Origin: Patescibacteria group bacterium | GTDB lineage: Bacteria > Patescibacteriota > Patescibacteriia > Patescibacteriales > UBA12465 | Reading direction: 5' to 3' | NCBI GenBank assembly: GCA_050949525.1 | Contig: JBMNFW010000001.1 | Span: 335,890 to 399,889, forward strand | DNA length: 64,000 nt | Shown here: positions 1 to 64,000 of the stretch, one piece after another | Layout: each line of letters starts with the position of its first letter | Position numbering within the stretch: position 1 is the first letter of the stretch | Translations under genes and position numbers: made by a program | The notes under the pieces: model-generated | The model's input: the letters and a program-made list of their open reading frames with translations, nothing else | Databases searched by the model: none | Told to the model about the DNA's origin: nothing

Positions 1-1
1 T

Positions 2-634
2 TTAAAAGAATTTAAAATTGTTCGTGATATTATTAATATTGAAAGTATTTCTTATGAGGTTTTAGATGATAATATTTTTTTAATTAATATTAGTTCTTTT
101 AATGGCGATACTGATTATTTATTCAGACAAATAGCTAGAGATATTTCTGAAAGAAATCCTAAAGGTTTAATAATTGATTTAAGAAATAATCCGGGGGGAT
201 ATTTGGAGGTGGCTATTGAAATTTTAGGTGAATGGATTAATGGTCAGGTAGCTGTGATTGAAGAATTCTCAAATGGTGATCGAGAGGAATATTTGGCTCA
301 GGGTTTTAATTTGTTGCGTGCATGTCCGACAGTGGTTTTGTTAAATTATGGTAGTGCTTCGGCCTCGGAAATTTTAGCCGGAGCTTTACAGGATTATGAG
401 TTAGCTACTATTATTGGCGAAAGAAGTTATGGCAAGGGTTCAGTTCAAATGGTTAAAAATTTAAAAGATGGATCTTCTTTAAAGTTAACTAACTCCAAGT
501 GGTTAACTCCTAAGGGGACTAGTATTGATAAAGAGGGGATTAAACCAGATCAAGAGGTGGTTTTAAGTTTTGAGGATTGGGAGAATAATCGAGACCCTCA
601 ATTAGAAGCTGCAATTAATTTTTTATTAAAATAA
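2..634 (+). CDS. C-terminal processing peptidase, S41 family (5' partial, runs off window start)
   Basis: The frame is open from nt 2. The translation contains LIIDLRNNPGGYL and GSASASEILAGAL, followed by ERSYGKGSVQ, which are typical S41/Ctp motifs. Confidence 0.8.
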   Translation, partial: LKEFKIVRDIINIESISYEVLDDNIFLINISSFNGDTDYLFRQIARDISERNPKGLIIDLRNNPGGYLEVAIEILGEWINGQVAVIEEFSNGDREEYLAQGFNLLRACPTVVLLNYGSASASEILAGALQDYELATIIGERSYGKGSVQMVKNLKDGSSLKLTNSKWLTPKGTSIDKEGIKPDQEVVLSFEDWENNRDPQLEAAINFLLK

Positions 635-635
635 T

Positions 636-2234
636 ATGACTAAAAAGAAAAACACCAAATTTATTTTTGTAGTTGGCGGAGTAATGTCAGGAGTAGGAAA
701 GGGAGTTACGACGGCTTCGATCGGTCAAATTTTGTCGCATCAGGGTTTTTCTGTTAGTGCTATCAAAATTGATCCATATATTAATGTTGATGCTGGTAAT
801 ATGGATCCAGTTGAGCATGGTGAGGCTTTTGTAACTGAGGATGGTGATCAAACTGATCAGGATTTAGGAAATTATGAAAGATTTCTTAACAAGAATATTT
901 ATAGTAGTAATTATATGACTACCGGTCGAGTCTATCAGTCAGTAATTAATCGAGAACGAAGTGGTGGTTATCATGGAAAATGTGTTCAAGTAGTACCCCA
1001 TATTCCTCAAGAGGTTCGAGATAGAATTCATCGAGCGGTTGAAAAAAGTCAGGCGGAGATTATGGTAATTGAAATTGGTGGTACGGTTGGTGAATATGAA
1101 AATCTTTTGTTTTTAGAAGCAGCTCGGTTTATGAAATTAGAACAACCCGATGATGTTCTGTTTGTAATTGTTTCTTATCTACCAATGCCATCTAAAGTGG
1201 GAGAGGTAAAAACTAAGCCTACTCAACATGCGGTTCGAACCTTGAATGCAGCTGGTATTCAACCTAATTTTGTGGTGGCTCGATCGGAGAATGATATTGA
1301 TGAAGTGAGGCGGAATAAAATAGCGCTTCATTGTAATATTTCTCGAGATGATGTTATTGCGGCTCCAGATGCTGATAGTATTTATGAGATACCTCTTAAT
1401 TTTGAAAAAGATAATTTAGGGCAAAAGATTTTAAAAAAATTGAAATTAAAAGCTAAGCCGACGGCTAATTCTTTAAAACAGGCTCAAGATTGGAAAAAGA
1501 TGTTAAATAATTTAGAGTCAGCTTCCGAGGAGGTTCAGATTGCTATTATCACTGATTTTTCTTTGCGTGATTCCTATGTTTCAGTTTTAGAGGCTTTAAA
1601 GCATGCTGGAGCTAGTAGGAAGTTAAAGGTTAAGATTAAATGGGTTGAGGCCTTAGAGTTAGAAAAGAGTGGCACTCAAGTTTTAAAAAATGTAGATGGG
1701 CTCATAATTCCACAAGGTTGGGGAGAGCAGGGAGTGATAGGTAAAATAAAAGCTATTAAGTATTGTCGAGAGAAGAAAGTTCCATTTTTAGGTTTACCTT
1801 ATGGATTACAATTAGCGGTTTTGGAGATTGGAACTCATGTATTAAAATTAGAAGATGCTAGTTCCGAAGAATTTAGTTTACGCAGTACTAATTTAATGAT
1901 AAAAAAAAGTGTTGAAGATATGCGTTTAGGGTCTCGTGATTGTCAGATAAAGCCTCAAAGCTTAATGGCTCAAATTTATAAATCTAAAAGAATTTCTGAG
2001 CGTCATCGTCATGCTTATGAAGTTAATAGTAAGTATCGTGAATTATTAGAAAAGACAGGATTTATTGTTTCAGCTACTTCTTCAGATGGAAAAATTATTG
2101 AGGCGATGGAATTAAAAAATCATCCTTTCTTTATTGGAGTTCAATTTCAACCTGAATATATTTCTCGTCCTCTAGATCCTCATCCTCTTTTTTTAGAATT
2201 CTTAAAAGCTGCTAAAGATAAAAGAGGGAAATAA
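636..2234 (+). CDS. pyrG: CTP synthase with a degenerate glutaminase domain
   Basis: N-terminal synthase motifs are present: GGVMSGVGKG, KIDPYINVDAGNM and DLGNYERF. The C-terminal GATase-like domain includes ERHRHAYEVN. See the finding on lost catalytic residues. Confidence 0.9.
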   Translation: MTKKKNTKFIFVVGGVMSGVGKGVTTASIGQILSHQGFSVSAIKIDPYINVDAGNMDPVEHGEAFVTEDGDQTDQDLGNYERFLNKNIYSSNYMTTGRVYQSVINRERSGGYHGKCVQVVPHIPQEVRDRIHRAVEKSQAEIMVIEIGGTVGEYENLLFLEAARFMKLEQPDDVLFVIVSYLPMPSKVGEVKTKPTQHAVRTLNAAGIQPNFVVARSENDIDEVRRNKIALHCNISRDDVIAAPDADSIYEIPLNFEKDNLGQKILKKLKLKAKPTANSLKQAQDWKKMLNNLESASEEVQIAIITDFSLRDSYVSVLEALKHAGASRKLKVKIKWVEALELEKSGTQVLKNVDGLIIPQGWGEQGVIGKIKAIKYCREKKVPFLGLPYGLQLAVLEIGTHVLKLEDASSEEFSLRSTNLMIKKSVEDMRLGSRDCQIKPQSLMAQIYKSKRISERHRHAYEVNSKYRELLEKTGFIVSATSSDGKIIEAMELKNHPFFIGVQFQPEYISRPLDPHPLFLEFLKAAKDKRGK

Positions 2235-2236
2235 AA

Positions 2237-2263
2237 AAGGGATTATCTTAATGATAATCCCTT
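2237..2263. terminator. Shared hairpin between convergent pyrG and the lipoprotein gene
   Basis: An 11-bp perfect stem, AAGGGATTATC / GATAATCCCTT, with a 5-nt loop. The A-run on the left gives a U-run for the minus-strand transcript. Confidence 0.6.
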
Positions 2264-2291
2264 GGGGATATATATGTGTTTCTTCACTAAA

Positions 2292-2816
2292 TTAATTAGT
2301 GAAGAAGGTTATTACATTAGTTTCCCCATCATCCTTTGTTAGCCCATAACGTAGGAACCAAACTTCCTTTCCGTTATAGTCTATGGAGATATTATACTTT
2401 AATTCGTGGTTTTTTTCGCTGCGGATTGTGTAGTACACAAATCCATTACTTATACCAGTAATGGTATAAGTGGCGTCATTTTCCACGTTATTGTATATTA
2501 ATACTCCATTTGGTCCCACATGTGGGATTGAAAATCTATCTACGTTCAATGGATTGGGGTCAACTTGACTCCCATCTAAACTTAGACGAAATTTGTAATC
2601 AAATACGTTTGGCCATCCTGGGGCCTCACTTTTTCCTAAAAACTCAGGGGCTTTAGGAAAACATCCAGGCCAACTATAAGTGTAGTTATAGTTATTGTTA
2701 TAACCTGGATTTGTGGGGTCATTGCTAGGACGAAATTCATCTTCTCTTTTTTGGCAAGAGCCAAAAATTAATAGAAGACTTACTAATACTGATGTTAAAA
2801 GAACGATATTTTTCAT
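2292..2816 (-). CDS. Hypothetical lipoprotein
   Basis: Signal peptide with a lipobox-like LIFGSC. A strong SD (AAGGAGG) lies 4-5 nt upstream of the ATG. I recognise no family. Confidence 0.6.
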   Translation of the reverse strand: MKNIVLLTSVLVSLLLIFGSCQKREDEFRPSNDPTNPGYNNNYNYTYSWPGCFPKAPEFLGKSEAPGWPNVFDYKFRLSLDGSQVDPNPLNVDRFSIPHVGPNGVLIYNNVENDATYTITGISNGFVYYTIRSEKNHELKYNISIDYNGKEVWFLRYGLTKDDGETNVITFFTN

Positions 2817-2847
2817 TTTTGCCTCCTTTTTTGAAATTATTAACTCA

Positions 2848-2900
2848 TTTACTAACTAACTTTAGTAATAATTGTTTTATTAACAAAGTTAGTTAGTAAA
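2848..2900. repeat. 16-bp perfect inverted repeat with a 21-nt spacer
   Basis: TTTACTAACTAACTTT ... AAAGTTAGTTAGTAAA. It lies between the GT4 gene stop and the lipoprotein gene start. Confidence 0.8.
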
Positions 2901-2923
2901 CAGAAATAATTTTTTAAGAAGAG

Positions 2924-4027
2924 CTAAAAAGAATAAAGTTTAGAAGTTTGAAGTACAATTTGATCCCAACTATATTCAAACTTCAACTTGTCATTATACA
3001 CTATATTTAAATTTTTGTCAATAGCTTCATCTTGTTCGCCGGCTAAGAAAGATTCTAATTTGTTTTTTAAATCTTCTACATCCTTATTAGCAAAGGAAAA
3101 AGCATCAGGGCCCATTACTTCTACATTAGCTTCAATATCACTAATTAATATTGGTAGTCGGTAAGAGATTGCTTCTAAGAGAGAAATAGATAATCCTTCG
3201 GCTTCTGATGGTTGAATAAAAAGAGCAGCATTAGAAAATAGTTCTCCTAAAATTTGACCACTCTGTTGTCCAGTAAAGATAATATTATTATTATCAGCTG
3301 CTAGTTTTTTTAAACTATCACTAAAATTACCATCACCAACGATAACTAATTTTTTATCAGTTTTAATTTGATTATAAGCATTGATAAGGTGTTCAATTCC
3401 TTTATTTCTAACTAAGCGAGAAATAGATACTAGGTAAGAATCTTTATTTAATCCCCATTTTTCTTTTATTAAATTAGCTTCTAAAATTTTTGGTAAATCA
3501 ACCCCATTAGGAATGTAGTGAGCGGTTCGATTATATTTTTCTTCGACATATTTTTTTAAAGATTTAGAAACTACAATAACCTCGTCAGCTAATCGAGATC
3601 CAATTCTTTCTCCGAGTAATAGATAAAATTGAGCTAATTTACCCCATTTACTATTATGGTAGCATTGGCTATGAAAAGTAAAGACAACCTTAACTCGAGG
3701 TCGGAATAATTTTACTAGCCAAATTAAAGAAGCTGGTCCAATAGAGTGAAAATGAATAACATCAGCTTTAGGTCGTCGGAAGATAAAATTTAAGACAGCT
3801 AAAAAGGTATGACTAATAGCATCTAAACTTTTAGTTGAAATACTTGGTAGGGGAATAAGCTTAACACCCTGATATTCTTTTAACTTTTTATCAGTATAAT
3901 TATATCGAGTATAGGCATAAACTTGATGTCCTGATTCTACTAGTTTTCGAGCCAAATTATCAACATGATTTTCAACGCCACCTCCTACTGCTGGTATTCC
4001 TTTTTGTCCAATTAAATATATTCTCAT
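2924..4027 (-). CDS. Glycosyltransferase family 4
   Basis: GT-B fold hallmarks: N-terminal GGVENHV and C-terminal PSEAEGLSISLLEA (the E-x7-E region). An extended -10 TGCTATAAT lies upstream at 4051-4059 on the minus strand. Confidence 0.8.
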   Translation of the reverse strand: MRIYLIGQKGIPAVGGGVENHVDNLARKLVESGHQVYAYTRYNYTDKKLKEYQGVKLIPLPSISTKSLDAISHTFLAVLNFIFRRPKADVIHFHSIGPASLIWLVKLFRPRVKVVFTFHSQCYHNSKWGKLAQFYLLLGERIGSRLADEVIVVSKSLKKYVEEKYNRTAHYIPNGVDLPKILEANLIKEKWGLNKDSYLVSISRLVRNKGIEHLINAYNQIKTDKKLVIVGDGNFSDSLKKLAADNNNIIFTGQQSGQILGELFSNAALFIQPSEAEGLSISLLEAISYRLPILISDIEANVEVMGPDAFSFANKDVEDLKNKLESFLAGEQDEAIDKNLNIVYNDKLKFEYSWDQIVLQTSKLYSF

Positions 4028-4086
4028 ATTTTTACAATTAATAACTCCTGATTATAGCATAAATGTAATTATATGTCAATAGTAAC

Positions 4087-4110
4087 AAAAAAACTCTATG
4101 ATAGAGTTTT
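4087..4110 (-). terminator. Rho-independent terminator after corA
   Basis: Stem AAAACTC / GAGTTTT with a 7-nt loop, followed on the minus strand by a T-run. Confidence 0.55.
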
Positions 4111-4136
4111 GGTATTATTTTCTTTGTTTATTTAGA

Positions 4137-5108
4137 CTATAACCACCTTTTTTTACGGAAGAAAAGTAAGAGTATTAAGCCTACTATTATCATAATAGCT
4201 GAGGTGATAAAAAAATCATTTAGACCTTCTGAAGTTCTTAGGGGATTAGGGTTTAAGTTCATTCCTAACATTGAGGCGATGAGATTTAGGGGCATTAGAA
4301 TAATAGAAACCACGGTTAAGGTTTTCATAATATTATTAATTCTGTAACTACTAATTGAATCACTAGTATCTTGGAGGGAATCAATAATTTCTTTTTGTGT
4401 TTCAGAAAATTCCCAAATTCTTTCGCTATGAATGGCTAGGCTATCATAATAGTTAAAAATTTTATTTTGAGATACTAAACTGCTTTTCATTTCAGTTAAT
4501 TTTTTCATAATATTTTTGTGATTTTGGATAATACGACGAATATTAATAATATTTCTTTTTAGTTTTAATAATTGAGCTGTAATAATCTTTTGTTTTTGGG
4601 AGAATATAATTTCTTCTAATTCGTTAATTTCAACATTATTTTTATCTAATAATTCATAAGAATCTTGAATGAGTTTTTCTAATATTTCGTATAATAATAT
4701 GGCAGATGATTCGAGATTATATGATTCTAAGAAAATAGTATCTTCGCGACAGTAGTTAAAAAAATTATTTAAAGCTTTAGTTTTACCATCGTGTAAACTA
4801 ATTAAAAATCCATGTCCAACAAAAAACTCTATTTCTCCCGGAATAATTTGTTTATTGGGACCTAGGACTGGAAAGTGGAGTATGATAAAAATATAGTTTT
4901 TACCTCGATGAACAATCGGGCGTTGTGAGATGTGTTTACTTAAAGAAGCTTGGAGGTGCTTATCTTCAAAATCAAAATTTTCCTTTAAGTATTTTATTTC
5001 TTTTTTTTCAGGATTAATAATATTATACCACTTGATTTTTTTAGGATCACGAGGATTATCAATAGTTAAAACCTTTATTTTTTTAGATATTTGTTTAAAA
5101 TTATTCAT
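4137..5108 (-). CDS. corA: Magnesium/cobalt transporter, CorA family
   Basis: GMN signature (MLGMNL) before the last TM helix. There are two C-terminal TM helices and the length is typical of CorA. Confidence 0.85.
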   Translation of the reverse strand: MNNFKQISKKIKVLTIDNPRDPKKIKWYNIINPEKKEIKYLKENFDFEDKHLQASLSKHISQRPIVHRGKNYIFIILHFPVLGPNKQIIPGEIEFFVGHGFLISLHDGKTKALNNFFNYCREDTIFLESYNLESSAILLYEILEKLIQDSYELLDKNNVEINELEEIIFSQKQKIITAQLLKLKRNIINIRRIIQNHKNIMKKLTEMKSSLVSQNKIFNYYDSLAIHSERIWEFSETQKEIIDSLQDTSDSISSYRINNIMKTLTVVSIILMPLNLIASMLGMNLNPNPLRTSEGLNDFFITSAIMIIVGLILLLFFRKKRWL

Positions 5109-5141
5109 GACATTACTTTAACATATTTTGAGGAAATAAAA

Positions 5142-5163
5142 AAGCTCTTATTCTAAAGAGCTT
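5142..5163 (-). terminator. Rho-independent terminator
   Basis: Stem AAGCTCTT / AAGAGCTT with a 6-nt loop. On the minus strand it is followed by TTTTATTT. Confidence 0.55.
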
Positions 5164-5393
5164 GTTACTTTTTCTTCTGGTTCCGGTAGTTCATACTCAG
5201 AAACCCAACCGTCTCTAAAATATATTTTAAAGCTGTTGTTCTCTAAGTTATAGAATCTATTATGCGGATCTGATAGAAAGTAGAAGTCAGAGAAATCTCC
5301 TTATTGTGGAAGAAGAAGAATACTAAATCATCATAGCATTCTTTAAATGCGGGTTCCTCAATCTCGAAATGATATTCGAACCCATTTTGAATA
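5164..5393 (-). pseudogene. Possible decayed or frameshifted small gene
   Basis: Two adjacent minus-strand open frames read coherently across one frameshift: ...NGFEYHFEIEEPAFKECYDDLVFFFFHNKE, then GDFSDFYFLSDPHNRFYNLENNSFKIYFRDGWVSEYELPEPEEK. Neither has a usable start codon. Confidence 0.3.
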
Positions 5394-5834
5394 CTATCGT
5401 GATCCTATGAATTTCATTTTTATGAATTCATAGTAATCCATATCACCAACTATAATGATGATAGGATCTTCGAGGCATGAAAATACTACTTCATATTTTC
5501 CTTCTTTTTCCGCAAAGAAGGAAAATTCATCTGGCCTTTCTTTTTTGTCGACCCTCTCACACTCTTCTTCCGGGTAAACTTCCCATTCTAATGGAGGAAG
5601 ATTTTTTCCCCAGAAGAAAACTGAAGTTTTCTTAGGAACAAAAAAGATATTTTTTTCTCCTGTTAAAATTTGTTCTCGCCAAATACTTTTTGTATTTGGT
5701 TCTCCCCATATATGTTTTTTACTATCTATACAGATAGTGGGGGTATTAATAACTCCAACTTTTTTAGTAGTGGAGCAAGAACAAATTATTATAGATATAG
5801 AGAAAATTACCAAAATAAAAACAAATTTTTTCAT
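5394..5834 (-). CDS. Hypothetical lipoprotein
   Basis: Signal peptide with lipobox IIICSC. It is preceded by the conserved leader box (5843-5856) at the fixed spacing. Confidence 0.6.
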   Translation of the reverse strand: MKKFVFILVIFSISIIICSCSTTKKVGVINTPTICIDSKKHIWGEPNTKSIWREQILTGEKNIFFVPKKTSVFFWGKNLPPLEWEVYPEEECERVDKKERPDEFSFFAEKEGKYEVVFSCLEDPIIIIVGDMDYYEFIKMKFIGSR

Positions 5835-5842
5835 AGCTGTAA

Positions 5843-5856
5843 TTTTAAAAGAACTA
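5843..5856 (-). promoter_or_regulatory. Conserved leader box TAGTTCTTTTAAAA
   Basis: The minus strand reads TAGTTCTTTTAAAA, then ttacagct (8 nt), then ATG of the 5834 gene. A TGACA-17-TAGTCT promoter-like pair lies just upstream. Confidence 0.6.
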
Positions 5857-6002
5857 ATTACAGACTATCATTAATATTAATTTTTGTCAGTTTTATTTGA
5901 TGACTAAAAAATGATTTTTTAGAATTTTTAATTATTATAATAAAGGGGTTGATTCTATGGAATAAATGTTGTATGATTTATAGGTAATTTTAATGAAAAA
6001 CA

Positions 6003-7649
6003 ATGGGAAATAGAAAAATATTCATTGGAGCTGCTTGGCCTTATGCCAATGGCTCCTTACATTTAGGTCATGCGGCAGCTTTATTAGGTTCAGATGTTTT
6101 AGCTCGCTATTTTCGTCTTAATGGTGATTCAGTTTTATTTGTTTCGGGAAGTGATTGTCATGGAACACCGATTGCCTTACAAGCAGAAAAATTAGGAATA
6201 AAGCCTGAAGAAATAGCTAATAAATATCATCAAGAATTTTCTAAGACCTTAATTCAGGGTTTAAATTTTTCTTTTGATTATTACAGTGAAACCACTAAGG
6301 AAAGCCATCAAAAATTAGTTCAAGATATTTTTTTAGATTTATGGAAAAAGAAACTAATTTATACCAAGACTGAAGAGTTAGCTTATTGTGACACTTGTCA
6401 ACGATTTTTACCAGATAGATATATTGAGGGAGAATGTCCTCATTGTCATTTTGGTTCGGCTCGAGGTGATCAATGTGATAATTGTGGTAACTTAATTGAT
6501 CCTAAAACTTTAATTAAACCACAGTGTCAGATTTGTCATCAAGCCCCAGTGTGGAAAGAGTCCGAGCATTTCTTTTTAAAAATTTCGGCTTTTAATGATG
6601 ACCTAAAGCAATGGGTAGAAAATAGTCAGGGTTGGCGTTTAAATGCTAAGAGTTTTAGTTTAGAGCTTTTAAAGCAGGGATTTAGAGATCGGGCCATTAG
6701 TCGAGATACTGATTGGGGAATACCAATTCCTTTACCCGGCTATGAATCTAAGAGAATTTATGTTTGGTTTGAGGCTGTTTGTGGTTATTTATCAGCTAGC
6801 CAAGATTGGAATTCAGAAACTTGGAAAGATTTTTGGCAAAATGATTCCGCTTGTCATTATTATGTTCATGGTAAAGATAATATTCCTTTTCATACTATCA
6901 TTTGGCCGAGTATTTTATTAGGTTTAGGGGATCTTAATTTACCCAATAGAATCATATCTTCTGAGTATATGACTTTAGAAAAGAAACAGTTTTCTACGAG
7001 TCGTAATTGGATGGTCTCTTTACCAGATTTTTTAAGTGAATTTGAAGCTGATCTGTTACGTTATTATTTAATTGTTAATGGTCCTGAAACTTCTGATGCT
7101 GATTTTTCTTGGTCTGAGTTTGCTCTTCGGATTAACAAAGAATTGGTAGGAACTTTCGGTAATTTTGTGTTTCGGGTTCTATCTTTTATTTCTAAAAATT
7201 TTAACAATAATTTAGATTTTCCTGAGGATTTGAAAGAGGATGAAGTAGAAATTCTAAAATTAGCTTCTGAAACATTTTCTAAAGTTGGACAATCTTTAGA
7301 GGCCGGACGTTTTCGTCAGGCTTTAAGAGATGTTTTCTTTCTAGCTGAAGAGGGAAATCGTTATTTGAATAATAAAGCTCCTTGGAAAGTAATAAAAGAG
7401 GATAGGGAGCAGGCTCAAAGAGACTTAACTTTAATGGCCTATATTATCAAATGTTTAGCTGTATTAATTAATCCTTTTTTACCACAAAGTTCGGAACCTT
7501 TAGCCGATCAAGTTGGTTTAGATTTTAATCAATTTAAGTGGGGTGCACCTTTGGATAAAGGTCTAGAATTAGGGATAATTAGGCCCTTATTTAAAACCAT
7601 TAGCGAGGAAGAGATCAAAGTTCAAGAAAAAAAACTAAACAGGTGTTGA
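6003..7649 (+). CDS. metG: Methionine--tRNA ligase (short form without the C-terminal tRNA-binding domain)
   Basis: HIGH motif (HLGHAA), zinc knuckles CPHC...CDNC and a KMSKS-like KFSTSR. Confidence 0.9.
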   Translation: MGNRKIFIGAAWPYANGSLHLGHAAALLGSDVLARYFRLNGDSVLFVSGSDCHGTPIALQAEKLGIKPEEIANKYHQEFSKTLIQGLNFSFDYYSETTKESHQKLVQDIFLDLWKKKLIYTKTEELAYCDTCQRFLPDRYIEGECPHCHFGSARGDQCDNCGNLIDPKTLIKPQCQICHQAPVWKESEHFFLKISAFNDDLKQWVENSQGWRLNAKSFSLELLKQGFRDRAISRDTDWGIPIPLPGYESKRIYVWFEAVCGYLSASQDWNSETWKDFWQNDSACHYYVHGKDNIPFHTIIWPSILLGLGDLNLPNRIISSEYMTLEKKQFSTSRNWMVSLPDFLSEFEADLLRYYLIVNGPETSDADFSWSEFALRINKELVGTFGNFVFRVLSFISKNFNNNLDFPEDLKEDEVEILKLASETFSKVGQSLEAGRFRQALRDVFFLAEEGNRYLNNKAPWKVIKEDREQAQRDLTLMAYIIKCLAVLINPFLPQSSEPLADQVGLDFNQFKWGAPLDKGLELGIIRPLFKTISEEEIKVQEKKLNRC

Positions 7650-7675
7650 CATAATCTTTCTTATGTGATACTCTG
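7646..7675 (+). promoter_or_regulatory. Sigma70-like promoter (TTGACA plus TGtGATACT)
   Basis: AGGTGTTGACA overlaps the metG stop codon. An extended -10-like TGTGATACT lies downstream. The same AGGTGTTGACA string recurs at 56354-56364. Confidence 0.5.
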
Positions 7676-7678
7676 CTT

Positions 7679-7691
7679 TAGTTCTTTAAAA
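7679..7691 (+). promoter_or_regulatory. Conserved leader box TAGTTCTTTAAAA
   Basis: TAGTTCTTTAAAA, then aatatcgt (8 nt), then ATG at 7700. Confidence 0.6.
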
Positions 7692-7699
7692 AATATCGT

Positions 7700-8146
7700 A
7701 TGAATTGGATAGAAGTTGGGGTAATGATTTTGGTGATTTTAATCATTATCATAGTTGAAAAAATAAATCACCGAGATGAAGAGAAAAAAGGGGATGAAAT
7801 TGAGGATCGATTTTTAAGTATTGAGAAGAAAATTACATTTTTATTCTTAGCTTTAATCGGTTTTACTTTCCTAGCTGGTATGATATTATTAGCTGTTTTA
7901 GCTGATATATTTCTACTTCTGGGAATTACTATCTCACCTTTTATTTTTATTGTTTACAGCTTAGTAAAGCTAGCTGAATTCAATAAAAGGTTTTCTTTTT
8001 TCTTAAATTTAGGATTTATATTATCAATTATTATATTAATAATTGATAAAAATCCTTATTACATTCACTCATTATTTATATTATTCACCATATTTATGGT
8101 GATATCTTTATTTAGAATAATGAGAAAAAATAGAAGTCAAAAATAG
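7700..8146 (+). CDS. Hypothetical multi-pass membrane protein
   Basis: Four or five hydrophobic helices and no recognisable family. It has a leader box and a terminator. Confidence 0.6.
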   Translation: MNWIEVGVMILVILIIIIVEKINHRDEEKKGDEIEDRFLSIEKKITFLFLALIGFTFLAGMILLAVLADIFLLLGITISPFIFIVYSLVKLAEFNKRFSFFLNLGFILSIIILIIDKNPYYIHSLFILFTIFMVISLFRIMRKNRSQK

Positions 8147-8158
8147 ACTTCTTTTTTA
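8132..8158 (+). terminator. Rho-independent terminator
   Basis: Stem AGAAGTC / GACTTCT spans the stop codon and is followed by TTTTTTA. Confidence 0.65.
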
Positions 8159-8203
8159 TTTTTTAGAAAAATGCTATAATCAGGTAGAATAAAAAATGAA
8201 ATT

Positions 8204-9718
8204 ATGAAAACTAAAAATCCAGTAATATTAATTATTCGTGATGGTTGGGGATATAATCCGAAGCGAGAGTTTAATTATATTAAACAAGCTAAAACGCCTA
8301 ATGAAGATAGGTATTTAAAGACATATTCTCACACTCTTTTAAAAGCCAGTGGGGAAGCGGTAGGTTTAGAGAAAGGGTATCAGGGTAATTCTGAAGTTGG
8401 TCATTTAACCTTGGGTTCAGGTCGGATAATCTTTCAATCTTTACCTCGAATTAATCAGAGTATAAAGAGTGGGGAATTCTTTAAGAAAAAAGAATTTTTG
8501 GATTTAATTAAACATTGTCGAGAAAAAAAGAGTAAATTACATTTAATGGGCTTACTTCAGGTGGAAGGGGTTCACTCGCATTTAGATCATCTATTAGCTC
8601 TCTTAGATTTATGTGCTCAGAATAAGTTTAAGGATGTATTAATACATCTCATTACTGATGGACGTGATGCTCCAGTAAATGATAGTTTGAAGCATTTAAA
8701 TAGGCTACAGAGAAAGATAAAAGAGCTGAATTTAGGGGAGATAGTTAGCGTTAGTGGTCGTTATTATGCGATGGATCGGGATAATCGTTGGAGTCGAACC
8801 AAGACAGCGTATAAAATTATTGTACAGGGGGAAGGCCCTAGTTTTAAAGATATTAAAACTGAAATAAAAGCCTGTCATTTAGCAGGTCAAAGTGATGAAT
8901 TTATTATCCCAAAAAAACTAGAATCATATCAGGGTGCTCAAAGTCAGGATGCTTTCATTTTCTTTAATTTTAGGACTGATAGGACTAGACAGTTAAGTCA
9001 AGCTATAGTGGAAAAGAATTTTAAGGGCTTTTCTCGTCCTAAAAAAACCTTTAAAATGACAGCTATGACGCAGTATTATGATAATATGTCAGCTCAAGTT
9101 GCTTTTCCTAGTATTGATATCAATAATACTTTAAGTGATATTTTAGCTCAAGCTAATTATCGTCAATTAAGAATTAGCGAGACTGAAAAATATGCTCATG
9201 TTACTTTTTTCTTTAATGGTCAAAAAGAAAAAGCTAATAGAGGAGAAGATAGAATTTTAATCCCATCTCCTAAGGTGGCTACCTATGATCTTCAACCTGA
9301 AATGAGTGTTTTTAAAATTTCAGATCGTTTGACGAAGGAGATAAAAAAAAGATATTATGATTTCATAGTTGTTAATTTAGTTAATGGAGATATGGTGGGA
9401 CATACTGCTCAAGTTGAAGCTATTAAAAAAGCTATTAGCGCTGTTGATAAAGCTCAGGGAGATATTGTTAAAAGTGCTTTAGAGAATGGTTATACCACTT
9501 TACTTTTAGCTGATCATGGCAATGCTGAGGATAAGCGACCCGCTACTATTACTAGCCATACTACTAATCCAGTTCCCGCTATTTTAATTTTTCCGAATAA
9601 AAGTTTAAAATTGCGAAAAGGTGGGGGATTATCAGATGTGGCACCGACGATTTTGGAACTTTTAGGATTAGAGCCTTCAGTTGAGATGACTGGTCAATCA
9701 TTATTATTTAATTATTAA
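8204..9718 (+). CDS. gpmI: 2,3-bisphosphoglycerate-independent phosphoglycerate mutase
   Basis: RDGWG, GNSEVGHLTLGSGRI and the C-terminal metal-site motifs NGDMVGHT and ADHGNAE. An extended -10 TGCTATAAT lies at 8172-8180. Confidence 0.9.
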   Translation: MKTKNPVILIIRDGWGYNPKREFNYIKQAKTPNEDRYLKTYSHTLLKASGEAVGLEKGYQGNSEVGHLTLGSGRIIFQSLPRINQSIKSGEFFKKKEFLDLIKHCREKKSKLHLMGLLQVEGVHSHLDHLLALLDLCAQNKFKDVLIHLITDGRDAPVNDSLKHLNRLQRKIKELNLGEIVSVSGRYYAMDRDNRWSRTKTAYKIIVQGEGPSFKDIKTEIKACHLAGQSDEFIIPKKLESYQGAQSQDAFIFFNFRTDRTRQLSQAIVEKNFKGFSRPKKTFKMTAMTQYYDNMSAQVAFPSIDINNTLSDILAQANYRQLRISETEKYAHVTFFFNGQKEKANRGEDRILIPSPKVATYDLQPEMSVFKISDRLTKEIKKRYYDFIVVNLVNGDMVGHTAQVEAIKKAISAVDKAQGDIVKSALENGYTTLLLADHGNAEDKRPATITSHTTNPVPAILIFPNKSLKLRKGGGLSDVAPTILELLGLEPSVEMTGQSLLFNY

Positions 9719-9729
9719 TATATAATTCT

Positions 9730-10464
9730 ATGCGTTTAGCAGGAAAAGTGGCTATTGTTACCGGGGCTTCTTCTGGCTTAGGGGAAGCAATAGCTAAAAT
9801 GTATTTAGCTCAAGGAGCTAAAGTTGTTTTATCTGATCTAAATCATTATGAAAAGATAGATGATTTAGGTCCAGATGCTTTATTCTTTTCAGCCAATGTA
9901 ACTAAGGAAGAGGAAGTAAAAAAACTTCTTGATTTTACCTTAGAAAATTTTGGTCGACTTGATATTATAGTTAACAATGCCGGGGTTGGTGATACCACTC
10001 CTTTAATTGAAATGAGTTCTGAGACTTGGTCTAAAGTTTTAGCGGTAAATTTAAATGGAGTTTTTTATGGAACTAAAATTGCGGCTAAGTATATGAAGGA
10101 GAATAATATTAAAGGTTCTATTATTAATACCGCTTCTATTTTAGGGTCAGTTGGTTTTCAGGGAGCTTCAGCTTATTGTACTTCTAAAGGTGGAGTTAAT
10201 CAATTAACTAGAACAGCGGCTTTAGAGCTAGCTTCAGCTGGAATTAGAGTTAACTCTATTGCTCCGGGGTTTATAAAAACCAAGATGACTCAAGGAGTTG
10301 AAGAAGATAAAGCTTCTAATGATTTTATAAATTCTATGACTCCTTTAGGTTATATGGGAGAGCCTAATGATATTGCTTATGCCGCTGTTTATTTAGCTTC
10401 TGATGAATCTAAATATGTTACCGGATCAGTACTTTATGTTGATGGTGGCTGGACTGCTCATTAG
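9730..10464 (+). CDS. Short-chain dehydrogenase/reductase (FabG or glucose-1-dehydrogenase-like)
   Basis: TGASSGLG cofactor motif, NNAG, and the catalytic S...YxxxK (YCTSK). Confidence 0.85.
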   Translation: MRLAGKVAIVTGASSGLGEAIAKMYLAQGAKVVLSDLNHYEKIDDLGPDALFFSANVTKEEEVKKLLDFTLENFGRLDIIVNNAGVGDTTPLIEMSSETWSKVLAVNLNGVFYGTKIAAKYMKENNIKGSIINTASILGSVGFQGASAYCTSKGGVNQLTRTAALELASAGIRVNSIAPGFIKTKMTQGVEEDKASNDFINSMTPLGYMGEPNDIAYAAVYLASDESKYVTGSVLYVDGGWTAH

Positions 10465-10557
10465 AAAAAAAGAAAAAAGAAAAAAAATGATAAATAAAAA
10501 AGCTGGAGATTATTCTCTTGCTTTTTTTTAATATATTTTATATGATGAATATCGTTA

Positions 10558-10647
10558 GGAGAGATGCCAGAGTGGTTGAATGGAACGGTCTTGAAAACCG
10601 TCGTGCCTTAACGGGTACCGTGGGTTCGAATCCCACTCTCTCCGCCA
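10558..10647 (+). tRNA. tRNA-Ser (anticodon TGA) with encoded CCA
   Basis: Acceptor GGAGAGA / TCTCTCC, anticodon loop CTTGAAA, a long variable arm, T-loop GGTTCGAATCC and a terminal GCCA. Confidence 0.9.
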
Positions 10648-10648
10648 A

Positions 10649-10792
10649 GTTTTACATTCAGCGAAATTGAAAGATGTTGCCAATAACACAGTTATTAAAA
10701 TTGAGCAGGGTGAAAATAAAAACCCAACGCTCGAAACATTAAAAAAATTAGCAAACGCTCTTGGCGTGAGCCTAGACGATTTAATCAAATAA
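10649..10792 (+). pseudogene. 5'-truncated XRE-family HTH gene fragment
   Basis: The frame reads ...SAKLKDVANNTVIKIEQGENKNPTLETLKKLANALGVSLDDLIK*. This is helix 3 and the C-terminus of an HTH_XRE domain. About 20 N-terminal codons would fall inside the tRNA, and there is no start codon. Confidence 0.6.
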
Positions 10793-10793
10793 T

Positions 10794-11774
10794 ATGAACT
10801 GCAAAAATTGCAACAATTTAGTACCAGAAAACGCCAAGTTTTGTAATAAGTGTGGCAAACCGATTGATATTGAAAAATCCAAAACAAGCTCTTCTGGTTT
10901 TGATATAGAAAAAACGAGAAAGAGTTTGAAAAACACGGGCAATTCTGTTTATGCGATTGGCTGGATAACCATAATAATAAATATTGGAATTTATCTTTGG
11001 AGTGTTCTTGATAAAAATTTTGCCGAATCAGGACTTCCTGCCAGTGATCTTTCAGGAACTTTTTTAATGGTAGTTGCGGCTAGTATTTTTATCATTCTCG
11101 GTAATCGCATTCGCGGATTAGTAGATAGAAACATAAAATTGTATTTGCAGGTTCTTCTAGGGCTTTCTTTGTTGTTTTTAGTTTGGGTGCTTTCGACAGG
11201 TGGTCGGGTTGGTATCTTATTTTTCCTTGTTGTGGCGTATCTTATTTCCTCTTTAGTTAAAATTCGCAAAGCGATGAAAAGCGAAGAATTTACTTCTACG
11301 CTTGAAAGCCCTAAATATAAGCTGGACAAAAAGGGTTGGATAATTTTTGCGTTAGCCGCCGTACTATTGTTTTTTGTAGCCGTAGGAATTGATTTATCTT
11401 CCCCAAGCTATCAGGAAACAAACGACAATTTGTCGCAAGTGAGCAATGATAATTACTCAAAGGCGGATTTAATAAATGAAACAGTTAGAGAAATAAAAGC
11501 CGAGATGGTTTTACCAAGCCAGCTTGACGAAGTAACAAAGCTTGTTGATATTTCAGCTCAACCTGACGCTATCCGCTATCATTATGTTCTTACAGATGTT
11601 GATACAACCAGTCTTTCAAACGCTTACCTAAAGAACTTTTTGGTTTCAGATATTTGTGGAAATGCTGACACAAAAAGTCTCCTAGTGGATCATGGAATAA
11701 ACATGGAATATTCCTATACCGTCAATACAGGAGAGCGATACTTTGTAACCTTTACTAAAGCTGATTGCTACTAA
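10794..11774 (+). CDS. Zinc-ribbon membrane protein (hypothetical)
   Basis: N-terminal CKNC...CNKCG zinc ribbon, four or five TM helices and a C-terminal soluble domain. G+C is higher than in the surrounding genome. Confidence 0.65.
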   Translation: MNCKNCNNLVPENAKFCNKCGKPIDIEKSKTSSSGFDIEKTRKSLKNTGNSVYAIGWITIIINIGIYLWSVLDKNFAESGLPASDLSGTFLMVVAASIFIILGNRIRGLVDRNIKLYLQVLLGLSLLFLVWVLSTGGRVGILFFLVVAYLISSLVKIRKAMKSEEFTSTLESPKYKLDKKGWIIFALAAVLLFFVAVGIDLSSPSYQETNDNLSQVSNDNYSKADLINETVREIKAEMVLPSQLDEVTKLVDISAQPDAIRYHYVLTDVDTTSLSNAYLKNFLVSDICGNADTKSLLVDHGINMEYSYTVNTGERYFVTFTKADCY

Positions 11775-11776
11775 AT

Positions 11777-13315
11777 ATGTTTTGCGTAAATTGTGGTGAA
11801 AAATTAGAGAGAGCCGACAGATTTTGCAAAAACTGTGGCCAAGACCAAGAAAAAGCTATAACAAGTGGCGAAAAAGGCGGATTTTACCTCTTTCATTTTC
11901 TGGGATTACTTTTCTGCTTCGGGCTTTTGTTAATTTTCGGATATTTAATTTTAGGCAATTTCCTCGCAGTCGCTTTTTCTTGGGAAGATTTATTGTTTTT
12001 TGCAATAGTCGGCTTGATTGTCTATCTGCTCGTTCGTTGGATTGGAAGTTCTCTTAACAAAAAATTTGATACTTCCGTTCAAGACTTTTTAGATGGCAAT
12101 AAAGTAAGTTTGTTCAGCGATAAAGGATTACTAAAAACGTTTGGATTTTTACTTATTACTCTTTTGCCGTTTTTGTTTTATCTTCTTGCCCTTGCTCTTT
12201 TTGCGGCAATAGATTTTGGAATGTATGGGCTATGGGCAGTTTCTTATTTGCCTCGTGTGCCAGTTGCTCTCTTAATCGGTTTAGCTGTTGTCGCATTTGG
12301 TACTGGTATAGCGATTTTGATTGGTTTTTATTATCTCTTCTTCCCACCAAAACGAAAAACGCTCGGAATTACGATTTCGGAAAATGAAGAAAAGAAGCTT
12401 TGGAATTTAACAAAAGAAATTGCAAAAGAAATACAAGCCAAACCGATTGATAAAATTGTTATCACTCCAGACCCGGGAATTGGTGTATATCTTGACGGCA
12501 ATTTGCTTTCAACAATCTTTGGTGGCGGTAAGCGAGTTTTGGAAATAGGGTTATCTTCTTTGCATGATCTAACGACAGATGAATTTAAGGCAATACTCGC
12601 CCATGAATACGGGCATTTCAGTAATAAAGACACGCAATGGAGTTCTTATACTTACTCAATGGGAAATTCTTTAACAAGTACATTGCGCTCAATGCCCGGA
12701 CCTTCTCAAGATGAAAAGGAAGAAGGCGGATGGGTTCGTTTGATGATGACACTAAATCCCGCATATTGGCTTTTACTTCTGTATGTAATGCTGTATTTCA
12801 AAATCACAAATGGATTTTCAAGAATCAGAGAAGTTATGGCTGATATTATGGCAATGCGTTTGTACGGCGGAAAAGCATTTGGAAATGGTCTTTTGAAAGT
12901 TGCGACTAATGACCTTATATTTAGCGAAATAATCCAATCAAAATGGGTTCCCGAACTTTTGAAAGAGGAAAAGACCATTTCCAATTTCTCAAAATTTATG
13001 GAAATCGTTTACAAAGGATTAGAGAAAAAAGATGTCGCAGAGCTTCAAAATAATATACTTTCCAATAAACAAATTCACAGTGCTTATGACTCACACCCCG
13101 CGCTGAAAATGAGAATTGATTATGCAAAGAAGTTTGGCGATGAATCCGAAAAAGATAGCAAGCCGGTTGGAGAGCTTTTTGATAATTGGGACGAAATAAA
13201 CAAAAAAGTTGCCGAGTTGTATAATTTGCGATTGATGTATATATTACAAGCGCACAGCGCACAATCGGCGACCGCAGAACAAGAGGTAAAACCAGAAGAA
13301 ACAGAGAAAAAATAA
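11777..13315 (+). CDS. Zinc-ribbon membrane metalloprotease, M48-like
   Basis: The likely start is ATG 11777 (the track starts at TTG 11765). It has a CVNC...CKNCG ribbon, TM helices and a HExxH motif in AILAHEYGHFSNKD. Confidence 0.7.
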   Translation: MFCVNCGEKLERADRFCKNCGQDQEKAITSGEKGGFYLFHFLGLLFCFGLLLIFGYLILGNFLAVAFSWEDLLFFAIVGLIVYLLVRWIGSSLNKKFDTSVQDFLDGNKVSLFSDKGLLKTFGFLLITLLPFLFYLLALALFAAIDFGMYGLWAVSYLPRVPVALLIGLAVVAFGTGIAILIGFYYLFFPPKRKTLGITISENEEKKLWNLTKEIAKEIQAKPIDKIVITPDPGIGVYLDGNLLSTIFGGGKRVLEIGLSSLHDLTTDEFKAILAHEYGHFSNKDTQWSSYTYSMGNSLTSTLRSMPGPSQDEKEEGGWVRLMMTLNPAYWLLLLYVMLYFKITNGFSRIREVMADIMAMRLYGGKAFGNGLLKVATNDLIFSEIIQSKWVPELLKEEKTISNFSKFMEIVYKGLEKKDVAELQNNILSNKQIHSAYDSHPALKMRIDYAKKFGDESEKDSKPVGELFDNWDEINKKVAELYNLRLMYILQAHSAQSATAEQEVKPEETEKK

Positions 13316-13366
13316 AGGCGGCGCGCCAGTTTCACTGGCACGAAATTCGGCGGCGGCGGAAAGCGA

Positions 13367-13415
13367 GGGCGGGCAAAAATTCCTTCCCCCCAACCCCCTT
13401 CCTTTTTGCCCGCCC
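13367..13415. repeat. GC-rich hairpin (13-bp stem, 23-nt C-rich loop)
   Basis: GGGCGGGCAAAAA ... TTTTTGCCCGCCC. It lies within an unusually GC-rich non-coding stretch, 13316-13510. Confidence 0.8.
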
Positions 13416-13610
13416 GAGCGATTGGATTTTAAAATTCGGAATTCGGATTTTCGTCAAAAAAAGTTCGAACGTCAATCAAAAAACACCGCATCATCGTGCT
13501 AGCACGAGGTAGTTAGAAATAGAGCTTATTTAGGCTCTATTTTTTATTTTATATTAGGTAAAACATAATGAATAAGTTCAGATACATTTTGGAAAATAAA
13601 AAGCCCAAAA

Positions 13611-14686
13611 TGTATGCAGATAAAGTTTAAGTACTATAATTGTCCCGGATTTGGTACATTATATAATGATGCAATTAAGCAAAAATATATGATTACCAAA
13701 GAAGCTAGACAAAGACTCAAAATATTAGAATTTTGGAAGCAATATGGCCTTCAAGCCACTACTGATGCCTTTGGGGTTAAAAAATCTACCCTATACAATT
13801 GGCAAAAAATATTTAGAGAAGGGGGTGGCAAGATAGAAGCTCTCAATCCTAAATCCCAAGCTAGGATTAACAAGAATAAAAGAGAAATACATCCTCTGAT
13901 ATTAAAAGAGATTAGACGTTTAAGACTAGAGATTTGTCCTAATATGGATAAAACTAAAGTTAAAAAATTTTTAGATAAATTTTGTGAAATTAATAATTTA
14001 CCAATATACTCAGAATCAAAGATAGGTAGAATTATTAAAGATAAAGATATATATCATCATAGACAGAAAATATCTCATTTTGGTAAGATTAAAAAAATTA
14101 AAAAAACTAAAAAGAAAAGAAAACCTAAGGAATTACAAGTAAATAATCCTGGGGATTTAATAGAGATAGATACTGTTGTTAGATTTCACAATGGATTAAA
14201 GAGATATATTATTACCGCTGTTGATACTTTTAGCCGAACAGCTTTCGCTTATGCCTATAACAGAATTAGTAGCTCTAATGCTAAAGATTTTTTTAAAAAA
14301 TTAGAAGAAGTCATGCCCTTTAATATTAAGGCTGTTCAGACTGATAATGGTTTAGAATTCCATCTCTATTTTAAAAAATACTTAGAAGAGAGAAAAATTG
14401 AGCATTATTTCAATTATCCAGGTAGACCATACAAACAGGGTCATATTGAGAAGTTTAATAGGACTATTCAAGAAGAATTCATTGATTGGAGTGGTGAAAA
14501 ATACTTTGATAATTTAGATGATTTTAATAATTTGTTAATTGATTGGCTTCTTTGGTATAATACCGATAGACCACATTGGAGCCTTGAATTAGTATCTCCG
14601 ATGAATTATTTGGTTAATAATAATTTTTTTTCCAAAATGACGTGGACTAATACAGCTTCTTGACTATAATTTATCAATAATATACA
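13611..14686 (+). mobile_element. IS481-like insertion sequence (boundaries tentative)
   Basis: A single DDE/rve transposase ORF. Candidate imperfect terminal inverted repeats are TGTAT-n3-GATAAA (left) and TTTATC-n6-ATACA (right). I found no target-site duplication. Confidence 0.5.
13689..14663 (+). CDS. DDE (rve) transposase/integrase, IS481/IS3-superfamily-like
   Basis: N-terminal HTH (KKSTLYNWQK) and a DDE triad context: LIEIDTV, VQTDNGLEF and GHIEKFNRT. The probable start is ATG 13689; the track ORF starts at 13614. Confidence 0.8.
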   Translation: MITKEARQRLKILEFWKQYGLQATTDAFGVKKSTLYNWQKIFREGGGKIEALNPKSQARINKNKREIHPLILKEIRRLRLEICPNMDKTKVKKFLDKFCEINNLPIYSESKIGRIIKDKDIYHHRQKISHFGKIKKIKKTKKKRKPKELQVNNPGDLIEIDTVVRFHNGLKRYIITAVDTFSRTAFAYAYNRISSSNAKDFFKKLEEVMPFNIKAVQTDNGLEFHLYFKKYLEERKIEHYFNYPGRPYKQGHIEKFNRTIQEEFIDWSGEKYFDNLDDFNNLLIDWLLWYNTDRPHWSLELVSPMNYLVNNNFFSKMTWTNTAS

Positions 14687-14729
14687 ATGGAACTATGATA
14701 ATTTATTAGTTCCATTAAACAAATTAGAT

Positions 14730-15299
14730 ATGGATAGTTTAATTGCAAAATTATATCAATCTCCTAAAACAATCTTGACTAATAAGGATTTAGCTTTGAT
14801 TTGGCAAATAAATGATAAGCAAAACTTATATACCAAAACAGCTTATTATGTAAAACAAAAAGCCTTGATTCGATTAACTCGAGGAGTTTTTGCTAAAAAT
14901 AAAGATTTTAATCCAAAAGAATTAGCGACCAGTATTTATATTCCATCCTATATCAGCTTTGAGACGGTTTTAAGAGAAGCTGGTGTGATTTTTCAATATT
15001 ATGAAACAATATTTGTGGCATCTAAGTGGCCTAAAACAATTGAGATAGATAAGTATATTATTACATTTAGAAAATTGAAAGATGTGGTTTTATTTAATTC
15101 TACTGGAGTTATTAATAAAGATAATTATAGCATAGCGACAACTGAAAGAGCTTTTTTGGATATGATTTATCTGTTTCCAAATTATTATTTTGATAACTTA
15201 AGACCAATTAATTGGGAAAAATGTGATGAAATTGTTAAAATTTATAATAATCAACAATTAATAAAAAGATTAAATAAATATCGTAAACATTATGCTTAA
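14730..15299 (+). CDS. AbiEi-like antitoxin (type IV TA / abortive infection)
   Basis: Its size, its N-terminal winged-helix-like region (LIRLTRGVF) and its 8-nt overlap with a downstream AbiEii-type gene. Confidence 0.6.
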   Translation: MDSLIAKLYQSPKTILTNKDLALIWQINDKQNLYTKTAYYVKQKALIRLTRGVFAKNKDFNPKELATSIYIPSYISFETVLREAGVIFQYYETIFVASKWPKTIEIDKYIITFRKLKDVVLFNSTGVINKDNYSIATTERAFLDMIYLFPNYYFDNLRPINWEKCDEIVKIYNNQQLIKRLNKYRKHYA

Positions 15300-15999
15300 T
15301 AAGGGAAAACATCAATTAATAATGGGGCAGATTTTGAAAGATATTTATACTGATGTATCAATTAGTTCGCTGCTAGGTTTTAAAGGTGGGACTTGTGTTT
15401 ATTTATTTTATAATTTACCAAGGTTTTCAGTAGATTTAGATTTTGATTTATTGACGATAAATGAGAAAAATAAAAAATTAGTATTTGAAAAAATATTATC
15501 TATTTTAACTAAGTATGGGAAAATTAAGGATCAATGTATAAAAAGATTTACAATTTTTGCTTTACTTTCTTATGATAAGGGTGAGCATAATATTAAAGTA
15601 GAAATTAATACTAGGGATTTAATAAAAAATATTCGAGATCATTATGAGATGAAGGAGTATCTTGGTATACCTGTTTTGGTAGCCAAAAAAGATTATTTAT
15701 TTGCTAGTAAGTTATCAGCTCTAACTTTAAGAAATGAAATGGCCGCAAGAGACATCTATGATATCCACTATTTTGCTAAAAATAATTGGGATATTAATAC
15801 TGAAGTAATAAAAGTGAGAACTGGTAAAACCGTAAAAAATTATTTAAATGATTGTATTGTTTTTATTAATAAAGTGAGGGATAATCAAATAATGCATGGT
15901 TTGGGTGAGTTAATTAGTAGCGAAAAAGAAAAGGCTTGGATTAAAAATCATTTAAAAGCTGATACTATTTTTATGTTAAAAAATTATATATCTTTATAA
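15292..15999 (+). CDS. Nucleotidyltransferase, AbiEii/AbiGii toxin family
   Basis: The FKGGTCVYLFYNLPRFSVDLDFD motif is characteristic of the DUF1814/AbiEii family. Confidence 0.7.
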   Translation: MLNKGKHQLIMGQILKDIYTDVSISSLLGFKGGTCVYLFYNLPRFSVDLDFDLLTINEKNKKLVFEKILSILTKYGKIKDQCIKRFTIFALLSYDKGEHNIKVEINTRDLIKNIRDHYEMKEYLGIPVLVAKKDYLFASKLSALTLRNEMAARDIYDIHYFAKNNWDINTEVIKVRTGKTVKNYLNDCIVFINKVRDNQIMHGLGELISSEKEKAWIKNHLKADTIFMLKNYISL

Positions 16000-16100
16000 A
16001 TAGCTCTCTGTTAAATTTGGTAGTTTTTTAAATTTATAAGAAATTTTTTTATTAGTTTAATCTTAATATAATACCTTTTATAATAATTAATATTAAAAAT

Positions 16101-17555
16101 ATGAAATTTGAAAAATTTAAATCTAAGGAAGAGGAGTTGAGCGTGGAGCAACGCCTTCAAACTTTAAATGAATTTGAGTGGCAAGCTATTAGTAGTCAAA
16201 CAGTTGAGCTTTTAGCTTCTAATCCTGATTTAGTAAAAAACATCGAGAAGGGGAAGTATAACACTATTCTAATTGACGATACTTCTAGTCGGGTTTCTGG
16301 TTTAATTATGAAGAATATTGTTGATATAATTTATGAAAAAAGAGATATTGATAAAGCTCAGGTTCTTTTTTTTGCTGGTGATCGTGATTTGTTAAAAAAG
16401 GTAGAATCTAAGGATCCGGTAGCCTTAGTAGTTGGTAATACTTCTTTTTTAAAAAAAGATTCTGAAGCTTTTAGACAATATTTTAAAGATCTAGATTTAG
16501 TCAGTTTTACCATTGATAAAGGTGAAGATGTTTTTAGTCCAATGGGATCAAAAAGCTTTATTCCTCATCGTGATTCTATGGGGCATTATGATCCTAGTCG
16601 AGGTAAGAGTGTCTCTACGGGAGTTGAATTAAAGGAAGGAAGCTCGGTAGCTGAAAAAGTATCTGATTCACAACAAGAAATTAATCGAACTAGACAGATG
16701 ATAAAATTTGTTTCTCATAAAGCTTTAGAATTATATCAAAATTATGATCAGATAGATGATGAAGTGGAGCGACAGGCAGCTCTTTCTCGCGATGTTAATC
16801 TTTTAGTGGGTGAGGCTTCCGATTTAGGATATATCAAGACCAGATCGAATAGCTATTTACGTCATCTTTTTCTTAAAACTAGTTTTCTAAATGATTTAGA
16901 AAAAGTCGGGTTATTAGAAAAAGAGGAAATTGGGCTAGCTAGTGAGATAGCTGAAGAGTTGCATAAAGATCAGAGTCCTCGTTCTGACGGTGCCTATATC
17001 TACCATATTTTACGAGTTGCCAGAAGGTTATTAGAAGAATATGAAGTTTTTGATCCGGAAATTATTGTTAGCGCTATTCTACATGATTCAGTTGAAGATC
17101 AAGCTAAAAAATTAGCTGAGAAAAGTGGTGATGAGTCTAATAGAAGTGATCGAGAAAAAGCTTTAGATTTTATTAAAGAAAATTTTGGTAATAGGGTAGA
17201 GAGGGTGGTAAGAAAATTATCTAATCCAGAGGAAATGGAATCTCCTGAGATGGATTCTGAAGAAAAGAATCAAGCCTATAAAGAACATATTGAAGAGATT
17301 GTAAATGATCCTGATGCTTTTTTGGTAAAATTATCAGATTTTTCTGACAATGTTTTAAATTTAGGTTATTCTCATGATTCTGATAAAAGATTAAAATTGA
17401 GTAAGAAATATTTACCAGTCATTGACGTCTTTATTGATCGTTTAGATTCGGCTCAAGATATTTTATCTCAGAAAAAGATAGATGAAATAAAAGAAAAATT
17501 AGAGACTGCCTCTGAGGAAGCTAAGGATTTTATAGAAAGTCAAGAAGTTTTATGA
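16101..17555 (+). CDS. Unknown N-terminal domain fused to an HD-domain protein with a SpoT/RelA-type hydrolase-like C-terminal half
   Basis: The C-terminal region HILRVARRLLEEY...SAILHDSVEDQ matches the (p)ppGpp-hydrolase HD signature. I do not recognise the first 290 aa or so. Confidence 0.6.
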   Translation: MKFEKFKSKEEELSVEQRLQTLNEFEWQAISSQTVELLASNPDLVKNIEKGKYNTILIDDTSSRVSGLIMKNIVDIIYEKRDIDKAQVLFFAGDRDLLKKVESKDPVALVVGNTSFLKKDSEAFRQYFKDLDLVSFTIDKGEDVFSPMGSKSFIPHRDSMGHYDPSRGKSVSTGVELKEGSSVAEKVSDSQQEINRTRQMIKFVSHKALELYQNYDQIDDEVERQAALSRDVNLLVGEASDLGYIKTRSNSYLRHLFLKTSFLNDLEKVGLLEKEEIGLASEIAEELHKDQSPRSDGAYIYHILRVARRLLEEYEVFDPEIIVSAILHDSVEDQAKKLAEKSGDESNRSDREKALDFIKENFGNRVERVVRKLSNPEEMESPEMDSEEKNQAYKEHIEEIVNDPDAFLVKLSDFSDNVLNLGYSHDSDKRLKLSKKYLPVIDVFIDRLDSAQDILSQKKIDEIKEKLETASEEAKDFIESQEVL

Positions 17556-18199
17556 TTAAAAATATAATTTTTGATTTTGATGGAACCTTAGCTGATTCCT
17601 TAAACTTATTTATCAAAATATATAATGAAATTCATAAATCTTGCGCTTGTCCTAGCTTTGATATCAGGGATAAAGATCGCTTACGAGATTTAAGTGTGGC
17701 TGAAATTTTAAAAGAATATCAGATTAGTGCTTTTAAGGTTCCTATTTTAGCTTTTAAAGCTAAAAGAAAGTTAGGTAATAAATTAAATGAATTAGAGCTT
17801 TTTCCGGGAATTAAAGAAGCTCTTCAAGATTTAAAAAACCGCGGTTATTCTTTACATGTTTTAAGCTCTAATTCTAAATCTAATTTAATAGCTTTCTTAA
17901 AACAAGAAGAGATTTTAACTCTTTTTAGTTCTGTTTATAGTGGTGCTTCGCTTTTTTCTAAAGCTCGGAAAATAAAGAAACTTTTTAAAAGAGAGGGAAT
18001 TAATTCTCAGAATTCTTTATACATTGGTGACGAAATTAGAGACATTGAAGCTTGTCGCAATATTTCACTTCCCATTATTTCAGTTACTTGGGGTTTTAAC
18101 TCTAAGCAATCTTTAGAAAAATTAAATCCTAATATGATAGTTGATAGTATTATTGAGCTTTTAAATAGAATTTATGAAAATACTTCTAGCGACTCATAA
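17552..18199 (+). CDS. HAD-superfamily phosphatase (phosphoglycolate phosphatase-like)
   Basis: Motif I is IIFDFDGTLADS. LSSNS and GDEIRD correspond to HAD motifs II-IV. Confidence 0.75.
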   Translation: MIKNIIFDFDGTLADSLNLFIKIYNEIHKSCACPSFDIRDKDRLRDLSVAEILKEYQISAFKVPILAFKAKRKLGNKLNELELFPGIKEALQDLKNRGYSLHVLSSNSKSNLIAFLKQEEILTLFSSVYSGASLFSKARKIKKLFKREGINSQNSLYIGDEIRDIEACRNISLPIISVTWGFNSKQSLEKLNPNMIVDSIIELLNRIYENTSSDS

Positions 18200-18797
18200 T
18201 CCTAGTAAATTAAAGCGATATCAGTCTTTATGGTCTGATTTTAAAGACTTAGATTTAGTTAGTTTGTCTGATTTGGGTATAGAGAAAAAGGTGGCTGAAC
18301 CATATAATGAAGTTTTAGATAATGCTATTATTAAAGCTAAGGAATATGCCTCTTTAAGTCAATTACCAGTTTTAGCTATTGATGAAGCTTTAAAAACTAA
18401 TTTTTTACCGGATAGTGAGCAACCGGGAGCTTTTGTTCGTCGTTTTAGTGGTGATAAAAAAGAATTAAGTGATTTAGAAATATTGGAAACTTGGAAAAAA
18501 ATTTTTCAAGCTTATCCCAATATTGATTATCGATTTATTTGGACTTTTGCTTTAGCTTATTATCATCCTCAGCAAGAAAAATTAAAAACTACTTTAGCTT
18601 TACCGGTATATAAAGTTCAAATACCTTTTTCTAAAAAAATTGATCCCGGTTATCCAATGTCATCTTTTATGGTTCCTTTAGATTATGATCGACCTTATGT
18701 TGATTTAAGTCCAGCGGAACGTTTGGCGGTTGATAGGAAGAATTTAGCTTCCTTTACTAATTTATTAAAATCTATTTTAGGTTATGCCGATTTTTAA
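18174..18797 (+). CDS. Non-canonical purine NTP pyrophosphatase-like (RdgB/HAM1 family)
   Basis: N-terminal ILLATHNPSKLKRY resembles the ATxNxxK motif, and the size fits. The sequence is divergent. Confidence 0.5.
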   Translation: MKILLATHNPSKLKRYQSLWSDFKDLDLVSLSDLGIEKKVAEPYNEVLDNAIIKAKEYASLSQLPVLAIDEALKTNFLPDSEQPGAFVRRFSGDKKELSDLEILETWKKIFQAYPNIDYRFIWTFALAYYHPQQEKLKTTLALPVYKVQIPFSKKIDPGYPMSSFMVPLDYDRPYVDLSPAERLAVDRKNLASFTNLLKSILGYADF

Positions 18798-19467
18798 TAT
18801 TTGGCCGGAGATTATTTTAGGTTTATCGCTAAGATCTGATGGATCGATGAAAAATAATTTTGTTGGTCAGAATAATTTTCTTAAAAATTTAGGTCTAGGT
18901 TCTAGGATAGTAGCTCAAGCTGATTTGATTCATCAAAATCAGGCCGTAGCGGTTGATAATATTACTAATAATTTAATCATAAAAAATTGTGATGCTATAG
19001 TTAGCTCCCAATCTAATATATTATTAAGTCTAACTGTGGCGGATTGTTTGCCAATATATTTTTATGATTCAAAGCAGGGAGTTATTGGTCTAGCTCATGC
19101 TGGCTGGCGAGGCTTAATAGCTGGTGTTATTGATCAAACTTTAAAAATATTTTTTGAGAAATATAATTCTTCTCCGAATGATATTAAGGTGTTTATTGGA
19201 CCCTATATTCAGTCTTGTCATTTCGAAGTTCAGAAAGATATTATCAATTTTTTTGATTCTCGTTTTATTCTTAAACGAGAAAATAGGTTTTGGGTTGATT
19301 TATCTCAATTAGCTCAATCTAAATTAATTGAGGCGGAATTATTAGATAATAATATTCAAATTAGTTCCGAATGTACTTATTGTTTATCGGATAAATATTT
19401 CTCTTATCGTCGAGAAAAATCAACCGGATTAAAAACCATGTTAGCTTTTATTAGTTTTAAATTATGA
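18784..19467 (+). CDS. YfiH/PgeF (DUF152) laccase-domain purine nucleoside enzyme
   Basis: HQNQ..., CDAIVS, LTVADCLPIYFYD, GLAHAGWRG and the C-terminal CTYC match the family pattern. Confidence 0.8.
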   Translation: MPIFNIWPEIILGLSLRSDGSMKNNFVGQNNFLKNLGLGSRIVAQADLIHQNQAVAVDNITNNLIIKNCDAIVSSQSNILLSLTVADCLPIYFYDSKQGVIGLAHAGWRGLIAGVIDQTLKIFFEKYNSSPNDIKVFIGPYIQSCHFEVQKDIINFFDSRFILKRENRFWVDLSQLAQSKLIEAELLDNNIQISSECTYCLSDKYFSYRREKSTGLKTMLAFISFKL

Positions 19468-20012
19468 AGTTAAGGTTAAAGGAATTGAATAAAAAAATGA
19501 AGCAGGATTTAAATTTACCCTGGGCTTCAGCTAATTTAGTTTACGGTGAGGGACATCCCTTAGCCGCCATAGTTTTTATTGGTGAAGCTCCTGGAGCAGC
19601 TGAGGATTTAGCCGGTCGTCCTTTTGTTGGTCGATCTGGGAAATTATTGGATAAAAGCTTAGCTGAGATTGGTTTGGATCGTTCTCAGGTTTATATAACT
19701 AACATCGTTAAAAGACGTCCACCTAATAATCGAGATCCTCGAATGGAGGAAATAAAAGCCTATGCTCCATATCTAGAAGAAGAGTTGAAGATTATTAAAC
19801 CTAAAATCATTGTTTCTTTAGGTCGTTTATCTTTAAACTATTTTTTCCCTCAATTAAAGATTAGTCAAGTTCAGGGTCAAATTCTTGAATTAGAGGCGGG
19901 GCTTAAGTTAATTCCGGCTTTTCATCCGGCTGCTACTTTTTATCGTTCTAAAAATCTTAAAGATTTTAAAGCTTCTTTTTTACTTTTAGCTCGAACTATG
20001 AGCCAAAACTAG
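19464..20012 (+). CDS. Uracil-DNA glycosylase, family 4
   Basis: VFIGEAPGAAEDLAGRPFVGRSGKLLD motif and C-terminal HPA. Confidence 0.85.
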   Translation: MKLRLKELNKKMKQDLNLPWASANLVYGEGHPLAAIVFIGEAPGAAEDLAGRPFVGRSGKLLDKSLAEIGLDRSQVYITNIVKRRPPNNRDPRMEEIKAYAPYLEEELKIIKPKIIVSLGRLSLNYFFPQLKISQVQGQILELEAGLKLIPAFHPAATFYRSKNLKDFKASFLLLARTMSQN

Positions 20013-20717
20013 ACCCCAAATTTCTGGAGCTTGATGTTTTTTTAGTTCTCGAGCGATTTCATTTAAAGTAGCTCCAGTAGTAGCAATGTCATCTATAATT
20101 AAAACCTTTTTGTTTTTTAAACTAGGGCCCGACCAAATAAAAGCATTTTTAAGATTAATTTGTCGATCTGATTTATTAAGACTAGCCTGAGGTTTTTGAT
20201 GTCGTGGTCTTTTTAAATAATCCCAATATTCTATTCCTAGCTGTTTGGAAACTTTTTCAGCTAAAAGTTGGCTTTGATTAAAGCCACGCCATCGCTGTCT
20301 TTTTTTAGATAAAGGCACAGCGGTGAGAATAAGGTTTTTTCTTGTAAAGCCTTTATTTTTAGATGGCATTAAAGGATTAGTTAAAACTTGATTTCGAAGA
20401 TGATTAATGAGGAGTAGGCTGAGAGGTGAGGCTAAGTCTTTTATGAAGCGATATTTAAAGGCTTTGATTATTTTTTCTAAGTTTTGATCTTTTAAGTCTC
20501 CAGCTACTAAAATTCCTTGTAGGTAAAAATTTCTCTGACAAGAAGAACAAAATTGACCGAGCTCGGAGTTTTGCCCACAAGATAAACAAAGGGGATTAGC
20601 TATTTTTATTCTTTTAAAACATTCAAAGCATAAGTAATTTTCTGCTTCTTTTTGACAAATTAAACATTGTCCCGGAAAAAGGAAAGCTAAAATCAAGCCT
20701 AATATTTTTTTAAGCAT
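19986..20717 (-). CDS. comF: ComF family phosphoribosyltransferase-like protein
   Basis: N-terminal double CxxC zinc fingers and the C-terminal PRTase motif VLIIDDIATTGATL. Its 3' end overlaps the UDG gene by 27 nt (convergent). Confidence 0.8.
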   Translation of the reverse strand: MLKKILGLILAFLFPGQCLICQKEAENYLCFECFKRIKIANPLCLSCGQNSELGQFCSSCQRNFYLQGILVAGDLKDQNLEKIIKAFKYRFIKDLASPLSLLLINHLRNQVLTNPLMPSKNKGFTRKNLILTAVPLSKKRQRWRGFNQSQLLAEKVSKQLGIEYWDYLKRPRHQKPQASLNKSDRQINLKNAFIWSGPSLKNKKVLIIDDIATTGATLNEIARELKKHQAPEIWGLVLAHSSS

Positions 20718-20744
20718 GTGATTATTAAGTTTAGGCTTTTTAGT

Positions 20745-22019
20745 TTAGGGGAGTTTGATGGTGTGTATTCCACCCATAGCTCGATCGGTAAAAAATAGGG
20801 TTTTACCATCTTGACTTAGGATTAAGCTGGAGATGTTATAGGTTTCATCAGGAATAGCTACTAATTCTTTACGTTTAGTTTTTAGGTTTATTTTATACAA
20901 ATTATCATGAGTATTAGCCGCTAATTCCGGCATTGTTCCAGCTCCTTCCGGTAGGCTAGTTGGAACCGCACAATAGATTTCATCTTTATTAGCAAAGGTG
21001 CATTTTTCTACCCAAGTTTCTATCTTCAAATCAGTTCGATCTCGACCAATATTATCACCTCGAGCATCAACAATCCATAAATTAGGTTTTAAGTCATTAT
21101 CGGTTGAAGCGACGCTGTACAATAATCTATCACCATTTTCATCCCAGGTACCGCTAAAATTCCAACCATGGACAATAGTGGAACGGAAGTTTTCATCGTG
21201 AAGACCAACAAAGAATACTTCTCGACGATCAAAGTCAATTGGTTTCACATACATGGCCACTGTTTGATTATTAGGTGACCAAGAGCTAATAACTTTATCA
21301 GCATTTTTTCCAATATATTCTAAGTATTTAACTTGAGATCCATCGGCGTTACTGGTTATGAGCCAATGACTCTCTGGATCCATTCCAATATTTTTACTAA
21401 CTAGTTTATTACTATCAGTTGAGAAAGAAAAATCTTCCCAATGTTTTGGTAGAGTAACTTGTTTCTGAGTAGAAAAATCATAAACAATTTTAGTATTATC
21501 AGGGTACTCTAAAACTGCCTTAGTTTTATTAGGAGCCCACTCTACATTTTCTACATTATGAAAAACTCGATCACTTAAAGGAATTAAATCTCCTTCATTA
21601 TTAACTAAATAAAAACGTCCATCATCTTGGTTGTAAAATTGAAGGGAATTTCCATCACGACTGGCAGTAACATTGGCTGCTTTTTTCTCTACTAAACTTT
21701 TGGTTTTAGTAATACCACCTCGGGCTATTTCACCGGGAGCTGTAGTTGCTGGATCCTGAATTGGATCGGGATATTTTTGAGGTGGAATTATTTCACTAGA
21801 AGTTTCCATTCTTCCCGGGTCAATTCCTGGAATTATTTGCCCAGGACCTTCGGGTGATATTGGTAGTCCAGTACTAGGGTCATAAATTGGGGTAGGTTCA
21901 GGACTAGGAGTGCTAACTGGTTTCTTAAAAAAGAAGTTCCAAATTAAATAGGCCATTAAAACTACGAATAATAGGAAACCTAGAATTAATAGGATTTTTT
22001 TTAATTTATTCTTTCCCAT
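20745..22019 (-). CDS. Membrane-anchored beta-propeller (PD40/TolB-like repeat) protein
   Basis: N-terminal TM anchor, a Pro-rich linker, and repeated S-x-D/N-G/K-x-hydrophobic repeats (SRDGNSLQF, WAPNKTKAVL, WSPNNQTVAM, SQDGKTLFF). Confidence 0.5.
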   Translation of the reverse strand: MGKNKLKKILLILGFLLFVVLMAYLIWNFFFKKPVSTPSPEPTPIYDPSTGLPISPEGPGQIIPGIDPGRMETSSEIIPPQKYPDPIQDPATTAPGEIARGGITKTKSLVEKKAANVTASRDGNSLQFYNQDDGRFYLVNNEGDLIPLSDRVFHNVENVEWAPNKTKAVLEYPDNTKIVYDFSTQKQVTLPKHWEDFSFSTDSNKLVSKNIGMDPESHWLITSNADGSQVKYLEYIGKNADKVISSWSPNNQTVAMYVKPIDFDRREVFFVGLHDENFRSTIVHGWNFSGTWDENGDRLLYSVASTDNDLKPNLWIVDARGDNIGRDRTDLKIETWVEKCTFANKDEIYCAVPTSLPEGAGTMPELAANTHDNLYKINLKTKRKELVAIPDETYNISSLILSQDGKTLFFTDRAMGGIHTIKLP

Positions 22020-22103
22020 TTTTTTAAAATTATGTTATAATTAAATTATCATTTTAAATATATCATATTTGTTTAAAATCTTCAATTTTTTAAATATAAA
22101 TTT

Positions 22104-23147
22104 ATGGCGCTTTTTTCTTCATCTTCTTCTAATAATTATTTAGGAATAGATATCGGTGATTCAGTTATTAAAATGGTTGAATTAAGTAAAAAGGGAAAGA
22201 AAATTATTCTATCTAATTATGGATTTACTGGATATATTCCGGATTTTAATTTTTATTCTTCTGATAATATTGATTATCTAGCTCAGGCTATTTTAAAATT
22301 AAAGAATGAGTTAGGGATTAAGGCTAATCGAGCTACTGTTTCTTTACCTAGTTTTTCAGTTTTTTCTTCAGTGATTAATGTTAATAATTATGATAAAAAG
22401 AAAATGGCTGAACGGGTTAGGGAGGAAGCTCGGAAAGTTATACCGTTACCTATTGAGGAAATGGTATTGGATTGGAAGTTAGTGTCAGAAAATGAGGACG
22501 CTCCTGGTAATGCTAAAGTTTTTATAACTGGTTCACCTAAAAAATTAGTCAAGAAATATATTGATGTTTTTAAGAAAACTAATATCTTTTTAGCTAATTT
22601 AGAAACCGAGACTTTTTCTTTAATTAGGTCTTTATTAGGACCGGATCCTTCGACTGTTATGTTAATTGAACTTGGTGGAACTAGTACCAATTTTTCTATT
22701 GTTAAAAAGAACATTCCTTTTTTAAATCGCAGTATTAATATTTCAGGTCAGACTATTACTGAAAAAATTAGTCAGGCTATGAGTATTAGCCTCGAACAAG
22801 CTGAGCAATTTAAATTTGATTTATCTTTAGCTAATCGAGATAATAAAACTGGACAAATGCCTCAGGTAGTAGTTGATGCGGTCGAGCCAGTGATTAATGA
22901 GATTAAGTATATGTTGAATCTGTTTAATAATTCTAATGGTGATCGAGTGGATAAAATTGTTTTATCAGGTGGTGGTAGTCTTTTATTTAATTTTGCTGAG
23001 TATTTAGAACAAAAAATTAATATTAAAGTTTTAATTGGTGATCCTTGGTTTAGAGTCTCTTATCCAACTGAATTAAAAAGTGTTTTAGATGAAGTTGGTC
23101 CGAAATTATCAATTGCTGTTGGTTTAGCTCTAAGGGGGATTGAATAA
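22104..23147 (+). CDS. pilM: Type IV pilus assembly protein PilM
   Basis: Actin-like ATPase fold motifs (GIDIGDSVIKMVEL, LSGGGS). It sits at the head of a pilN/O/B/C cluster. Confidence 0.8.
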   Translation: MALFSSSSSNNYLGIDIGDSVIKMVELSKKGKKIILSNYGFTGYIPDFNFYSSDNIDYLAQAILKLKNELGIKANRATVSLPSFSVFSSVINVNNYDKKKMAERVREEARKVIPLPIEEMVLDWKLVSENEDAPGNAKVFITGSPKKLVKKYIDVFKKTNIFLANLETETFSLIRSLLGPDPSTVMLIELGGTSTNFSIVKKNIPFLNRSINISGQTITEKISQAMSISLEQAEQFKFDLSLANRDNKTGQMPQVVVDAVEPVINEIKYMLNLFNNSNGDRVDKIVLSGGGSLLFNFAEYLEQKINIKVLIGDPWFRVSYPTELKSVLDEVGPKLSIAVGLALRGIE

Positions 23148-23150
23148 TTT

Positions 23151-23756
23151 ATGTTTAAAAGAAAAAACAAAGATAAAAGTAATTTAAGTTTACTAGAAAC
23201 TGATTTATTACGAGATGAAATTGAAATTAGTTTTAATTATCAAAAAGATCTTCGAATGGGTCTAATACTTTTAATTTTAGCTATTATCATTATTGTTGAA
23301 TCCTTTATTTTTTTACTTTTGTGGGAAAAGAAAATTAAAGCCAAAAGTTTAACTTATCTAGAGAGCGAGATTACTGAGATTAAAAATGAGAGAAGAGATT
23401 TGGAAAGTCAATATCTAGAAGCGGCTAATTTTAAAAAACAATTAGCTTTGGTTGATAATGTCTTTTCTCGCCATGTTTATTGGAGCCAATTTTTTAAATT
23501 TTTAGAAGATAATACTTTAAAAACTAATTTATATTATCAATCTTTTTCTGGAGATTTATCCGGTCAGGCTTTTATATTACCTAGTAGATCTAATAATGTT
23601 TTAGCTTTAGGTTATCAATCTAAACATTTTTCGGCTCTTCCACTATTATTTAGTTCGGTTATTGAAAATGAGAAAATTAGTAGTGATGAGGGGCAAACTA
23701 CTCAGATTATTGATTTTGATTTAAAGCTTAAAATAGATCCTCAAATTTTTAATTAA
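23151..23756 (+). CDS. PilN-like bitopic membrane protein
   Basis: A single TM helix followed by a coiled-coil, located immediately after pilM. The call rests on position and architecture only. Confidence 0.45.
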   Translation: MFKRKNKDKSNLSLLETDLLRDEIEISFNYQKDLRMGLILLILAIIIIVESFIFLLLWEKKIKAKSLTYLESEITEIKNERRDLESQYLEAANFKKQLALVDNVFSRHVYWSQFFKFLEDNTLKTNLYYQSFSGDLSGQAFILPSRSNNVLALGYQSKHFSALPLLFSSVIENEKISSDEGQTTQIIDFDLKLKIDPQIFN

Positions 23757-23762
23757 AATTTT

Positions 23763-24464
23763 ATGACTGATTTAAATAAAAACAATAAAAATCAAAATTC
23801 AGTTGTGGATATAAAAAAACGGCGTCGTAATAATGAAATTAATAGTTTTTTGAATAAATATTTTAAAGGGGTAGTGGTTTTAGTAGTTTTATTTATCTTT
23901 TTAGCTGCCATTATCTATATTATTATCCCTCGTTTTCAGAAAACTTCCAGTTCTTCTTCTCGTTTAATAAAAGATCGAAAGCTTGAATTGATTAGAGAAT
24001 TTCAGACTCTTAAAGATTACCAAGCTATAATTTCGGAATACTCCAATATCGGAGTTAAAGATATTAATCGAATTAATAAAATGATTCCTTTAGCTTATTC
24101 TCGTGAAGATCTATTTATTGAGATGAGTCATTTTCTTTTAGAAAATAATTTTAAAGCTGATTCATTAGTGGTTAGTGATCCTAATCAAAAAGAGGAAGAA
24201 GGTAAATATGATGCCATGGGGCGACGTAATATAGCTAAAAAGACTGAGGATACTTCCTTAGATTTATATTTAAAATCTTTACCCATTGAATTAGGGGTGT
24301 GGTTAATAGATTTAGAGTTAAATGATATTGATTATCCTAATCTTAAGAGATTTTTATCTTTAATAGAGAAAAATTTAAAAATAAGTGATATTTATTCTTT
24401 AAATTTTAACCCTGAAGATCAAAGTCTTCAAGTTCAAATTTTAACTTATTATCAAAAAAAATAA
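23763..24464 (+). CDS. PilO-like bitopic membrane protein
   Basis: A single TM helix, a coiled-coil and a C-terminal domain, placed between the pilN-like gene and pilB. The call rests on position and architecture only. Confidence 0.4.
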   Translation: MTDLNKNNKNQNSVVDIKKRRRNNEINSFLNKYFKGVVVLVVLFIFLAAIIYIIIPRFQKTSSSSSRLIKDRKLELIREFQTLKDYQAIISEYSNIGVKDINRINKMIPLAYSREDLFIEMSHFLLENNFKADSLVVSDPNQKEEEGKYDAMGRRNIAKKTEDTSLDLYLKSLPIELGVWLIDLELNDIDYPNLKRFLSLIEKNLKISDIYSLNFNPEDQSLQVQILTYYQKK

Positions 24465-24468
24465 TCAT

Positions 24469-24813
24469 ATGGAGAAAATCTATCGTTTTACCTTAATATT
24501 TTTACTAGTCGTGCTTTTTTTAGCCAACCTAGTTTATTTTGTTTATAACGGACGATTATTGTCATATTTTGAGACAAGTGATGGTTTAGAATCAGCGGAG
24601 AGTGTTTTAGGGAAAGTTGATTTAAGTTCAAGTTCAGAGTTTTTTGATTTAGAAATTTTAGAGAACGAACGTTATCAGTCTTTAAAGGATTTTGAATTTA
24701 AACTTCCTAGTTCTGATATTGACAAGGGAGATGTAGAGATTAATGATGAGGAAACAGTTTTAGAAACAAGTTTTGATTTAGGTAATCCTAATCCTTTTAA
24801 AGTAAGTTTTTAA
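24469..24813 (+). CDS. Hypothetical small membrane-anchored protein in the pilus cluster
   Basis: N-terminal TM helix and an acidic C-terminus. It is tightly spaced within the operon. Confidence 0.4.
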   Translation: MEKIYRFTLIFLLVVLFLANLVYFVYNGRLLSYFETSDGLESAESVLGKVDLSSSSEFFDLEILENERYQSLKDFEFKLPSSDIDKGDVEINDEETVLETSFDLGNPNPFKVSF

Positions 24814-24819
24814 TTTACT

Positions 24820-26592
24820 ATGAGTACCGATTCCAAGCTATGGGAGCTAATAAAGCAGGAGGATATTTTAGATGCTACAACTCGTTTGAGGGTAGCTGAT
24901 AAAATATCGGAAGATTCTAAATTAGATTTAGAAAAATTTTTGATTAAAGAAAAGATTCTTGGGCCGGAAAAGTTAACTGAGCTTAAAGCTAGTTTACATG
25001 AATTACCTTATAAAAATTTGGTAGAATTAGAGGTTCCTAAGGATGCTCTTTTTTTTATTCCCGAAGATATTGCTCGTAATTATAAAGCGATTTGTTTTGA
25101 ATTGGATGAGGTTCAAGCTCAGATTGCTTTAGTCAAACCTGATCTTAAAGCTATGGAAGCTCTTGATTTCTTAGCTCAACAAAAGGGAAGAAGTATTCAG
25201 TATCATTTAATATCTTTGATTAGTTTTAATGCTATTATTAAGCAGTATCGACAGATGGAGGAGGAGATTTCCTCAGCTATAGAAAAAAAATCACAAGAAG
25301 AAGCTTTAGATTTTTTAGATATTAGTCAGAGTGATGAGGAAGAAGTTTTAAATATTGAAGATCCTAATAGTGCTCCGGTAGCCAAAATTGTTTCAGTAAT
25401 TATTAAAAATGCTATTGATAGTCGAGCTAGTGATATTCATATTGAGCCTTATGAAAATGAGAGTCGGGTTCGTTATCGGATTGATGGTCTTTTAAAAAAC
25501 ACTCTTTTCTTGCCTAAAAATATTCATAATGCAGTAGTGGCTCGAATTAAGGTTTTAGCTAAGATGAAATTAGATGAAATGAGAATTCCTCAAGATGGAC
25601 GAATTGTTATTATTTTTGATGGACGAGAGATTGATTTTCGTATTTCTACTTTACCAACTGGTAGTGGTTTAGAAAAAGTTGTATTACGTATCTTAGATTC
25701 AGTTAAAGGTGTTATTAGTTTAAGGGATCTTGGTTTTAATAATTATAATTTAAGATTAATTAAGGAAGCCTTAAAAAAAACTAATGGTATTATTTTAGCT
25801 ACTGGTCCAACTGGTAGCGGAAAAACTACTACGCTTTATTCACTTTTAAAGATATTAAATAAAGAGGGAGTTAATATTTCAACTTTGGAGGATCCGATTG
25901 AATATCAAATGAAAGGTATTAATCAATCTCAAATCAGACCCAAAATCGGTTATACTTTTGCTACCGGTTTAAGATCTTTAGTGCGACAAGATCCTGATAT
26001 TATCATGGTGGGAGAAATTCGGGATGAGGAAACTACCGAACTTTCAGTTCACGCTAGTTTAACTGGTCATTTAGTTCTTTCTACTATTCATACTAATGAT
26101 GCTCTCGGCACCATCTTTCGTTTAAGTGATATGAGAGCCGAACCAGTTATTTTAGCTTCTATTTTACGTTTAATTATTTCACAACGATTAGCTCGTCGGC
26201 TTTGTCCTCATTGTAAAAAAGAGGCTAATGAAGATTATCGAATTGGTATTTTAAGACAAGCCCAAAAAGAGTTATCTGATCTAAGACCAGATCAGATTAC
26301 TTCAGAGATATCATCTTTAGAGCGAATTGAGGACTTTAATGATTTAAAAATTTATCAAGCGGCTGGTTGTTCTCGTTGTCAGGGAACGGGATATTTAAAT
26401 CGGGTGGCTATTGGTGAAGTAATTGAAATTAATGATAGTTTAAAGCATTATATTATTAATGATATAAATAATTTAAGTATTAAGGAATTAAAAAAGAGTC
26501 AAGATTTTATCTCCATTCGACAAGATGGATTCTTTAAGGTTTTAAATGGTTTAAGTACTCTAGAAGAAATTTTACGAGTTATTGAATCTTAA
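24820..26592 (+). CDS. pilB: Type IV pilus assembly ATPase PilB (GspE family)
   Basis: Walker A GPTGSGKTT, Walker B DPDIIMVGEIRD, His box LSTIHTND and the tetracysteine CPHC...CSRC. Confidence 0.9.
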   Translation: MSTDSKLWELIKQEDILDATTRLRVADKISEDSKLDLEKFLIKEKILGPEKLTELKASLHELPYKNLVELEVPKDALFFIPEDIARNYKAICFELDEVQAQIALVKPDLKAMEALDFLAQQKGRSIQYHLISLISFNAIIKQYRQMEEEISSAIEKKSQEEALDFLDISQSDEEEVLNIEDPNSAPVAKIVSVIIKNAIDSRASDIHIEPYENESRVRYRIDGLLKNTLFLPKNIHNAVVARIKVLAKMKLDEMRIPQDGRIVIIFDGREIDFRISTLPTGSGLEKVVLRILDSVKGVISLRDLGFNNYNLRLIKEALKKTNGIILATGPTGSGKTTTLYSLLKILNKEGVNISTLEDPIEYQMKGINQSQIRPKIGYTFATGLRSLVRQDPDIIMVGEIRDEETTELSVHASLTGHLVLSTIHTNDALGTIFRLSDMRAEPVILASILRLIISQRLARRLCPHCKKEANEDYRIGILRQAQKELSDLRPDQITSEISSLERIEDFNDLKIYQAAGCSRCQGTGYLNRVAIGEVIEINDSLKHYIINDINNLSIKELKKSQDFISIRQDGFFKVLNGLSTLEEILRVIES

Positions 26593-26603
26593 TATATATT
26601 AAT

Positions 26604-27809
26604 ATGCCAATTTTTAATTATAAAGCTCGGAATAAGATTGGAAGAATCAAACGAGGACGAGCTATTGCTAATAATGAATCTCTAGCTATTAAGGCTTTGA
26701 ATAAGAGAGGTTTAGAGGTTCTTTGGATTAAGGATGCTACTAAATCTATTGATCATAAATTTATTTTTCTTTTTAATCCTATTAAATCAGTTGATTTAGT
26801 TGTTTTTTCGCGTCAATTTTCGGTTATGATGGCAGCTGGAGTTCCAATTTCTGATGCCCTGATTACGATTGTTAATCAAACTGATAATTTAAAATTTAGA
26901 AATATTTTGTCTAAAGTAGCTTATGATGTGGATAATGGTGAGTTTTTATCAGTAGCTTTGAAAAAGCATCCTCGAACTTTTTCTAATTTTTTTACTAATG
27001 TTGTTAAAGCTGGAGAAAGCTCTGGTCGCTTAGATGAAGTTTTAAGTTATTTAGCTGATGAGATTGAAAAAGATTATGATTTGAGTAAGAGTTTTAAAAA
27101 TTCTTTGATTTATCCGCTTTTTGTTATTATTGGTTTAATTGTGGTGGGCTTTGTTTTTATGTTTTTTGTTTTACCGGAATTAACACGAATTTTAGCTGAA
27201 ACTGGCGGAACTTTACCTTTAGCTACTAGAATTGTTATAGCGACTATTAATTTTCTTAAAACCTATTTTATTGTTATTCTTTTCTTTATAGCTCTTTTTG
27301 TAATGTTTTCTCAAGTCTTTTTTAAGACTAGCGTAGGACGAAAAAGTCGTGATCTTTTTCTTTTAAAAATTCCAGTAGTGGGAAAAATATTGCAAAGAAT
27401 TTATGTAGTTCGATTTTCTCGCTCTTTAGCTTTACTTTTAAAGGGAGGTGTGCCAACTCATCAAGCTTTAGCTATTGTTTTAGATATTATTAAAAATGAG
27501 GTTTATAAAGACTTGATTAGGAGAACTATTGATAATGTTAATGAGGGAGGTTCTATAGTGGATGTTTTAGAAACTAGTGATATGGTTCCTAAGATGTTAC
27601 CTCAGATGATGGCCGTAGGAGAAAGTACCGCTCGATTAGATCATACCTTAGTGGAGACCGCTAATTTTTATGATAAAGAAGTGTTAACTAAGTTATCTAA
27701 TCTAGGTACCATTTTAGAGCCAATTATTATGATTATTATGGGAATTGGGGTTGGAATTATGGTGGCGGCTATTATTTTACCAATGTATAATTTAGCCGGA
27801 CAAATTTAA
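26604..27809 (+). CDS. pilC: Type IV pilus platform protein PilC (GspF family)
   Basis: Two GspF-type repeats with three TM segments, directly downstream of pilB. Confidence 0.85.
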   Translation: MPIFNYKARNKIGRIKRGRAIANNESLAIKALNKRGLEVLWIKDATKSIDHKFIFLFNPIKSVDLVVFSRQFSVMMAAGVPISDALITIVNQTDNLKFRNILSKVAYDVDNGEFLSVALKKHPRTFSNFFTNVVKAGESSGRLDEVLSYLADEIEKDYDLSKSFKNSLIYPLFVIIGLIVVGFVFMFFVLPELTRILAETGGTLPLATRIVIATINFLKTYFIVILFFIALFVMFSQVFFKTSVGRKSRDLFLLKIPVVGKILQRIYVVRFSRSLALLLKGGVPTHQALAIVLDIIKNEVYKDLIRRTIDNVNEGGSIVDVLETSDMVPKMLPQMMAVGESTARLDHTLVETANFYDKEVLTKLSNLGTILEPIIMIIMGIGVGIMVAAIILPMYNLAGQI

Positions 27810-27810
27810 A

Positions 27811-28797
27811 ATGAAAGTAGTTAATTTAGAAAAAAAAGATTTTTCTCGGTTTTTGGATCAATATATTCAAGCTAATCAACCTTTTGATTTTGCAGCTGGT
27901 CCTAGTTTTTTACAATCATTAAGATGGCAGGAAATTCAGAGTAAGAATAATTTTAAAACATTTTTCCATGGTTTAGAGTTTCAGGGGGAGTTAGTGGCTA
28001 TTTTTCTAGCCATTGCTCATCCATTATTTAGAAATTATAGTTATTATTATTTACCTCGGGGGCCAATTTTTTTAAAAAAAGATTTAGATGTTAATAAATT
28101 ATCGCGGGCTTTAATTAATTATGGAAAAGAGAATCAGATTGTTTTTTTTCGTGTAGAGCCTAGTATTGATTTAGGGTCCAGCTTTCTTAAAGTTTTTGAT
28201 ATTCAGCCGGCTCAAACTTCTTTTTTAGATCTTAGTTTATCTGAAGATGATTTATTAAAGCAAATGGCCTCCAAAACTCGTTATAATATTAGATTAGCTG
28301 ATAAACGAGGTGTGAAGGTTTCAGAATTAGGACCTGAATCTTTAGATCAGTTTTGGTCTTTAATATCTTTAACTTCGGAACGAGATAGTTTTGCTATTCA
28401 TAGCCGAGAGTATTATAAAAATTTAATGGAGGCTTCGGAGATGATTAAAGTTTTTGCGGCTCATTATCAAAATCGAATTTTAGCTATGGGAATTTTCTCT
28501 TTTTATCATGACACCGTTTCTTATTTACATGGCGCTTCTAGTAATAATTTTAGAAATTTAATGGCCCCCCATTTATTACAATGGGAATTGATTAAGAAAG
28601 CACGTCGAGAATCTTACCGTTATTATGATTTTTATGGTATTTCTGATAAAAAATGGCCGGGGGTAACTCGTTTTAAACGAGGTTTTGGTGGTTATGAGCA
28701 TAACTTTCCGGGCACTTTTGATTTAAGGGTTTATCCGCATTATTATCGTTTGTATACTATATTTAGATTTTTGAATAAAATAAGGCGAAGAAAATGA
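27811..28797 (+). CDS. FemAB-family peptidoglycan interpeptide-bridge aminoacyltransferase
   Basis: FemAB-like length and motifs: YYLPRGP, TRYNIRLA, YLHGASS and RFKRGFGG. Confidence 0.7.
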   Translation: MKVVNLEKKDFSRFLDQYIQANQPFDFAAGPSFLQSLRWQEIQSKNNFKTFFHGLEFQGELVAIFLAIAHPLFRNYSYYYLPRGPIFLKKDLDVNKLSRALINYGKENQIVFFRVEPSIDLGSSFLKVFDIQPAQTSFLDLSLSEDDLLKQMASKTRYNIRLADKRGVKVSELGPESLDQFWSLISLTSERDSFAIHSREYYKNLMEASEMIKVFAAHYQNRILAMGIFSFYHDTVSYLHGASSNNFRNLMAPHLLQWELIKKARRESYRYYDFYGISDKKWPGVTRFKRGFGGYEHNFPGTFDLRVYPHYYRLYTIFRFLNKIRRRK

Positions 28798-29183
28798 TTG
28801 AGATAAATAATTTAACTTCTACTAAAATTAATCATAATCGTATTAAACGAATAGCTCAAGCTTTTTTTAATATTTATCCCAGTGATAATTTACCGGTTTC
28901 TTTAGCTTTAATTGGTGACACTAGAATGAGGCAGATTAATTTTTCTTATCGTGGTCAGGACAAGAGTACTGATGTTTTGTCATTTCCTGATTTAATGGAG
29001 ATTGTAATTAGTTTACCAATGATAAAGAAGCAAGCTCAGAGGGAAAAGAGAAGTTTTTTAGATGAATTGGACTTTATTTTAGTTCATGGATTATTACATC
29101 TAGTTGGTTTTAATGATGATACTGAAAAGAAGAGGTTGGCTATGATAGAGAGGGGAAATAATTTTTTAAAAAATTTAAAATAA
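28794..29183 (+). CDS. ybeY: rRNA maturation endoribonuclease YbeY
   Basis: Metal-binding motif VHGLLHLVGFNDD (H-x3-H-x5-H region) and a small protein size. Confidence 0.85.
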   Translation: MIEINNLTSTKINHNRIKRIAQAFFNIYPSDNLPVSLALIGDTRMRQINFSYRGQDKSTDVLSFPDLMEIVISLPMIKKQAQREKRSFLDELDFILVHGLLHLVGFNDDTEKKRLAMIERGNNFLKNLK

Positions 29184-29186
29184 ATT

Positions 29187-29804
29187 ATGTTTAGAAAAGG
29201 ATTTACCTTAGTTGAGGTTATAGTTAGCTTGTCTATTATTGCTATTCTTTTATCATTATTGGTAATTAATTTTAATCTCGGTTCTTCTTATACTAATTTA
29301 AATAATTCTCAAGCCTCTATTTATCATAATATTCGTTTAGCTCAAAGTTATGCTTTATCTCATCGATCGTATTATGATCATTTACCGGTTTATTGGGGGC
29401 TTAATTTTAAGAAGGGAGATGCTTTTTTTCAACTTTTTGCTGATTTAGATGGGGATTACAGATTAGGGCTTAATGAAGCGGATCAAAATGGGGGAGGAAA
29501 GAAAATTAGCTTAGCTTCTAATATTTTTATTAACTATTTAAGTTGGGATTTTAATGAAATTAATATTTTATTTGAATTAGGTACCGGAAAAATGATATTA
29601 TATATTGTAGATTTGGATGAAACTTTAGAAACTAAACCTTATCAAATCGAATTAAGAGATGAGCGTTATAATAGGATTGGTCGATCAATTATTGTTCAGG
29701 TTCAGCGATTTATAAAATTAGGTAATTGTGATTGTGATAATGCTGAGGATTATTGTTGTAAATTTTGTATGTCTTCTAGTCCTTGTATTAATATTGAAAA
29801 TTAA
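29187..29804 (+). CDS. Type IV pilin-like protein with a Cys-rich C-terminus
   Basis: Prepilin leader MFRKG followed by FTLVEVIVSLSI. The C-terminus is CDCDNAEDYCCKFCMSSSPC. Confidence 0.75.
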   Translation: MFRKGFTLVEVIVSLSIIAILLSLLVINFNLGSSYTNLNNSQASIYHNIRLAQSYALSHRSYYDHLPVYWGLNFKKGDAFFQLFADLDGDYRLGLNEADQNGGGKKISLASNIFINYLSWDFNEINILFELGTGKMILYIVDLDETLETKPYQIELRDERYNRIGRSIIVQVQRFIKLGNCDCDNAEDYCCKFCMSSSPCINIEN

Positions 29805-29807
29805 TCG

Positions 29808-30311
29808 ATGAAAAAAGCTTTTACTTTAATAGAAGTAGTTATTATTCTTTTTGTTATGGCTATGGGAGTTATAACAGCTTTATCATTGACTTTAAGATCA
29901 GCCTATTTTCAAAAAAATCAAGTTGATCTTTTAACCGCTAGTTTTTTAGCTCAGGAGGGGGTAGAAATATTAGTTAATATTAGGGATACTAATGCTATTA
30001 ATAATCGAGACTATAATGATTGGACGGGTAATGGAGCGGCTACCGCACCTTATTCTTCTAGATATCGTTTAGATATATATCATTTAATAGCTGAAGAAGT
30101 TACTCATGATGATCAAACTATTTTAAAAGAAGATTATATGGGATTTTTCTTTCATGATAATTATTATTCTAGTTCTAAATTTAAAAGAATAGTAAAAATA
30201 ATTGATACTGTTGATGATTTTTCTTATGCTCAAGTTATAGTCCAATGGGAACAACAAGGGGAAGTTTATGAGTATATTTTAGAAACCATTCTTTATGACT
30301 TATCGTTTTAA
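29808..30311 (+). CDS. Type IV pilin-like (minor pilin) protein
   Basis: Leader MKKA followed by FTLIEVVIILFV. The N-methylation-site-like motif has Ala at -1. Confidence 0.7.
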   Translation: MKKAFTLIEVVIILFVMAMGVITALSLTLRSAYFQKNQVDLLTASFLAQEGVEILVNIRDTNAINNRDYNDWTGNGAATAPYSSRYRLDIYHLIAEEVTHDDQTILKEDYMGFFFHDNYYSSSKFKRIVKIIDTVDDFSYAQVIVQWEQQGEVYEYILETILYDLSF

Positions 30312-30822
30312 ATCCAAAAAAGCTTTTACGTTGATTGAAATTTTAGTTTCAGTTTCTATTTTAGCCGTTTTAATTTTAGCTTTAAATCGTATTTATTTTA
30401 GTATTAATACTAGGAATAAGTTAACTCGAGAACAAAGCTTAGTTCAAGCTGATATTGAATATTTTTTACGTTTAGCGACTAATAATATTAAGGTAGCGGA
30501 AAAAAGTAATGGCGGTGATTGTGGTATAGCGGCTAATAAATTTTTTAAACTTTCTAGTAATGGTGATCGTTTGGTTTTTATAAAAGACGGTAATTGTCAA
30601 AGTTTTTTTCGAGAAGAAGATTTTGATGGTCGAGGAGAGCTGTATTATAATCAAGAGGCTTTAAGTTCGAAGGGAATTAATATTACCGATTTAAAATTTT
30701 TAGTAGAGGATGATATTGCTACTGGACAACCCATAGTGACTGTTTTAGTTAAAGCGGTTCCAGTGCTAAATTTAGATAATCAAATTAAAGCTCAAACTAG
30801 TATTTCTTTGAGTTATTATTAA
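30295..30822 (+). CDS. Type IV pilin-like (minor pilin) protein
   Basis: Leader ...KSKKA followed by FTLIEILVSVSI. Confidence 0.7.
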   Translation: MTYRFKSKKAFTLIEILVSVSILAVLILALNRIYFSINTRNKLTREQSLVQADIEYFLRLATNNIKVAEKSNGGDCGIAANKFFKLSSNGDRLVFIKDGNCQSFFREEDFDGRGELYYNQEALSSKGINITDLKFLVEDDIATGQPIVTVLVKAVPVLNLDNQIKAQTSISLSYY

Positions 30823-30825
30823 AAT

Positions 30826-33847
<3,022 letters not shown>

Positions 33848-33852
33848 AGAAT

Positions 33853-34134
33853 ATGCCTTTGAATTTAGAGGGTTTAAAAAAAATAGCTCAAGCGTTGAAT
33901 TTAGATCTCAGTGATTTAGAAGCTAGTAATTATCAAACTCAGCTAAGTGCTTTAATTTTAGAAATTGAGGCTTTAGAAAATATTGGTTTTTCTAATCCGA
34001 TTCTGGAATCTGATATTTCTAATCAATTTCGAGAAGATGAGGTTCAAGCTTGGCCGAGTGACGAAGTTGAATTAGCTTTGAGTCAAAGTCCGGAACAAGA
34101 AGATGGGCAGATTAAAGTTAATCGAGTTATGTAA
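33853..34134 (+). CDS. gatC: Asp/Glu-tRNA amidotransferase subunit C
   Basis: About 93 aa, with REDE and the C-terminal QIKVNRV pattern, directly upstream of gatA. Confidence 0.75.
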   Translation: MPLNLEGLKKIAQALNLDLSDLEASNYQTQLSALILEIEALENIGFSNPILESDISNQFREDEVQAWPSDEVELALSQSPEQEDGQIKVNRVM

Positions 34135-34135
34135 T

Positions 34136-35575
34136 ATGGATTTAAATAGAATGACAATCTTTCAAGTTCAGGATCTTTTATCTAAAAAGAAAATTAGTTC
34201 AGTAGAATTAACTAATTTTTTTCTGGAGAGAATTAAAGATCTAGACCCTAAACTTAAAATTTGTTTAGAGGTTTTTGAAACGAGGGCTCGAGCTCAAGCT
34301 GTTGAAGCGGATAAACGTCGTTCTCAAGGAGAGAGCGGTGATCTTTTAGGTATACCATATTTAGTTAAGGATAATATTTTAGTTAAAGGACAGAAAGCTA
34401 CCGGAGCTTCTAAGATGTTAGAGAATTATATTGCTCCATATAATGCTGGGGTTATTGAAAGTTTAGATCAAGCTGGAGCCGTTCTATTAGGAAAAACTAA
34501 TTTAGATGAATTAGGTCAAGGTTCATCTACAGAAAATTCAGTGTTTTTTCCGAGTAAAAATCCATGGGATTTAGATCGAGTTCCGGGGGATGCTTCAGCG
34601 GCAGCTGTTTCAGCTGGTTTAGCTCTCTTTGCTTTAGGGAGTGATGCCGGAGGTTCTGTTCGTCAACCGGCTAGTTTTACTAATCTTAGTGGATTGAAAC
34701 CTAGTTATGGTTTGATTTCTCGTTGGGGTTTAATGTCTTTAAGTTCTTCTACTGATACTATTGGAATTATAACTAAAACAGCTCAAGAAAGTGCTTTAAT
34801 TTTAAAACATTTAGCTGGTACCGATACTAGGGATTTAAATACAGCTAAAGCTAAAAAAATTGATTATCTTAAAAATTTAAAAACCGATATTAATGGAATG
34901 AAAATTGGTGTAATTAAGGAGTTTATGGATCAAGCCATGGATTTAAATATTAGAAATGGTTTTTTAGAAGCTTTGGAGGTTTTTAAAGGTTTAGGGGCTA
35001 AGATAGTTGAGATATCTTTAGATTCTTTTAAAGTTGTTGATTTATTATATCAAATTATTAGTTCAGCTGAGATTAGTTCTAATTTAGCTCGTTTCGATGG
35101 AATTCGTTATGGTTATTCTTTAAAACATAGCCCCAAAGGTCCTAGTGTTGATAATATTAATGAATTATATTTGAAAAATCGAGGTGAATCTTTAGGAGCG
35201 GAGGTTAAGCGTCGTATTCTTTTAGGGGCTTATGTTTTAAGTTTTGGTTATCCTCAAACCTATTATCAACGAGCTTTAGAGTGGAAAAAAAGAATGACTA
35301 ATGAATTTAAACAGGCTTGGAGTCGAGTTGATCTCATAATGAGTCCTAGTTCTGGAGTGTTAGCACCAAAATTTAAAACTCCATTTTCTAGTTCATTTTT
35401 AACTCCTATTTCTTTAGCTGGCTTACCAGCCATATCTATCCCAGCTGGTTTTGCTGATAATTTACCTTATGGATTACAAATTATTGCTCCTAGTTTTGAG
35501 GAGAGTCGAGTTCTATCTCTAGCTACCGTTTATCAGGCAAAAACCAAATGGACTGAAAATTTTCCTAATATTTAA
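34136..35575 (+). CDS. gatA: Glu/Asp-tRNA amidotransferase subunit A (amidase signature family)
   Basis: The probable start is ATG 34136, just after the gatC stop. Motifs are IPYLVKDNI, GKTNLDE and GSDAGGSVRQPA. The GGSSGGS motif is shortened; see the finding. Confidence 0.85.
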   Translation: MDLNRMTIFQVQDLLSKKKISSVELTNFFLERIKDLDPKLKICLEVFETRARAQAVEADKRRSQGESGDLLGIPYLVKDNILVKGQKATGASKMLENYIAPYNAGVIESLDQAGAVLLGKTNLDELGQGSSTENSVFFPSKNPWDLDRVPGDASAAAVSAGLALFALGSDAGGSVRQPASFTNLSGLKPSYGLISRWGLMSLSSSTDTIGIITKTAQESALILKHLAGTDTRDLNTAKAKKIDYLKNLKTDINGMKIGVIKEFMDQAMDLNIRNGFLEALEVFKGLGAKIVEISLDSFKVVDLLYQIISSAEISSNLARFDGIRYGYSLKHSPKGPSVDNINELYLKNRGESLGAEVKRRILLGAYVLSFGYPQTYYQRALEWKKRMTNEFKQAWSRVDLIMSPSSGVLAPKFKTPFSSSFLTPISLAGLPAISIPAGFADNLPYGLQIIAPSFEESRVLSLATVYQAKTKWTENFPNI

Positions 35576-35584
35576 TTTAAATAT

Positions 35585-36232
35585 ATGAATAGAATTATTA
35601 AAATTATTAGTATTCTAATCGCCCTAGCTATTATTATTGCTGTGGCTTTAAGTATTAAAAACCAATCTCATTTAGAAAACTCTAAAGAAGAAATAACCGG
35701 GCTTAAAGAGCAGGTTTTAGGAAAAGGAGATTTAGAAATTATCGTTTATGAAGATTTATCAGATTTTTATTCTTTTCAGTATAATGAAACCTTAAAGTTA
35801 ATAAGAGAAAAATATTCTGATCAGCTTAGAATTGTTTTTAAGCCTTATGCTAATAAAATGTTCAAGATGTCTTATCCAGTTCACTCTTTTGTAGCTTGTG
35901 CTAGTGAACAAGGTAAGTTTTTTTCAGCTCGAGATTTAATTTTTTCTAAATTAGAAACAGATTCTTTAGATTTAAATGATTTTTTAGCTTATGGGCAAGA
36001 ACTAGAATTGGATAATGATAGTTTGAATCTATGTTTAAAAGAAGAAAGATATTTAAATGAGATTGAGAAACTTTTTAAGGAAGCTTTAGATTCTGGTATT
36101 TATGGTTCTCCGAGTACTATAGTTGGAGATGAGATAGTTTTAGGAGCTCGAAGTTTTGAAGATAGTGTTAATAGTAATGGTGAGAATTTACCAGGTTTAA
36201 AGAGTATTATTGAAAGACACTTGAGTAATTAG
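35585..36232 (+). CDS. DsbA-like thioredoxin-fold protein lacking CXXC
   Basis: N-terminal TM anchor and a DsbA-type layout. The position of the CPxC motif reads SDFYSFQY. Confidence 0.55.
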   Translation: MNRIIKIISILIALAIIIAVALSIKNQSHLENSKEEITGLKEQVLGKGDLEIIVYEDLSDFYSFQYNETLKLIREKYSDQLRIVFKPYANKMFKMSYPVHSFVACASEQGKFFSARDLIFSKLETDSLDLNDFLAYGQELELDNDSLNLCLKEERYLNEIEKLFKEALDSGIYGSPSTIVGDEIVLGARSFEDSVNSNGENLPGLKSIIERHLSN

Positions 36233-36316
36233 GAAGGTTCGCATAGTGGTCTAGTGCGCTCGCTTGGAAAGCGAGTATACCGCAAGGTATCAAGGGTTCG
36301 AATCCCTTACCTTCCG
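36232..36316 (+). tRNA. tRNA-Ser (anticodon GGA), CCA not encoded
   Basis: Acceptor GGAAGGT / ACCTTCC, anticodon loop TTGGAAA, a long variable arm and T-loop GGTTCGAATCC. Its first base is the last base of the upstream stop codon. Confidence 0.9.
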
Positions 36317-36398
36317 CGTTATCAAAATCTTGTTATTATAATTATTAAATTTTAAACTTATTGACATAATAAGTATTTTTTATTATCCTTCTTTGTTG

Positions 36399-36410
36399 TA
36401 GTTCTTTAAT
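36399..36410 (+). promoter_or_regulatory. Leader box variant TAGTTCTTTAAT
   Basis: It is preceded by TTGACATAAT at 36361. The spacing to ATG 36433 is longer (AGTTC to ATG is 33 nt). Confidence 0.4.
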
Positions 36411-36432
36411 ATATTAATAAAAAAATAAAAAA

Positions 36433-37407
36433 ATGGAAGAAAAAAAGATTTTTAAAAGCTTTTTACTCAGCTTAGTGGCTGAGGAAAAAGATTTAAATTC
36501 ACTTAATTTTGAGGAATTAAGTGAAATTTTGAAAAAGACCTCTCCTGGCTCTGATTACAGGAAAAGGGTGGACAAAAAACTTTTTCCAATTATTTCTAAA
36601 ATATTGGAAAAGGATTTTTATTGTATAGAGGAATTTTTTATAGAACTAGTAATAGTGCTAGATTCTATAAGTCCAGATTCTAAAAATGAGTTTTTGGTTT
36701 TAAGAAGATTGAGAGAAGTTTTGAAAGATGTGGAAGAGGAGGGTGTTTTAATAAAATACTATTCTAATCTTTTAAATTTTCCAAAAGGAGCCAGAATACT
36801 TTTACTTAAGATTAGGGATATATGGTCTAAGAAAGATCCTTACGATCTTATTGAAATAAAATCTGGAATTAGGGAGAGAACCTTAAATAAGCTTTTAGAA
36901 GAGCTTATTTTAGAAAAGCTTCCAAGTCGACTTAAAATGGAAAGCTCTTCTAATGAGCTTTTAAGGATATTATCCTTATTACCATTTAGCTCCAGAATTA
37001 AGAGCATGGTGGAAGAAAGGTTAGAATTTATTTTCGAAAATAAAGAAAATAGATTCTTTTTTTCCATATTTTCCTTTGATCAACTATATCTCTATTGGAA
37101 AAACTTTTCTAATAGAAGTAAAGGAAGAAGCATTCTCCTACAGGCCATTAAGGAGAATATTTATAATGATAATCTGGAAAAATTATATAAAAAATTGATC
37201 CAGGTTGAGATTTATGACAGTGATGTCAGAAATCTCATTTTAAATAAACTAATGGTAAAAATACGTCATATGACTTTTGAGGATAAAAATGATTACAAAT
37301 TTTTTGTAAATATCGTATATAACGATATTACAGAAAAAGACATTCCTCAAGATCTTCTACCAATCGTGATCGAAAAGGTAAAAACAATATTAAAAGAAGG
37401 AGCTTAG
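36433..37407 (+). CDS. Hypothetical helical protein
   Basis: A long ORF with promoter, leader box and terminator (37397-37418). I recognise no family. Confidence 0.55.
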   Translation: MEEKKIFKSFLLSLVAEEKDLNSLNFEELSEILKKTSPGSDYRKRVDKKLFPIISKILEKDFYCIEEFFIELVIVLDSISPDSKNEFLVLRRLREVLKDVEEEGVLIKYYSNLLNFPKGARILLLKIRDIWSKKDPYDLIEIKSGIRERTLNKLLEELILEKLPSRLKMESSSNELLRILSLLPFSSRIKSMVEERLEFIFENKENRFFFSIFSFDQLYLYWKNFSNRSKGRSILLQAIKENIYNDNLEKLYKKLIQVEIYDSDVRNLILNKLMVKIRHMTFEDKNDYKFFVNIVYNDITEKDIPQDLLPIVIEKVKTILKEGA

Positions 37408-37471
37408 GCTCCTTTTTCTATTTGCTCAAAATAAAAAAATTAGTTATAATCAAGATATTAAATTAATATTT

Positions 37472-38227
37472 ATGGGAAAAATAATTTCCATTGTTAATCA
37501 AAAGGGTGGAGTTGGGAAAACAACTACTACAGTTAATTTGGGCGCCTATTTAGCTCATTTAGGGAAGAGGGTTTTGTTAGTTGATTTAGATCCTCAAGCT
37601 AATGCTAGTTCTGGTCTAGGTTTTCGTTCTGCTAAACAAGGTGTTTATGAAGCTTTGATTGGCTCTATTTCACTTTCTGAATTAATTTTTAAGACTGCTA
37701 AAGATAATTATTATATACTTCCGGCTACTATTGCTTTATCAGGAGCTTCGGTAGAATTAGTTAATGTTGATAATCGAGAATATCGTCTTAAGATGGCTTT
37801 GGATCAAATTAGAGATAATTTTGATTATATTATCATTGATGGTCCGCCATCCCTAGGTCTTTTAACTATCAATAGTTTATGTGCTTCTGATGAAGTCTTG
37901 ATTCCAATTCAAAGTGAATATTATGCTTTAGAAGGTTTGGGGCAATTATTAGAAACGATTTCTTTGATTCAGAATAATTTAAAAGAGGATTTGGGTATTT
38001 TAGGAGTATTGATTACTATGTTTGATAAACGAAATCGTTTATCATCTTTAGTTAAAGATGAGTTGTATAAGTATTTTCCTAATAAGGTTTTTAAAACAAT
38101 TATTCCGCGTTCAGTTCGTTTAGCTGAGGCTCCTAGTTATGGATTAAGTATTTTAGATTATGATCCAGGGTCTAAAGCTGCTAAAGCCTATGAAAGCTTA
38201 GCTCAAGAAGTAATAAATTTAACTTAA
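37472..38227 (+). CDS. parA: Chromosome partitioning ATPase ParA/Soj
   Basis: Deviant Walker A NQKGGVGKTTT, with DLDPQ. Confidence 0.9.
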   Translation: MGKIISIVNQKGGVGKTTTTVNLGAYLAHLGKRVLLVDLDPQANASSGLGFRSAKQGVYEALIGSISLSELIFKTAKDNYYILPATIALSGASVELVNVDNREYRLKMALDQIRDNFDYIIIDGPPSLGLLTINSLCASDEVLIPIQSEYYALEGLGQLLETISLIQNNLKEDLGILGVLITMFDKRNRLSSLVKDELYKYFPNKVFKTIIPRSVRLAEAPSYGLSILDYDPGSKAAKAYESLAQEVINLT

Positions 38228-38232
38228 AATAT

Positions 38233-39117
38233 ATGGCTACTAAAGGTTTGGGTCGAGGACTAGACTCCTTGATTCCGAAAAAAATAAAGAATCAAAAGTA
38301 TGTAGACTTTGATTTAAAAGATGACAAAACATTGATTAGTGATGATAGATCAGAGAAGATTATTAAGGTTAATCCTCGAGATATTAAAACTAATCCTTAT
38401 CAACCACGGAAAGATTTTGATCCAATTGCTTTAAATGATTTAATTAACTCTATTAAAGAGCATGGTATTATTCAGCCCTTGATTGTTAGTAAGGTCGGGG
38501 ATGCTTATGAATTAGTGGCTGGAGAAAGAAGATTACGTAGTGCTTTAGAATTAGAGATGGATGAGGTTCCAGTTATTGTTAGAGATTTAGATGATCAGAA
38601 AAAGTTAGAGATTGCTTTAATTGAAAATTTACAACGAGAAAATTTAAATCCTATTGAATCAGCTATTGCTTATAATCAATTAATGAATGAGTTTAATTTA
38701 AGTCAAGAAGAATTATCAGAACGATTAGGGAAACCTCGTTCTAGTATTGCTAATGCTTTACGTTTTTTATCCTTGCCAGAAGAAATTAAAAATGCTTTAG
38801 CTAAAAGACAAATTACCGAATCTCATGCTAAATACCTATCAGGACTAGAAGGTTCAGTTAAGCAGTTAAATATTTTTAGGAAGATTATATATAATAATCT
38901 TTCAGTTCGAGAGACTAGTGATTTAATTAAAAAATCTGGTGGAACTAAAAAAGCTAAAGTTTTACCTCGAGAAGAGGATCAGCGTTATTTAAAGAATTTA
39001 GAAAATTATTTTGGCACTAAGATTGCTTTAAGGCGATCTGGAACCGGAGGAAAATTAGAGATTAGTTTTTATAATGATGAAGATTTAAAAGAGATAATGA
39101 GAAAGATTATTAAATAG
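38233..39117 (+). CDS. parB: Chromosome partitioning protein ParB/Spo0J
   Basis: GLGRGLDSLI, the ParB box GERRLRSA, and an HTH region. Confidence 0.9.
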   Translation: MATKGLGRGLDSLIPKKIKNQKYVDFDLKDDKTLISDDRSEKIIKVNPRDIKTNPYQPRKDFDPIALNDLINSIKEHGIIQPLIVSKVGDAYELVAGERRLRSALELEMDEVPVIVRDLDDQKKLEIALIENLQRENLNPIESAIAYNQLMNEFNLSQEELSERLGKPRSSIANALRFLSLPEEIKNALAKRQITESHAKYLSGLEGSVKQLNIFRKIIYNNLSVRETSDLIKKSGGTKKAKVLPREEDQRYLKNLENYFGTKIALRRSGTGGKLEISFYNDEDLKEIMRKIIK

Positions 39118-39134
39118 CTTATTGATATAAATAA

Positions 39135-39164
39135 AAAGAGACCGATTTTAAAGGTCTTTTTTCT
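39135..39164 (+). terminator. Rho-independent terminator after parB
   Basis: Stem AGAGACC / GGTCTTT followed by a T-run. Confidence 0.5.
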
Positions 39165-39200
39165 ATTGACAAAGATTTTAGTTTTTGTTAAAAAGGTTGG

Positions 39201-39213
39201 AGTTCTTTTAAAA
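39201..39213 (+). promoter_or_regulatory. Conserved leader box AGTTCTTTTAAAA
   Basis: TTGACA (39166), 17 nt, TAAAAA, then gAGTTCTTTTAAAA, then ttatagct (8 nt), then ATG 39222. Confidence 0.6.
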
Positions 39214-39221
39214 TTATAGCT

Positions 39222-39860
39222 ATGAAGAAAATAATCGATCGAAAAATTTTAATCTCTTGGGGAATAATTTCTCTAATTTGGGTCATTTTTAGATTAGTAA
39301 TAATCTATGTTTTGGGCCCGGAAGAGATTTCTCTAGTATCCCAAGATTATTTATCTTGGGTAGGATTACCAAATAAGGTAATCTTGCCAGGATGTTTTAT
39401 CATCCTGGACATACCATCCTTATTACTCCTAATGATTATTTTTAAAATATTCATTGGAGCTGCTAATAATGACTTTGTCAATATTAGCAGAAAAAAGAGA
39501 ATAATAGCTCTAGGTTCAGTAATGATTATTCCGTCTATAGTCGGAATAATTTTATACCTTTTTTTTGGTATTACAATGGCTATTATTATAGCTACAGGAC
39601 TAGCTGCTATAGCTGGCCTGATAATATCAATGAAAAAAAATGGAGGAATAAGATCCCTAGATTCTTATTTTCTCGCTATTGAACCTTGGACTATATTTAT
39701 GATATTCTTATTATTCGGTATAGGAATATCCGGAGGACTAAATATAAGTGCCCTATTAATAATCCTATTATTTATAGGATTAGGGATGCTATTTATTGCC
39801 TTTATGGCAATAATGGTAATAGTGTATATTGTAAAAAAAGTAATATTTTTTTTATTTTAA
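39222..39860 (+). CDS. Hypothetical multi-pass membrane protein
   Basis: Five or six hydrophobic helices, with a leader box upstream. Confidence 0.6.
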   Translation: MKKIIDRKILISWGIISLIWVIFRLVIIYVLGPEEISLVSQDYLSWVGLPNKVILPGCFIILDIPSLLLLMIIFKIFIGAANNDFVNISRKKRIIALGSVMIIPSIVGIILYLFFGITMAIIIATGLAAIAGLIISMKKNGGIRSLDSYFLAIEPWTIFMIFLLFGIGISGGLNISALLIILLFIGLGMLFIAFMAIMVIVYIVKKVIFFLF

Positions 39861-39939
39861 GTAAAATAGGGGGAGACAACAAGTCTTCCTTTTTTATTTT
39901 ATTTATATTATGATAGGGATGTAATTTTAATTTTTATTT

Positions 39940-42900
39940 ATGTCATTTGTTCATCTTCATAATCATACTCACTATTCATTGCTTGATGGCTTAACTAAAA
40001 TTGATGACTTAATTGCTAAGGCTAAATCTCAAAATTGCCCAGCTTTAGCTATCACTGATCACGGTAATATGTATGGAGTGATTGAGTTTTATCAAAAATG
40101 TTTAAAAGCTGGTATTAAGCCTATTATTGGAGTAGAAGCTTATTTAGCTCCTGGTTCTCGTTTTGACAAAGGCACTAGAGATGATGCTAGAAATTATTAT
40201 CATTTATTATTATTGGCTAAAAATAATACTGGTTATCAAAATTTAATTAAATTAGTCTCTAAATCTCATCTCGAGGGATTTTATTACAAACCTCGAATTG
40301 ATTGGGAGCTTCTAGAGGAGTTTTATGAGGGATTAATTGCATCTACTGCTTGTTTAGGGGGTGAAATTCCAGTTTTAATTCAATCTGGAAGATTAGATTT
40401 AGCTCGACAAAGAATTTTGGATTATAATCAGCTCTTTGGCGAAGGTAATTTCTATTTAGAGGTAATGGATCATCCTGAATTAGAAAATCAAGATATGGTA
40501 AATCAGCAATTAATTAAATTTTCTCAAGAATTAAATGTTCCTTTAGTCGCTACTAATGATATTCATTATTTAGATAAAGATGATGATGAGGCTCAAGATA
40601 TTTTACTTTGTCTTCAGAATAAAAAGAAAAGAAGCGATACTGATCGAATGCGAATGATGGGTTATGGCGATTATTCTTGTCGTGATCCTCAAGAAATTGT
40701 CGAAGCTTTTAAGGATACACCCTCAGCTATTTCTAATACTGTAAAAATTGCTGAAGCTTGTAATGTTGAGATAGATTTAAAGACAACTCATTTACCATAT
40801 TTTTCTGTTCCGGAAAGTTTTGATGAAAACTCATACCTAAGACATTTGTGTAGCTTAGGTATTGAGAGGAGATATGGAAAATCTAATGAAGAGATTGATA
40901 AGCGATTAGATTATGAGTTGGAGGTTATCGCTAAAATGGGTTGGCCATCATATTTTTTAATAGTAGCTGATTTAGTTAATTGGGCTAAAGATAATGGTAT
41001 TGTAGTTGGTCCAGGACGAGGTAGTGCAGCTGGGTCTTTAGTTTGTTATTTAACCAATATCACTAATGTTGATCCTTTGAAATATGAATTATTATTTGAA
41101 AGATTTTTAAACCCTGATCGAATTTCTATGCCTGATATTGATTTAGATTTTGCTGATACTCGTCGTGATGAAGTTATTAGATATGTAGCTCAAAAATATG
41201 GTGAAGATCATGTTTCTCAAATTATTACTTTCGGTACTATGGCGGCTCGAGCTGCTATTCGTGATGTAGGACGAGTTTTAGATGAACCTTATGATTATTG
41301 TGATAAACTAGCTAAGATGATTCCGTCTAATTATAAAATAAAAGATGCGATTGAGAATTTAAATGAGGTTAAAGAAATTTATGAAAGGGAAGTAGCGGCT
41401 CGAAAAATTTTAGATTTTGCTCAAAAATTAGAAGGAGTTTCTCGTCATGCTTCTACTCATGCTTGTGGAGTTTTAATTACTAAGGAACCTTTAACTAATT
41501 ATGTTCCATTACAATATGCTTCTTCTTCTGATCAAAGTATTATTTCTCAATACTCTTTAGGTCCAGTTGATGATTTAGGACTTTTGAAGGTTGACTTTTT
41601 AGGTTTAAAAAATTTAAGTGTTATTGAAGCTGCTATTAAGATTATAAAAAATACTCAGGGAGTAATTATTGATATTGAGAAAGTCCCCCTAGATGATGAG
41701 AAGACCTTAAATTTATTTAAAAAAGGTGAGACTACTGGAGTTTTTCAATTTGAATCCAGTGGTATGAAGCGTTATTTAAAAGAATTAAAACCTAGTGAAT
41801 TTGAGGATATTGTGGCTATGGTAGCTTTGTATCGTCCGGGTCCGATGGAGTGGATTCCTGATTTCATTTCTGGTAAACATGGTCGAAATATGAAATATTT
41901 ACATCCTAAATTAGAACCGATTTTGAGAAAAACCTATGGAGTAGCTGTTTATCAGGAGCAGGTAATGCAAATTTCTCGAGAATTGGCTGGTTTTAGTCGA
42001 GGTGAAGCTGATACTTTAAGGAAGGCGATGGGAAAGAAAATTCCAGAACTTTTAGCTGAACAAAAAGAAAAATTTATTAATGGTTGTGTTGCGAATGGTA
42101 TCGACCAAGTTTTAGCTGAAAAGGTTTTTTCTTTTATTGAGCCTTTTGCTGGTTATGGATTTAATCGCTCTCATGCTGTTTGTTATGCTTTAATTGGTTA
42201 TCAAACTGCTTATCTAAAAGCTAATTATCCAGTTGAGTTTATGGCTGCGTTATTAACCGCTGATCAAAATGATACAGATAGAATTGCGATTGAAATTGAA
42301 GAATGTCGTCAGATGGGGATTGAAATTAAGGCTCCGGATATTAATGAGTCGTTCGCTTCTTTTACCGTTTTAAAGGATAGTTCTAAACCAACTATTAGAT
42401 TTGGTTTGAAGGCTATAAAAAATGTGGGGGCTCATATTGTGGAAGAAATAATTGATGAACGTAAGAGGGGTGGATCTTTTTCTAATATATTTGATCTTTT
42501 GGAGCGAGTTAGTGATAAAGATTTAAATAAAAAGTCCTTAGAGAGTTTAATTAAAGCTGGAGCTTTGGATCAATTAGAGGATCGAGCTGTGTTGGTGGAT
42601 AATATTGAAGTTCTGTTAAATTTTAGTAAAGCTATTAAAAAAGATAAAGATAGTTCTCAGCTTAATCTTTTTGGCGAGGATGTTTTAGCTCCAGTTTATC
42701 CGTCATTAGAAAAAGATAAAGAATTAAATGATAAAGAAAAATTACAATGGGAGAAAGATTTATTAGGATTATATATTTCCGAGCATCCCTTTTCTTTTTT
42801 TCGTTCTCATTTATCTGATTTTTGTCTTCCATTAACTACTTTAAAAGATCATATTGGACAAGATATTTTTACAGCTGGAGTAATTTCTAGTATTAAAAAA

Positions 42901-43407
42901 ATTATTACCAAGAAAAATGAAAACATGCTTTTTGTAAAGATTGAAGATGGAATTTCTATGTTGGAGGTTCTAGTTTTTCCTAAAATTTTAAAAGAGCAGC
43001 CAGATCTTTGGCAAGAAGGACGAGTTGTATTATTGAACGCCAATGTTTCTGATAAAGATGGGGAGATTAAACTCTTGGTTAATAAAGCGATTAATTTAAA
43101 GGAGGAAGGCTTAGAATCAGATATAGAAGAATTTAAAAAAATTAAAATATCTTCTCGTAATAATTATCAAAAAAATAATCAAAGTTCGGCATCTTTAGGT
43201 ATAGTATTTAAGGAAAAAATTAATCCAGAAATTTTAGAACAATTAAAGAAATTTTTAGAAAAATATCCTGGCTCCAATTCCGTTTATTTTAAATTAAGTC
43301 TTGATCAAGGTGAGAGCATGATCAAATCTGATTTTAAAGTTAAACTTAATGAAACTTTAAAAGAAGATCTTCGAAAAAATTTTTCTGGAAATTTGGAGGT
43401 AGTTTAG
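39940..43407 (+). CDS. dnaE: DNA polymerase III alpha subunit
   Basis: N-terminal PHP domain FVHLHNHTHYSLLDG, palm/fingers motifs (PDIDLDF, GLLKVDFLGL) and an OB fold. Confidence 0.95.
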   Translation: MSFVHLHNHTHYSLLDGLTKIDDLIAKAKSQNCPALAITDHGNMYGVIEFYQKCLKAGIKPIIGVEAYLAPGSRFDKGTRDDARNYYHLLLLAKNNTGYQNLIKLVSKSHLEGFYYKPRIDWELLEEFYEGLIASTACLGGEIPVLIQSGRLDLARQRILDYNQLFGEGNFYLEVMDHPELENQDMVNQQLIKFSQELNVPLVATNDIHYLDKDDDEAQDILLCLQNKKKRSDTDRMRMMGYGDYSCRDPQEIVEAFKDTPSAISNTVKIAEACNVEIDLKTTHLPYFSVPESFDENSYLRHLCSLGIERRYGKSNEEIDKRLDYELEVIAKMGWPSYFLIVADLVNWAKDNGIVVGPGRGSAAGSLVCYLTNITNVDPLKYELLFERFLNPDRISMPDIDLDFADTRRDEVIRYVAQKYGEDHVSQIITFGTMAARAAIRDVGRVLDEPYDYCDKLAKMIPSNYKIKDAIENLNEVKEIYEREVAARKILDFAQKLEGVSRHASTHACGVLITKEPLTNYVPLQYASSSDQSIISQYSLGPVDDLGLLKVDFLGLKNLSVIEAAIKIIKNTQGVIIDIEKVPLDDEKTLNLFKKGETTGVFQFESSGMKRYLKELKPSEFEDIVAMVALYRPGPMEWIPDFISGKHGRNMKYLHPKLEPILRKTYGVAVYQEQVMQISRELAGFSRGEADTLRKAMGKKIPELLAEQKEKFINGCVANGIDQVLAEKVFSFIEPFAGYGFNRSHAVCYALIGYQTAYLKANYPVEFMAALLTADQNDTDRIAIEIEECRQMGIEIKAPDINESFASFTVLKDSSKPTIRFGLKAIKNVGAHIVEEIIDERKRGGSFSNIFDLLERVSDKDLNKKSLESLIKAGALDQLEDRAVLVDNIEVLLNFSKAIKKDKDSSQLNLFGEDVLAPVYPSLEKDKELNDKEKLQWEKDLLGLYISEHPFSFFRSHLSDFCLPLTTLKDHIGQDIFTAGVISSIKKIITKKNENMLFVKIEDGISMLEVLVFPKILKEQPDLWQEGRVVLLNANVSDKDGEIKLLVNKAINLKEEGLESDIEEFKKIKISSRNNYQKNNQSSASLGIVFKEKINPEILEQLKKFLEKYPGSNSVYFKLSLDQGESMIKSDFKVKLNETLKEDLRKNFSGNLEVV

Positions 43408-43417
43408 AAAATAAAAA

Positions 43418-43437
43418 AACCCTAAATTATTAGGGTT
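43418..43437. terminator. Bidirectional terminator hairpin
   Basis: Stem AACCCTAA / TTAGGGTT with a 4-nt loop, an A-run upstream and T-rich sequence downstream. It lies between convergent genes. Confidence 0.65.
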
Positions 43438-43443
43438 ATGTTT

Positions 43444-43899
43444 TTAAATCATATTTTCTTCAATTTTTGTTTCTCTAACTTCTCGGTATTTTAATTTTGC
43501 CGAAATAAAAAGAACAAAGATTCCAGAATAAATTAAAGGTAGTAATAGGATTTCGGAATTACCCGTTCCTATTACTCCGTTTTTAATGTATCCTGTTTGA
43601 TAGCCTATCATAGCGGCTATAAAGCAAAATACCGGAATAAATCTCATGAAGCCCACTTTTATTAAAAGTGATGCTCCATAAAAAAATATAAAAATGGCTG
43701 ATATATCAACATGGGAGTCTATCCCAGTGTTAATATTAGCAACTTTAGGACCTAGTGTGATCATAAGTCCTAATAGGATTAAAAATATTCCTTTTTGAAT
43801 TCTGATGGTTTTTTCATCAGAATTCAAATAAAAAAGAATAAAATCAAATACCACCACTATGGCGGTAGTTGATAAGATTGTAATGATTAAATTTGTCAT
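43444..43899 (-). CDS. Hypothetical multi-pass membrane protein
   Basis: Four or five hydrophobic helices, with a leader box upstream. Confidence 0.6.
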   Translation of the reverse strand: MTNLIITILSTTAIVVVFDFILFYLNSDEKTIRIQKGIFLILLGLMITLGPKVANINTGIDSHVDISAIFIFFYGASLLIKVGFMRFIPVFCFIAAMIGYQTGYIKNGVIGTGNSEILLLPLIYSGIFVLFISAKLKYREVRETKIEENMI

Positions 43900-43907
43900 A
43901 ATACAAT

Positions 43908-43920
43908 TTTTAAAGAACTA
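43908..43920 (-). promoter_or_regulatory. Conserved leader box TAGTTCTTTAAAA
   Basis: The minus strand reads TTAGTTCTTTAAAAATTGTATT then ATG. AGTTC to ATG is 20 nt. Confidence 0.6.
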
Positions 43921-43966
43921 AAGATGTTCAAAAGTCAATAGTTGAAGGTAATAATTGTAAAAATAC

Positions 43967-44007
43967 TTGACACACTACTTGACAGAATTATTTACATTTG
44001 ATAAAAT
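43967..44007 (+). promoter_or_regulatory. Promoter with a duplicated TACTTGACA box
   Basis: TACTTGACA occurs twice, 12 nt apart. The second TTGACA is followed by 17 nt and then TAAAAT, upstream of the XRE-Panacea gene. Confidence 0.55.
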
Positions 44008-44034
44008 AGAGGTACAATATTTATAAAAACAATT

Positions 44035-44808
44035 ATGTCTACATTTTTAAAAAAGCTTCGTCATAAGCAAAAAATTAGTCAAGAATTTTTAGCTAAAAAA
44101 ATAGGTGTTTCTCGTCCCACTTATTCACAAATTGAAAATGGCGAGCGAAAGATGCTTGTAGAAGAGGCTCAGAAATTAGCACGATTTTTTGGTTTATCTT
44201 TGGAGGACTTTCTTTCTGGTAAGGATATGCCAGTATTAAAGGTGGAATTGGAAAAATCAAAAAAGAAGAAACAAAAAAAGCAAGAAGTGCGTGTTTCTGT
44301 ACCTCAGGAAAAAGTAGAAAAGTTTAAAGAGGTATTTTTATATATTTTAGAAAGAATTGGCGCTCGGCCTAATATCGGTGAAGCGGTTATCTGTAAAATA
44401 ATGTATTTTATTGATTTTGATTTTTATGAAAAATTTGAAGAACAATTAGTTGGTGCTAAATATATCAAAAATCATTTTGGACCAACTCCTGTTGCTTTTC
44501 CTAAAATTGTCGCTCAAATGGAAAAAGATGGTGACTTAGTTCGGATTACTAAAAAATATTTTCAACATGAGCAGAAAAAATATTTACCACTGAGATCAGC
44601 TGATTTGTCTAATTTTTCAGCTCGAGAGAAGGATCTTATTGATTGGGAGATTGAGCGGTTTAAGGATTTTAATGCTAGTAAAATACGAGATTATTCCCAT
44701 AAAGATGTTCCTTGGATTGGGGCTGATAATTTACAGGAAATTGATTATGAAGCGGTTTTTTCTCGCACTGATGAATTTTCTGTAAGGCAATATGATGATA
44801 AAATATGA
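44035..44808 (+). CDS. XRE-HTH plus Panacea (DUF4065/SocA-like) domain antitoxin
   Basis: N-terminal HTH_XRE (ISQEFLAKKIGVSRPTYSQIENGER) and a Lys-rich linker. The C-terminal KIMYFIDFDFY...HFGPTPVAF is DUF4065-like. Confidence 0.7.
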   Translation: MSTFLKKLRHKQKISQEFLAKKIGVSRPTYSQIENGERKMLVEEAQKLARFFGLSLEDFLSGKDMPVLKVELEKSKKKKQKKQEVRVSVPQEKVEKFKEVFLYILERIGARPNIGEAVICKIMYFIDFDFYEKFEEQLVGAKYIKNHFGPTPVAFPKIVAQMEKDGDLVRITKKYFQHEQKKYLPLRSADLSNFSAREKDLIDWEIERFKDFNASKIRDYSHKDVPWIGADNLQEIDYEAVFSRTDEFSVRQYDDKI

Positions 44809-45163
44809 CGAAACAGAAGAATTTAAGCGTGATTTTAAGAAACTGCTAAAAAGATTTCCAACTTTAGTAGATGATTTTAATATAAATAAAAAATATAGAA
44901 TTAATCTTTTTCATTGTAAAAAGATTGACAGTAAAAGTATTTTTGAAATTCAGGGAGCTGGCAATACGGATGAATTAAGGTTTTTTAAAGTTAAAAAATT
45001 TCAATGTAAAAGTTTAAAGGGGCGCGGAGCAAAAAGCGGTATTCGTGTCATTTATGCTTATTTACCAATGATCCATAAAATTATATTTTTAGAAATTTAT
45101 TTTAAATCAGATCAGGAAAATGAGACAAAAAAGAGGATAATTGATTTTATGAGAGATAGGTAA
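44795..45163 (+). CDS. RelE/ParE-superfamily-like toxin
   Basis: Small basic protein overlapping the antitoxin 3' end. It has FKRDFKKL and GIRVIYAY...IIFLEIYFKSDQEN, typical of the RelE-like fold. Confidence 0.55.
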   Translation: MIKYDETEEFKRDFKKLLKRFPTLVDDFNINKKYRINLFHCKKIDSKSIFEIQGAGNTDELRFFKVKKFQCKSLKGRGAKSGIRVIYAYLPMIHKIIFLEIYFKSDQENETKKRIIDFMRDR

Positions 45164-45194
45164 TATTAAATAGAGTGATAAGGATAAACGATAG

Positions 45195-45218
45195 AACTGG
45201 CTTAAAACCAGTTTTTTA
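45195..45218 (+). terminator. Rho-independent terminator after the TA pair
   Basis: Stem AACTGG / CCAGTT with a 7-nt loop, followed by TTTTTAT. Confidence 0.6.
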
Positions 45219-45279
45219 TTTGGAGTTTATACAAATTTGTGATAAATTAAATATGAAGAATTTATAAATAAATTTGTGT

Positions 45280-46275
45280 ATGACAAGATCACAAAATACA
45301 AATTTACACAGAGCTAGAGATAGAAAGAATGATGAGTTTTATACTCAGCTTTCAGACATTGAAAAAGAATTAAAGTATTATAAAGATCATTTTAGGGGGA
45401 AAATTATTTATTGTAATGCCGATGATCCTTTTGAGAGTAATTTTTTTAAATATTTTGCCTCTAACTTTAATAATCTCGGTTTAAAAAAACTTATTACCAC
45501 AAGTTATGCTGGCTCCCCAGTTGTTGGTGAGCAATTACCTTTATTTGAGGTGGCAGGCCTTAAAAAAGCTAAAATTAAGGAGCCGATGAAGATTGAAATT
45601 AACGAAGTTAAGGATCTTAATAAAGATGGAGCTACAAGTATTATTGATGTTGAGTTACTTTTAAGAAATAATAAAAATATAACCACTCCTCTTAAGGGTG
45701 ATGGAGATTTTCGTAGTGAGGAATGTATAAAATTATTAAAAGAGGCTGACATTATTGTTACTAATCCACCTTTTAGTTTGTTTAGGGAATATGTTGCACA
45801 GTTAATGGAATATAAGAAAAAATTTTTAATAATAGGAAATAAAAATGCTATAACTTATAAAGAGTTTTTTCCATTACTAAAAGATAATAAGGTTTGGATA
45901 GGTTATAATAATGTAAAAGAATTTAAACAACCTAATGGAGTATTAAAAAAATTTGGAAATGTTGGGTGGTATACCAATCTTGATATTAAAAAACGACACG
46001 AGGAATTGATACTTTATAAAAAATATAATTCAAAAGAGTATCCAAAATATGATAATTATGATGCAATTAATGTTGATAAGGTGAATAATATACCTTCGGA
46101 TTATGATGGAGTTATGGGTGTTCCTATAACATTTATGGATAAATATAATCCCAATCAATTTGAGATAGTGTCGTTTAGAAAGGGTAGTGATGGAAAAGAT
46201 TTGGTATTTACGAGAGAGAGAGAGAGAGTTCAACCATACTTTCGTATCCTTGTACGACGGCAATTCCGGGATTAA
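45280..46275 (+). CDS. N6-adenine DNA methyltransferase, M.EcoRI family
   Basis: NDEFYTQ near the N-terminus, catalytic motif IVTNPPFSLFREY, YDGVMGVPITFMDKYNP, and C-terminal FRKGSDGKDL...PYFRILVRR. The start is taken at ATG 45280. Confidence 0.85.
   Translation: MTRSQNTNLHRARDRKNDEFYTQLSDIEKELKYYKDHFRGKIIYCNADDPFESNFFKYFASNFNNLGLKKLITTSYAGSPVVGEQLPLFEVAGLKKAKIKEPMKIEINEVKDLNKDGATSIIDVELLLRNNKNITTPLKGDGDFRSEECIKLLKEADIIVTNPPFSLFREYVAQLMEYKKKFLIIGNKNAITYKEFFPLLKDNKVWIGYNNVKEFKQPNGVLKKFGNVGWYTNLDIKKRHEELILYKKYNSKEYPKYDNYDAINVDKVNNIPSDYDGVMGVPITFMDKYNPNQFEIVSFRKGSDGKDLVFTRERERVQPYFRILVRRQFRD
46212..46228 (+). repeat. (GA)8 dinucleotide tract inside the methyltransferase CDS
   Basis: GAGAGAGAGAGAGAGAG encodes RERER, 16 codons before the stop. 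Confidence 0.95.
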
Positions 46276-46492
46276 TAAAAAACGCAGAAGGAAAAGTGAA
46301 TGGCAGAATTACTTATGCTCGAATAACTATAAGAAACAAAAAATTAAGGAACCAATAGATTATTTTTTCCCAAATGTTACTAATTTAGCCAACACTTTAG
46401 TGAATGATTGTACTATTAATGGTAAAAAAACTTATGTAAGGGTGTTGATAAGAAAAAAAGACAAAAAACATGTTAACTTTATTTTTAAATAA
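46229..46492 (+). other. Two alternative out-of-frame C-terminal extensions of the methyltransferase
   Basis: Frame 3 (read after loss of 2 nt, one GA unit, from the tract) is open to 46358 and ends ...GKVNGRITYARITIRNKKLRNQ*. Frame 2 (read after gain of 2 nt, one GA unit; track ORF 46187-46492) ends ...INGKKTYVRVLIRKKDKKHVNFIFK*. Confidence 0.6.
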
Positions 46493-46500
46493 AAAATCAT

Positions 46501-47586
46501 ATGAAAATTGAATTAAAAGAAATTATGATTCGTGAATTAGCTGACGGATTTCAAGATAATGCCGAAGATGGTGTTATTGGCTATGGTGGCAGACTTGATA
46601 TTCGTCCGCCATATCAAAGAGAGTTTATTTATAAAGATAAACAAAGGGATGCTGTTATTGATACTATCACTAAAAAATTTCCACTTAATGTAATGTATTG
46701 GGCGGTGCGAGAAGATGGAAATTTTGAGATTATTGATGGACAACAACGCACAATTTCAATTTGTCAGTATGTCAAAGGTGATTTTTCAATTAATGGCTTA
46801 GCTTTTCATAATTTAACAAATGATAAACAAGAGCAAATTTTAAATTATAAACTTACCGTTTATCAATGTAGTGGAACAGACAGCGAAAAATTAGATTGGT
46901 TTAGAACTATAAATATTGCTGGTGAAAAGTTAACTGATCAAGAATTACGCAATGCTGTTTATTCTGGTTCTTGGGTAACTGATGCAAAGCGATATTTTAG
47001 TAAAACTGGGTGCGTTGCTTATCAAATAGGGAGTGACTATTTAAGTGGTACACCAATTCGTCAAGATTATTTAGAGACAGCTATTAAGTGGATTTCTGAT
47101 AATAAAATAGAAGACTATATGTCCGATCATCAACATGATCAAAATGCTGCTGCCTTGTGGCGATATTTTCAAGATGTAATAACTTGGATAGAAACTACTT
47201 TTGTCAAGAAAAGGACAAAATTTATGCGTAGCGTTGACTGGGGTGCTCTCTATAATGTTTATAAAGATGAAAAATATGATACAAAGAAAATTGAGGAGGA
47301 AACGGTTAAATTAATACTTGATGATGATGTCACAAAAAAGAGCGGTATTTATCCATATATCTTAACTCGTGATGAAAAATATCTTTCTATTCGCTCCTTT
47401 TCTGATGCTACGAAACAAGAAGTTTATGAGGAGCAAAAAGGTATTTGTGTAAAATGTAAGAAGAAATTTGAGCTAGAAGAAATGGAGGCTGATCATATAA
47501 CTCCTTGGCATGAAGGAGGGAAGACAATAAAGGAAAATTGTCAGTTATTATGTAAAAATTGTAATAGACGAAAGTCTGGTAAATAA
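46501..47586 (+). CDS. DUF262 (ParB/GmrSD-N-like) plus HNH endonuclease
   Basis: DUF262 motifs RPPYQREFIY and IIDGQQRT. The C-terminal HNH is ADHITPWHEGGKTIKENCQLLCKNCNRRKS. Confidence 0.8.
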   Translation: MKIELKEIMIRELADGFQDNAEDGVIGYGGRLDIRPPYQREFIYKDKQRDAVIDTITKKFPLNVMYWAVREDGNFEIIDGQQRTISICQYVKGDFSINGLAFHNLTNDKQEQILNYKLTVYQCSGTDSEKLDWFRTINIAGEKLTDQELRNAVYSGSWVTDAKRYFSKTGCVAYQIGSDYLSGTPIRQDYLETAIKWISDNKIEDYMSDHQHDQNAAALWRYFQDVITWIETTFVKKRTKFMRSVDWGALYNVYKDEKYDTKKIEEETVKLILDDDVTKKSGIYPYILTRDEKYLSIRSFSDATKQEVYEEQKGICVKCKKKFELEEMEADHITPWHEGGKTIKENCQLLCKNCNRRKSGK

Positions 47587-47981
47587 AAGTGTTATAATTT
47601 TATATAAAACTATTCATTTAAATAAACCTAGATATATTTTGAAAATAAAGGTTGTTACGATTATTTATAAAGAAAAAAGGAAGAATTTTTTTTCAATAAA
47701 AAAGAGGTGATTAAGTATTTTTAATAAGTTAAGTTTTTTTAAGTCAATTTTAAATAGATTTATGGCGTAATAATAGCATTAACTTATTTTTTATAGAATA
47801 AAATTATTAAGCTAAAGATATAATTAATATATGATAAACTCTTGGGAAATTTTTAAGTCTATTCTTAAGAGAAATTAAGATTTGAATTAGAATTTAAGAA
47901 GTATTAAAAATATTAATCCCTTGTTTTTTATCCTTGAAAATGTTAATATTTTGTTATAATAATATTAATTAAAATAATCGT

Positions 47982-49310
47982 ATGCCTTTAAACAACCCTC
48001 CTATTAAACCTAATCCTTCAAAAAATAAAGAAGATCTAGAAGCTATAAAAGAAGGTTTAGAAAATATGCAATCTCAATCAGCGCCGGATAATTTTTCTGA
48101 CCATGAAGACCTAGATTCTAAAAAAGAATTTTTTTGCTTAATGTCCGAAAAAATAAAAGAAGATCCTAGTGAGCCTGATCTAGAGCAAGTTAAGAGTGTA
48201 TCTGATTCTCGATTATCATTTTATCGAAAGGTAGTTGGTAAATTTTCTTTTTTAGTTTTAATTCTTCTTCTCCTTCTAGCTTATTTATCTCTAGGAAAAG
48301 TTAAAATTACAGTTTCTAGTGATCGAGAAACTATTAAAGATAGCTTGAATTTTTATACTTATAGTGATAATGGTCAATTCAATTTAGATCGAGCTATAAA
48401 AGCTAATATTAATACTGTTGAATTAGAAACAGAGATGACTTTTGAGAGTAGTGAAGAAGAGAAACAGGGTGGAGAGATTGTTGGGAAAGTTAAAATTATT
48501 AATGAGCATACTAAAAATCAACCTTTAGTAGCTACCACTAGATTACTTAGTCCTAATGATGAATTGTTTCGGATAAAAAATACTGTTAATGTTCCTGCTG
48601 GCGGGTCAGTGGAAGTTGAAATTTATGCTGATGAAGATGATCCTAAATTAGCCTTAGGACCGAGCACTTTTACTATTCCTGGTTTATGGGCTGGTTTACA
48701 GGATAAAATTTATGCTGTTAGCTCGGAAGCTTTTGAGTTTAAGACTGAGGTTAAGCGTGTAGTTTCTAGTCAGGATATAGTTAAAGCTCAAACTGCTTTA
48801 CGAGAAGAAATTTTAAAAATAGCTCAAGAAAATAATCCTAGCCAGAAGGGAATTAAAAATATCTATAATCTAGATTCAGAAAATTCTAGTATAAAAATTG
48901 GGGCTAATATTGATGATGAAGTTGAAGAGTTTAAAGGTAATATTAAAGCTCGGATTAATATTATTAGTATTAATCTTGATGATTTATTAAAAATTATTAA
49001 ACAAAGATTAGCTATTCTAGACTTTGATCAAAATTTATCTGAAGTTGATACTGAGACCTTAGAGTTTGAATTATTAAATTTTAATAGTGAAAAAACTTTA
49101 GCTGAGTTTCAGGTTAATTTTATCGCTTATACCAGATCTAAAGAGCGTGGTATGCTTAATAAAAAACACTTAGTAAGTTTAAATGAAAAGCAAATTAAAG
49201 CTTACTTAGATGGTATAGATAATTTAAAATCATATGAACTAGAATTTTGGCCTAGCTTTATTAAAAGAGCTCCAATGTTATCTAGTCGTATTGATATAAT
49301 TTATGAATAA
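47982..49310 (+). CDS. Hypothetical membrane-anchored protein
   Basis: An acidic, disordered N-terminus, one TM helix (FSFLVLILLLLLAYLSL) and a large C-terminal domain. An extended -10 TGTTATAAT lies upstream. Confidence 0.55.
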   Translation: MPLNNPPIKPNPSKNKEDLEAIKEGLENMQSQSAPDNFSDHEDLDSKKEFFCLMSEKIKEDPSEPDLEQVKSVSDSRLSFYRKVVGKFSFLVLILLLLLAYLSLGKVKITVSSDRETIKDSLNFYTYSDNGQFNLDRAIKANINTVELETEMTFESSEEEKQGGEIVGKVKIINEHTKNQPLVATTRLLSPNDELFRIKNTVNVPAGGSVEVEIYADEDDPKLALGPSTFTIPGLWAGLQDKIYAVSSEAFEFKTEVKRVVSSQDIVKAQTALREEILKIAQENNPSQKGIKNIYNLDSENSSIKIGANIDDEVEEFKGNIKARINIISINLDDLLKIIKQRLAILDFDQNLSEVDTETLEFELLNFNSEKTLAEFQVNFIAYTRSKERGMLNKKHLVSLNEKQIKAYLDGIDNLKSYELEFWPSFIKRAPMLSSRIDIIYE

Positions 49311-49782
49311 TATGAAAAATTTTGAAACTATAGTAACAAATACTCATCCTGATTTAGAAAAAGTTTGTTCTGCTAAATCAAGACCAGTAATTAATGCTAT
49401 TACTGAGGATCGTAATAATTATCGCGTTAATACTCCTCGAGTTATTAGTAAATTAGAAAAATCTATTTCTGAAGCACTTGATAATCTAAAATTAGAGGAC
49501 ACCGAAGAAAATCGAGATAGGATATCTAATCAAATCCTTAAACGAGCTATTGAGGCGATAGCTATTGATCAGGCGATGGGTAAGATTTCATCTTTCTCTA
49601 ATTTAGAAGATACCTATTTAGATATATTAGAAGGGGAAATATTGAATCGGCCTGATATTAAAGATTTAGTATCTGATTTCAGTGATTTAATTAAATTAAT
49701 TGACGAGGTCGATGAAAAAGAAATTTTAGACAAAGATAGCCGTTCTCGTTTAATTGATAAATTATCTTCAGAGCTTTTTTAG
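49303..49782 (+). CDS. Hypothetical acidic protein
   Basis: ORF overlapping the upstream gene by 8 nt. I recognise no family. Confidence 0.45.
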   Translation: MNNMKNFETIVTNTHPDLEKVCSAKSRPVINAITEDRNNYRVNTPRVISKLEKSISEALDNLKLEDTEENRDRISNQILKRAIEAIAIDQAMGKISSFSNLEDTYLDILEGEILNRPDIKDLVSDFSDLIKLIDEVDEKEILDKDSRSRLIDKLSSELF

Positions 49783-49788
49783 CTTTTT

Positions 49789-50484
49789 ATGAGTAGTAAA
49801 TTAAAAGATTTAGAAAAAACTCTTTTGAAAAATAGGGACGAGTCTCAGGCTAAAATTTTAGCTCGATATTTTCAAACTGGACCGGGTCAATATGGTCAGG
49901 GCGATGTTTTTCTTGGAATAAGTGTCGCTCAACAAAGAGCTATTGTAAAAAATTTTTTTGATTTAAGTTTAATTGATTTAGAATCCTTATTAAAATCCAA
50001 GATTCATGAATTTCGTTTTACCGCTCTTTTAATAATGATTAATCAGTATCAGTCGGGAGAGAAGAAAATTGTTAAATTATATCTAAAAAATTTAAAATAT
50101 ATTAATAATTGGGATTTGGTAGATCTAAGTGCTCATCAAATTTTAGGGCCCCATTTTTTTAAAATTAATCGTCGTCCTTTAGAAGATTTGGCTTTAAATG
50201 ATAATCATTGGATTCGTCGTATCGCTATAATTACTACTTATTATTTTATCAAACGGGGAGATTTTAAGACTACTTTTAAAATAGCTTCTAAGCTTTTTAA
50301 GGATGACTTTTTCTTAAATCATAAAGCCCTAGCTTGGATGTTAAGGGAAGTTGGAAATCGAGATGAGGCTAGTTTGATTAAATTTTTAGAGGATAATAAA
50401 ACTAAGATGTCACGATTAAGCTTAAGAATTGCTACTCAAAAATTATCGGACAGTAAAAGAAAAAAGTTTTTAAAAAATGACTAA
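49789..50484 (+). CDS. DNA alkylation repair protein (AlkD/AlkC-like HEAT repeat)
   Basis: ARYFQTGPGQYGQGDVFLGI, NNWDLVD, WIRRIAI and LAWMLREVG match the DNA_alkylation family pattern. Confidence 0.75.
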   Translation: MSSKLKDLEKTLLKNRDESQAKILARYFQTGPGQYGQGDVFLGISVAQQRAIVKNFFDLSLIDLESLLKSKIHEFRFTALLIMINQYQSGEKKIVKLYLKNLKYINNWDLVDLSAHQILGPHFFKINRRPLEDLALNDNHWIRRIAIITTYYFIKRGDFKTTFKIASKLFKDDFFLNHKALAWMLREVGNRDEASLIKFLEDNKTKMSRLSLRIATQKLSDSKRKKFLKND

Positions 50485-51025
50485 ACAGATTGACAATTTA
50501 AAAAGAAAGATAATTCATTTAACTTCCGCTTTTATTATTTGTTTATTTCCTTATTTTTTTAATCTTCGTTTAATAATTATTATTTGTCTAGTCTTTTCAT
50601 TAATTTTTCTTTTAGCTCGATATTATAATTTTCTTTATATTATTAATAAAGTTAAACGTTATTCTTGGGGAGAAGTGTTTTATCCTTTAGGTATTGCTTT
50701 ATCAGCTATTATTTTTCTCCCTGATAATGTTTTAGCCTTTCAATTTGGTGTTTTAGTTTTAGGTGTATCTGATTTTTTAGCTAATATTATTGGCGATCTA
50801 TTTGGTAAACATCGAGTGGAGTTTTTGAAAGGAGCTAAAAGTTTAGAAGGTTCTTTGGCCTTTATTTTATCAACTTTGATTCTTTTTTCACTTTTTGGTC
50901 AAAGCTCTTCCTGGCTTATTCTTCCTTTTAGTTTTCTTTTAGCGGTAGTCGAATTTATACTTTTTTTTGGTTTAGATAATCTGTGTTTACCAGCTTTAGC
51001 AGCCTATCTTTTTACTTTAATATAA
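50477..51025 (+). CDS. CTP-dependent polyprenol/diacylglycerol kinase or CdsA-family membrane protein
   Basis: Multi-TM protein with VSDFLANIIGDLFGKHR...KSLEGSLAF, a CTP_transf_1/dolichol-kinase-like motif. Confidence 0.55.
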   Translation: MTKQIDNLKRKIIHLTSAFIICLFPYFFNLRLIIIICLVFSLIFLLARYYNFLYIINKVKRYSWGEVFYPLGIALSAIIFLPDNVLAFQFGVLVLGVSDFLANIIGDLFGKHRVEFLKGAKSLEGSLAFILSTLILFSLFGQSSSWLILPFSFLLAVVEFILFFGLDNLCLPALAAYLFTLI

Positions 51026-51038
51026 TTAAAATAAAATT

Positions 51039-51788
51039 ATGTCAAAAAAATTAGAACCCCATATTTTATGTGGTCCTGGAGATATTGCTCCTAATGTTAT
51101 TATACCGGGAGATCCAGGGCGAGTTTTACGAGTTTCTAAACTTCTCGATAGTGGAAAAGAAATATCTTTTAATCGTGAGTATCGTGTTTTTACTGGAAAG
51201 TATAAAGGTTGTCCAGTTACTATTTGTTCTAGTGGTATTGGTGGACCTTCAACTGCTATTGCGATGGAGGAGTTAATTAATCTAGGAGCTAAGAATTTTA
51301 TTCGACTAGGTTCTTGTGGAGCTAATCAAGCTAAAATCAAAGTTGGGGATTTAATAATTTCTGATAGTGTGGTACGGGCTGATCATACTAGTTTAGATTA
51401 TGTTCCTTTATCTTATCCAGCTATTACTGATCCAGATATTTTTCAAGCTTTAAAAATGGCTAGCTCAGAATTGAAATTAAAATATTATTGTGGCCCCACT
51501 GTTAGTGTGGATGCACTTTACTCTCCTCATATAAAAGAAACTAAGAATTTTTGGTTAAAATTTGGTACCTTAGCTCAAGATATGGAAGCTGGAACAGTGC
51601 TAACTTTAGCTCGAGTAAAAGGAGTTCGAGCTGGGGTTATTCTTTTAGTGGTGGATCGAGAAGCGGAAAAGGATGTTAAAGAAAAAATTGCTCAATATTC
51701 AGTTGAGGCTAAGAAAGGTCGGGGACCTTTAGTTAAATTAGAATCTCAGGCTGCTCAAGCCGCTCTCGAAGCTTTCTTAAAATTATGA
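51039..51788 (+). CDS. Nucleoside phosphorylase (PNP/UDP-1 family)
   Basis: GDPGR, SSGIGGPS, LGSCG and DMEA motifs of the DeoD/Udp/MtnP-like hexameric family. Confidence 0.75.
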   Translation: MSKKLEPHILCGPGDIAPNVIIPGDPGRVLRVSKLLDSGKEISFNREYRVFTGKYKGCPVTICSSGIGGPSTAIAMEELINLGAKNFIRLGSCGANQAKIKVGDLIISDSVVRADHTSLDYVPLSYPAITDPDIFQALKMASSELKLKYYCGPTVSVDALYSPHIKETKNFWLKFGTLAQDMEAGTVLTLARVKGVRAGVILLVVDREAEKDVKEKIAQYSVEAKKGRGPLVKLESQAAQAALEAFLKL

Positions 51789-52399
51789 GTGAAAAATATC
51801 AGGGAACTAAGTTTGAAACCGTTTATTGCGGCGAATTTAAACCCACTAAAAAAGAAATTTTCTTAATTGATAAATTGATTGAGGTGGGTAAAGAGTTGGC
51901 TCAATTAGGTTGTCAGGATAAGAATGGTGGAAATTTTAGTGTTAGAACTAAAGAGGCTATGATTATTAAAACTACTGGATCTTGGCCAGATAGATTAACC
52001 AGAGAAGATTTTGTTTTAGTTAGTGGTTTTAAGAAGAATCAAGTTTTTGTTAAAGGAAATCAGGAGCCCAGCTCTGAGGCTCGTCTTCATTGGGGTGCTT
52101 ATGAAGTTCGTTCGGATATTAATTGTCTTCTACATAGTCATGATTTTTTAGTTATAAATAGTTCAACAAGATTGAGAGATATTGGGTATATAAAAAACTA
52201 TCCCTATGGAACTATGGAATTAGCTCGAGCTGTTAAAAGATCAGCTAAAAAATGGGACTATATTATTATGAAAGATCATGGCGTTTTGTCTTTAGGTAAA
52301 GATATTAAGACAGCTTTTAAATTAATTAAAAAATATCATGAGAAGTTTAAAACAATTACAGAAGAAACTACCACTAAGTGTAGAGCTAAAAAAGAATAG
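51785..52399 (+). CDS. Class II aldolase/adducin-family protein
   Basis: GGNFSVR, EPSSEARLH and LLHSHD, the metal-binding His pattern of class II aldolases. Confidence 0.7.
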   Translation: MSEKYQGTKFETVYCGEFKPTKKEIFLIDKLIEVGKELAQLGCQDKNGGNFSVRTKEAMIIKTTGSWPDRLTREDFVLVSGFKKNQVFVKGNQEPSSEARLHWGAYEVRSDINCLLHSHDFLVINSSTRLRDIGYIKNYPYGTMELARAVKRSAKKWDYIIMKDHGVLSLGKDIKTAFKLIKKYHEKFKTITEETTTKCRAKKE

Positions 52400-53435
52400 T
52401 GTTAAAATTATTGATCAGGTTCAATTACCTGATCGTTTAAGGCTTTTAAATTTAAAAACCTATTCTGAGGCTATTAAAGCTATTAAAGAGTTTAATGTGC
52501 GTGGAGCTCAAGCTTTAGGTTCGGTTGGGGGTGGAGGATTATTCTTAGCTTCTCGGGCTTACAAAAAAAGTGATGTTGAAGATTTTAAAAAGTATTTAAA
52601 TCGAGTTGCTGAGGAGATTAATCAAGCTCGTCCCACAGCTAATAATCTTTCTTGGACGCTTAATTATTTAATGGAAAGAATAAAATCTAAAACTGTTTCA
52701 GGTATTAAGAATGATATTTATCGAAACTTAGATCAACTTTTAAAAAGTGAGATGAATAATAATTTTAAGATAGGGGCTCATGGTCAAAAATTAATTAAGA
52801 GTGGTTATAGAATTTTGACTCATTGTAATGCAGGTTCATTATCAGCTATTTGGTATGGTACGGCCACCGCTCCAATTTATAGCGCTTATTTAAAGGGAAA
52901 AAATATTTCAGTTTTAATTGATGAAACTCGTCCTTGGTTACAAGGTTCTCGTTTAACAGCTTGGGAAATGAAACAGGCTGGTATTCCATATCAGATTAAT
53001 ATTGATAGTGCCTCTGGCTTTTTAATGGCTAATGATTTAGTGGATATGGTGATAGTGGGTGCTGATCGTATTGCTTTGAATGGTGATACGGCTAATAAAA
53101 TTGGGACTTTTCCTTTAGCATTAATGGCTAAAAGATATAAGATACCTTTTTATGTAGCGGCTGTTAAAGCTACTATTGATTTTAGTATCAAAAATGGTTC
53201 AGCGATAAAAATAGAAGAACGTTCTGGAGCTGAAGTTTTGAAACATACTTCTTTTTGGGAAAATAGAAACTTATCTAAAAATCAAAGCGATAAATTTGAT
53301 CCTTTATTAGAAATTGCTCCTAAAGGTTCCAAAGCTTTTAATCCTGTTTTTGATGTTACCCCTGCTGATCTTATTACTGGCATTATTACTGAAGATGGTA
53401 TTAGTAAGCCGAGTGAGATTAAGAAATTAAAATGA
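52338..53435 (+). CDS. eIF-2B-family sugar-phosphate isomerase (MtnA, or ribose-1,5-bisphosphate isomerase-like)
   Basis: IIDQVQLP, VRGAQALG, THCNAGSL, VGADRIALNGDTANKIGT and FDVTPADLITGIITE. Confidence 0.8.
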   Translation: MRSLKQLQKKLPLSVELKKNSVKIIDQVQLPDRLRLLNLKTYSEAIKAIKEFNVRGAQALGSVGGGGLFLASRAYKKSDVEDFKKYLNRVAEEINQARPTANNLSWTLNYLMERIKSKTVSGIKNDIYRNLDQLLKSEMNNNFKIGAHGQKLIKSGYRILTHCNAGSLSAIWYGTATAPIYSAYLKGKNISVLIDETRPWLQGSRLTAWEMKQAGIPYQINIDSASGFLMANDLVDMVIVGADRIALNGDTANKIGTFPLALMAKRYKIPFYVAAVKATIDFSIKNGSAIKIEERSGAEVLKHTSFWENRNLSKNQSDKFDPLLEIAPKGSKAFNPVFDVTPADLITGIITEDGISKPSEIKKLK

Positions 53436-53893
53436 GAAAAATAAGTATTATAAGTTTAACGTCTTCTAAAAAAGATGCTTATCAAGATTTAGTTAAGGAA
53501 TATCAAAAAAGATTAAAACCTCACCTTGATTTAGAGTTAATTGAAATTCCGGCTTTAAGTTTTTCTTCAACTAATATTTCTGAAATTAAACGAAAAGAAA
53601 CTTTGAAAGTTTTAAAATTATTAGAGAAGAGAAGTGAGGCTGATATTTTTATTCTTTCTGAAGAGGGGGTTGAGTTAGATTCGGTTTCTTTTTCTCGTCA
53701 GATATTTAGCGATACTAAGCCCTTAGTTTTTATTATTGCTGGATCTTTAGGTTTTGATTTTTCACTTCTTAAGGCTTATCCTCGTTTATCATTATCTAAA
53801 ATGACATTTTTACACGACATGGCTCGATTAATACTTATAGAGCAGATTTATCGTGCTTGGGCTATAGAACGAGGAAAAACTTATCATTATTAA
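53432..53893 (+). CDS. rlmH: 23S rRNA (pseudouridine1915-N3)-methyltransferase RlmH
   Basis: SPOUT C-terminus: IIAGSLGF...LSLSKMTFLHDMARLILIEQIYRA...YHY. Confidence 0.85.
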   Translation: MRKISIISLTSSKKDAYQDLVKEYQKRLKPHLDLELIEIPALSFSSTNISEIKRKETLKVLKLLEKRSEADIFILSEEGVELDSVSFSRQIFSDTKPLVFIIAGSLGFDFSLLKAYPRLSLSKMTFLHDMARLILIEQIYRAWAIERGKTYHY

Positions 53894-54999
53894 ATTAGGG
53901 CTCGGATTAAATAGAAGGATCCTAGAAAAAGGAAAATTAGAGAAGCAATTAGGGTGAAGAGATTAATAAATTTAGGTGAAACTATTTTTATTCTCATAGT
54001 AAAGAAAGCAATTAAAAAGATAATAATTTCATCAAGAAGATAAAAGAAGATAAAAATAGATAAATATAGAATGGTAAGTGGAAAGGAAATATTAGCTTCA
54101 ACTAAAATTCCAGCAAAAAGAACTGGTAAGAGAGCTGAACAGGGAAATTCTACAATAGTAATAATAATGGCAAATAGTATTACTACGGTTGATAATATTA
54201 AAATATTTTTCTTTTTAGAGAATATTTTTTCAACTTTCGGTGATAATTTAGAAATAATACCATTAGAACTACAAGTAGCTCCTTGCTTTCTAGATTTAAA
54301 ATATTCTCGAGCTAAATATATTCCACCAATTATAGATAGTACGCCAATAAATATTTCCATGCTTTTAATATAGGGAGAAAGAATTAAAAAAAGCTGTTGC
54401 CACATGAAAATAAGAAGACCGTAAATTAATCCGGTAATTAGAATAAATAATCCTCCTAAGACTAATATTTTCTTTCTTGATTTTAAAACCATTACCAAGC
54501 CTAGAATAATAACCAAGGCTCCTAAGGAGCAAACATTAAAACCATCTACTACACCTAGAATTACTGCTAATACTGGTAAAGAAAATTGACTGATATCTTG
54601 TTCGCCCCACAAAGGAATTTTAATGGTTTTAGTGTTTAAATCTAGTTCTTGGTTTTTTATTTTATTTAATATTTCTTTTTTAGTATTATTGTCAAAGCCA
54701 ATAAAAAATTGATCTTCAATAAAAGTGGCCGGAATTAATCCTTGCTTGTTTTGCGGAACATTATATTTTGAATAATAATCACTGATTAACTCAATATTTT
54801 GAGAAAAATTATATTCTTTAACTTCTATTTGTGAATAATCTTTTTTTAAATTTTCTAAATATTGCTTTTCAGCTAAACAATGGGGACAGCTAGGACTAGT
54901 AAAAAGCTCTATATATAATTTTTCTTGAGCTTTTAGGGAGGATAAAGGAAAGAGTAGTAAAAGACTTAAAAAAAATAAAAAAGAAAATCTTGTTTTCAT
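53890..54999 (-). CDS. Secreted thioredoxin-like (CPHC) domain fused to a DsbD/CcdA-like membrane domain
   Basis: The start is taken at MKTRFSFLFF..., a classical signal peptide; the track ORF extends to 55023. It has the active site SCPHC and then about six TM helices. Confidence 0.6.
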   Translation of the reverse strand: MKTRFSFLFFLSLLLLFPLSSLKAQEKLYIELFTSPSCPHCLAEKQYLENLKKDYSQIEVKEYNFSQNIELISDYYSKYNVPQNKQGLIPATFIEDQFFIGFDNNTKKEILNKIKNQELDLNTKTIKIPLWGEQDISQFSLPVLAVILGVVDGFNVCSLGALVIILGLVMVLKSRKKILVLGGLFILITGLIYGLLIFMWQQLFLILSPYIKSMEIFIGVLSIIGGIYLAREYFKSRKQGATCSSNGIISKLSPKVEKIFSKKKNILILSTVVILFAIIITIVEFPCSALLPVLFAGILVEANISFPLTILYLSIFIFFYLLDEIIIFLIAFFTMRIKIVSPKFINLFTLIASLIFLFLGSFYLIRALI

Positions 55000-55057
55000 A
55001 TAAATAAAGTTTAGTTTTATCATCCTGATTATACTCTGTTAATAGTTTAAATTCAAC

Positions 55058-55366
55058 TTGACTTTTAAGAGTTATATGGTTTTCTATTTAGCCGTAGTGA
55101 ATTTTATTTTAATTAATATTTTTACATTCTTAAATGTCGGTGATCTAGCATATTCGCTAGCGGCCTCCATTTCCTTTTTATTTTTTTATAGCTTAGCTAT
55201 ATTAACTGAAAGGAAAGGAATAAAAGCTCTATTATTAATAACTTTTATTGCTACATTGTTTATTCTTGATCATCATCTTACAAGTATTGGAGTAATGGGT
55301 GCAATCACGATGATTGTTTACTCTGCCTTTTTCTTCTTTACTTGTAGTGAATTTGAGAAACTTTAA
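55058..55366 (+). CDS. Small multi-pass membrane protein, paralog of the 57247 gene
   Basis: The start is TTG 55058 or ATG 55076. The segment RKGIKALLLITFIATLFIL resembles PKGIIKALMLGIFIFLMFV in the 57247 product. Confidence 0.5.
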   Translation: MTFKSYMVFYLAVVNFILINIFTFLNVGDLAYSLAASISFLFFYSLAILTERKGIKALLLITFIATLFILDHHLTSIGVMGAITMIVYSAFFFFTCSEFEKL

Positions 55367-55368
55367 TT

Positions 55369-55398
55369 AAAGCTCTAGATAATTATAGAGCTTTTTTT
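55369..55398. terminator. Bidirectional terminator
   Basis: Stem AAAGCTCTA / TAGAGCTTT followed by a T-run, between convergent genes. Confidence 0.65.
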
Positions 55399-55413
55399 AT
55401 TTTAAATTTTTAA

Positions 55414-56286
55414 TTATTTTTTTAATTTTCCATATACTCCAAAGAGTAGATCTAAATCTTTTTCTGAGTCTAATAATAATTTATTATTAAAACTAACTAT
55501 TGATTCTAAAAAATTTAATGCTAGTTTATTTTGTTTATCTCTAAACTTACAATCTTTATACATTTCTACTAAAGCAGCCATGTCTTTAATAAAGCAATGT
55601 CCACCCGCTCCTCGACCTACTTTACCCACTAAACCTCCTTGATGCTTTATTTTTAAATGACTATGACCAATACGGGAATCATAACTCACCATTTCAGCTA
55701 CTTTATCATAATTAATACCATTTTCTTTGGCTAAATTAAAAATTGTGTTAGCAAATACAACTTTTATCATTAAAAAAGCATTACCCATATATTTCGCTAA
55801 CTCCGCTTCTTTACTAGGTATAATAAAATTGTGATCTGCTGGTGGTAGAATATCTAAAACTGACTTAGCCAGTTTTTGAGATTTTTTAGTATAGCCAACA
55901 ATATTTCTTTCTGGAAATTTGGTATCATTCTTAGCGTTTTTTTCAGTTAAAAATTCAGGAGAGTGTATTATGAATTTTTTAGGATATAATTTTTGAATTT
56001 TTTCTGTTGTACCAATTTTAATAGTTGATTTGATAATAGCGGTTTTTCCATCACCAACTAATTTTATAACATCTAATAAAATACTATCATCAAAACCTTT
56101 AGGAGTAGTTGGAGTGGGAACAGCGACAAAAACGAAATCACATTCAGCAATTTTTTCTTTATTATGAGCAAATTTATTTTTACTATAACGAACTATATTA
56201 TAACCACGTTCAGCAAAATCATCAGCCATATTTTTACCAATAAAACCTTGTCCAATAAAGCCAATTAATAATTTTTCTTTTTTCAT
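55414..56286 (-). CDS. Nucleotide-sugar (UDP-glucose/GDP-mannose) dehydrogenase family protein, short form
   Basis: N-terminal Rossmann motif IGFIGQGFIG, VPTPT, and the catalytic Cys context GGHCFIKD. Confidence 0.7.
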   Translation of the reverse strand: MKKEKLLIGFIGQGFIGKNMADDFAERGYNIVRYSKNKFAHNKEKIAECDFVFVAVPTPTTPKGFDDSILLDVIKLVGDGKTAIIKSTIKIGTTEKIQKLYPKKFIIHSPEFLTEKNAKNDTKFPERNIVGYTKKSQKLAKSVLDILPPADHNFIIPSKEAELAKYMGNAFLMIKVVFANTIFNLAKENGINYDKVAEMVSYDSRIGHSHLKIKHQGGLVGKVGRGAGGHCFIKDMAALVEMYKDCKFRDKQNKLALNFLESIVSFNNKLLLDSEKDLDLLFGVYGKLKK

Positions 56287-56358
56287 ATAATTTGTAATTA
56301 ATTTTTAATTTATGCTCCAATTTTAAATTAAAAAATTATAAGTGTCAAAAATGAGGTG

Positions 56359-56387
56359 TTGACAATTGCCTTTAAATATGTTATAAG
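56359..56387 (+). promoter_or_regulatory. Consensus sigma70-like promoter
   Basis: TTGACA, 17 nt, then TATAAG. It is preceded by the same AGGTG as the 7646 promoter. Confidence 0.6.
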
Positions 56388-56394
56388 TTTAAAT

Positions 56395-56613
56395 TAGTTC
56401 TTTTAAAAGTTTTTGGGTAGGAGCGTTTTTGATATAAAAATTTGTATAAAAAACGCTCTTACTCAGGAAAATGTAAAACATCAGCACTCTCCTAATTACA
56501 ACACCCAATATAGACTTAGTCGGTCAGGAGATGGGATGAGTAAAACGCTATTGCTGATAGAAATCAGAAAAAACTAGGTTTTGATTTAAATCCCGGGCCT
56601 AGCGGGTAATACA
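56395..56613 (+). ncRNA. Candidate structured 5' leader or small RNA, starting with the leader box
   Basis: It starts with TAGTTCTTTTAAAA and has a 16-bp hairpin (GGGTAGGAGCGTTTTT / AAAAACGCTCTTACTC). Nested helices are ATCAGCA/TGCTGAT and TCTCCT/AGGAGA. G+C is locally raised, and its 5' and 3' ends are complementary. Confidence 0.4.
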
Positions 56614-57138
56614 ATGAGAATATCAAAAAAAATTGACTATCACAATCATCGAGAAATCAATACTCCAGGGGGAGTTTTTTTCTCTTTTATTCCTCATCTT
56701 TTTAAAGGTGATAGAGGAAGTCTGGTTATGATTGAGAAAAAATTAGTCAAAAAAATTTACGAGGAAGAAAAAACCCTCGTAACGGTTAGAGAGAAAACCG
56801 GTAAGGATGATCGAAAATATTTCGTCATCCGTAGCCCCAAAAACAAGGAGGACAAATATAGATTATTTGTTATCTCCTGTGGTGGGAATCAAGACCGCCG
56901 AGAGGATTATGGTCACTTCAGAATTAGGAATATCAAAGATGGGATAATAATTTATGATATCTCATCTTGGTGGGGGGAGAACCATCAAGTGTTAGTAGCA
57001 CTAAAAAAAGATGGTTATATAGAGATCGAAGGAAACCATGGTGCTGGTTTCAAGGGGCGCCATCCTCAACCAGATTTTTTAATAAAATTAAGCAGTGATG
57101 GCTCAGAAGAGCATATCACTGATCTCGATATTGATTAA
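56614..57138 (+). CDS. Hypothetical soluble protein (ORFan)
   Basis: A 174-aa ORF followed by a strong terminator (57145-57175). I recognise no family. Confidence 0.55.
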   Translation: MRISKKIDYHNHREINTPGGVFFSFIPHLFKGDRGSLVMIEKKLVKKIYEEEKTLVTVREKTGKDDRKYFVIRSPKNKEDKYRLFVISCGGNQDRREDYGHFRIRNIKDGIIIYDISSWWGENHQVLVALKKDGYIEIEGNHGAGFKGRHPQPDFLIKLSSDGSEEHITDLDID

Positions 57139-57144
57139 AAAATA

Positions 57145-57175
57145 AAACCTGTTTCAAATGAGACAGGTTTTTTTA
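57145..57175 (+). terminator. Rho-independent terminator
   Basis: Stem AAACCTGT / ACAGGTTT (extendable) followed by a T7 run. Confidence 0.7.
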
Positions 57176-57225
57176 AACTCCTTGCTTTTTTTATATCTTT
57201 ATGATAATGTTTCTTTGTTATTCAA

Positions 57226-57238
57226 TAGTTCTTTAAAA
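57226..57238 (+). promoter_or_regulatory. Conserved leader box TAGTTCTTTAAAA
   Basis: TAGTTCTTTAAAAAATATATT then ATG. It matches the 7679-7699 leader at 21 of 23 positions. Confidence 0.6.
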
Positions 57239-57246
57239 AATATATT

Positions 57247-57783
57247 ATGGATAATATTACTTTTATAATATTAATTTTAACTATTACTGTAGCAGTAGTA
57301 GTTAGATTTCTGATGTTTTCCAAGCCTTTTAGTAAAGAGGCTATAGAGGAGAAACAGAAGGATCTGGATGGCATTATCCAGACCGCTAAAAAGATTGGAT
57401 ATAGTTTAGAAAAAAAGGATGCCGAAGAATACATGCTCGAGACCAGGGACAGTATTAAAGGCTTTATGCTTTTTATACTAGCATGTATTTTGAGTATAAT
57501 ATTTTTCATTTTCTTTCGAGAAAGTGATGAAATATTATCACTAGGAGCGTCAGTATTATTCTTGGGATGTTATGGCTTGGCTGTGGCCAGTCCTAAAGGA
57601 ATAATAAAGGCGTTGATGCTGGGCATCTTTATTTTTTTAATGTTTGTATTCTACTTGTATCTCCGAAGTCGGGGAATAGAAGTAGAATTCCGGCTTACCA
57701 GATTGCTGATTTTTATTTATTTTATCTTCTTTGGTTTTTTCTTATTATTAGAAATTAAGCCAAAAGAAGAAAAAAAAGAATAA
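57247..57783 (+). CDS. Hypothetical multi-pass membrane protein
   Basis: An N-terminal TM helix, a charged loop and four further helices. A terminator lies at 57791-57820. Confidence 0.6.
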   Translation: MDNITFIILILTITVAVVVRFLMFSKPFSKEAIEEKQKDLDGIIQTAKKIGYSLEKKDAEEYMLETRDSIKGFMLFILACILSIIFFIFFRESDEILSLGASVLFLGCYGLAVASPKGIIKALMLGIFIFLMFVFYLYLRSRGIEVEFRLTRLLIFIYFIFFGFFLLLEIKPKEEKKE

Positions 57784-57872
57784 TAAGTAGACCTCGAATT
57801 TTTTAATTCGGGGTTTTTTTATTTAAAGAAAAATGTTATAATGAAAGAGTCATGTAATTAAATAAAAAAGAT

Positions 57873-58361
57873 ATGAAAAAAAGCTTTATGATTAATCGTT
57901 TTAGATATGCGGCGGCTGTTATTGGAGTTTTTTTGGTTTCATTTATAAATAAAATTATAGTTCAAAGTGGACAGGATTGGTATAATTTTATTAATCTTCC
58001 CGCCTATATCCCAAATATTAAGTCTAATAGAATAATTTTAAGTATTATTTTTATTTTGATTTTTTTATCTATATTCTTTTTTCTTAGAAATAATAAAGAG
58101 AATAAGGAGATTCGTTATCAAGCTATACTTATATTTTTCTTAACTAATGGAATTCTAAATATTTTTTGTTTTACTTTATTTTTTGCTTGGAATTTAGTAT
58201 TTTGGTCTATTTGGGGAATAGTATTTTTAAATCTTTCTACCTTAACTTTAATAATTCTTTTAGCTAAGAATAATAAATTATCCTCAATATTATTAATTCC
58301 ATATTTCTTAGGTGGGGTTGGGATCTCTTACGTCTTATATAATATTTATTTAATAAATTAA
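57873..58361 (+). CDS. TspO/MBR-like five-TM membrane protein (divergent)
   Basis: 162 aa. The DWYNFINLPAYIP and LLIPYFLGG spacing resembles TspO (WY..L.KP.W.P ... PYL.W), but most conserved Trp residues are absent. Confidence 0.4.
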   Translation: MKKSFMINRFRYAAAVIGVFLVSFINKIIVQSGQDWYNFINLPAYIPNIKSNRIILSIIFILIFLSIFFFLRNNKENKEIRYQAILIFFLTNGILNIFCFTLFFAWNLVFWSIWGIVFLNLSTLTLIILLAKNNKLSSILLIPYFLGGVGISYVLYNIYLIN

Positions 58362-58365
58362 TAAT

Positions 58366-59031
58366 ATGTTAAATATTGAAACAGTAAAAAAACATCCAGG
58401 CGTTAAAGCCTGTATTAAAAAATCAGAACAATATCTAAACAGTTTAGGTTTTACTGATCATGGATCTCGTCATTTAGGAGTAGTTTCTGATCGAGCCAGA
58501 AGTTTAGCCAAAAAAATTGGTTTAAATGAAAGGGGACAAGAATTAGCTACCATTGCTGGATATTGTCATGATATGGGTAATTTTTTACATCGTAAAGGGC
58601 ATTGTTATACTGGAGCGATGTTATTTGGGCAGTTTTTTTGGAACTCTACTGAAAAAAAAGAGGAGATTTTAGAGGTTATGCAAGCCATAGCCAATCATGA
58701 TGAAAGTGATTATGAAATTATTAACAAGATTGGTGCTGTTCTCATATTAGCTGATAAATCTGATGTGCATCGAAGTCGGGTTAGAAACAAGGATTTAAAA
58801 TCTATTCAAGAAGATATTCATGATCGGGTTAATTATTCAGTAGTCGATTCTTCTTTTTCTCTTAATGATAAAAAGAAGGAGATCGTTTTGAAGTTAAAAA
58901 TTGATACCAAAATTACGGGAGCTATGGAGTATTTTGAAATTTTTAATGATCGAATGATAGCTTGTCGCCGAGCCGCTAAATATTTAGGCTATGGTTTTGT
59001 TTTGGTTATTAATAATTTTAAATTAGATTAA
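58366..59031 (+). CDS. HD-domain phosphohydrolase
   Basis: HGSRHL ... GYCHDMGN ... NHDE ... LADKSD pattern. Confidence 0.7.
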   Translation: MLNIETVKKHPGVKACIKKSEQYLNSLGFTDHGSRHLGVVSDRARSLAKKIGLNERGQELATIAGYCHDMGNFLHRKGHCYTGAMLFGQFFWNSTEKKEEILEVMQAIANHDESDYEIINKIGAVLILADKSDVHRSRVRNKDLKSIQEDIHDRVNYSVVDSSFSLNDKKKEIVLKLKIDTKITGAMEYFEIFNDRMIACRRAAKYLGYGFVLVINNFKLD

Positions 59032-59033
59032 TT

Positions 59034-59852
59034 ATGATTGGAGTTTTTGATTCGGGGGTTGGTGGTTTAAGTGTTTTACGTCGTTTTTTGAAAAATAATT
59101 CTGATTATAGTTATCTTTATTTAGGTGATAACGCTAATGTGCCTTATGGTAATAAATCACCTGAAATTATTTATCAATATAGTCAAAGGGCTATTGATTT
59201 TTTAGTTAGTCAAGGCGCTAAATTAATCATCATAGCTTGTAATAGTGCTTCGGCTCAAGCTTTAAGAAGGCTACAGCAAGAATATTTACCCCTTAAACAC
59301 CCTCAAATTAAGGTTTTAGGGGTTATTAGGCCAATAGTTGAAGAAATAGCTGCTCGTTCTAATTTGGAGCGAATTGGCTTAATTGGAACCCGAGCTACAA
59401 TCAATTCTCAGGTTTATGAAATAGAGTTAAAATCTTTAAGACCTGATTTAAAAATTTTTACTAAAGCTACTCCTTTATTAGTTCCTTTAATTGAAGAAGA
59501 TTGGATGAAAAAACCAGAAACTAAAATGATTTTAAAAAAATATTTAATTAGTTTGAAGAATAAACAAGTTCAGGCTTTAGTTTTGGCTTGCACTCATTAT
59601 CCGTTTCTATTAAAACAATTTCAGAGAATTATGGGTAAGACTTGTTTAGTTTTAGATCCATCCCAAATAGTTAGTGAAAAATTAAAAGATTATCTTACTC
59701 GTCATCCAGAAATAGATGATGTATTAGATAAGGATTCTAAGATTTTAAAATTTTTTACTACTGATAGTATAGAAAAGTTTCAGGATCTAGGGGAAAGGTT
59801 TTTGGGACAAAAAATGGAGAAAGTGGAGAGAGTTTCTTTACCACTTTTTTAA
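59034..59852 (+). CDS. murI: Glutamate racemase
   Basis: IGVFDSGVGGLSV, and the catalytic Cys contexts IACNSASA and ACTHYP. Confidence 0.9.
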   Translation: MIGVFDSGVGGLSVLRRFLKNNSDYSYLYLGDNANVPYGNKSPEIIYQYSQRAIDFLVSQGAKLIIIACNSASAQALRRLQQEYLPLKHPQIKVLGVIRPIVEEIAARSNLERIGLIGTRATINSQVYEIELKSLRPDLKIFTKATPLLVPLIEEDWMKKPETKMILKKYLISLKNKQVQALVLACTHYPFLLKQFQRIMGKTCLVLDPSQIVSEKLKDYLTRHPEIDDVLDKDSKILKFFTTDSIEKFQDLGERFLGQKMEKVERVSLPLF

Positions 59853-60518
59853 ATCTAGTTTATAACCTCGTCCCTTAATAGTATGAATTAATTCTCGTTT
59901 ATTCCTATTAGGATTTAGTTTTCGACGAAGTTTTAGGATATGAGATTCGATAGTGTTAGAGAAAGGATCGGCATTAAAATCCCAAACATTTTCCATTAAA
60001 ACTGTTCGGGATAAAACCTGTCCTTGATTTTTTAAAAAGAACTCTAAGAGCATTAATTCTTTAAAAGTTAGATAAATACTGTCTTTACCTCGAATTACTG
60101 TGTGACGATCCATGTCTACTTCTAAGTCATCAATTTGGTATTTAGTTTTTTGCACTTGGTTGGGGCGACGTAAGACAGCTTTAATTCGAGATAGAAGTTC
60201 ATTAAAGACAAAAGGTTTGGAAATATAATCATCAACTCCTAAATTAAAAAACTGATCTTTAGTTTCTGGAGAAGAGTCAACCGTTAGGGCGATGATTTTA
60301 ATGTTTTTATTTTCTGATCTAATTTCATTAATAATTTCTAGACCAGTTTTTTCCGGTAAATAATAATCTAGGATAATGAGATCGTAATGATTGGTGCGAT
60401 AAAGAAAGAGCCCATCTTTACCATTATAGGCTTGATCAATAATGAAAAATTCTCTTTTGAGGGCTGTTTTTAAAAGTTCGACAATCTCTTTGTCGTCTTC
60501 GATGATGAGTATTTTCAT
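59838..60518 (-). CDS. OmpR/PhoB-family response regulator
   Basis: Receiver domain (IEDD, the phospho-acceptor context LIILDYYLP, and a conserved K) plus a winged-helix C-terminus (IHTIKGRGYKL). Confidence 0.85.
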   Translation of the reverse strand: MKILIIEDDKEIVELLKTALKREFFIIDQAYNGKDGLFLYRTNHYDLIILDYYLPEKTGLEIINEIRSENKNIKIIALTVDSSPETKDQFFNLGVDDYISKPFVFNELLSRIKAVLRRPNQVQKTKYQIDDLEVDMDRHTVIRGKDSIYLTFKELMLLEFFLKNQGQVLSRTVLMENVWDFNADPFSNTIESHILKLRRKLNPNRNKRELIHTIKGRGYKLDLKKW

Positions 60519-60627
60519 AAAACATCGGTTAATTATAATTAAAAATATTTTATCGTATTAATCTTAACAACCACTTAAATTGTAGATAAATTTAATTTAA
60601 ATTGATAATTGGCTTAGTTAATTTTTG

Positions 60628-60636
60628 TGCTATAAT
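60628..60636 (+). promoter_or_regulatory. Extended -10 promoter TGCTATAAT, 6 nt before the ATG
   Basis: TGCTATAAT ends at 60636 and the flippase ATG is at 60643. This implies a leaderless or near-leaderless mRNA. Confidence 0.5.
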
Positions 60637-60642
60637 ATTTTT

Positions 60643-62103
60643 ATGGAAAAATCAAAAAGGATAAACAATTTAGCTCGAAATACTTCTTACCTAACCATCG
60701 CTTTAATTATTCAAAAGGTATTTTCTTTTTCTTACTTTGTTTTATTGGCTCGTAATATTGGCCCGGAGAATTTAGGTAAGTATTATTTTGCTATTTCTTT
60801 AACTACTATTTTTGCTATTTTTATTGATCTTGGTTTAGTTAATTATTTAATTCGAGAAACTGCTAAAGGCTTAGAGTCATCTACTAAATTATTATCTAAT
60901 ATTCTGGGTTTGAAAATTATTTTAAGTTCCGTATCTTTAATAGCGGTATTTCTTTTTATTAATTTTTTAGGACATTATGATACTCTTAGTAAACATTTAG
61001 TGTATATTTCTAGTATTTCTATGATCTTGGATTCATTTACTTTAAGTTTTTTTGGTGTTATTCGTGGTTTTCATAATTTAAAATATGAAAGCATTGCTTC
61101 AGTTATCTTTCAGGTTATAGTTTTAGTATTAGGTTGGATATTTTTAAGTTTGGGGTTAGATTTAAGAATCGTTATTTTATCTCTAGTAGTTGCTAGTATT
61201 TTTAATTTTATTTATTCTTTGTCAGTTTTAAAGTTTAAACTTAAATTTCCTATTAAAATATCTTTTGACTTTCCCTTGATTAGAAAAATTTTAGTTTTAA
61301 GTTTACCTTTTGCTCTTTATGGTATATTTCAGCGACTCTATACTTATTTAGACTCTGTTTTTTTATCATTTTTTTCTGGTGATTATTATGTCGGTATTTA
61401 TCAAATTGCTTTTAAAATAATATTTGCGCTTCAATTTTTACCCATGGCTTTTGTGGCCTCCCTATATCCAGCTATGAGCTATTATTGGCAAAATAATCGA
61501 GAGCAATTAAGAATAGCTTTTAGGCGATCTATTGATTATTTAGCTTTAATTGCTATTCCTATTTCTTTAGCTGTTTTTCTTTTATCAGATCAAATTTTGT
61601 TAATTTTTAAAAATGATTTTTTTGGGGCTAGTGTTCCATTACGTATCTCGATCTTAGCCTTAATTTTTATTTTTCTAAATTTCCCGGTCGGATCTTTACT
61701 TAATGCGGCTAATTATCAAGCTCGCAATACTCGCAATATGTTAATTACCTTAATCACTTCTATTATTTTAAATTTAATTTTTATTCCACGTTGGCAAGCT
61801 TTGGGTGCTTCAGTTGTAGTTTTGATTAGTAATGCTTTAATGTTAATTTTAGGTTTAATAGAGGTTAAGAAGATTATACCATATAGTTGGAAAGATAATC
61901 TAAAGGTTTTTATTCGAATAATTTTTTCAGCTTTAGTTATGGGGGTTTTTCTATCTTTATTAAAGGATCATATTAATCTTTTCCTTTTAATTATTGTTGC
62001 AGGATTATTATATTTCCTCGTTTTATTTTTAGTGGGTGGTATTAAAAAAAGTGATTTAAATTATATTCTAAATTCTTTTATTAAATCCAAAAAACAGATA
62101 TGA
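60643..62103 (+). CDS. Polysaccharide/lipid-linked oligosaccharide flippase (MOP/Wzx family)
   Basis: About 14 TM helices, typical Wzx length, and glycosyltransferase genes downstream. The start is taken at ATG 60643. Confidence 0.75.
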   Translation: MEKSKRINNLARNTSYLTIALIIQKVFSFSYFVLLARNIGPENLGKYYFAISLTTIFAIFIDLGLVNYLIRETAKGLESSTKLLSNILGLKIILSSVSLIAVFLFINFLGHYDTLSKHLVYISSISMILDSFTLSFFGVIRGFHNLKYESIASVIFQVIVLVLGWIFLSLGLDLRIVILSLVVASIFNFIYSLSVLKFKLKFPIKISFDFPLIRKILVLSLPFALYGIFQRLYTYLDSVFLSFFSGDYYVGIYQIAFKIIFALQFLPMAFVASLYPAMSYYWQNNREQLRIAFRRSIDYLALIAIPISLAVFLLSDQILLIFKNDFFGASVPLRISILALIFIFLNFPVGSLLNAANYQARNTRNMLITLITSIILNLIFIPRWQALGASVVVLISNALMLILGLIEVKKIIPYSWKDNLKVFIRIIFSALVMGVFLSLLKDHINLFLLIIVAGLLYFLVLFLVGGIKKSDLNYILNSFIKSKKQI

Positions 62104-63179
62104 AGTTTTTATTGATTACATTAGAATATTTTCCTTTTCACGGTGGAGTAGCTAAGTATTATACTAAAATGAAAGAGTTTTGGCCGTCGGAATCTAGTCT
62201 GGAAGTTTTAAGTTCGGAAAAAAAACTATTAAGTTCCCGAGGGCCATTAAAATGGCGTCGAGCGTTTTTTTCTATTAAAAAAATGATTAAGAGAAAAAAG
62301 GTAGATTATTTAATAATTGGTCAAATTTTACCCTTTGGTTCAGTGGCTTATTTTCTGTATCGATTTTTTAAAACTCCTTATGCCATTATTTTTCATGGTC
62401 TCGATTTTTCTTTAGCTACTAGAAATTCTTGGAAAAGATTTATTACTAAAAAAATATTAAAATCAGCTGATAAGATTATTTCAGCTAATTCATATACCGC
62501 TCAATTAATATCCGATTTTTTAGGTTCTGATTCTAAAATTAAAGTGGTTAATCCAGGAGTAGAAACTGAATTTAAGTCGTCGGAGTTAATAGGGAAAAGT
62601 TATGAAAATGAGGCGGCTTTGATACTTTTTAGTTTGGGTCGTTTGGTGCGTCGTAAAGGTTTTGATCAAAGTATTAAAGCTATCGGAGAAATTTTAAAAC
62701 AAGACCCTTCTTATCGGATTTTATATTTAATTGCTGGTCAAGGAGAGGCAGCTGATTATTTAAAAGATTTGGCTCAGGAAGTTTTAGGGGATAAATGGGA
62801 GAATTATATTAAATTTCTTGGTTCAATTAATGAGGAGGAAAAATGGGCTTATCTTTCTTTATCTGATATATTTATTATGCCAGCTCGTAATATTGCGGGT
62901 GATTTTGAGGGTTTTGGTATTGTTTATCTAGAAGCTAATTTAGCTAAAAAACCAGTAATAGCTGGTGATAGTGGCGGAGTTCGAGATGCGGTGGTTCATA
63001 ATCTTAATGGTCTTGTAGTTGATCCTGAAAACAGTTCTGATATTGCTCAAGCTATTTTAAAATTAGGTGGTGATAAAAAGGGAAGAGAATTAATGGGGCA
63101 AAAAGCTTATGAACGAGTTTTAAGTGATTTTCAATGGCCTAGATTAGTTAAGGAGATCTATAATTTTTTAAATAATTAA
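62100..63179 (+). CDS. Glycosyltransferase family 4
   Basis: C-terminal GT-B motif: GRLVRRKG, and EGFGIVYLEANLAKKPVIAGDSGG. Confidence 0.8.
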   Translation: MKFLLITLEYFPFHGGVAKYYTKMKEFWPSESSLEVLSSEKKLLSSRGPLKWRRAFFSIKKMIKRKKVDYLIIGQILPFGSVAYFLYRFFKTPYAIIFHGLDFSLATRNSWKRFITKKILKSADKIISANSYTAQLISDFLGSDSKIKVVNPGVETEFKSSELIGKSYENEAALILFSLGRLVRRKGFDQSIKAIGEILKQDPSYRILYLIAGQGEAADYLKDLAQEVLGDKWENYIKFLGSINEEEKWAYLSLSDIFIMPARNIAGDFEGFGIVYLEANLAKKPVIAGDSGGVRDAVVHNLNGLVVDPENSSDIAQAILKLGGDKKGRELMGQKAYERVLSDFQWPRLVKEIYNFLNN

Positions 63180-63878
63180 ATGATATCAATTATTATTCCG
63201 GTTTATAACGGAGCTAAAACTTTAGAAGAAACTTTAATTAGTATTGAAAAACAGAGCTACACTAATTATGAAGTTATTATTGTTAATGATGGTTCAACTG
63301 ATCGAACGATTAATGTTTTTGAGAAATTTATTCAGCAGCGAAATTTAAAAAATCGTTATTATTTTTTAAATCAAAGTAATCAGGGAGCTCCGGCGGCTCG
63401 TAACCATGGCGCTAAAAAAGCTCAAGGAAAGTTTCTTTTTTTCTGCGATGCTGATGCGACTTTAAAACCTCAAGCTTTAGAAAAAATGAGACAATACTTA
63501 ATGAATAATCCAGTAGTGTCTTATGCTTATTCTTCTTTTTATTGGGGAAAAAAATTATTTAAAGTAGGTCCTTTTAGCCCGCAACGTTTACAGCAAGGTC
63601 CCTATATTCACACTATGGCTTTAATCCGACGTGAGTGTTTTCCTGAATCTGGTTGGGATGAAAGTATAAAAAAGTTTCAAGATTGGGATTTATGGTTAAC
63701 TATGTTAAAAAATGGTTATCAAGGTGGATTTATTAAAGAAGCCCTTTTCACTGTTAAACCAGGAGGAACTATTAGTTCTTGGTTGCCATCAATAATGTAT
63801 CGTATAGCTCCTTTTTTACCAACTGTTAAGCGTTATAATAAAGCGTTAAAGATAATAAAAGATAAACATCGATTATGA
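63180..63878 (+). CDS. Glycosyltransferase family 2
   Basis: ISIIIPVYNG, IIVNDGSTD and the FCDADA (DxD) motif. Confidence 0.85.
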   Translation: MISIIIPVYNGAKTLEETLISIEKQSYTNYEVIIVNDGSTDRTINVFEKFIQQRNLKNRYYFLNQSNQGAPAARNHGAKKAQGKFLFFCDADATLKPQALEKMRQYLMNNPVVSYAYSSFYWGKKLFKVGPFSPQRLQQGPYIHTMALIRRECFPESGWDESIKKFQDWDLWLTMLKNGYQGGFIKEALFTVKPGGTISSWLPSIMYRIAPFLPTVKRYNKALKIIKDKHRL

Positions 63879-64000
63879 ATATTAATTTAGAGAAAATATT
63901 AATTAATAAGAAATCTATTTTTTTAATAATAGCCTTATTTTTGTTTTTAGATTTATTATCTTTTTTTTCTTTTTTTAATCTTAAGGTTAATACTTTAATT
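63875..64000 (+). CDS. Hypothetical membrane protein (3' partial)
   Basis: An ATGA start/stop overlap with the GT2 gene. The frame is open to the window end and encodes a hydrophobic segment. Confidence 0.35.
   Translation, partial: MNINLEKILINKKSIFLIIALFLFLDLLSFFSFFNLKVNTLI

Follow-up and report, generated by a model that had tools for sequence, protein, structure and literature searches.

A recurrent boxA-like element just downstream of predicted promoters of short, mostly orphan membrane-protein genes in a patescibacterial genome

BoxA is a short single-stranded signal on nascent rRNA; it is bound by the NusB-NusE (S10) heterodimer, which loads the Nus complex onto RNA polymerase. In rrn operons it takes part in an antitermination system that comprises NusB, NusE/S10, NusA, NusG, SuhB and S4. 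The NusB/S10 binding site has the consensus GYTCTTTAANA and also occurs within 50 nt of protein-gene starts, as in suhB, rpsJ and a parE-like gene (PMC5725501). At protein genes Nus factors repress translation and Rho terminates transcription, variable distances to the ribosome-binding site being tolerated; between 0 and 7 boxes precede protein genes in each gammaproteobacterial genome, which amounts to 'only a few regulatory targets' (2017, PMC5725501). In the suhB boxA of E. coli, the C4T/T6C and C4A mutations abolish function. BoxA has also been described upstream of CRISPR arrays in several phyla, where transcripts with poor or no translation are thereby shielded from Rho (Stringer et al. 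2020, PMC7665894).

The window analysed here, a 64-kb stretch of DNA from an uncultured, Falkowbacteria-like bacterium of the phylum Patescibacteria, carries seven copies of a box of sequence TAGTTCTTT(T)AAAA. All the copies listed in a preliminary description of this DNA were recovered, except for a weaker relative placed before 55076; that sequence, TAGTTTAAATT, has no CTTT core and was not counted. The repetition is genuine, and the enrichment expected from that description is borne out in the window: exact AGTTCTTTWAAA is matched 6 times, against 0.34 +/- 0.55 expected and a maximum of 2 in 100 dinucleotide-preserving shuffles, and one further copy differs by 1 mismatch. Every copy is intergenic, though intergenic DNA makes up 6.4% of the window, and every copy is oriented toward its downstream gene, on the sense strand; the chance of all seven being both intergenic and co-oriented is about 4e-11, a rough estimate that assumes independence. 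The block AGTTCTTT is invariant in 7/7 copies and the A-rich tail is variable.

Five copies lie close to short genes, at 20 or 21 nt from AGTTC to ATG. A 4-T form, TAGTTCTTTTAAAA, occurs at 5843-5856(-), 21 nt before a lipoprotein-like gene (5394-5834(-)), and another, GAGTTCTTTTAAAA, at 39200-39213(+), 21 nt before a gene encoding a 212 aa multi-TM protein (39222-39860). The sequence TAGTTCTTTAAAAA is found 20 nt before each of three genes for multi-TM proteins: at 7679-7692(+) before 7700-8146 (148 aa), at 43907-43920(-) before 43444-43899(-) (151 aa) and at 57226-57239(+) before 57247-57783 (178 aa). The two remaining copies precede genes for soluble products. One, TAGTTCTTTAATA at 36399-36411(+), lies 33 nt before 36433-37407, whose 324 aa product has no Pfam match, and the other, again TAGTTCTTTTAAAA, at 56395-56408(+), heads a 218-nt leader of gene 56614-57138 (174 aa).

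The five short-spacing genes are monocistronic, 450-640 nt long and followed by their own predicted intrinsic terminators, and they encode proteins of 146-212 aa with N-terminal hydrophobic segments. Comparison of all box-linked proteins returned a single weak paralogue pair, which agrees with the earlier portrayal of N-terminally hydrophobic, mutually unrelated products; the two of the five small hydrophobic proteins for which homologues were searched are both near-orphans. The envelope or secretome regulon proposed on that basis is weakened by the soluble proteins encoded by 2/7 box genes (36433 and 56614).

At 4/7 sites an exact TTGACA precedes the box by 28-33 nt (probability of at least 4 of 7, about 6e-10 under a simple base-composition model), so that the distance to the -35, formerly given as varying from 14 to 40 nt, was wrong for most sites. 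At five sites a 17-nt spacer and a TA-initial hexamer complete a predicted sigma-70-type promoter: TTGACA-17-TACTCT at 7646-7674(+), TTGACA-17-TAAAAA at 39166-39194(+), TTGACA-17-TATCCT at 36361-36389(+), TTGACA-17-TATAAG at 56359-56387(+) and CTGACA-17-TAGTCT at 5862-5890(-), the last of which reads TTGACA in strain L084. From these -10 hexamers the box follows 5, 6, 10, 8 and 6 nt on, respectively, and the predicted transcription start falls within a few nucleotides of it at 5/7 sites, which places the box at about +1 to +13. The T-A at the box edge is compatible with a start of the pyrimidine -1/purine +1 type. Shuffled DNA contains promoter-like hexamer pairs just as often as the native DNA does, and these starts are therefore predictions that rest mainly on the exact TTGACA. 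A convincing upstream promoter is missing in the window strain at two sites, 43899 and 57247.

Comparison with other strains, together with an orthologue from another organism, bears on which neighbour the box follows. The distance to the ATG, held in the preliminary description to be fixed, is indeed 20-21 nt at the five window genes; it becomes 16 nt for gene 43899 in L131, 22 nt for gene 57247 in L127 and L094 and 23 nt for gene 39222 in L131/L132. In the L133 orthologue of gene 39222, only 33% identical, it is 38 nt, and the region upstream reads TTGACA-17-TATACT, then 8 nt, then AGTACTTTAAAAA, with the box in the same orientation toward the gene. At the 43899 locus L131 has, upstream of the box, 22 nt with a TAATAT -10 that are absent from the window, and at the 39222 locus the 4-T form of the window and L134 is replaced by a 3-T form in L131. 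In all, flanking indels of 2, 4 and 22 nt separate the strains, which keep the box intact at an ATG spacing of 16-23 nt. That the box is under functional constraint, as first proposed, is supported by its preservation through indels on both sides in other strains; conservation in related genomes, put forward at the outset as a check, extends to the strains and to the 33%-identical orthologue. No comparable box density is seen in relatives whose DnaE is 71-76% identical. The tie to the start codon, and not to the -35, that had been read from the window is the reverse of what emerges: with ATG spacings of 16-38 nt, the roughly constant feature is the box some 5-12 nt after a predicted -10 of sigma-70 type. 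As judged from these sequences, then, the position of the box is tied to the predicted promoter and mRNA 5' end and not to the start codon, a correction of the first reading.

In sequence the box matches boxA. The consensus GYTCTTTAANA, derived from E. coli, is matched perfectly at 4 copies (7681, 36401, 43918(-) and 57228), and 3 copies (5854(-), 39202 and 56397) depart from it by one extra T; the box of the L133 orthologue deviates by T3 to A. C4 and T6, the positions critical in the suhB boxA, are invariant in 7/7 window copies. Roughly 90 nt ahead of the 16S gene, the Bacillus rrn leader contains G(T/A)TCTTTGAAAAC; its motif GTTCTTTGAAAA is one base away from the window box. Consensus match, retention of C4 and T6 and location on the sense strand of a transcription unit are all found in the sequence, which favours the RNA-binding-protein target among the roles first listed, the binding itself being inferred from sequence. 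The AGUUCUUU core is predicted to be fully unpaired at three sites and partly so at two, and to be paired at 7700 and 36400. In locus L081 of the same species, a nusG gene is found some 4 kb upstream of where the window starts; nusB, rpsJ and rho were not found in about 75 kb of same-species DNA, nor was an rRNA gene in the window or among 126 loci including the same-species L081-L094. A tblastn candidate for nusB in L118 lies on an unrelated contig and is the NusB-like domain encoded by an RsmB gene. The box contains no GGAGG-like run, in line with the earlier statement that it is not a Shine-Dalgarno sequence; that identity was rejected, as the box lacks complementarity to the canonical CCUCC anti-SD (from which the host 16S 3' end may differ). 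The host genome rarely uses the Shine-Dalgarno sequence.

Against the described systems, the window boxes share with rrn boxA the core sequence and the status of a sense-strand element, mostly downstream of a predicted promoter with a strong -35, but they precede short protein genes instead of rRNA, would lie at the extreme 5' end and not tens of nucleotides into a leader, and have no recognisable boxB or boxC partners. Like the boxes of protein genes (PMC5725501) they are mostly within 50 nt of a start codon; unlike them, they number 7 in 64 kb, stand in leaders that lack a Shine-Dalgarno sequence, and belong mostly to orphan membrane proteins of a member of the Patescibacteria instead of Nus or translation genes. 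BoxA before protein genes is already known but rare, and 7 per 64 kb would be unusual. The CRISPR-array case (PMC7665894) is similar in that boxA has been recruited outside rRNA, whereas the window boxes precede genes of 450-640 nt that are translated and have terminators of their own.

The 56396 copy invites comparison with the lambda nut site, in which boxA is followed by a boxB hairpin, as it heads a long leader and has a hairpin within about 14 nt. This very stable hairpin (56410-56468(+)) directly follows the box and has no U-tract behind it; the 85-nt segment 56396-56480 has a predicted fold of -32.1 kcal/mol (z = -7.7), and an Rfam search of the hairpin gave generic hairpin matches only. 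However, it has an internal hairpin and a stem of some 20 bp, in contrast to the 15-nt boxB, a hairpin accompanies 1/7 window copies, and no N-like protein is evident. A lambda-type nut site was rejected on account of the stem length, the generic matches and the restriction of the hairpin to 56396.

With moderate confidence, we lean to the reading that boxA-type elements put short, monocistronic accessory genes without Shine-Dalgarno sequences, mostly for orphan membrane proteins, under Nus-factor control. The box would be a boxA-type RNA element that makes up approximately the initial 13 nt of the transcript in at least seven promoter-proximal units, namely five short monocistronic, lineage-specific genes for small hydrophobic proteins and two genes for soluble proteins, one of them behind a long structured leader. 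NusB/S10 would bind the box and the bound complex would stay tethered to RNA polymerase. The NusB-S10 of this lineage would accordingly bind 5'-AGUUCUUUAAAA-3' and be sensitive to changes at C4 and T6, and AGTTCTTTAAAA would be expected in the host's own 16S leader and 16S-23S spacer. As to the outcome, our guess is that the Nus complex gates ribosome access, because the leaders are 16-38 nt long without a Shine-Dalgarno sequence and by analogy with suhB and the ParE-like toxin gene, the sole start-codon-proximal boxA elements dissected so far; such gating would set how often transcription is completed, and accessory-gene expression would follow the free NusB/S10 pool, hence the state of ribosome synthesis. 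Regulation of opposite sign, with Nus factors guarding poorly translated genes against premature termination, is nearly as likely. Counting against the boxA reading, short genes with their own terminators have no obvious need for processive antitermination, repressor operators, too, typically lie at +1 to +13, three copies have an inserted T and the orthologue has T3 changed to A.

The box could instead be a DNA operator, bound as duplex at +1 to +13 by a transcription factor that represses an accessory-gene regulon. This is unlikely, although the box follows the promoter and not the ATG, its sequence survives flanking indels, and its promoters pair an exact -35 with weak -10 hexamers, as is common in regulated promoters. 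It contains neither palindrome nor direct repeat, no regulator gene consistently adjoins the boxes, all seven copies and the L133 orthologue share a single orientation relative to transcription, and the perfect fit to an 11-nt RNA consensus would be coincidental.

Somewhat more doubtful is a translational role independent of Nus factors, in which the box would be an A/U-rich enhancer or standby site that binds S1 and loads the 30S subunit on leaders lacking a Shine-Dalgarno sequence. Specific binding of S1 to boxA was reportedly described by Mogridge and Greenblatt in 1998. The rrnB boxA itself, which is of the same sequence class, served upstream of a start codon as an S1-related 'A/U-rich enhancer' that strongly stimulated initiation in E. 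coli (PMC2176067), and both the rarity of Shine-Dalgarno usage in the host and the mostly unpaired state predicted for the box fit this role. The E. coli element, however, cooperates with a Shine-Dalgarno sequence, absent at the window genes, and stimulates weak ones least (PMC2176067); moreover, the invariant G and C in AGTTC exceed the needs of a generic A/U-rich site, and the 56396 copy is 218 nt from its ATG, behind a strong hairpin.

That TAAAAW within the box is a -10 element giving leaderless mRNAs that start at the ATG, as also suggested initially, is very improbable. At each of the five window genes TAAAAW does end 7 nt short of the ATG, hexamer pairs score 8-9 of 12 at three sites (for example TTGTTA-18-TAAAAT), and the sole -35 at 43899, TTGACT, is placed for a box-internal -10. 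Such pairs are nevertheless equally common in shuffled sequence, the exact TTGACA hexamers are positioned for a start at the box, and the invariant portion, left unexplained, is AGTTCTTT and not the -10-like tail; spacings of 16, 22 and 23 nt in the strains are at odds with the proposal, which is untenable at 33, 38 and 218 nt.

Ends of a mobile repeat, raised earlier as a possible source of the copies, were looked for, and similarity stops near the box: among the copies no terminal inverted repeat and no extended repeat was found, nor were their flanks similar outside the box and TTGACA. A REP, MITE or IS-end identity was rejected, the similarity amounting to the box plus at most about 15-30 nt in two pairs, without element structure. 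It is hardly credible that the box is a functionless leftover of a copied promoter-leader cassette or mobile element end, since, although two 4-T copies are 93% alike over 30 nt (box through ATGAARAAA) and two 3-T copies 75% alike over 48 nt, likeness fades outside box and TTGACA and the strains keep the box while neighbouring bases take indels.

The boxA reading has a broader version, which is decidedly speculative: in this lineage, poor in Shine-Dalgarno sequences, boxA and NusB-S10 would have been co-opted from rRNA synthesis as a general 'expression cassette' at the 5' end of genes that are newly acquired or newly born. At the first mRNA nucleotides boxA would tether an S10/NusG-modified polymerase and replace the Shine-Dalgarno sequence in coupling the first ribosome to transcription, as RfaH does. 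The ops signal of the RfaH system works as non-template DNA within a paused complex, and its sequence is unrelated to the box; the analogy is functional only, in that a short signal in the leader brings poorly translated accessory genes under an elongation-factor regime of their own. Were the window representative, dozens of orphan genes would be affected genome-wide.

Documented cases of Nus-factor control through boxA comprise very few protein genes in any one genome, and nearly all are from Proteobacteria. If the boxes described here are functional boxA elements, a bacterium of the candidate phyla radiation (CPR) would use the signal for rRNA antitermination as a leader shared by accessory genes, at about a hundred times the gammaproteobacterial density. 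In the Patescibacteria, which mostly lack Shine-Dalgarno sequences and are not amenable to genetics, this would open a first way into gene regulation and transcription-translation coupling, and provide a simple sequence rule by which such a regulon may be found in metagenome-assembled genomes.

All copies of the AGTTC-containing leader box listed in the preliminary description were recovered in the window. Six are exact matches to AGTTCTTTWAAA, against 0.34 expected from shuffles, and the seventh, at 36400, carries one mismatch to it. All seven are intergenic (intergenic DNA being 6.4% of the window) and oriented toward the downstream gene, and the AGTTC-to-ATG distance is 20-21 nt at five genes (5834, 7700, g39222, g43899 and g57247, named by start coordinate), rising to 33 nt at 36400 and to 218 nt at 56396. 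The first five genes are short and monocistronic, each with an intrinsic terminator of its own, and their products (146-212 aa) do possess the N-terminal hydrophobic segments ascribed to them earlier. Their description as orphans holds for the two examined, since homologues of g57247 are limited to same-species matches (5.8 billion proteins searched) and g39222 has a single, distant one (1.84 billion cluster representatives searched). Paralogy of the box genes was rejected, g55076 and g57247 being the sole related pair among all box-linked proteins (E = 1e-5). Also, no longer repeated element was detected around the boxes in a repeat search of the window, and conserved positions in the seven-site alignment are limited to TTGACA and AGTTCTTT.A.A.

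The lipoprotein-like box gene at 5243-5834(-) differs in length among 99.96%-identical strains, encoding 146 aa in the window, 196 aa in L081, L083 and L084 and 170 aa in L082, changes that look like frameshifts in the gene. In L128, the contig of the closest DnaE relative (76% identity), a hydrophobic ORF (1-190) ends just 5' of dnaE, and the contig terminates before the 5' region of this ORF. Its C-terminus is similar to the one in P0125, the distant homologue of g39222, suggesting that g39222 may predate the species.

The window has a G+C content of about 30%, and proteins labelled Candidatus Falkowbacteria or Patescibacteria by their sources share 63-76% identity with its DnaE, indicating that the source organism is an uncultured CPR bacterium; many metagenomes contain the same species (98-99.96% nucleotide identity). 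Its occurrences include JGI 3300062814 and 3300061563, GCA_040364275.1, GCA_046128275.1 and numerous SRA runs. Shine-Dalgarno sequences are nearly absent from its genes, with AAGGAGG correctly placed only at 2292-2816(-), and A/T-rich bases precede the start codons. Ordinary promoters present TATAAT 21-30 nt 5' of the ATG, often plus an upstream TG or a TTGACA -35. An extended motif common to housekeeping promoters, (TGC)TATAATCA(G/A)G, comprises the -10 and a conserved CAGG discriminator; these promoters form a second class separate from the box promoters. This motif occurs at 4047-4056(-), 8175-8184(+), 37445-37454(+) and 55024-55033(-), the ATG following 21-23 nt further on at the first three and immediately at the last. 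The IS element at 13614-14663, whose integrase belongs to the rve family, is probably active, given that the identical protein turns up in another sample (L130) amid different surrounding sequence. Several same-species contigs break off about 5 kb beyond the window end, at a transposase-like ORF (L089).

An exact TTGACA lies 28-33 nt 5' of four boxes in the window; under a simple base-composition model, the probability of at least four such placements is about 6e-10, and generic promoter hexamer pairs are no commoner in the window than in shuffles. At 5834 the -35 hexamer is CTGACA in the window and TTGACA in strain L084. Each of the five -35s leads, across a 17-nt spacer, to a TA-initial hexamer (TAGTCT, TACTCT, TAAAAA, TATAAG, TATCCT). 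This places the start of the box 5-10 nt past the -10, on the predicted transcription start or no more than a few nt from it.

The fixed distance to the start codon, on which the preliminary description had laid weight, is not a conserved property, since other strains and an orthologue keep the box while the ATG distance changes. For g57247, the 20 nt of the window become 22 nt in L127 and L094 through a 2-nt insertion 3' of the box. For g39222, the window (like L134) has 21 nt and a 4-T box; in L131 and L132 the distance is 23 nt, the box is of the 3-T form and the spacer has been rewritten, and in an orthologue from another organism (L133, 33% identical) the order is TTGACA-17-TATACT-8 nt-AGTACTTTAAAAA, located 38 nt 5' of the aligned ATG. 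For g43899, the distance is 20 nt in the window and 16 nt in L131. Judged from these comparisons, the box is kept through indels on either side and its position after the promoter is retained, whereas the ATG lies anywhere from 16 to 38 nt away.

Comparison of window 43920-43945(-) with L131 14700-14740(-) also revealed that the window is devoid of 22 nt between TTGACT and the box. In L131 these hold the only good -10 of gene 43444-43899 (TAATAT, 17 nt from TTGACT), and the gene may thus be poorly transcribed in the window strain, or use a box-internal -10. In the defence island adjoining it (44035-47586), an HTH_3-SocA/Panacea antitoxin-like gene is joined by genes for a 123-aa partner, an EcoRI-type adenine methylase and a GmrSD_N/HNH endonuclease; in L131 an IS integrase gene fragment takes the place of the methylase and endonuclease.

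The box sequence agrees with boxA, the NusB/S10-binding signal of rRNA transcripts. The boxA consensus GYTCTTTAANA (PMC5725501) is matched perfectly by four window copies and with one extra T by the other three; two more matches, both starting with GCTC, fall within coding sequence of the window. Positions C4 and T6, mutation of which abolishes function of the suhB boxA (PMC5725501), are invariant among the window boxes. In small Bacillus 'plasmid' records bearing rRNA genes (checked in L129), G(T/A)TCTTTGAAAACTAAACAAG, one base different from the window box, occurs about 90 nt 5' of the 16S gene. Read as RNA the box would be 5'-AGUUCUUUAAAA, with a 4-U variant. It is asymmetric, always lies on the sense strand, and its AGUUCUUU core is mostly free of predicted pairing (three sites fully unpaired and two partly so, with 7700 and 36400 paired), features that fit an element read in RNA. 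If the boxA reading is true, AGTTCTTTAAAA-like motifs are expected in the 16S leader and 16S-23S spacer of the organism; neither the window nor the 126 compared loci include rRNA genes. In about 75 kb of same-species DNA examined, nusG was seen, and nusB, rpsJ and rho were absent.

Boxes were not found in the nearest GTDB relative by MetRS (57% identical). The DnaE relatives at 71-76% identity (L087, L088, L128) preserve the ParA-ParB-DnaE synteny and show no box enrichment, so that dense box use seems confined to the species group, the L133 orthologue excepted. Other parts of the genome, reached via IS copies, provided 1.9 kb of new sequence with no intergenic box. A metagenome scan for TTGACA-N26-33-box-N7-8-ATG recovered 32 loci, mostly chance matches, with none from the window species and none adjacent to rRNA genes; several of them contain a true -10 at 17 nt. 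Some chance matches consist of a strong promoter followed by AGTTCTTTAAAAA without an ORF, a layout reminiscent of boxA. On three unrelated metagenomic contigs (L095 2228-2285(+), L115 3779-3837(-) and L116 1034-1093(-)) the layout TTGACA, about 29 nt, AGTTCTTT(T)AAAA, 7-8 nt, ATG leads into a real ORF with a hydrophobic or signal-like N-terminal segment, and in L095 GroES is also downstream; only the ORF type is informative here, as the search pattern imposed the spacing. A candidate boxA before a nusB homologue in L118 (tblastn match) was discarded, the box-like string being part of the coding sequence for RsmB, which has a NusB-like domain. A literature search on NusB or Rho in CPR/Patescibacteria returned nothing usable.

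At 56396 the box, followed by a very stable hairpin, heads a 218-nt leader in which an 85-nt segment has a predicted folding energy of -32.1 kcal/mol (z = -7.7), an arrangement closer to nut or rrn leaders than to a ribosome-binding site. Rfam searches of the window and this leader returned two tRNAs and generic hairpin matches, and nothing else. The 3' arm of the hairpin contains CGCTCTTA (56454-56461(+)), identical to the boxA core of the phage lambda nut site; the stem probably sequesters it, and the identity may be coincidental. In L094, a low-coverage, error-prone assembly of the same species, about 1 kb (8209-9222) is inserted right 3' of the hairpin (window 56469/56470). Within it are a minus-strand gene of about 190-206 aa, in which '...HIAEIQINTPEM...' reads as a RelA/SpoT-like motif, and a 62-aa plus-strand ORF. 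The insert may represent a toxic module built on a small alarmone synthetase.

NusB-S10 binds boxA in nascent RNA and, together with NusG, NusA and SuhB, modifies RNA polymerase. The boxA Nus complex prevents Rho termination in artificial reporters and at CRISPR arrays (PMC7665894). At suhB, a boxA adjoining the start codon represses translation and thereby allows Rho termination, and the repression persists with as much as 100 nt separating boxA from the ribosome-binding site (PMC5725501). By analogy, we favour a model in which Nus factors would load at the mRNA 5' end via the box and, within this loading, suhB-like gating of translation and transcript completion would follow. This model is favoured because the five fixed-spacing genes are short monocistronic units with their own intrinsic terminators and 16-38 nt leaders free of Shine-Dalgarno sequences. 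Simple antitermination of weakly translated box genes is nearly as likely as suhB-like gating. The C/G ratio, a proxy for Rho loading, is no different in box genes from that in other genes. A rival acting on translation only would have the box serve as an S1-bound translational enhancer; the rrnB boxA has been employed in E. coli as an A/U-rich translational enhancer (PMC2176067, where Mogridge and Greenblatt 1998 are cited for specific S1 binding to boxA).

Occurrence of boxA before protein genes is already known, at 0-7 sites per gammaproteobacterial genome, each species having 'only a few regulatory targets' (PMC5725501), as against 7 candidate sites in 64 kb here. The present case also differs from the gammaproteobacterial ones in the location of the box at the predicted transcript 5' end, in the Shine-Dalgarno-less leaders, in the orphan accessory nature of the genes and in the host, a member of the Patescibacteria. 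Provided that the motif is present in the rRNA leader, what is new is the scale and context. The puzzle of a near-invariant box before diverse envelope-protein genes largely resolves to a known element, boxA, the scale and context of whose use would be unexpected.

Follow-up and report, generated by a model that had tools for sequence, protein, structure and literature searches.

Do four consecutive plus-strand genes, for an antitoxin, a toxin candidate, a methyltransferase and a nuclease, form one defence island, and what would a slippery repeat inside the methyltransferase gene do beside a nuclease? An ORF check of the whole 64-kb stretch of DNA analysed here (the window) found all four genes where an earlier note, made from the sequence alone, had placed them, together with the 395-nt AT-rich gap it had described 3' of the nuclease gene (47587-47981; GC about 0.20-0.25). 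That note had the genes filling the interval between this gap and dnaE; the gap side of the description stands, whereas direct adjacency to dnaE does not, since a minus-strand ORF for a 151-residue membrane protein (43444-43899) separates dnaE from the antitoxin gene. Its term compact island also overstates the linkage, as a promoter-like site precedes the toxin-antitoxin genes, a terminator-like hairpin follows them, and they recur without the other two genes. We consider it reasonably probable that the region comprises two adjacent but independent modules, a toxin-antitoxin pair and a methylase-nuclease cassette, the latter with a methylase switch that runs through three reading frames and would never be off.

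The toxin-antitoxin pair

The antitoxin gene (44035..44808, plus strand) encodes 257 residues in which a Pfam search confirmed both domains proposed earlier, an XRE-type HTH_3 domain (7e-17, residues 5-59) and a SocA/Panacea domain (DUF4065, SocA_Panacea/PF13274; 8e-16, residues 120-227). On the same strand, 5' of this gene, a consensus scan identified a putative promoter (43979..44007; TTGACA-17-TAAAAT with a TG, 11 of 12 matches). The 123-residue toxin candidate (44792..45163, plus strand) begins within the antitoxin gene, which it overlaps by 17 nt. The earlier note had called it RelE/ParE-like; this did not hold at the level of curated families, as searches of Pfam, NCBIfam and PADLOC gave no match above any curated family threshold, but a profile built from 60 family sequences matched the RelE/ParE-fold toxin HigB-2 in the PDB (7.8e-5), and 4 of 60 remote family members matched Pfam RelE (PF06296). 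These matches support HigB-2 and PF06296 as the closest relatives and a RelE/ParE-like assignment at the profile level. The family has ~930 homologues, mostly in Patescibacteria, and an AF2 model of the toxin, although poor (pLDDT 49), had the topology HH-EEEE-H.

We thus read the first module as a putative toxin-antitoxin pair of type II, belonging to the PanA (Panacea) group, with a toxin of predicted RelE/ParE-like fold. The HTH-Panacea antitoxin probably binds the toxin, thereby neutralising it, and acts as repressor of its own operon. The literature describes PanA antitoxins whose N-terminus is an HTH domain, and partner toxins of the ParE type (PMC8832971). Among known systems, PanAT and HigBA-2 come closest: an HTH and Panacea antitoxin gene lies upstream of a small toxin gene that it overlaps, and the toxin profile matches HigB-2; unlike theirs, the present toxin family lacks a curated model, its fold and activity being predicted. 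The same two-gene arrangement is repeated at five loci (L211-L215) without the restriction cassette, and the pair is therefore an independent module. Between the toxin and methylase genes a scan identified a terminator-like hairpin followed by a T-run (45193..45215, plus strand), which suggests that the pair and the cassette are separate transcription units.

The methylase-nuclease cassette

The methylase gene (45280..46275, plus strand) encodes, as sequenced, 331 residues identical to the database protein P0121, and as in that protein the start is most likely ATG 45280 rather than TTG 45274. Its assignment as an N6-adenine DNA methyltransferase of the EcoRI_methylase family, suggested earlier, was borne out by a strong match to PF13651 (1e-130, model positions 1-305 of 345) and a PADLOC MTase_II match (positions 5-328 of 332), and the catalytic NPPF motif lies at residues 162-165. 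In the AF2 model (pLDDT 77, pTM 0.75) the final strand is confident, while the loop of residues 308-319, encoded by the repeat discussed below, falls under pLDDT 50. The protein is clearly of the M.EcoRI family (PF13651) and shares with the EcoRI system the logic of a methylase plus a nuclease; however, the EcoRI endonuclease is a PD-(D/E)xK enzyme and the partner here is a DUF262-HNH protein. GAATTC sites, reported earlier as not avoided, are indeed not depleted (17 in the window, including those at 263, 2196 and 6809, vs 20.5 expected), and a scan of the window found no palindrome clearly avoided and pointed to no target site.

The predicted restriction partner (46501..47586, plus strand, 361 residues) carries the two domains that had been proposed for it, a ParB-like DUF262 domain with a DGQQR motif (GmrSD_N/PF03235, 7e-18) and a C-terminal HNH domain (PF01844, 6.5e-14). 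The earlier note had thought this gene an unusual neighbour for a methylase, but their association is the rule across the sampled loci: the methylase stood directly upstream in all 9 places read for two nuclease homologues, the nuclease was present in 64 of 80 species-representative loci picked by methylase alone and in 105 of 118 repeat-bearing loci, and the pair also occurs on plasmids of cultured bacteria. The order is kept in unrelated contexts, the two genes overlapping or standing 1-5 nt apart, and nuclease homologues number more than 8000, the best 120 (at least 80% identity) being spread across phyla. Two roles had been offered for the nuclease, and this co-inheritance, with a full-length match to the PADLOC Type II profile REase_II (PDLC03418, positions 1-372 of 372, 3.6e-132), argues for that of a restriction partner.

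The other role, a stand-alone, modification-dependent Type IV enzyme of the GmrSD/BrxU kind merely lying beside an unrelated methyltransferase, we consider very improbable. GmrSD, BrxU and SspE do share with this nuclease an N-terminal ParB-like DUF262 domain with DGQQR fused to a His-Me finger nuclease, its N-terminal domain matches Pfam GmrSD_N, there are weak matches to a PADLOC Type IV profile (3e-4), and one plasmid copy has an intact nuclease behind a methylase with two frameshifts, possibly an assembly error. However, those enzymes contain DUF1524 and work without a partner on DNA that is modified or phosphorothioate-marked (PMC4619093, PMC12707154), whereas here a protein of about 360 residues ends in a canonical HNH domain, had no Pfam match to DUF1524, and is thus not GmrSD, is co-inherited with a methylase whose gene it nearly touches or overlaps, and matches the Type II profile over its full length. 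The methylase was found alone at 16 of the 80 loci, but none of 10 nuclease-centred metagenome or assembly loci had the nuclease without the methylase. The second module is best read, from its conserved gene order and domains, as a widespread, mobile two-gene restriction-modification cassette, an EcoRI-family methylase followed by a DUF262-HNH nuclease.

Three methylase tails behind a GA tract

The methylase had been described as switchable, and its gene does contain a slippery, hypermutable tract, (GA)8G (46212..46228, plus strand), the sole dinucleotide repeat of at least 6 units in the window; it encodes an Arg-Glu surface loop directly before the last beta-strand. All three frames 3' of the tract stay open, for 16, 44 and 89 codons, to a family-type C-terminus, each with its own version of the pattern x-I-N-G-K-x-x-Y-x-R-I-x-I, and none of 20000 shuffles gave frames open for 87 and 42 codons. 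The gene as sequenced is in phase A (tract of 17 nt), in which the 16-codon tail A (46229..46275, plus strand), VQPYFRILVRRQFRD and a stop, directly supplies the last strand, placed at residues 321-327 in the AF2 model; it has the form of repeat-less relatives (L034, L045, L080) ending FRKGDDGKDLxINGKxPYFRILI. Loss of one GA unit would bring in the 44-codon tail C (46224..46358, plus strand), ending SSTILSYPCTTAIPGLIKNAEGKVNGRITYARITIRNKKLRNQ, and gain of one unit the 89-codon tail B (46223..46492, plus strand), ending TLVNDCTINGKKTYVRVLIRKKDKKHVNFIFK; the isoforms, counted from TTG 45274, would have 360 and 406 residues. Both cover PF13651 more fully than the tail A form (tail C up to 1-345 of 345, 447 bits; tail B 1-345 of 345, 444 bits), which scores lowest at 436 bits. 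The tail C motif IPGxIKNAEGKINGKITYARITI is kept across lineages and present only in switch-type genes, many database proteins of 54–66% identity are called in the tail B frame, and a close relative (L010) has (GA)7G, 15 nt, with tail C in frame. The interval of 225 nt between methylase and nuclease noted earlier is correct in length (46276-46500), but it is no spacer, since the other two frames there code for additional C-termini of the methylase; the stops of tails B, C and A lie 8, 142 and 225 nt from the nuclease ATG. The sequence thus shows the cell to be capable of making the methylase in three isoforms, each of them complete.

The arrangement is general. The C-terminal motif occurred in all three frames in 100 of 118 repeat-bearing loci (37 clusters at 80% nucleotide identity) vs 1 of 58 repeat-less controls, counts to be read with the fact that many of the sampled contigs come from a few lineages and that the metagenome set was retrieved with a pattern demanding tail A beside a GA tract, which guarantees one of the three tails in that set and favours repeat-bearing genes. 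The off-frame motif was absent from 54 of the 58 controls, and the median off-frame ORF was 44 codons in repeat-bearing loci vs 10 in controls. Among contigs with flanks at least 98% identical, tracts ranged from 15 to 47 nt, all three tails were seen in use, and the tail in use cycled with tract length modulo 6. Other lineages have poly-G, (GACA)n, (CAGC)n, (GAAGA)n or (GAGAA)n at the same spot with multi-frame tails of the same kind. In some lineages the last subdomain of the methylase is encoded anew, in its entirety, by the alternative tails.

What the switch may do

We propose that slipped-strand mispairing would add or remove GA units and so shift translation among three frames, none of them OFF, as each would rebuild the family C-terminal end. 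The methylase gene would then never be switched off and modification never lost, all three isoforms presumably being active given their conservation; this matters as the methylase's partner is a nuclease. A phase change would do two things, changing the loop or module at the variable C-terminus of the methylase and moving the methylase stop, with the longest tail alone ending beside the nuclease start codon. Our preferred reading, a tentative one, is that the first effect counts: the isoforms may differ in how or where DNA is methylated, and the nuclease may tolerate or follow the change.

The functional analogy behind this preference is with the poly-G switch of NgoAV hsdS and the hsdS shufflons, in which a hypermutable element swaps the C-terminal DNA-recognition part and the system stays active; however, NgoAV has two states, reached by truncating a separate specificity subunit, and shufflons need recombinases and spare gene copies, whereas here a single stretch of DNA accommodates three nested ends, one per frame, and a change of specificity is hypothetical. 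Phasevarions of Type III mod and Type I hsdM/hsdS genes likewise depend on slippage of a simple repeat in a methylase or specificity gene, (AG)n tracts in mycoplasma mod genes (PMC3498834; bioRxiv 10.64898/2026.04.01.715767), and yield heritable, reversible subpopulations such as the sequence suggests here. Their switches are ON/OFF or between full-length and truncated forms, whereas all three frames here would give a complete enzyme, in a two-gene Type II-like cassette with the repeat at the extreme 3' end. The Metamycoplasma hominis DCM8/DAM3 gene, with (TA)n in the target-recognition region and within-strain tract variation, was put forward by its authors as the first Type II phase-varion (PMC10305163) and shares a dinucleotide repeat in a Type II methylase, but its off-frame tracts lead to stop codons and a fragmented protein, with no productive alternative tails and no DUF262-HNH partner. 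In Helicobacter canadensis, 3'-end repeats alter the C-terminal peptide without abolishing the protein (PMC2823697); those ends are short and no conserved function can be recognised in them, whereas each end here rebuilds one conserved structural element, kept across phyla. We found no description of a never-off three-way methylase switch in the literature.

The main alternative, possible although we think it rather unlikely, takes the isoforms as equivalent fail-safes and has the repeat set the amount of nuclease while methylation continues: the longest-tail phase would terminate at the nuclease start and give translational coupling and high restriction, and the other two, terminating 50-230 nt upstream, low restriction. 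This would explain why methylase function must survive every frameshift, and it fits the geometry of the 105 nuclease-bearing loci, most of which place the stop of the longest tail at -4 to +9 nt relative to the nuclease ATG, frequently as an ATGA-type overlap, and the remaining two stops 50-230 nt 5' of it, as with the window's own distances; if a further gene intervenes, it is this gene that the longest tail adjoins, and in repeat-less cassettes the gaps are 1-5 nt. However, any compact nesting of three tails would be expected to have the same geometry, many nuclease genes are preceded by a Shine-Dalgarno-like AGGAG of their own, no RNA structure was found around the nuclease start in the window (z 0.27), and a repeat within the nuclease gene would vary restriction more simply. 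In addition, 5 of 7 nuclease-less loci retain all three tails and long tracts, some alternative tails are a whole distinct C-terminal module rather than a minimal strand, and the tail C motif is strongly conserved.

That the extra tails are fossils of recombination between methylase alleles, with a neutral or mildly harmful repeat and only the frame in use mattering, seems to us highly unlikely. The tails do look like family C-termini, interrupted, 'locked' tracts occur in some lineages (P0127, P0135, P0140), and at least one tail has been lost in 18 of 118 loci, leaving one or two good ones; but across 37 lineages, whether the genome is rich in AT or in GC, the frames run for 40-137 codons without a stop (control median 10), near-identical contigs use all three, tracts reach 53 nt, and six different repeat units have arisen at one position. 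Least credible of all is a classical phasevarion with one frame ON and two OFF, as in Type III mod genes, even though the tract lies within the methyltransferase ORF and mycoplasma (AG)n tracts behave in this way (PMC3498834). The frame in use is productive in 113 of 118 repeat-bearing loci and non-productive in 5, whereas with an ON/OFF gene a large proportion of loci would be expected to be out of frame; a methylase turned OFF next to an active nuclease would be self-destructive, and both alternative isoforms outscore the current one on Pfam.

Conservation of the methylase-nuclease cassette

The gene at 45280-46275 (+) encodes an EcoRI-family m6A methylase (PF13651 EcoRI_methylase, E 1e-130) with a TNPPFS motif at residues 161-166, identical to the database protein P0121 from Patescibacteria and also matching a Type II MTase profile in PADLOC. 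A sequence search identified no EcoRI-family structure in the PDB, and a Foldseek search of the PDB with an AF2 model of the methylase returned only weak, generic matches to class I methyltransferase folds. Downstream lies a nuclease gene (46501-47586, +) whose product combines a DUF262 domain (Pfam GmrSD_N, E 7e-18, residues 34-154) with a canonical HNH domain carrying a DH...N...N motif and two CxxC pairs of zinc-finger cysteines; it matches the PADLOC model REase_II PDLC03418 end to end (E 3.6e-132), a label that derives from database curation. The DUF262 N-terminal domain is common to this protein and to GmrSD; however, the DUF1524 domain that defines GmrSD is replaced here by HNH (only HNH, HNH_5 and Endonuclease_7 were matched, with no DUF1524 match at E <= 0.1), and whereas GmrSD enzymes act alone, the window nuclease has a conserved methylase partner.

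The earlier note had called this pairing unusual, a description that does not survive comparison with other genomes. Homologues of the nuclease number more than 8000, and the top 120 (80-99% identity) are from Magasanikbacteria, Pacebacteria, Peribacteria, Falkowbacteria and Bacteroidales. All nine places examined for two nuclease homologues have an EcoRI-family methylase of 354-359 aa as the immediate upstream neighbour, separated by 2-5 nt, in gene contexts that are otherwise unrelated. A full-length nuclease homologue is present, usually immediately downstream, in 64 of 80 fetched methylase loci, these being species-representative genomes picked solely by methylase peptide patterns, and the nuclease follows the methylase in 105 of 118 repeat-bearing loci. 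The cassette is also carried on plasmids of Aeromonas, Macrococcoides, Sulfitobacter, Gordonia, Variovorax, Mammaliicoccus, Ruania and Ligilactobacillus and in a few phage records. Based on the full-length Type II REase profile and the conserved methylase neighbour, the suggestion in the earlier note of a methylation-sensitive restriction partner holds, with cleavage itself a prediction: the cassette is of a known Type II kind, judged by its sequence, and cognate methylation would be predicted to block cleavage. The other possibility raised there, an independent GmrSD-like type IV module, could appeal to the shared DUF262 domain, but the absence of DUF1524, the conserved methylase partner and the full-length Type II REase match make a stand-alone Type IV enzyme unlikely.

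Of the 80 loci, 16 have the methylase but no nuclease, some of these being truncated contigs, and no nuclease without a methylase was seen in the nuclease-centred sample, an imbalance that would be expected if the nuclease were dangerous in the absence of its methylase. One plasmid of Chryseobacterium taklimakanense (NZ_CP034172.1, L217) has an intact DUF262-HNH gene behind an unannotated, broken EcoRI-family methylase (1358-2500) that carries two frameshifts and is spread over three frames; this may be a pseudogene beside a live nuclease or an assembly error, and if real it speaks against a host of the nuclease depending strictly on the methylase. The DUF262 domain of the nuclease is better conserved than the methylase, with a median identity to the window proteins of 68% versus 55%. 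The contig with a 99% identical nuclease (L216) begins inside the gene and has no repeat on it.

Several loci depart from the simple two-gene arrangement. In five (L106, L126, L157, L169 and L210) methylase and nuclease are separated by an additional gene, whose 212-338-aa product has no recognised domain, and L094 has a 285-nt gap in this position; upstream of the cassette in L001-L005 are an HTH gene and a T5orf172 gene, and downstream of it is a 600-aa EMARD_N protein. The inserted genes and the L001-L005 flanking genes may be accessory components. P0122 (632 aa) is a tandem fusion of two complete EcoRI-family methylases, and in L114 (705-1670) a second methylase gene, not a nuclease, follows the repeat-bearing copy.

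Three methylase ends nested in three reading frames

The window's only long dinucleotide repeat, a (GA)8G tract at 46212-46228, lies inside the methylase ORF, and its unit length is not a multiple of three. As sequenced, the ORF ends in the 16-codon tail A, ...GKDLVFT-RERER-VQPYFRILVRRQFRD. One GA unit fewer leads to the 44-codon tail C, ending ...SSTILSYPCTTAIPGLIKNAEGKVNGRITYARITIRNKKLRNQ (360 aa from the TTG start), and one more to tail B, whose 89 codons end ...TLVNDCTINGKKTYVRVLIRKKDKKHVNFIFK* (406 aa from the TTG start) with a stop 8 nt before the nuclease ATG. The 225 nt between the two genes, which look like a spacer, encode two more methylase ends in other frames. The family C-terminal motif closes each of the three tails. 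Against the 345-position Pfam model the tail-A form aligns over positions 1-305 (436 bits) and both alternatives over 1-345 (447 and 444 bits), and the 332-position PADLOC profile covers the tail-A form to position 328, so that by this coverage all three forms look complete. Shuffles of the region kept two frames open for 87 and 42 codons in none of 20000 cases. An AlphaFold model of the tail-A form (pLDDT 77, pTM 0.75) shows residues 308-319, which the repeat encodes, as a loop of low confidence lying between strand 294-301 and a confident last strand, 321-327.

The arrangement is conserved far beyond the window. Frame B is the annotated one in database proteins that share only 54-66% identity with the window methylase, and these show the same unusual text, ...TREREREFNxTFVSLYD...RR.NQWE.YL...INGKKTYVRILI, a conservation we attribute to the overlap of tail B with tails A and C in the other frames. 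We assembled 118 repeat-bearing methylase 3' ends from a metagenome scan and from genome loci (37 clusters at 80% nucleotide identity), with tracts of 11-53 nt; the scan pattern required tail A, which is therefore present by construction, while the other two tails are not. A C-terminal motif near a stop was found in all three frames in 100 of these loci and in two frames in 17, whereas among 58 repeat-less control methylase ends the off-frame motif was absent from both frames in 54, and the median off-frame ORF was 44 codons in the repeat-bearing loci versus 10 in the controls. That the extra tails are fossils is, on these figures, an unlikely explanation.

The tract is also polymorphic. The nearest relative, L010 (nuclease 96% identical), has (GA)7G, 15 nt to the window's 17 nt, and its methylase is annotated with tail C. 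Among loci grouped by an identity of at least 98% in their 300-nt flanks, tracts range from 15 to 47 nt, all three tails are found, and the tail in use tracks tract length modulo 6. Of the 100 three-tail loci, 25 read the longest tail, 53 the tail of intermediate length and 22 the shortest. Sequencing error was rejected as the source of this variation, as the differences reach 30 nt and predict the in-frame tail, and so was programmed ribosomal frameshifting as a route to the tails, there being no slippery heptamer while the DNA tract lengths themselves vary among contigs.

Other repeat units occupy the position of the GA tract, again with alternative tails in the other frames: poly-G in Fibrobacter intestinalis ATCC 43854 (L020) and in L015, (GACA)10 in L070, (CAGC)8 in L062, (GAAGA)10 in L022 and (GAGAA)12 in Riemerella columbina DSM 16469 (L066), with GA itself present as (GA)6 and (GA)12 in Schaalia (L018) and Pauljensenia (L041), respectively. 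This convergence of six repeat units on one site argues that frame switching itself is selected. In four database proteins (P0127, P0135, P0140 and P0230) the tract is interrupted or replaced (TGGADVQ, TTERERE, TRDEERE, NLGCKC), leaving them fixed in tail B or C as natural "locked" variants. Near the end of tail B a further run, at 46453-46459, is A7 in the window and A8 in L010 (about 325-332), where the tail B stop consequently falls 25 nt short of the nuclease ATG instead of 8 nt; the run may itself be slippery, as a minor additional site within the tail region.

Possible consequences of switching

The three ends differ in how they rebuild the C-terminus. Tail A closes a hairpin directly, like repeat-less relatives ending FRKGDDGKDLxINGKxPYFRILI, and tails B and C each supply a strand-turn-strand of their own, preceded by a linker of 25-70 residues; in L085, L062, L070 and L018 the alternative tails re-encode the entire last subdomain, from CNG(I/V)MGVPITFLDKYNPxQFEI on. 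The tail motifs IPGxIKNAEG, NNPKDT and (mostly) VNDC are limited to switch-type genes. Slippage in the tract would be the mechanism that moves the methylase among frames, and all three isoforms would be active. An ON/OFF switch of the methylase is what a frame-shifting repeat inside an ORF brings to mind, but all three frames reach the family C-terminus and the frame in use is productive in 113 of the 118 loci, making such a switch unlikely; a methylase beside its nuclease presumably could not afford an OFF frame.

We tentatively prefer, while granting it rather less than an even chance, the reading that the isoforms differ in their methylation behaviour and that the nuclease follows the methylase. 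Close behind comes a phase-variable nuclease dose, set by translational coupling, which we regard as possible but somewhat improbable. In its favour, the stop codon of the longest tail falls within -4 to +9 nt of the nuclease ATG in most of the 105 nuclease-bearing loci, those of the other two tails lying 50-230 nt upstream of it, and at loci with an inserted gene it is this gene that the longest tail abuts. Folding of the RNA at 46400-46540 gave no structure hiding the nuclease start beyond that of shuffled sequences (z 0.27). Among seven loci without a nuclease but with enough downstream DNA, five keep all three tails, which favours an isoform role over pure control of nuclease dose, although recent losses of the nuclease are possible. 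We further speculate, while thinking it rather less likely than not, that the tract acts as a three-position selector that swaps a recognition-proximal C-terminal module of a never-off methylase, the highly conserved nuclease taking its target from, or being gated by, the methylase. Were this so, the whole cassette would change its restriction-modification specificity or strength by slippage. It would be a compact equivalent of the Type I hsdS shufflons that needs no recombinase, and one that many phyla share, with Patescibacteria and gut bacteria among the carriers. As to the target, we found no convincing palindrome avoidance in the 64 kb (GTAC 0.71, CAATTG 0.47, TAATTA 0.74, all |z| <= 3); nor is GAATTC avoided in the window, as had been said from the sequence.

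Phasevarions likewise combine a simple repeat in a methylase ORF with tract polymorphism, but their ON/OFF truncation is absent here. The switch is also related to the poly-G switch of NgoAV hsdS, to the (TA)n tract of M. hominis DCM8/DAM3, presented by the authors of that study as the first Type II phase-varion (PMC10305163), and to the "C-terminal sequence switching" of H. canadensis (PMC2823697). Unlike all of these, it has three productive, conserved outcomes, each rebuilding the same structural element. A 2026 review grants Type II systems only "limited representation" (PMC13076061), and our full-text literature search, which was not exhaustive and had REBASE and subscription journals outside it, found no description of the cassette or of a three-tail methylase. 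The locus contributes a hypermutable tract whose three outcomes, nested in as many reading frames, are all productive. It is a clean natural example of triple-frame coding under selection, and would allow a mutable switch to sit in a gene that, with its nuclease next door, could not be lost without killing the cell. The cassette carrying the switch is common in uncultured Patescibacteria and Saccharibacteria, in rumen and gut bacteria and on plasmids, and offers a testable path to epigenetic or defence heterogeneity in organisms with tiny genomes. Cultured carriers (Riemerella columbina DSM 16469, Fibrobacter intestinalis ATCC 43854 and Schaalia turicensis UMB0250) make it directly testable. 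Annotation pipelines will call such methylases truncated or frameshifted and their tails spacers; the window annotation stops the methylase at tail A.

The toxin-antitoxin pair and the surrounding region

Upstream of the cassette are an antitoxin gene (44035-44808, +) with Pfam HTH_3 and SocA_Panacea domains (PF13274, E 8e-16) and a gene for a 123-aa candidate toxin (44792-45163, +), which overlap by 17 nt. A strong promoter-like site (43979-44007) lies 5' of the pair, and a terminator-like hairpin (45193-45215) lies between it and the methylase. The toxin has about 930 homologues, chiefly in Patescibacteria, and an HTH-Panacea protein with an overlapping gene for a 123-124-aa neighbour recurs in other Patescibacteria without the restriction cassette, next to ribonucleotide reductase or a histidine kinase and with restriction genes absent. 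The pair is thus an independent, ordinary module, separate from the restriction cassette. Panacea antitoxins with N-terminal HTH domains number in the hundreds, and ParE is among their partner toxins (Kurata et al., PMC8832971); we read the pair as belonging to this already known kind (PanAT), its toxicity and neutralisation being putative.

Pfam searches bore out the earlier domain calls for three of the four proteins (antitoxin, methyltransferase and nuclease) and gave no match for the fourth, the 123-aa protein, which likewise matched no curated family model in NCBIfam or PADLOC. Its "RelE-like" character is plausible, not proven. A profile of close homologues matches the RelE/ParE-fold HigB-2 (E 1.6e-3), and a 60-sequence profile built from an exhaustive homologue search improves this match (5ja9, E 7.8e-5), over ~49 C-terminal residues; Pfam RelE PF06296 is reached by only four of the 60 remote relatives, at E about 1e-3. 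The AF2 model, from a shallow alignment, was too poor for a fold search (pLDDT 49), so the fold was judged from sequence profiles, but its HH-EEEE-H topology is compatible with a RelE/ParE fold; overall we consider the evidence on the fold moderate. The toxin profile also matches the extreme C-terminus (residues 3217-3329) of the 3334-aa protein P0439 (E 6.6e-19), which suggests that the same domain may also serve as the tip of a giant polymorphic-toxin-like protein.

The four consecutive + strand genes described in the earlier note are there, with the 395-nt AT-rich gap 3' of them, but they do not directly adjoin dnaE (39940-43407). At 43444-43899 the minus strand carries an ORF for a 151-aa multi-pass membrane protein, which the description had omitted; this ORF lies between the antitoxin gene and dnaE, has a weak, below-threshold DUF2705 match (E 3.5e-4) and is separated from dnaE by a bidirectional terminator-like hairpin. 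We found no flanking direct repeats at the island borders, no tRNA gene closer to the island than 36232 and no Rfam matches. The window is AT-rich (GC 30.7%). Base composition gives no sign of a break where the island lies and so does not mark it as visibly foreign. Across the whole of 38000-54000 the GC skew stays positive, the cumulative skew climbs steadily and the + strand holds nearly all genes, among them a ParB-like gene at 38233-39117.

Follow-up and report, generated by a model that had tools for sequence, protein, structure and literature searches.

The window (the whole stretch of 64,000 nucleotides that was analysed) contains an intergenic interval between two divergently oriented neighbours, a UDP-glucose-dehydrogenase-like gene (55414-56286, minus strand) and an ORF of 174 codons (56614-57138, plus strand). 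An earlier note on this DNA had proposed that the interval holds a promoter-driven structured RNA of roughly 220 nt, of no recognised class, which leads the downstream gene; this proposal is supported by the conservation of the interval, by the outcome of the Rfam search and by the failure of a competing small ORF, as described below. The sigma-70-type promoter (56359-56387, plus strand) was found in the sequence as the note had read it, with TTGACA at 56359-56364, a 17-nt spacer and TATAAG at 56382-56387, to which a TG at -15/-14 can be added; it was missed by our promoter scan because the scan accepts a -10 hexamer only if its sixth position is T. Transcription is predicted to start near 56393-56397. 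A terminator scan of the window returned nothing between the RNA and the ORF. Downstream of the ORF lies an intrinsic-terminator-like hairpin (57141-57174, plus strand; inverted repeat I6, 16-nt arms, 88% complementary) which runs into TTTTTTT and is predicted to close a single-gene transcription unit. The G+C content had been described as locally raised, and was indeed found to be 0.35-0.39 in the RNA compared to 0.19-0.24 in the flanking intergenic DNA, with the ORF enriched to the same degree; taken as a module, the RNA and gene are richer in G+C than the host both in the window (0.36 vs 0.31) and in L017 (0.37 vs 0.28), one of the homologous loci described below.

The RNA-preceded gene encodes an uncharacterised protein of 174 amino acids for which AlphaFold gave a confident all-beta model (pLDDT 81, pTM 0.81). 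Strictly, this protein is not the ORFan it had been taken for: a search of 5.8 billion plus 1.8 billion proteins identified homologues in 15 clusters at 90% identity, which are 43-94% identical to the window protein, and by sequence comparison it is a member of a small uncharacterised family rather than a singleton. There was no match for the protein in the Pfam, NCBIfam, PADLOC or PHROGs libraries, nor anything significant in a PDB sequence search or in Foldseek searches against the PDB and BFVD (none at E <= 0.001 against the PDB, with a best TM-score of 0.23); no relatives were found in IMG/VR or among plasmids. Two weak resemblances were considered and not relied on, namely one between the C-terminal 50 residues and a single DUF5122 propeller blade, and one linking residues 80-169 to the N-terminal part of a structural protein of Pseudomonas phage PaMx11 (tblastn E 7e-4, hhalign probability only 12%). 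Two distant homologues, P0010 (372 aa) and P0011 (388 aa), are fused to an extra C-terminal domain of ~200 aa, which is 41% identical between the two and has no Pfam or NCBIfam match. No conserved downstream partner gene was identified, the downstream ORFs being unrelated to one another and to the extra domain of P0010 and P0011.

In the DNA surrounding the protein homologues a gap of 300-400 nt was found before every gene, and in 13 of the 15 protein lineages this gap aligns to window positions 56408-56613. A covariance model was built from the homologue alignment and searched in the window and in the loci fetched around the homologues (given L numbers here). The window holds a single full-length match (model R1; 56399-56616, plus strand; 228.6 bits, E 7.6e-65), within which the structured RNA of ~205 nt occupies 56410-56606. 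In total, 15 distinct copies of the RNA were obtained from ~10 lineages of uncultured bacteria, in host flanking DNA ranging from 28% to 49% G+C and in gene neighbourhoods that are unrelated between loci. All 15 copies are followed on the same strand by a homologue of the 174-aa protein, with the last helix strand of the RNA (e', see below) at a fixed distance of 7-14 nt from the start codon. When 185,579 species, each represented by one genome, were scanned with a DNA pattern, 2 true copies were returned, both adjoining the gene; a scan of IMG/VR for the RNA gave no true match.

Among loci with proteins of just 45-72% identity, the RNA is retained and shows compensatory changes. Nucleotide conservation was 0.70-0.85 in the core of the RNA compared to 0.64-0.71 in the ORF, and was higher for the RNA in 8 of 9 comparisons; about 50 positions (>45) are invariant, many of them unpaired. 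The covariance model found no RNA in L029, L032 or L033, where the proteins are 62-66% identical to that of the window, and the RNA is evidently unnecessary for the function of the protein because homologues exist without it in L029 and L033. In L033 (homologue 66% identical) the leader instead carries the Rfam motif DUF805b at 1135-1169 (RF02914; 47.8 bits, gathering score 35.6) and not the window-type RNA, followed by a CCCCC/GGGGG hairpin which lies 9 nt before the ATG. This motif sits at the corresponding position, in the 5' leader of a homologous gene, but it is a 35-nt hairpin-plus-tail motif to which the window RNA has no match at E <= 10; so far as the tools used can tell, it stands in for the window RNA as a leader and is not related to it.

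The earlier note had recognised no known RNA class in the interval, and Rfam 15 (4227 models, including riboswitches, 6S, SRP, tmRNA and RNase P) agrees: at the gathering threshold, the only hits in the window were two tRNAs elsewhere, and at E <= 10 the interval gave only sub-threshold matches to eukaryotic miRNA hairpins (best 28.6 bits, 90 required), which are due to the long P1 hairpin. It had also been suggested that the conservation might reflect coding, the interval encoding a peptide from a 54-codon TTG-initiated ORF (56413-56577). The frame runs uninterrupted in the window, in L003 and in L016, that is, only in near relatives of the window and in L016, and it is not conserved in the other homologues: the corresponding stretch measures 161-170 nt with differences that are not multiples of three, stops interrupt the frame in L010, L031, L026, L030, L034, L039, L013, L023, L038 and L040, and the substitutions that preserve base pairs alter the amino acids (helix P6 would read LIEIR, PVETG or PIEIG). 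A peptide-coding origin of the conservation is considered extremely improbable. A conserved upstream mini-ORF following an internal GGAG was also considered and rejected, as its frames and lengths vary between lineages.

The predicted fold energy of the region was lower than that of shuffled sequences, with z-scores for the whole region of -4.4 on the plus strand and -3.0 on the minus strand. Eight helices (P1, P2, a, b, c, P6, d and e) are supported by the alignment of homologues. The first is a long hairpin, P1 (56410-56469, plus strand), whose arms 56410-56437 and 56442-56469 form 27 pairs, 11 of which show changes on both sides; in L013 and L038 its sequence is wholly different and the hairpin is retained, so that a stable hairpin is present near the 5' end in every lineage. 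The note had described it as a 16-bp hairpin at 56415-56466, which was correct as to its existence, now backed by covariation, and too short as to its reach. It is followed by P2 (56471-56481, plus strand), a 4-bp hairpin of the form ATGT-AAA-ACAT in which 56471-74 pair with 56478-81; all 4 pairs show both-sided changes (GTGC/GCAC, ACGT/ACGT, GCA/TGC), and in the G+C-rich group (L013 and L038) the helix is weak or missing. In one low-coverage assembly, L005 (ENA ERZ2648049, coverage 0.5x), P1 stands apart from the core, with ~960 bp (3875-4837) inserted between P1 and P2; the insertion carries an opposite-strand ORF of 192 aa whose similarity to RelA_SpoT is weak (E 8e-4) and below the Pfam cut-off, and it could be either a genuine insertion or an assembly chimera.

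The core begins with strand a (UCUCC, 56488-56492, plus strand), which pairs with a' (56527-56531). This TCTCC/GGAGA pairing had been picked out from the window sequence and proved to be kept in 15/15 homologues; the helix is 97% paired and recovered by RNAalifold, with one compensated pair (UCUCU/AGAGA in L039; a U-G pair occurs in L038 and L040), the remaining pairs being invariant. Strand b (CCCA, 56504-56507, plus strand) pairs with b' (56532-56535) and crosses a-a' to give pseudoknot 1; it is 100% paired on A8, with both-sided changes in 3 of 4 pairs and the variants CCCA/UGGG, CUCA/UGAG, GUUCA/UGAAC, GUUCG/CGAAC and ACCA/UGGU. Nested inside pseudoknot 1 is hairpin c-c' (GAC...GUC; 56513-56525, plus strand; 56513-15 with 56523-25), the middle pair of which switches between A-U and G-C in perfect correlation (10 G-C, 5 A-U, none broken). 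The two 3' strands are continuous at 56527-56535 (plus strand; GGAGA-UGGG, GGAGAUGGG), including an almost invariant CAGGAGAUG. A conserved joining region, AUGAGUAAAACGCUAUUG (56536-56553, plus strand), follows; no pairing partner could be established from the homologue alignment for its nearly invariant GCUAUUGC.

P6 (56554-56567, plus strand) is a hairpin of the form CUGAU-AGAA-AUCAG (56554-58 with 56563-67) with an invariant AGAA loop; it is 97% paired and 3 of its 5 pairs show both-sided changes (CCAGU/ACUGG, CCGAU/AUCGG, CUGGU/ACCAG, CCGG/CCGG). Strand d (CUAGG, 56574-56578, plus strand) pairs with d' (CCUAG, 56598-56602), with both-sided changes in 5 of 5 pairs (UCUAAG/CUUAGA in L013, CCCUGG/CCAGGG in L038, UCUGGA/UCCAGG in L025). 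As d' lies in the loop of hairpin e-e' (CCCG...CGGG; 56592-56606, plus strand; 56592-95 with 56603-06), the two form pseudoknot 2. Helix e-e' is 97% paired and recovered by RNAalifold; its third pair is C-G, U-G, U-A (L026) or A-U (L025), giving one compensated pair; in the other pairs no more than a single one-sided change is seen, and a single sequence leaves one of them unpaired. The last helix strand of the RNA is the G-rich CGGGU, and e' stops 7 nt before the AUG in the window. The a/b and d/e elements probably form two H-type pseudoknots that share one topology, with contiguous 3' strands in both (a'b', given above, and d'e', CCUAGCGGG). Of their helices, a-a' and e-e' are the less strongly supported, with a single compensated pair each.

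Beyond the first hairpin and TCTCC/GGAGA, the secondary structure drawn in the earlier note was largely wrong. The enclosing helix ATCAGCA/TGCTGAT forms 7/7 pairs only in the close relatives of the window and in L034 and 2-6/7 elsewhere; it is not conserved, and its CTGAT instead pairs with the downstream ATCAG in P6, which covaries. For the further hairpin AAATCAGAAA/TTTTGATTT, only 0-3 of 6 positions pair outside the window's own clade. The ATCAGCA/TGCTGAT and AAAUCAGAAA/UUUUGAUUU pairings are best read as lineage-specific coincidences. Likewise, the 5' end is complementary to 56566-90, as the note had proposed, in the window and in L010, and this pairing is not kept in other lineages; in the window, the 5'-3' closure lies mostly upstream of the predicted transcription start.

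The helices were proposed by reading the alignment and the pairs were then counted. In a MAFFT alignment made without reference to a structure, pairing was seen in 86.9% of cells, compared to 37-45% when the partners were slid by 1-3 columns, and both-sided changes were seen in 27 of 57 pairs (7-12 when slid). For the core without P1, in a model-fitted alignment, 94.4% of cells pair (31-42% slid) and 18 of 30 pairs show both-sided changes (1-4 slid). In both alignment tests, none of 500 shuffles matched the observed pairing values. RNAalifold, run blind on the MAFFT alignment, returned P1, a-a', c, P6 and e-e'; helices b and d, for which covariation is strongest, cannot be reported by the program because b crosses a and d crosses e. 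Across the homologous intergenic regions (15 copies), the structure was found to be conserved with compensatory changes, of the kind looked for in a structured cis-regulatory leader. The interval is almost certainly a genuine, evolutionarily conserved structured RNA.

A promoter belonging to the RNA was found directly 5' of P1 in three independent lineages, namely in the window, in L013 (TTGACA-17-TATAAT, 12/12) and in L038 (TTGACA-17-TATAGT, 11/12). In L017 and L018, which are close relatives of the window, the promoter is retained despite an IS inserted just upstream of its -35 box (L017 1188-3652; L018 1763-2812; rve/DDE transposase, with an HTH protein in L017), the dehydrogenase gene lying on the other side of the insertion. 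A back-to-back consensus-like promoter (TTGACA-17-TAAAAT or TATATT) was also observed on the minus strand of the window (56320-56348) and of L013 (3716-3744), where it drives the divergent upstream gene. No promoter is evident in L010, L026, L030, L031 and L039, which carry, 15-25 nt before P1, a type III hammerhead that scores 40-43 bits (E about 1e-7) and falls narrowly short of the Rfam gathering score of 48.5. Such a hammerhead (type III; CUGAUGA...GAAA core, three stems) is absent from the window interval in the Rfam scan at E <= 10.

The box reported 7 nt beyond the -10 element begins at 56395 as stated (TAGTTCTTTTAAA, 56395-56407, plus strand), and it is not specific to the RNA. Its consensus, TAGTTCTTTWAAA, is enriched throughout the window, with 15 matches at <=1 mismatch compared to 2.95 +/- 1.72 expected (0/100 shuffles); copies include 56395-56407, 57226-57238, 5844-5856 (minus strand), 7679-7691, 36399-36411, 39200-39212 and 43908-43920 (minus strand), and the box is located 4-15 nt downstream of TTGACA-17-(-10) promoter-like sites. 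The 14-nt direct repeat at 56395 and 57226, which flanks the unit, was considered as a target-site duplication and rejected, both being copies of this genome-wide box. Ordinary genes of the window genome have a 21-nt leader with the conserved box 8-9 nt upstream of the ATG, whereas at the RNA locus the folded RNA separates the box from the AUG. Only 1 of 60 ORFs in the window's host uses a Shine-Dalgarno sequence. The box could represent a standard short 5' leader, or else take the place of a Shine-Dalgarno sequence. The G+C-rich group has no leader box and keeps the core. A box of the form AGTTC[AG]TT[AG]AAA also lies directly 3' of every type III hammerhead in the metagenomic loci concerned (L010 1098 and 3770; L031 106 and 2770; L030 140; L039 27); since it follows hammerheads as well as promoters, it marks the start of a cistron after either a promoter or a ribozyme.

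With regard to function, the RNA keeps a fixed position next to the start codon, which favours an mRNA leader over a free sRNA, and we consider it moderately probable that the RNA is the leader of the 174-aa protein and controls its translation in cis. A cis-acting leader that controls initiation is favoured by several points taken together: the RNA ends 7-14 nt before the start codon with the G-rich CGGGU, the core outconserves the coding sequence and has ~50 invariant positions, and the protein also exists with a different leader. From the RNA, its helices and its fixed place before the start codon we infer a regulatory consequence and an effector, as follows. Transcription would start at the consensus-like promoter, about 15 nt 5' of P1, and the leader would fold into P1, P2 and a compact core, in which pseudoknot 1 (the crossing helices a-a' and b-b', enclosing hairpin c) is followed by P6 and by pseudoknot 2 (the crossing helices d-d' and e-e'). 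Pseudoknot 2 would cover the Shine-Dalgarno-like CGGGU, end 7 nt before the AUG and, when formed, keep the 30S subunit off the start site; in the window's host, this is better termed start-site occlusion than Shine-Dalgarno sequestration because of the low Shine-Dalgarno usage given above. The conserved unpaired CAGGAGAUG, CAAUAUAG and GCUAUUGC, the AGAA loop and AAAUCC would build a tertiary pocket for a putative effector, either a small molecule (as in a riboswitch) or the encoded protein (autoregulation), which would set the rate of translation by stabilising or dissolving pseudoknot 2.

Taken to its most specific form, this proposal would make the RNA the aptamer and expression platform of an undescribed riboswitch class, or else a specific binder of its own all-beta protein, with a double-pseudoknot architecture that moves with an orphan gene through uncultured bacteria lacking Shine-Dalgarno sequences, behind either a promoter or a hammerhead; so specified, it is put forward tentatively, as possible rather than probable. 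No conserved alternative (ON/OFF) conformer was found in the homologue alignment, the sole candidate for a competing pairing being UGAGUAA (56537-43) with TTACTCA in the 3' arm of P1 (56459-56465), which is kept only in the A+T-rich group. Such a result would also suit a constitutive structural leader, that is, a non-switching fold which guards the 5' end of the mRNA, or which positions the start codon by bringing the leader box near the AUG in hosts without Shine-Dalgarno sequences. The stable P1 close to the 5' end in every lineage is consistent with this, as is the separation by a folded RNA of a box and an AUG that are only 8-9 nt apart in ordinary genes. However, two pseudoknots and over 45 invariant positions, of which many are unpaired, far exceed what stability or spacing would need, and the G+C-rich L013 and L038 keep the core with no box to position; a constitutive leader is considered unlikely.

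The RNA might alternatively be a stable non-coding partner of the 174-aa protein, acting with it as an RNP or as a type III-like antitoxin or inhibitor in a two-part mobile module. In type III toxin-antitoxin systems (ToxIN, CptIN, TenpIN), a pseudoknot-forming RNA lies directly upstream of a protein of ~170 aa under one promoter, and the present unit is likewise compact, horizontally mobile and made of two parts; the size of the protein (about 170 aa) beside a pseudoknotted RNA recalls ToxIN. The strict co-occurrence of RNA and gene across unrelated contexts, the higher G+C of the module relative to its host in the window and L017, and the IS elements, hammerhead-punctuated cassettes and STIV_B116-like gene near some loci also point in this direction. 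Against it, the RNA contains no tandem repeat array (Tandem Repeats Finder returned only a 2-copy, A+T-rich 12-mer in the P1 loop region), there is no terminator between RNA and gene, the protein has no PADLOC match and no fold similarity in the PDB, to ToxN/AbiQ or otherwise, the L029 and L033 homologues lack the RNA, and the RNA extends right to the start codon as a leader would. A partner RNA is judged doubtful, slightly more so than a constitutive leader.

Cis-acting control by a leader, the reading preferred here, has its nearest parallels in the pseudoknot riboswitches SAM-II (RF00521), preQ1-II (RF01054), preQ1-III and SAM-V. Like these, the window RNA is a 5' leader with a conserved structure, encoded on the strand of its gene, the 3' strand of an H-type pseudoknot falls over a G-rich ribosome-binding region near the AUG, and there is no intrinsic terminator, which implies control at the level of translation. 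Unlike them, it is ~205 nt in length, three to four times larger, with two pseudoknots and a 27-bp hairpin; it matches none of them in sequence or structure (Rfam, E <= 10), the gene behind it is uncharacterised and its ligand is putative. The E. coli rpsO/S15 and alpha-operon/S4 leaders and that of phage T4 gene 32 are autoregulatory mRNA pseudoknots bound by their own product. In these, too, the pseudoknot lies at the initiation region of a single gene or close to it, in a one-RNA, one-protein pairing that moves together in evolution. Their products, however, are known nucleic-acid binders, whereas the 174-aa protein is a putative binder that has no recognisable domain; the window RNA is also much larger and more conserved than those operators. 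In size, in its many invariant unpaired nucleotides, in its covariation-backed pseudoknots and in having no known function when discovered, it resembles the orphan bacterial RNAs of ~200 nt that comparative genomics has revealed, such as the raiA motif (PMC10861870, PMC11109978). RNAs of that type are free-standing and widespread, whereas the window RNA is rare (~10 lineages), bound to one gene and abuts the start codon, and it matches no raiA-like orphan RNA in Rfam 15.

The RNA is regarded as a genuine new structured RNA family of the mRNA-leader or riboswitch-like kind, which is rare, tied to one orphan gene and putative in function. At 205 nt, with eight helices and ~50 invariant positions, it represents a substantial new fold absent from Rfam 15. 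If it senses a ligand, that ligand would be the first clue to what an orphan protein family without detectable relatives does, and the RNA would be a further riboswitch class, from little-studied bacteria that are A+T-rich and poor in Shine-Dalgarno sequences; the locus is also a natural test case for translation control in a setting where ordinary genes carry only the 21-nt boxed leader. Its rarity limits its general importance unless the mechanism proves unusual.

In the hammerhead-bearing loci, other hammerheads were found to flank neighbouring genes, an arrangement of hammerhead-flanked genes that has been described for prophages (PMC3088659). The type III hammerheads that flank single genes are located at 3717-3771 and ~1037-1095 in L010, 1023-1077 in L025, ~495-545 in L026, ~90-140 in L030, ~55-105 and 2717-2770 in L031, and ~1750-1800 in L039; several of the type III hammerheads have a C in place of the U at position 4 of the core (CCGAUGAG). 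Ahead of a different gene in L010 (1098-1200) and L031 (106-210), another hammerhead is followed by a second conserved leader (~100 nt; AGTTCATTAAAAATTTCATATTTAGTTTGGTTATCATTTATCC...), which may be another structured RNA.
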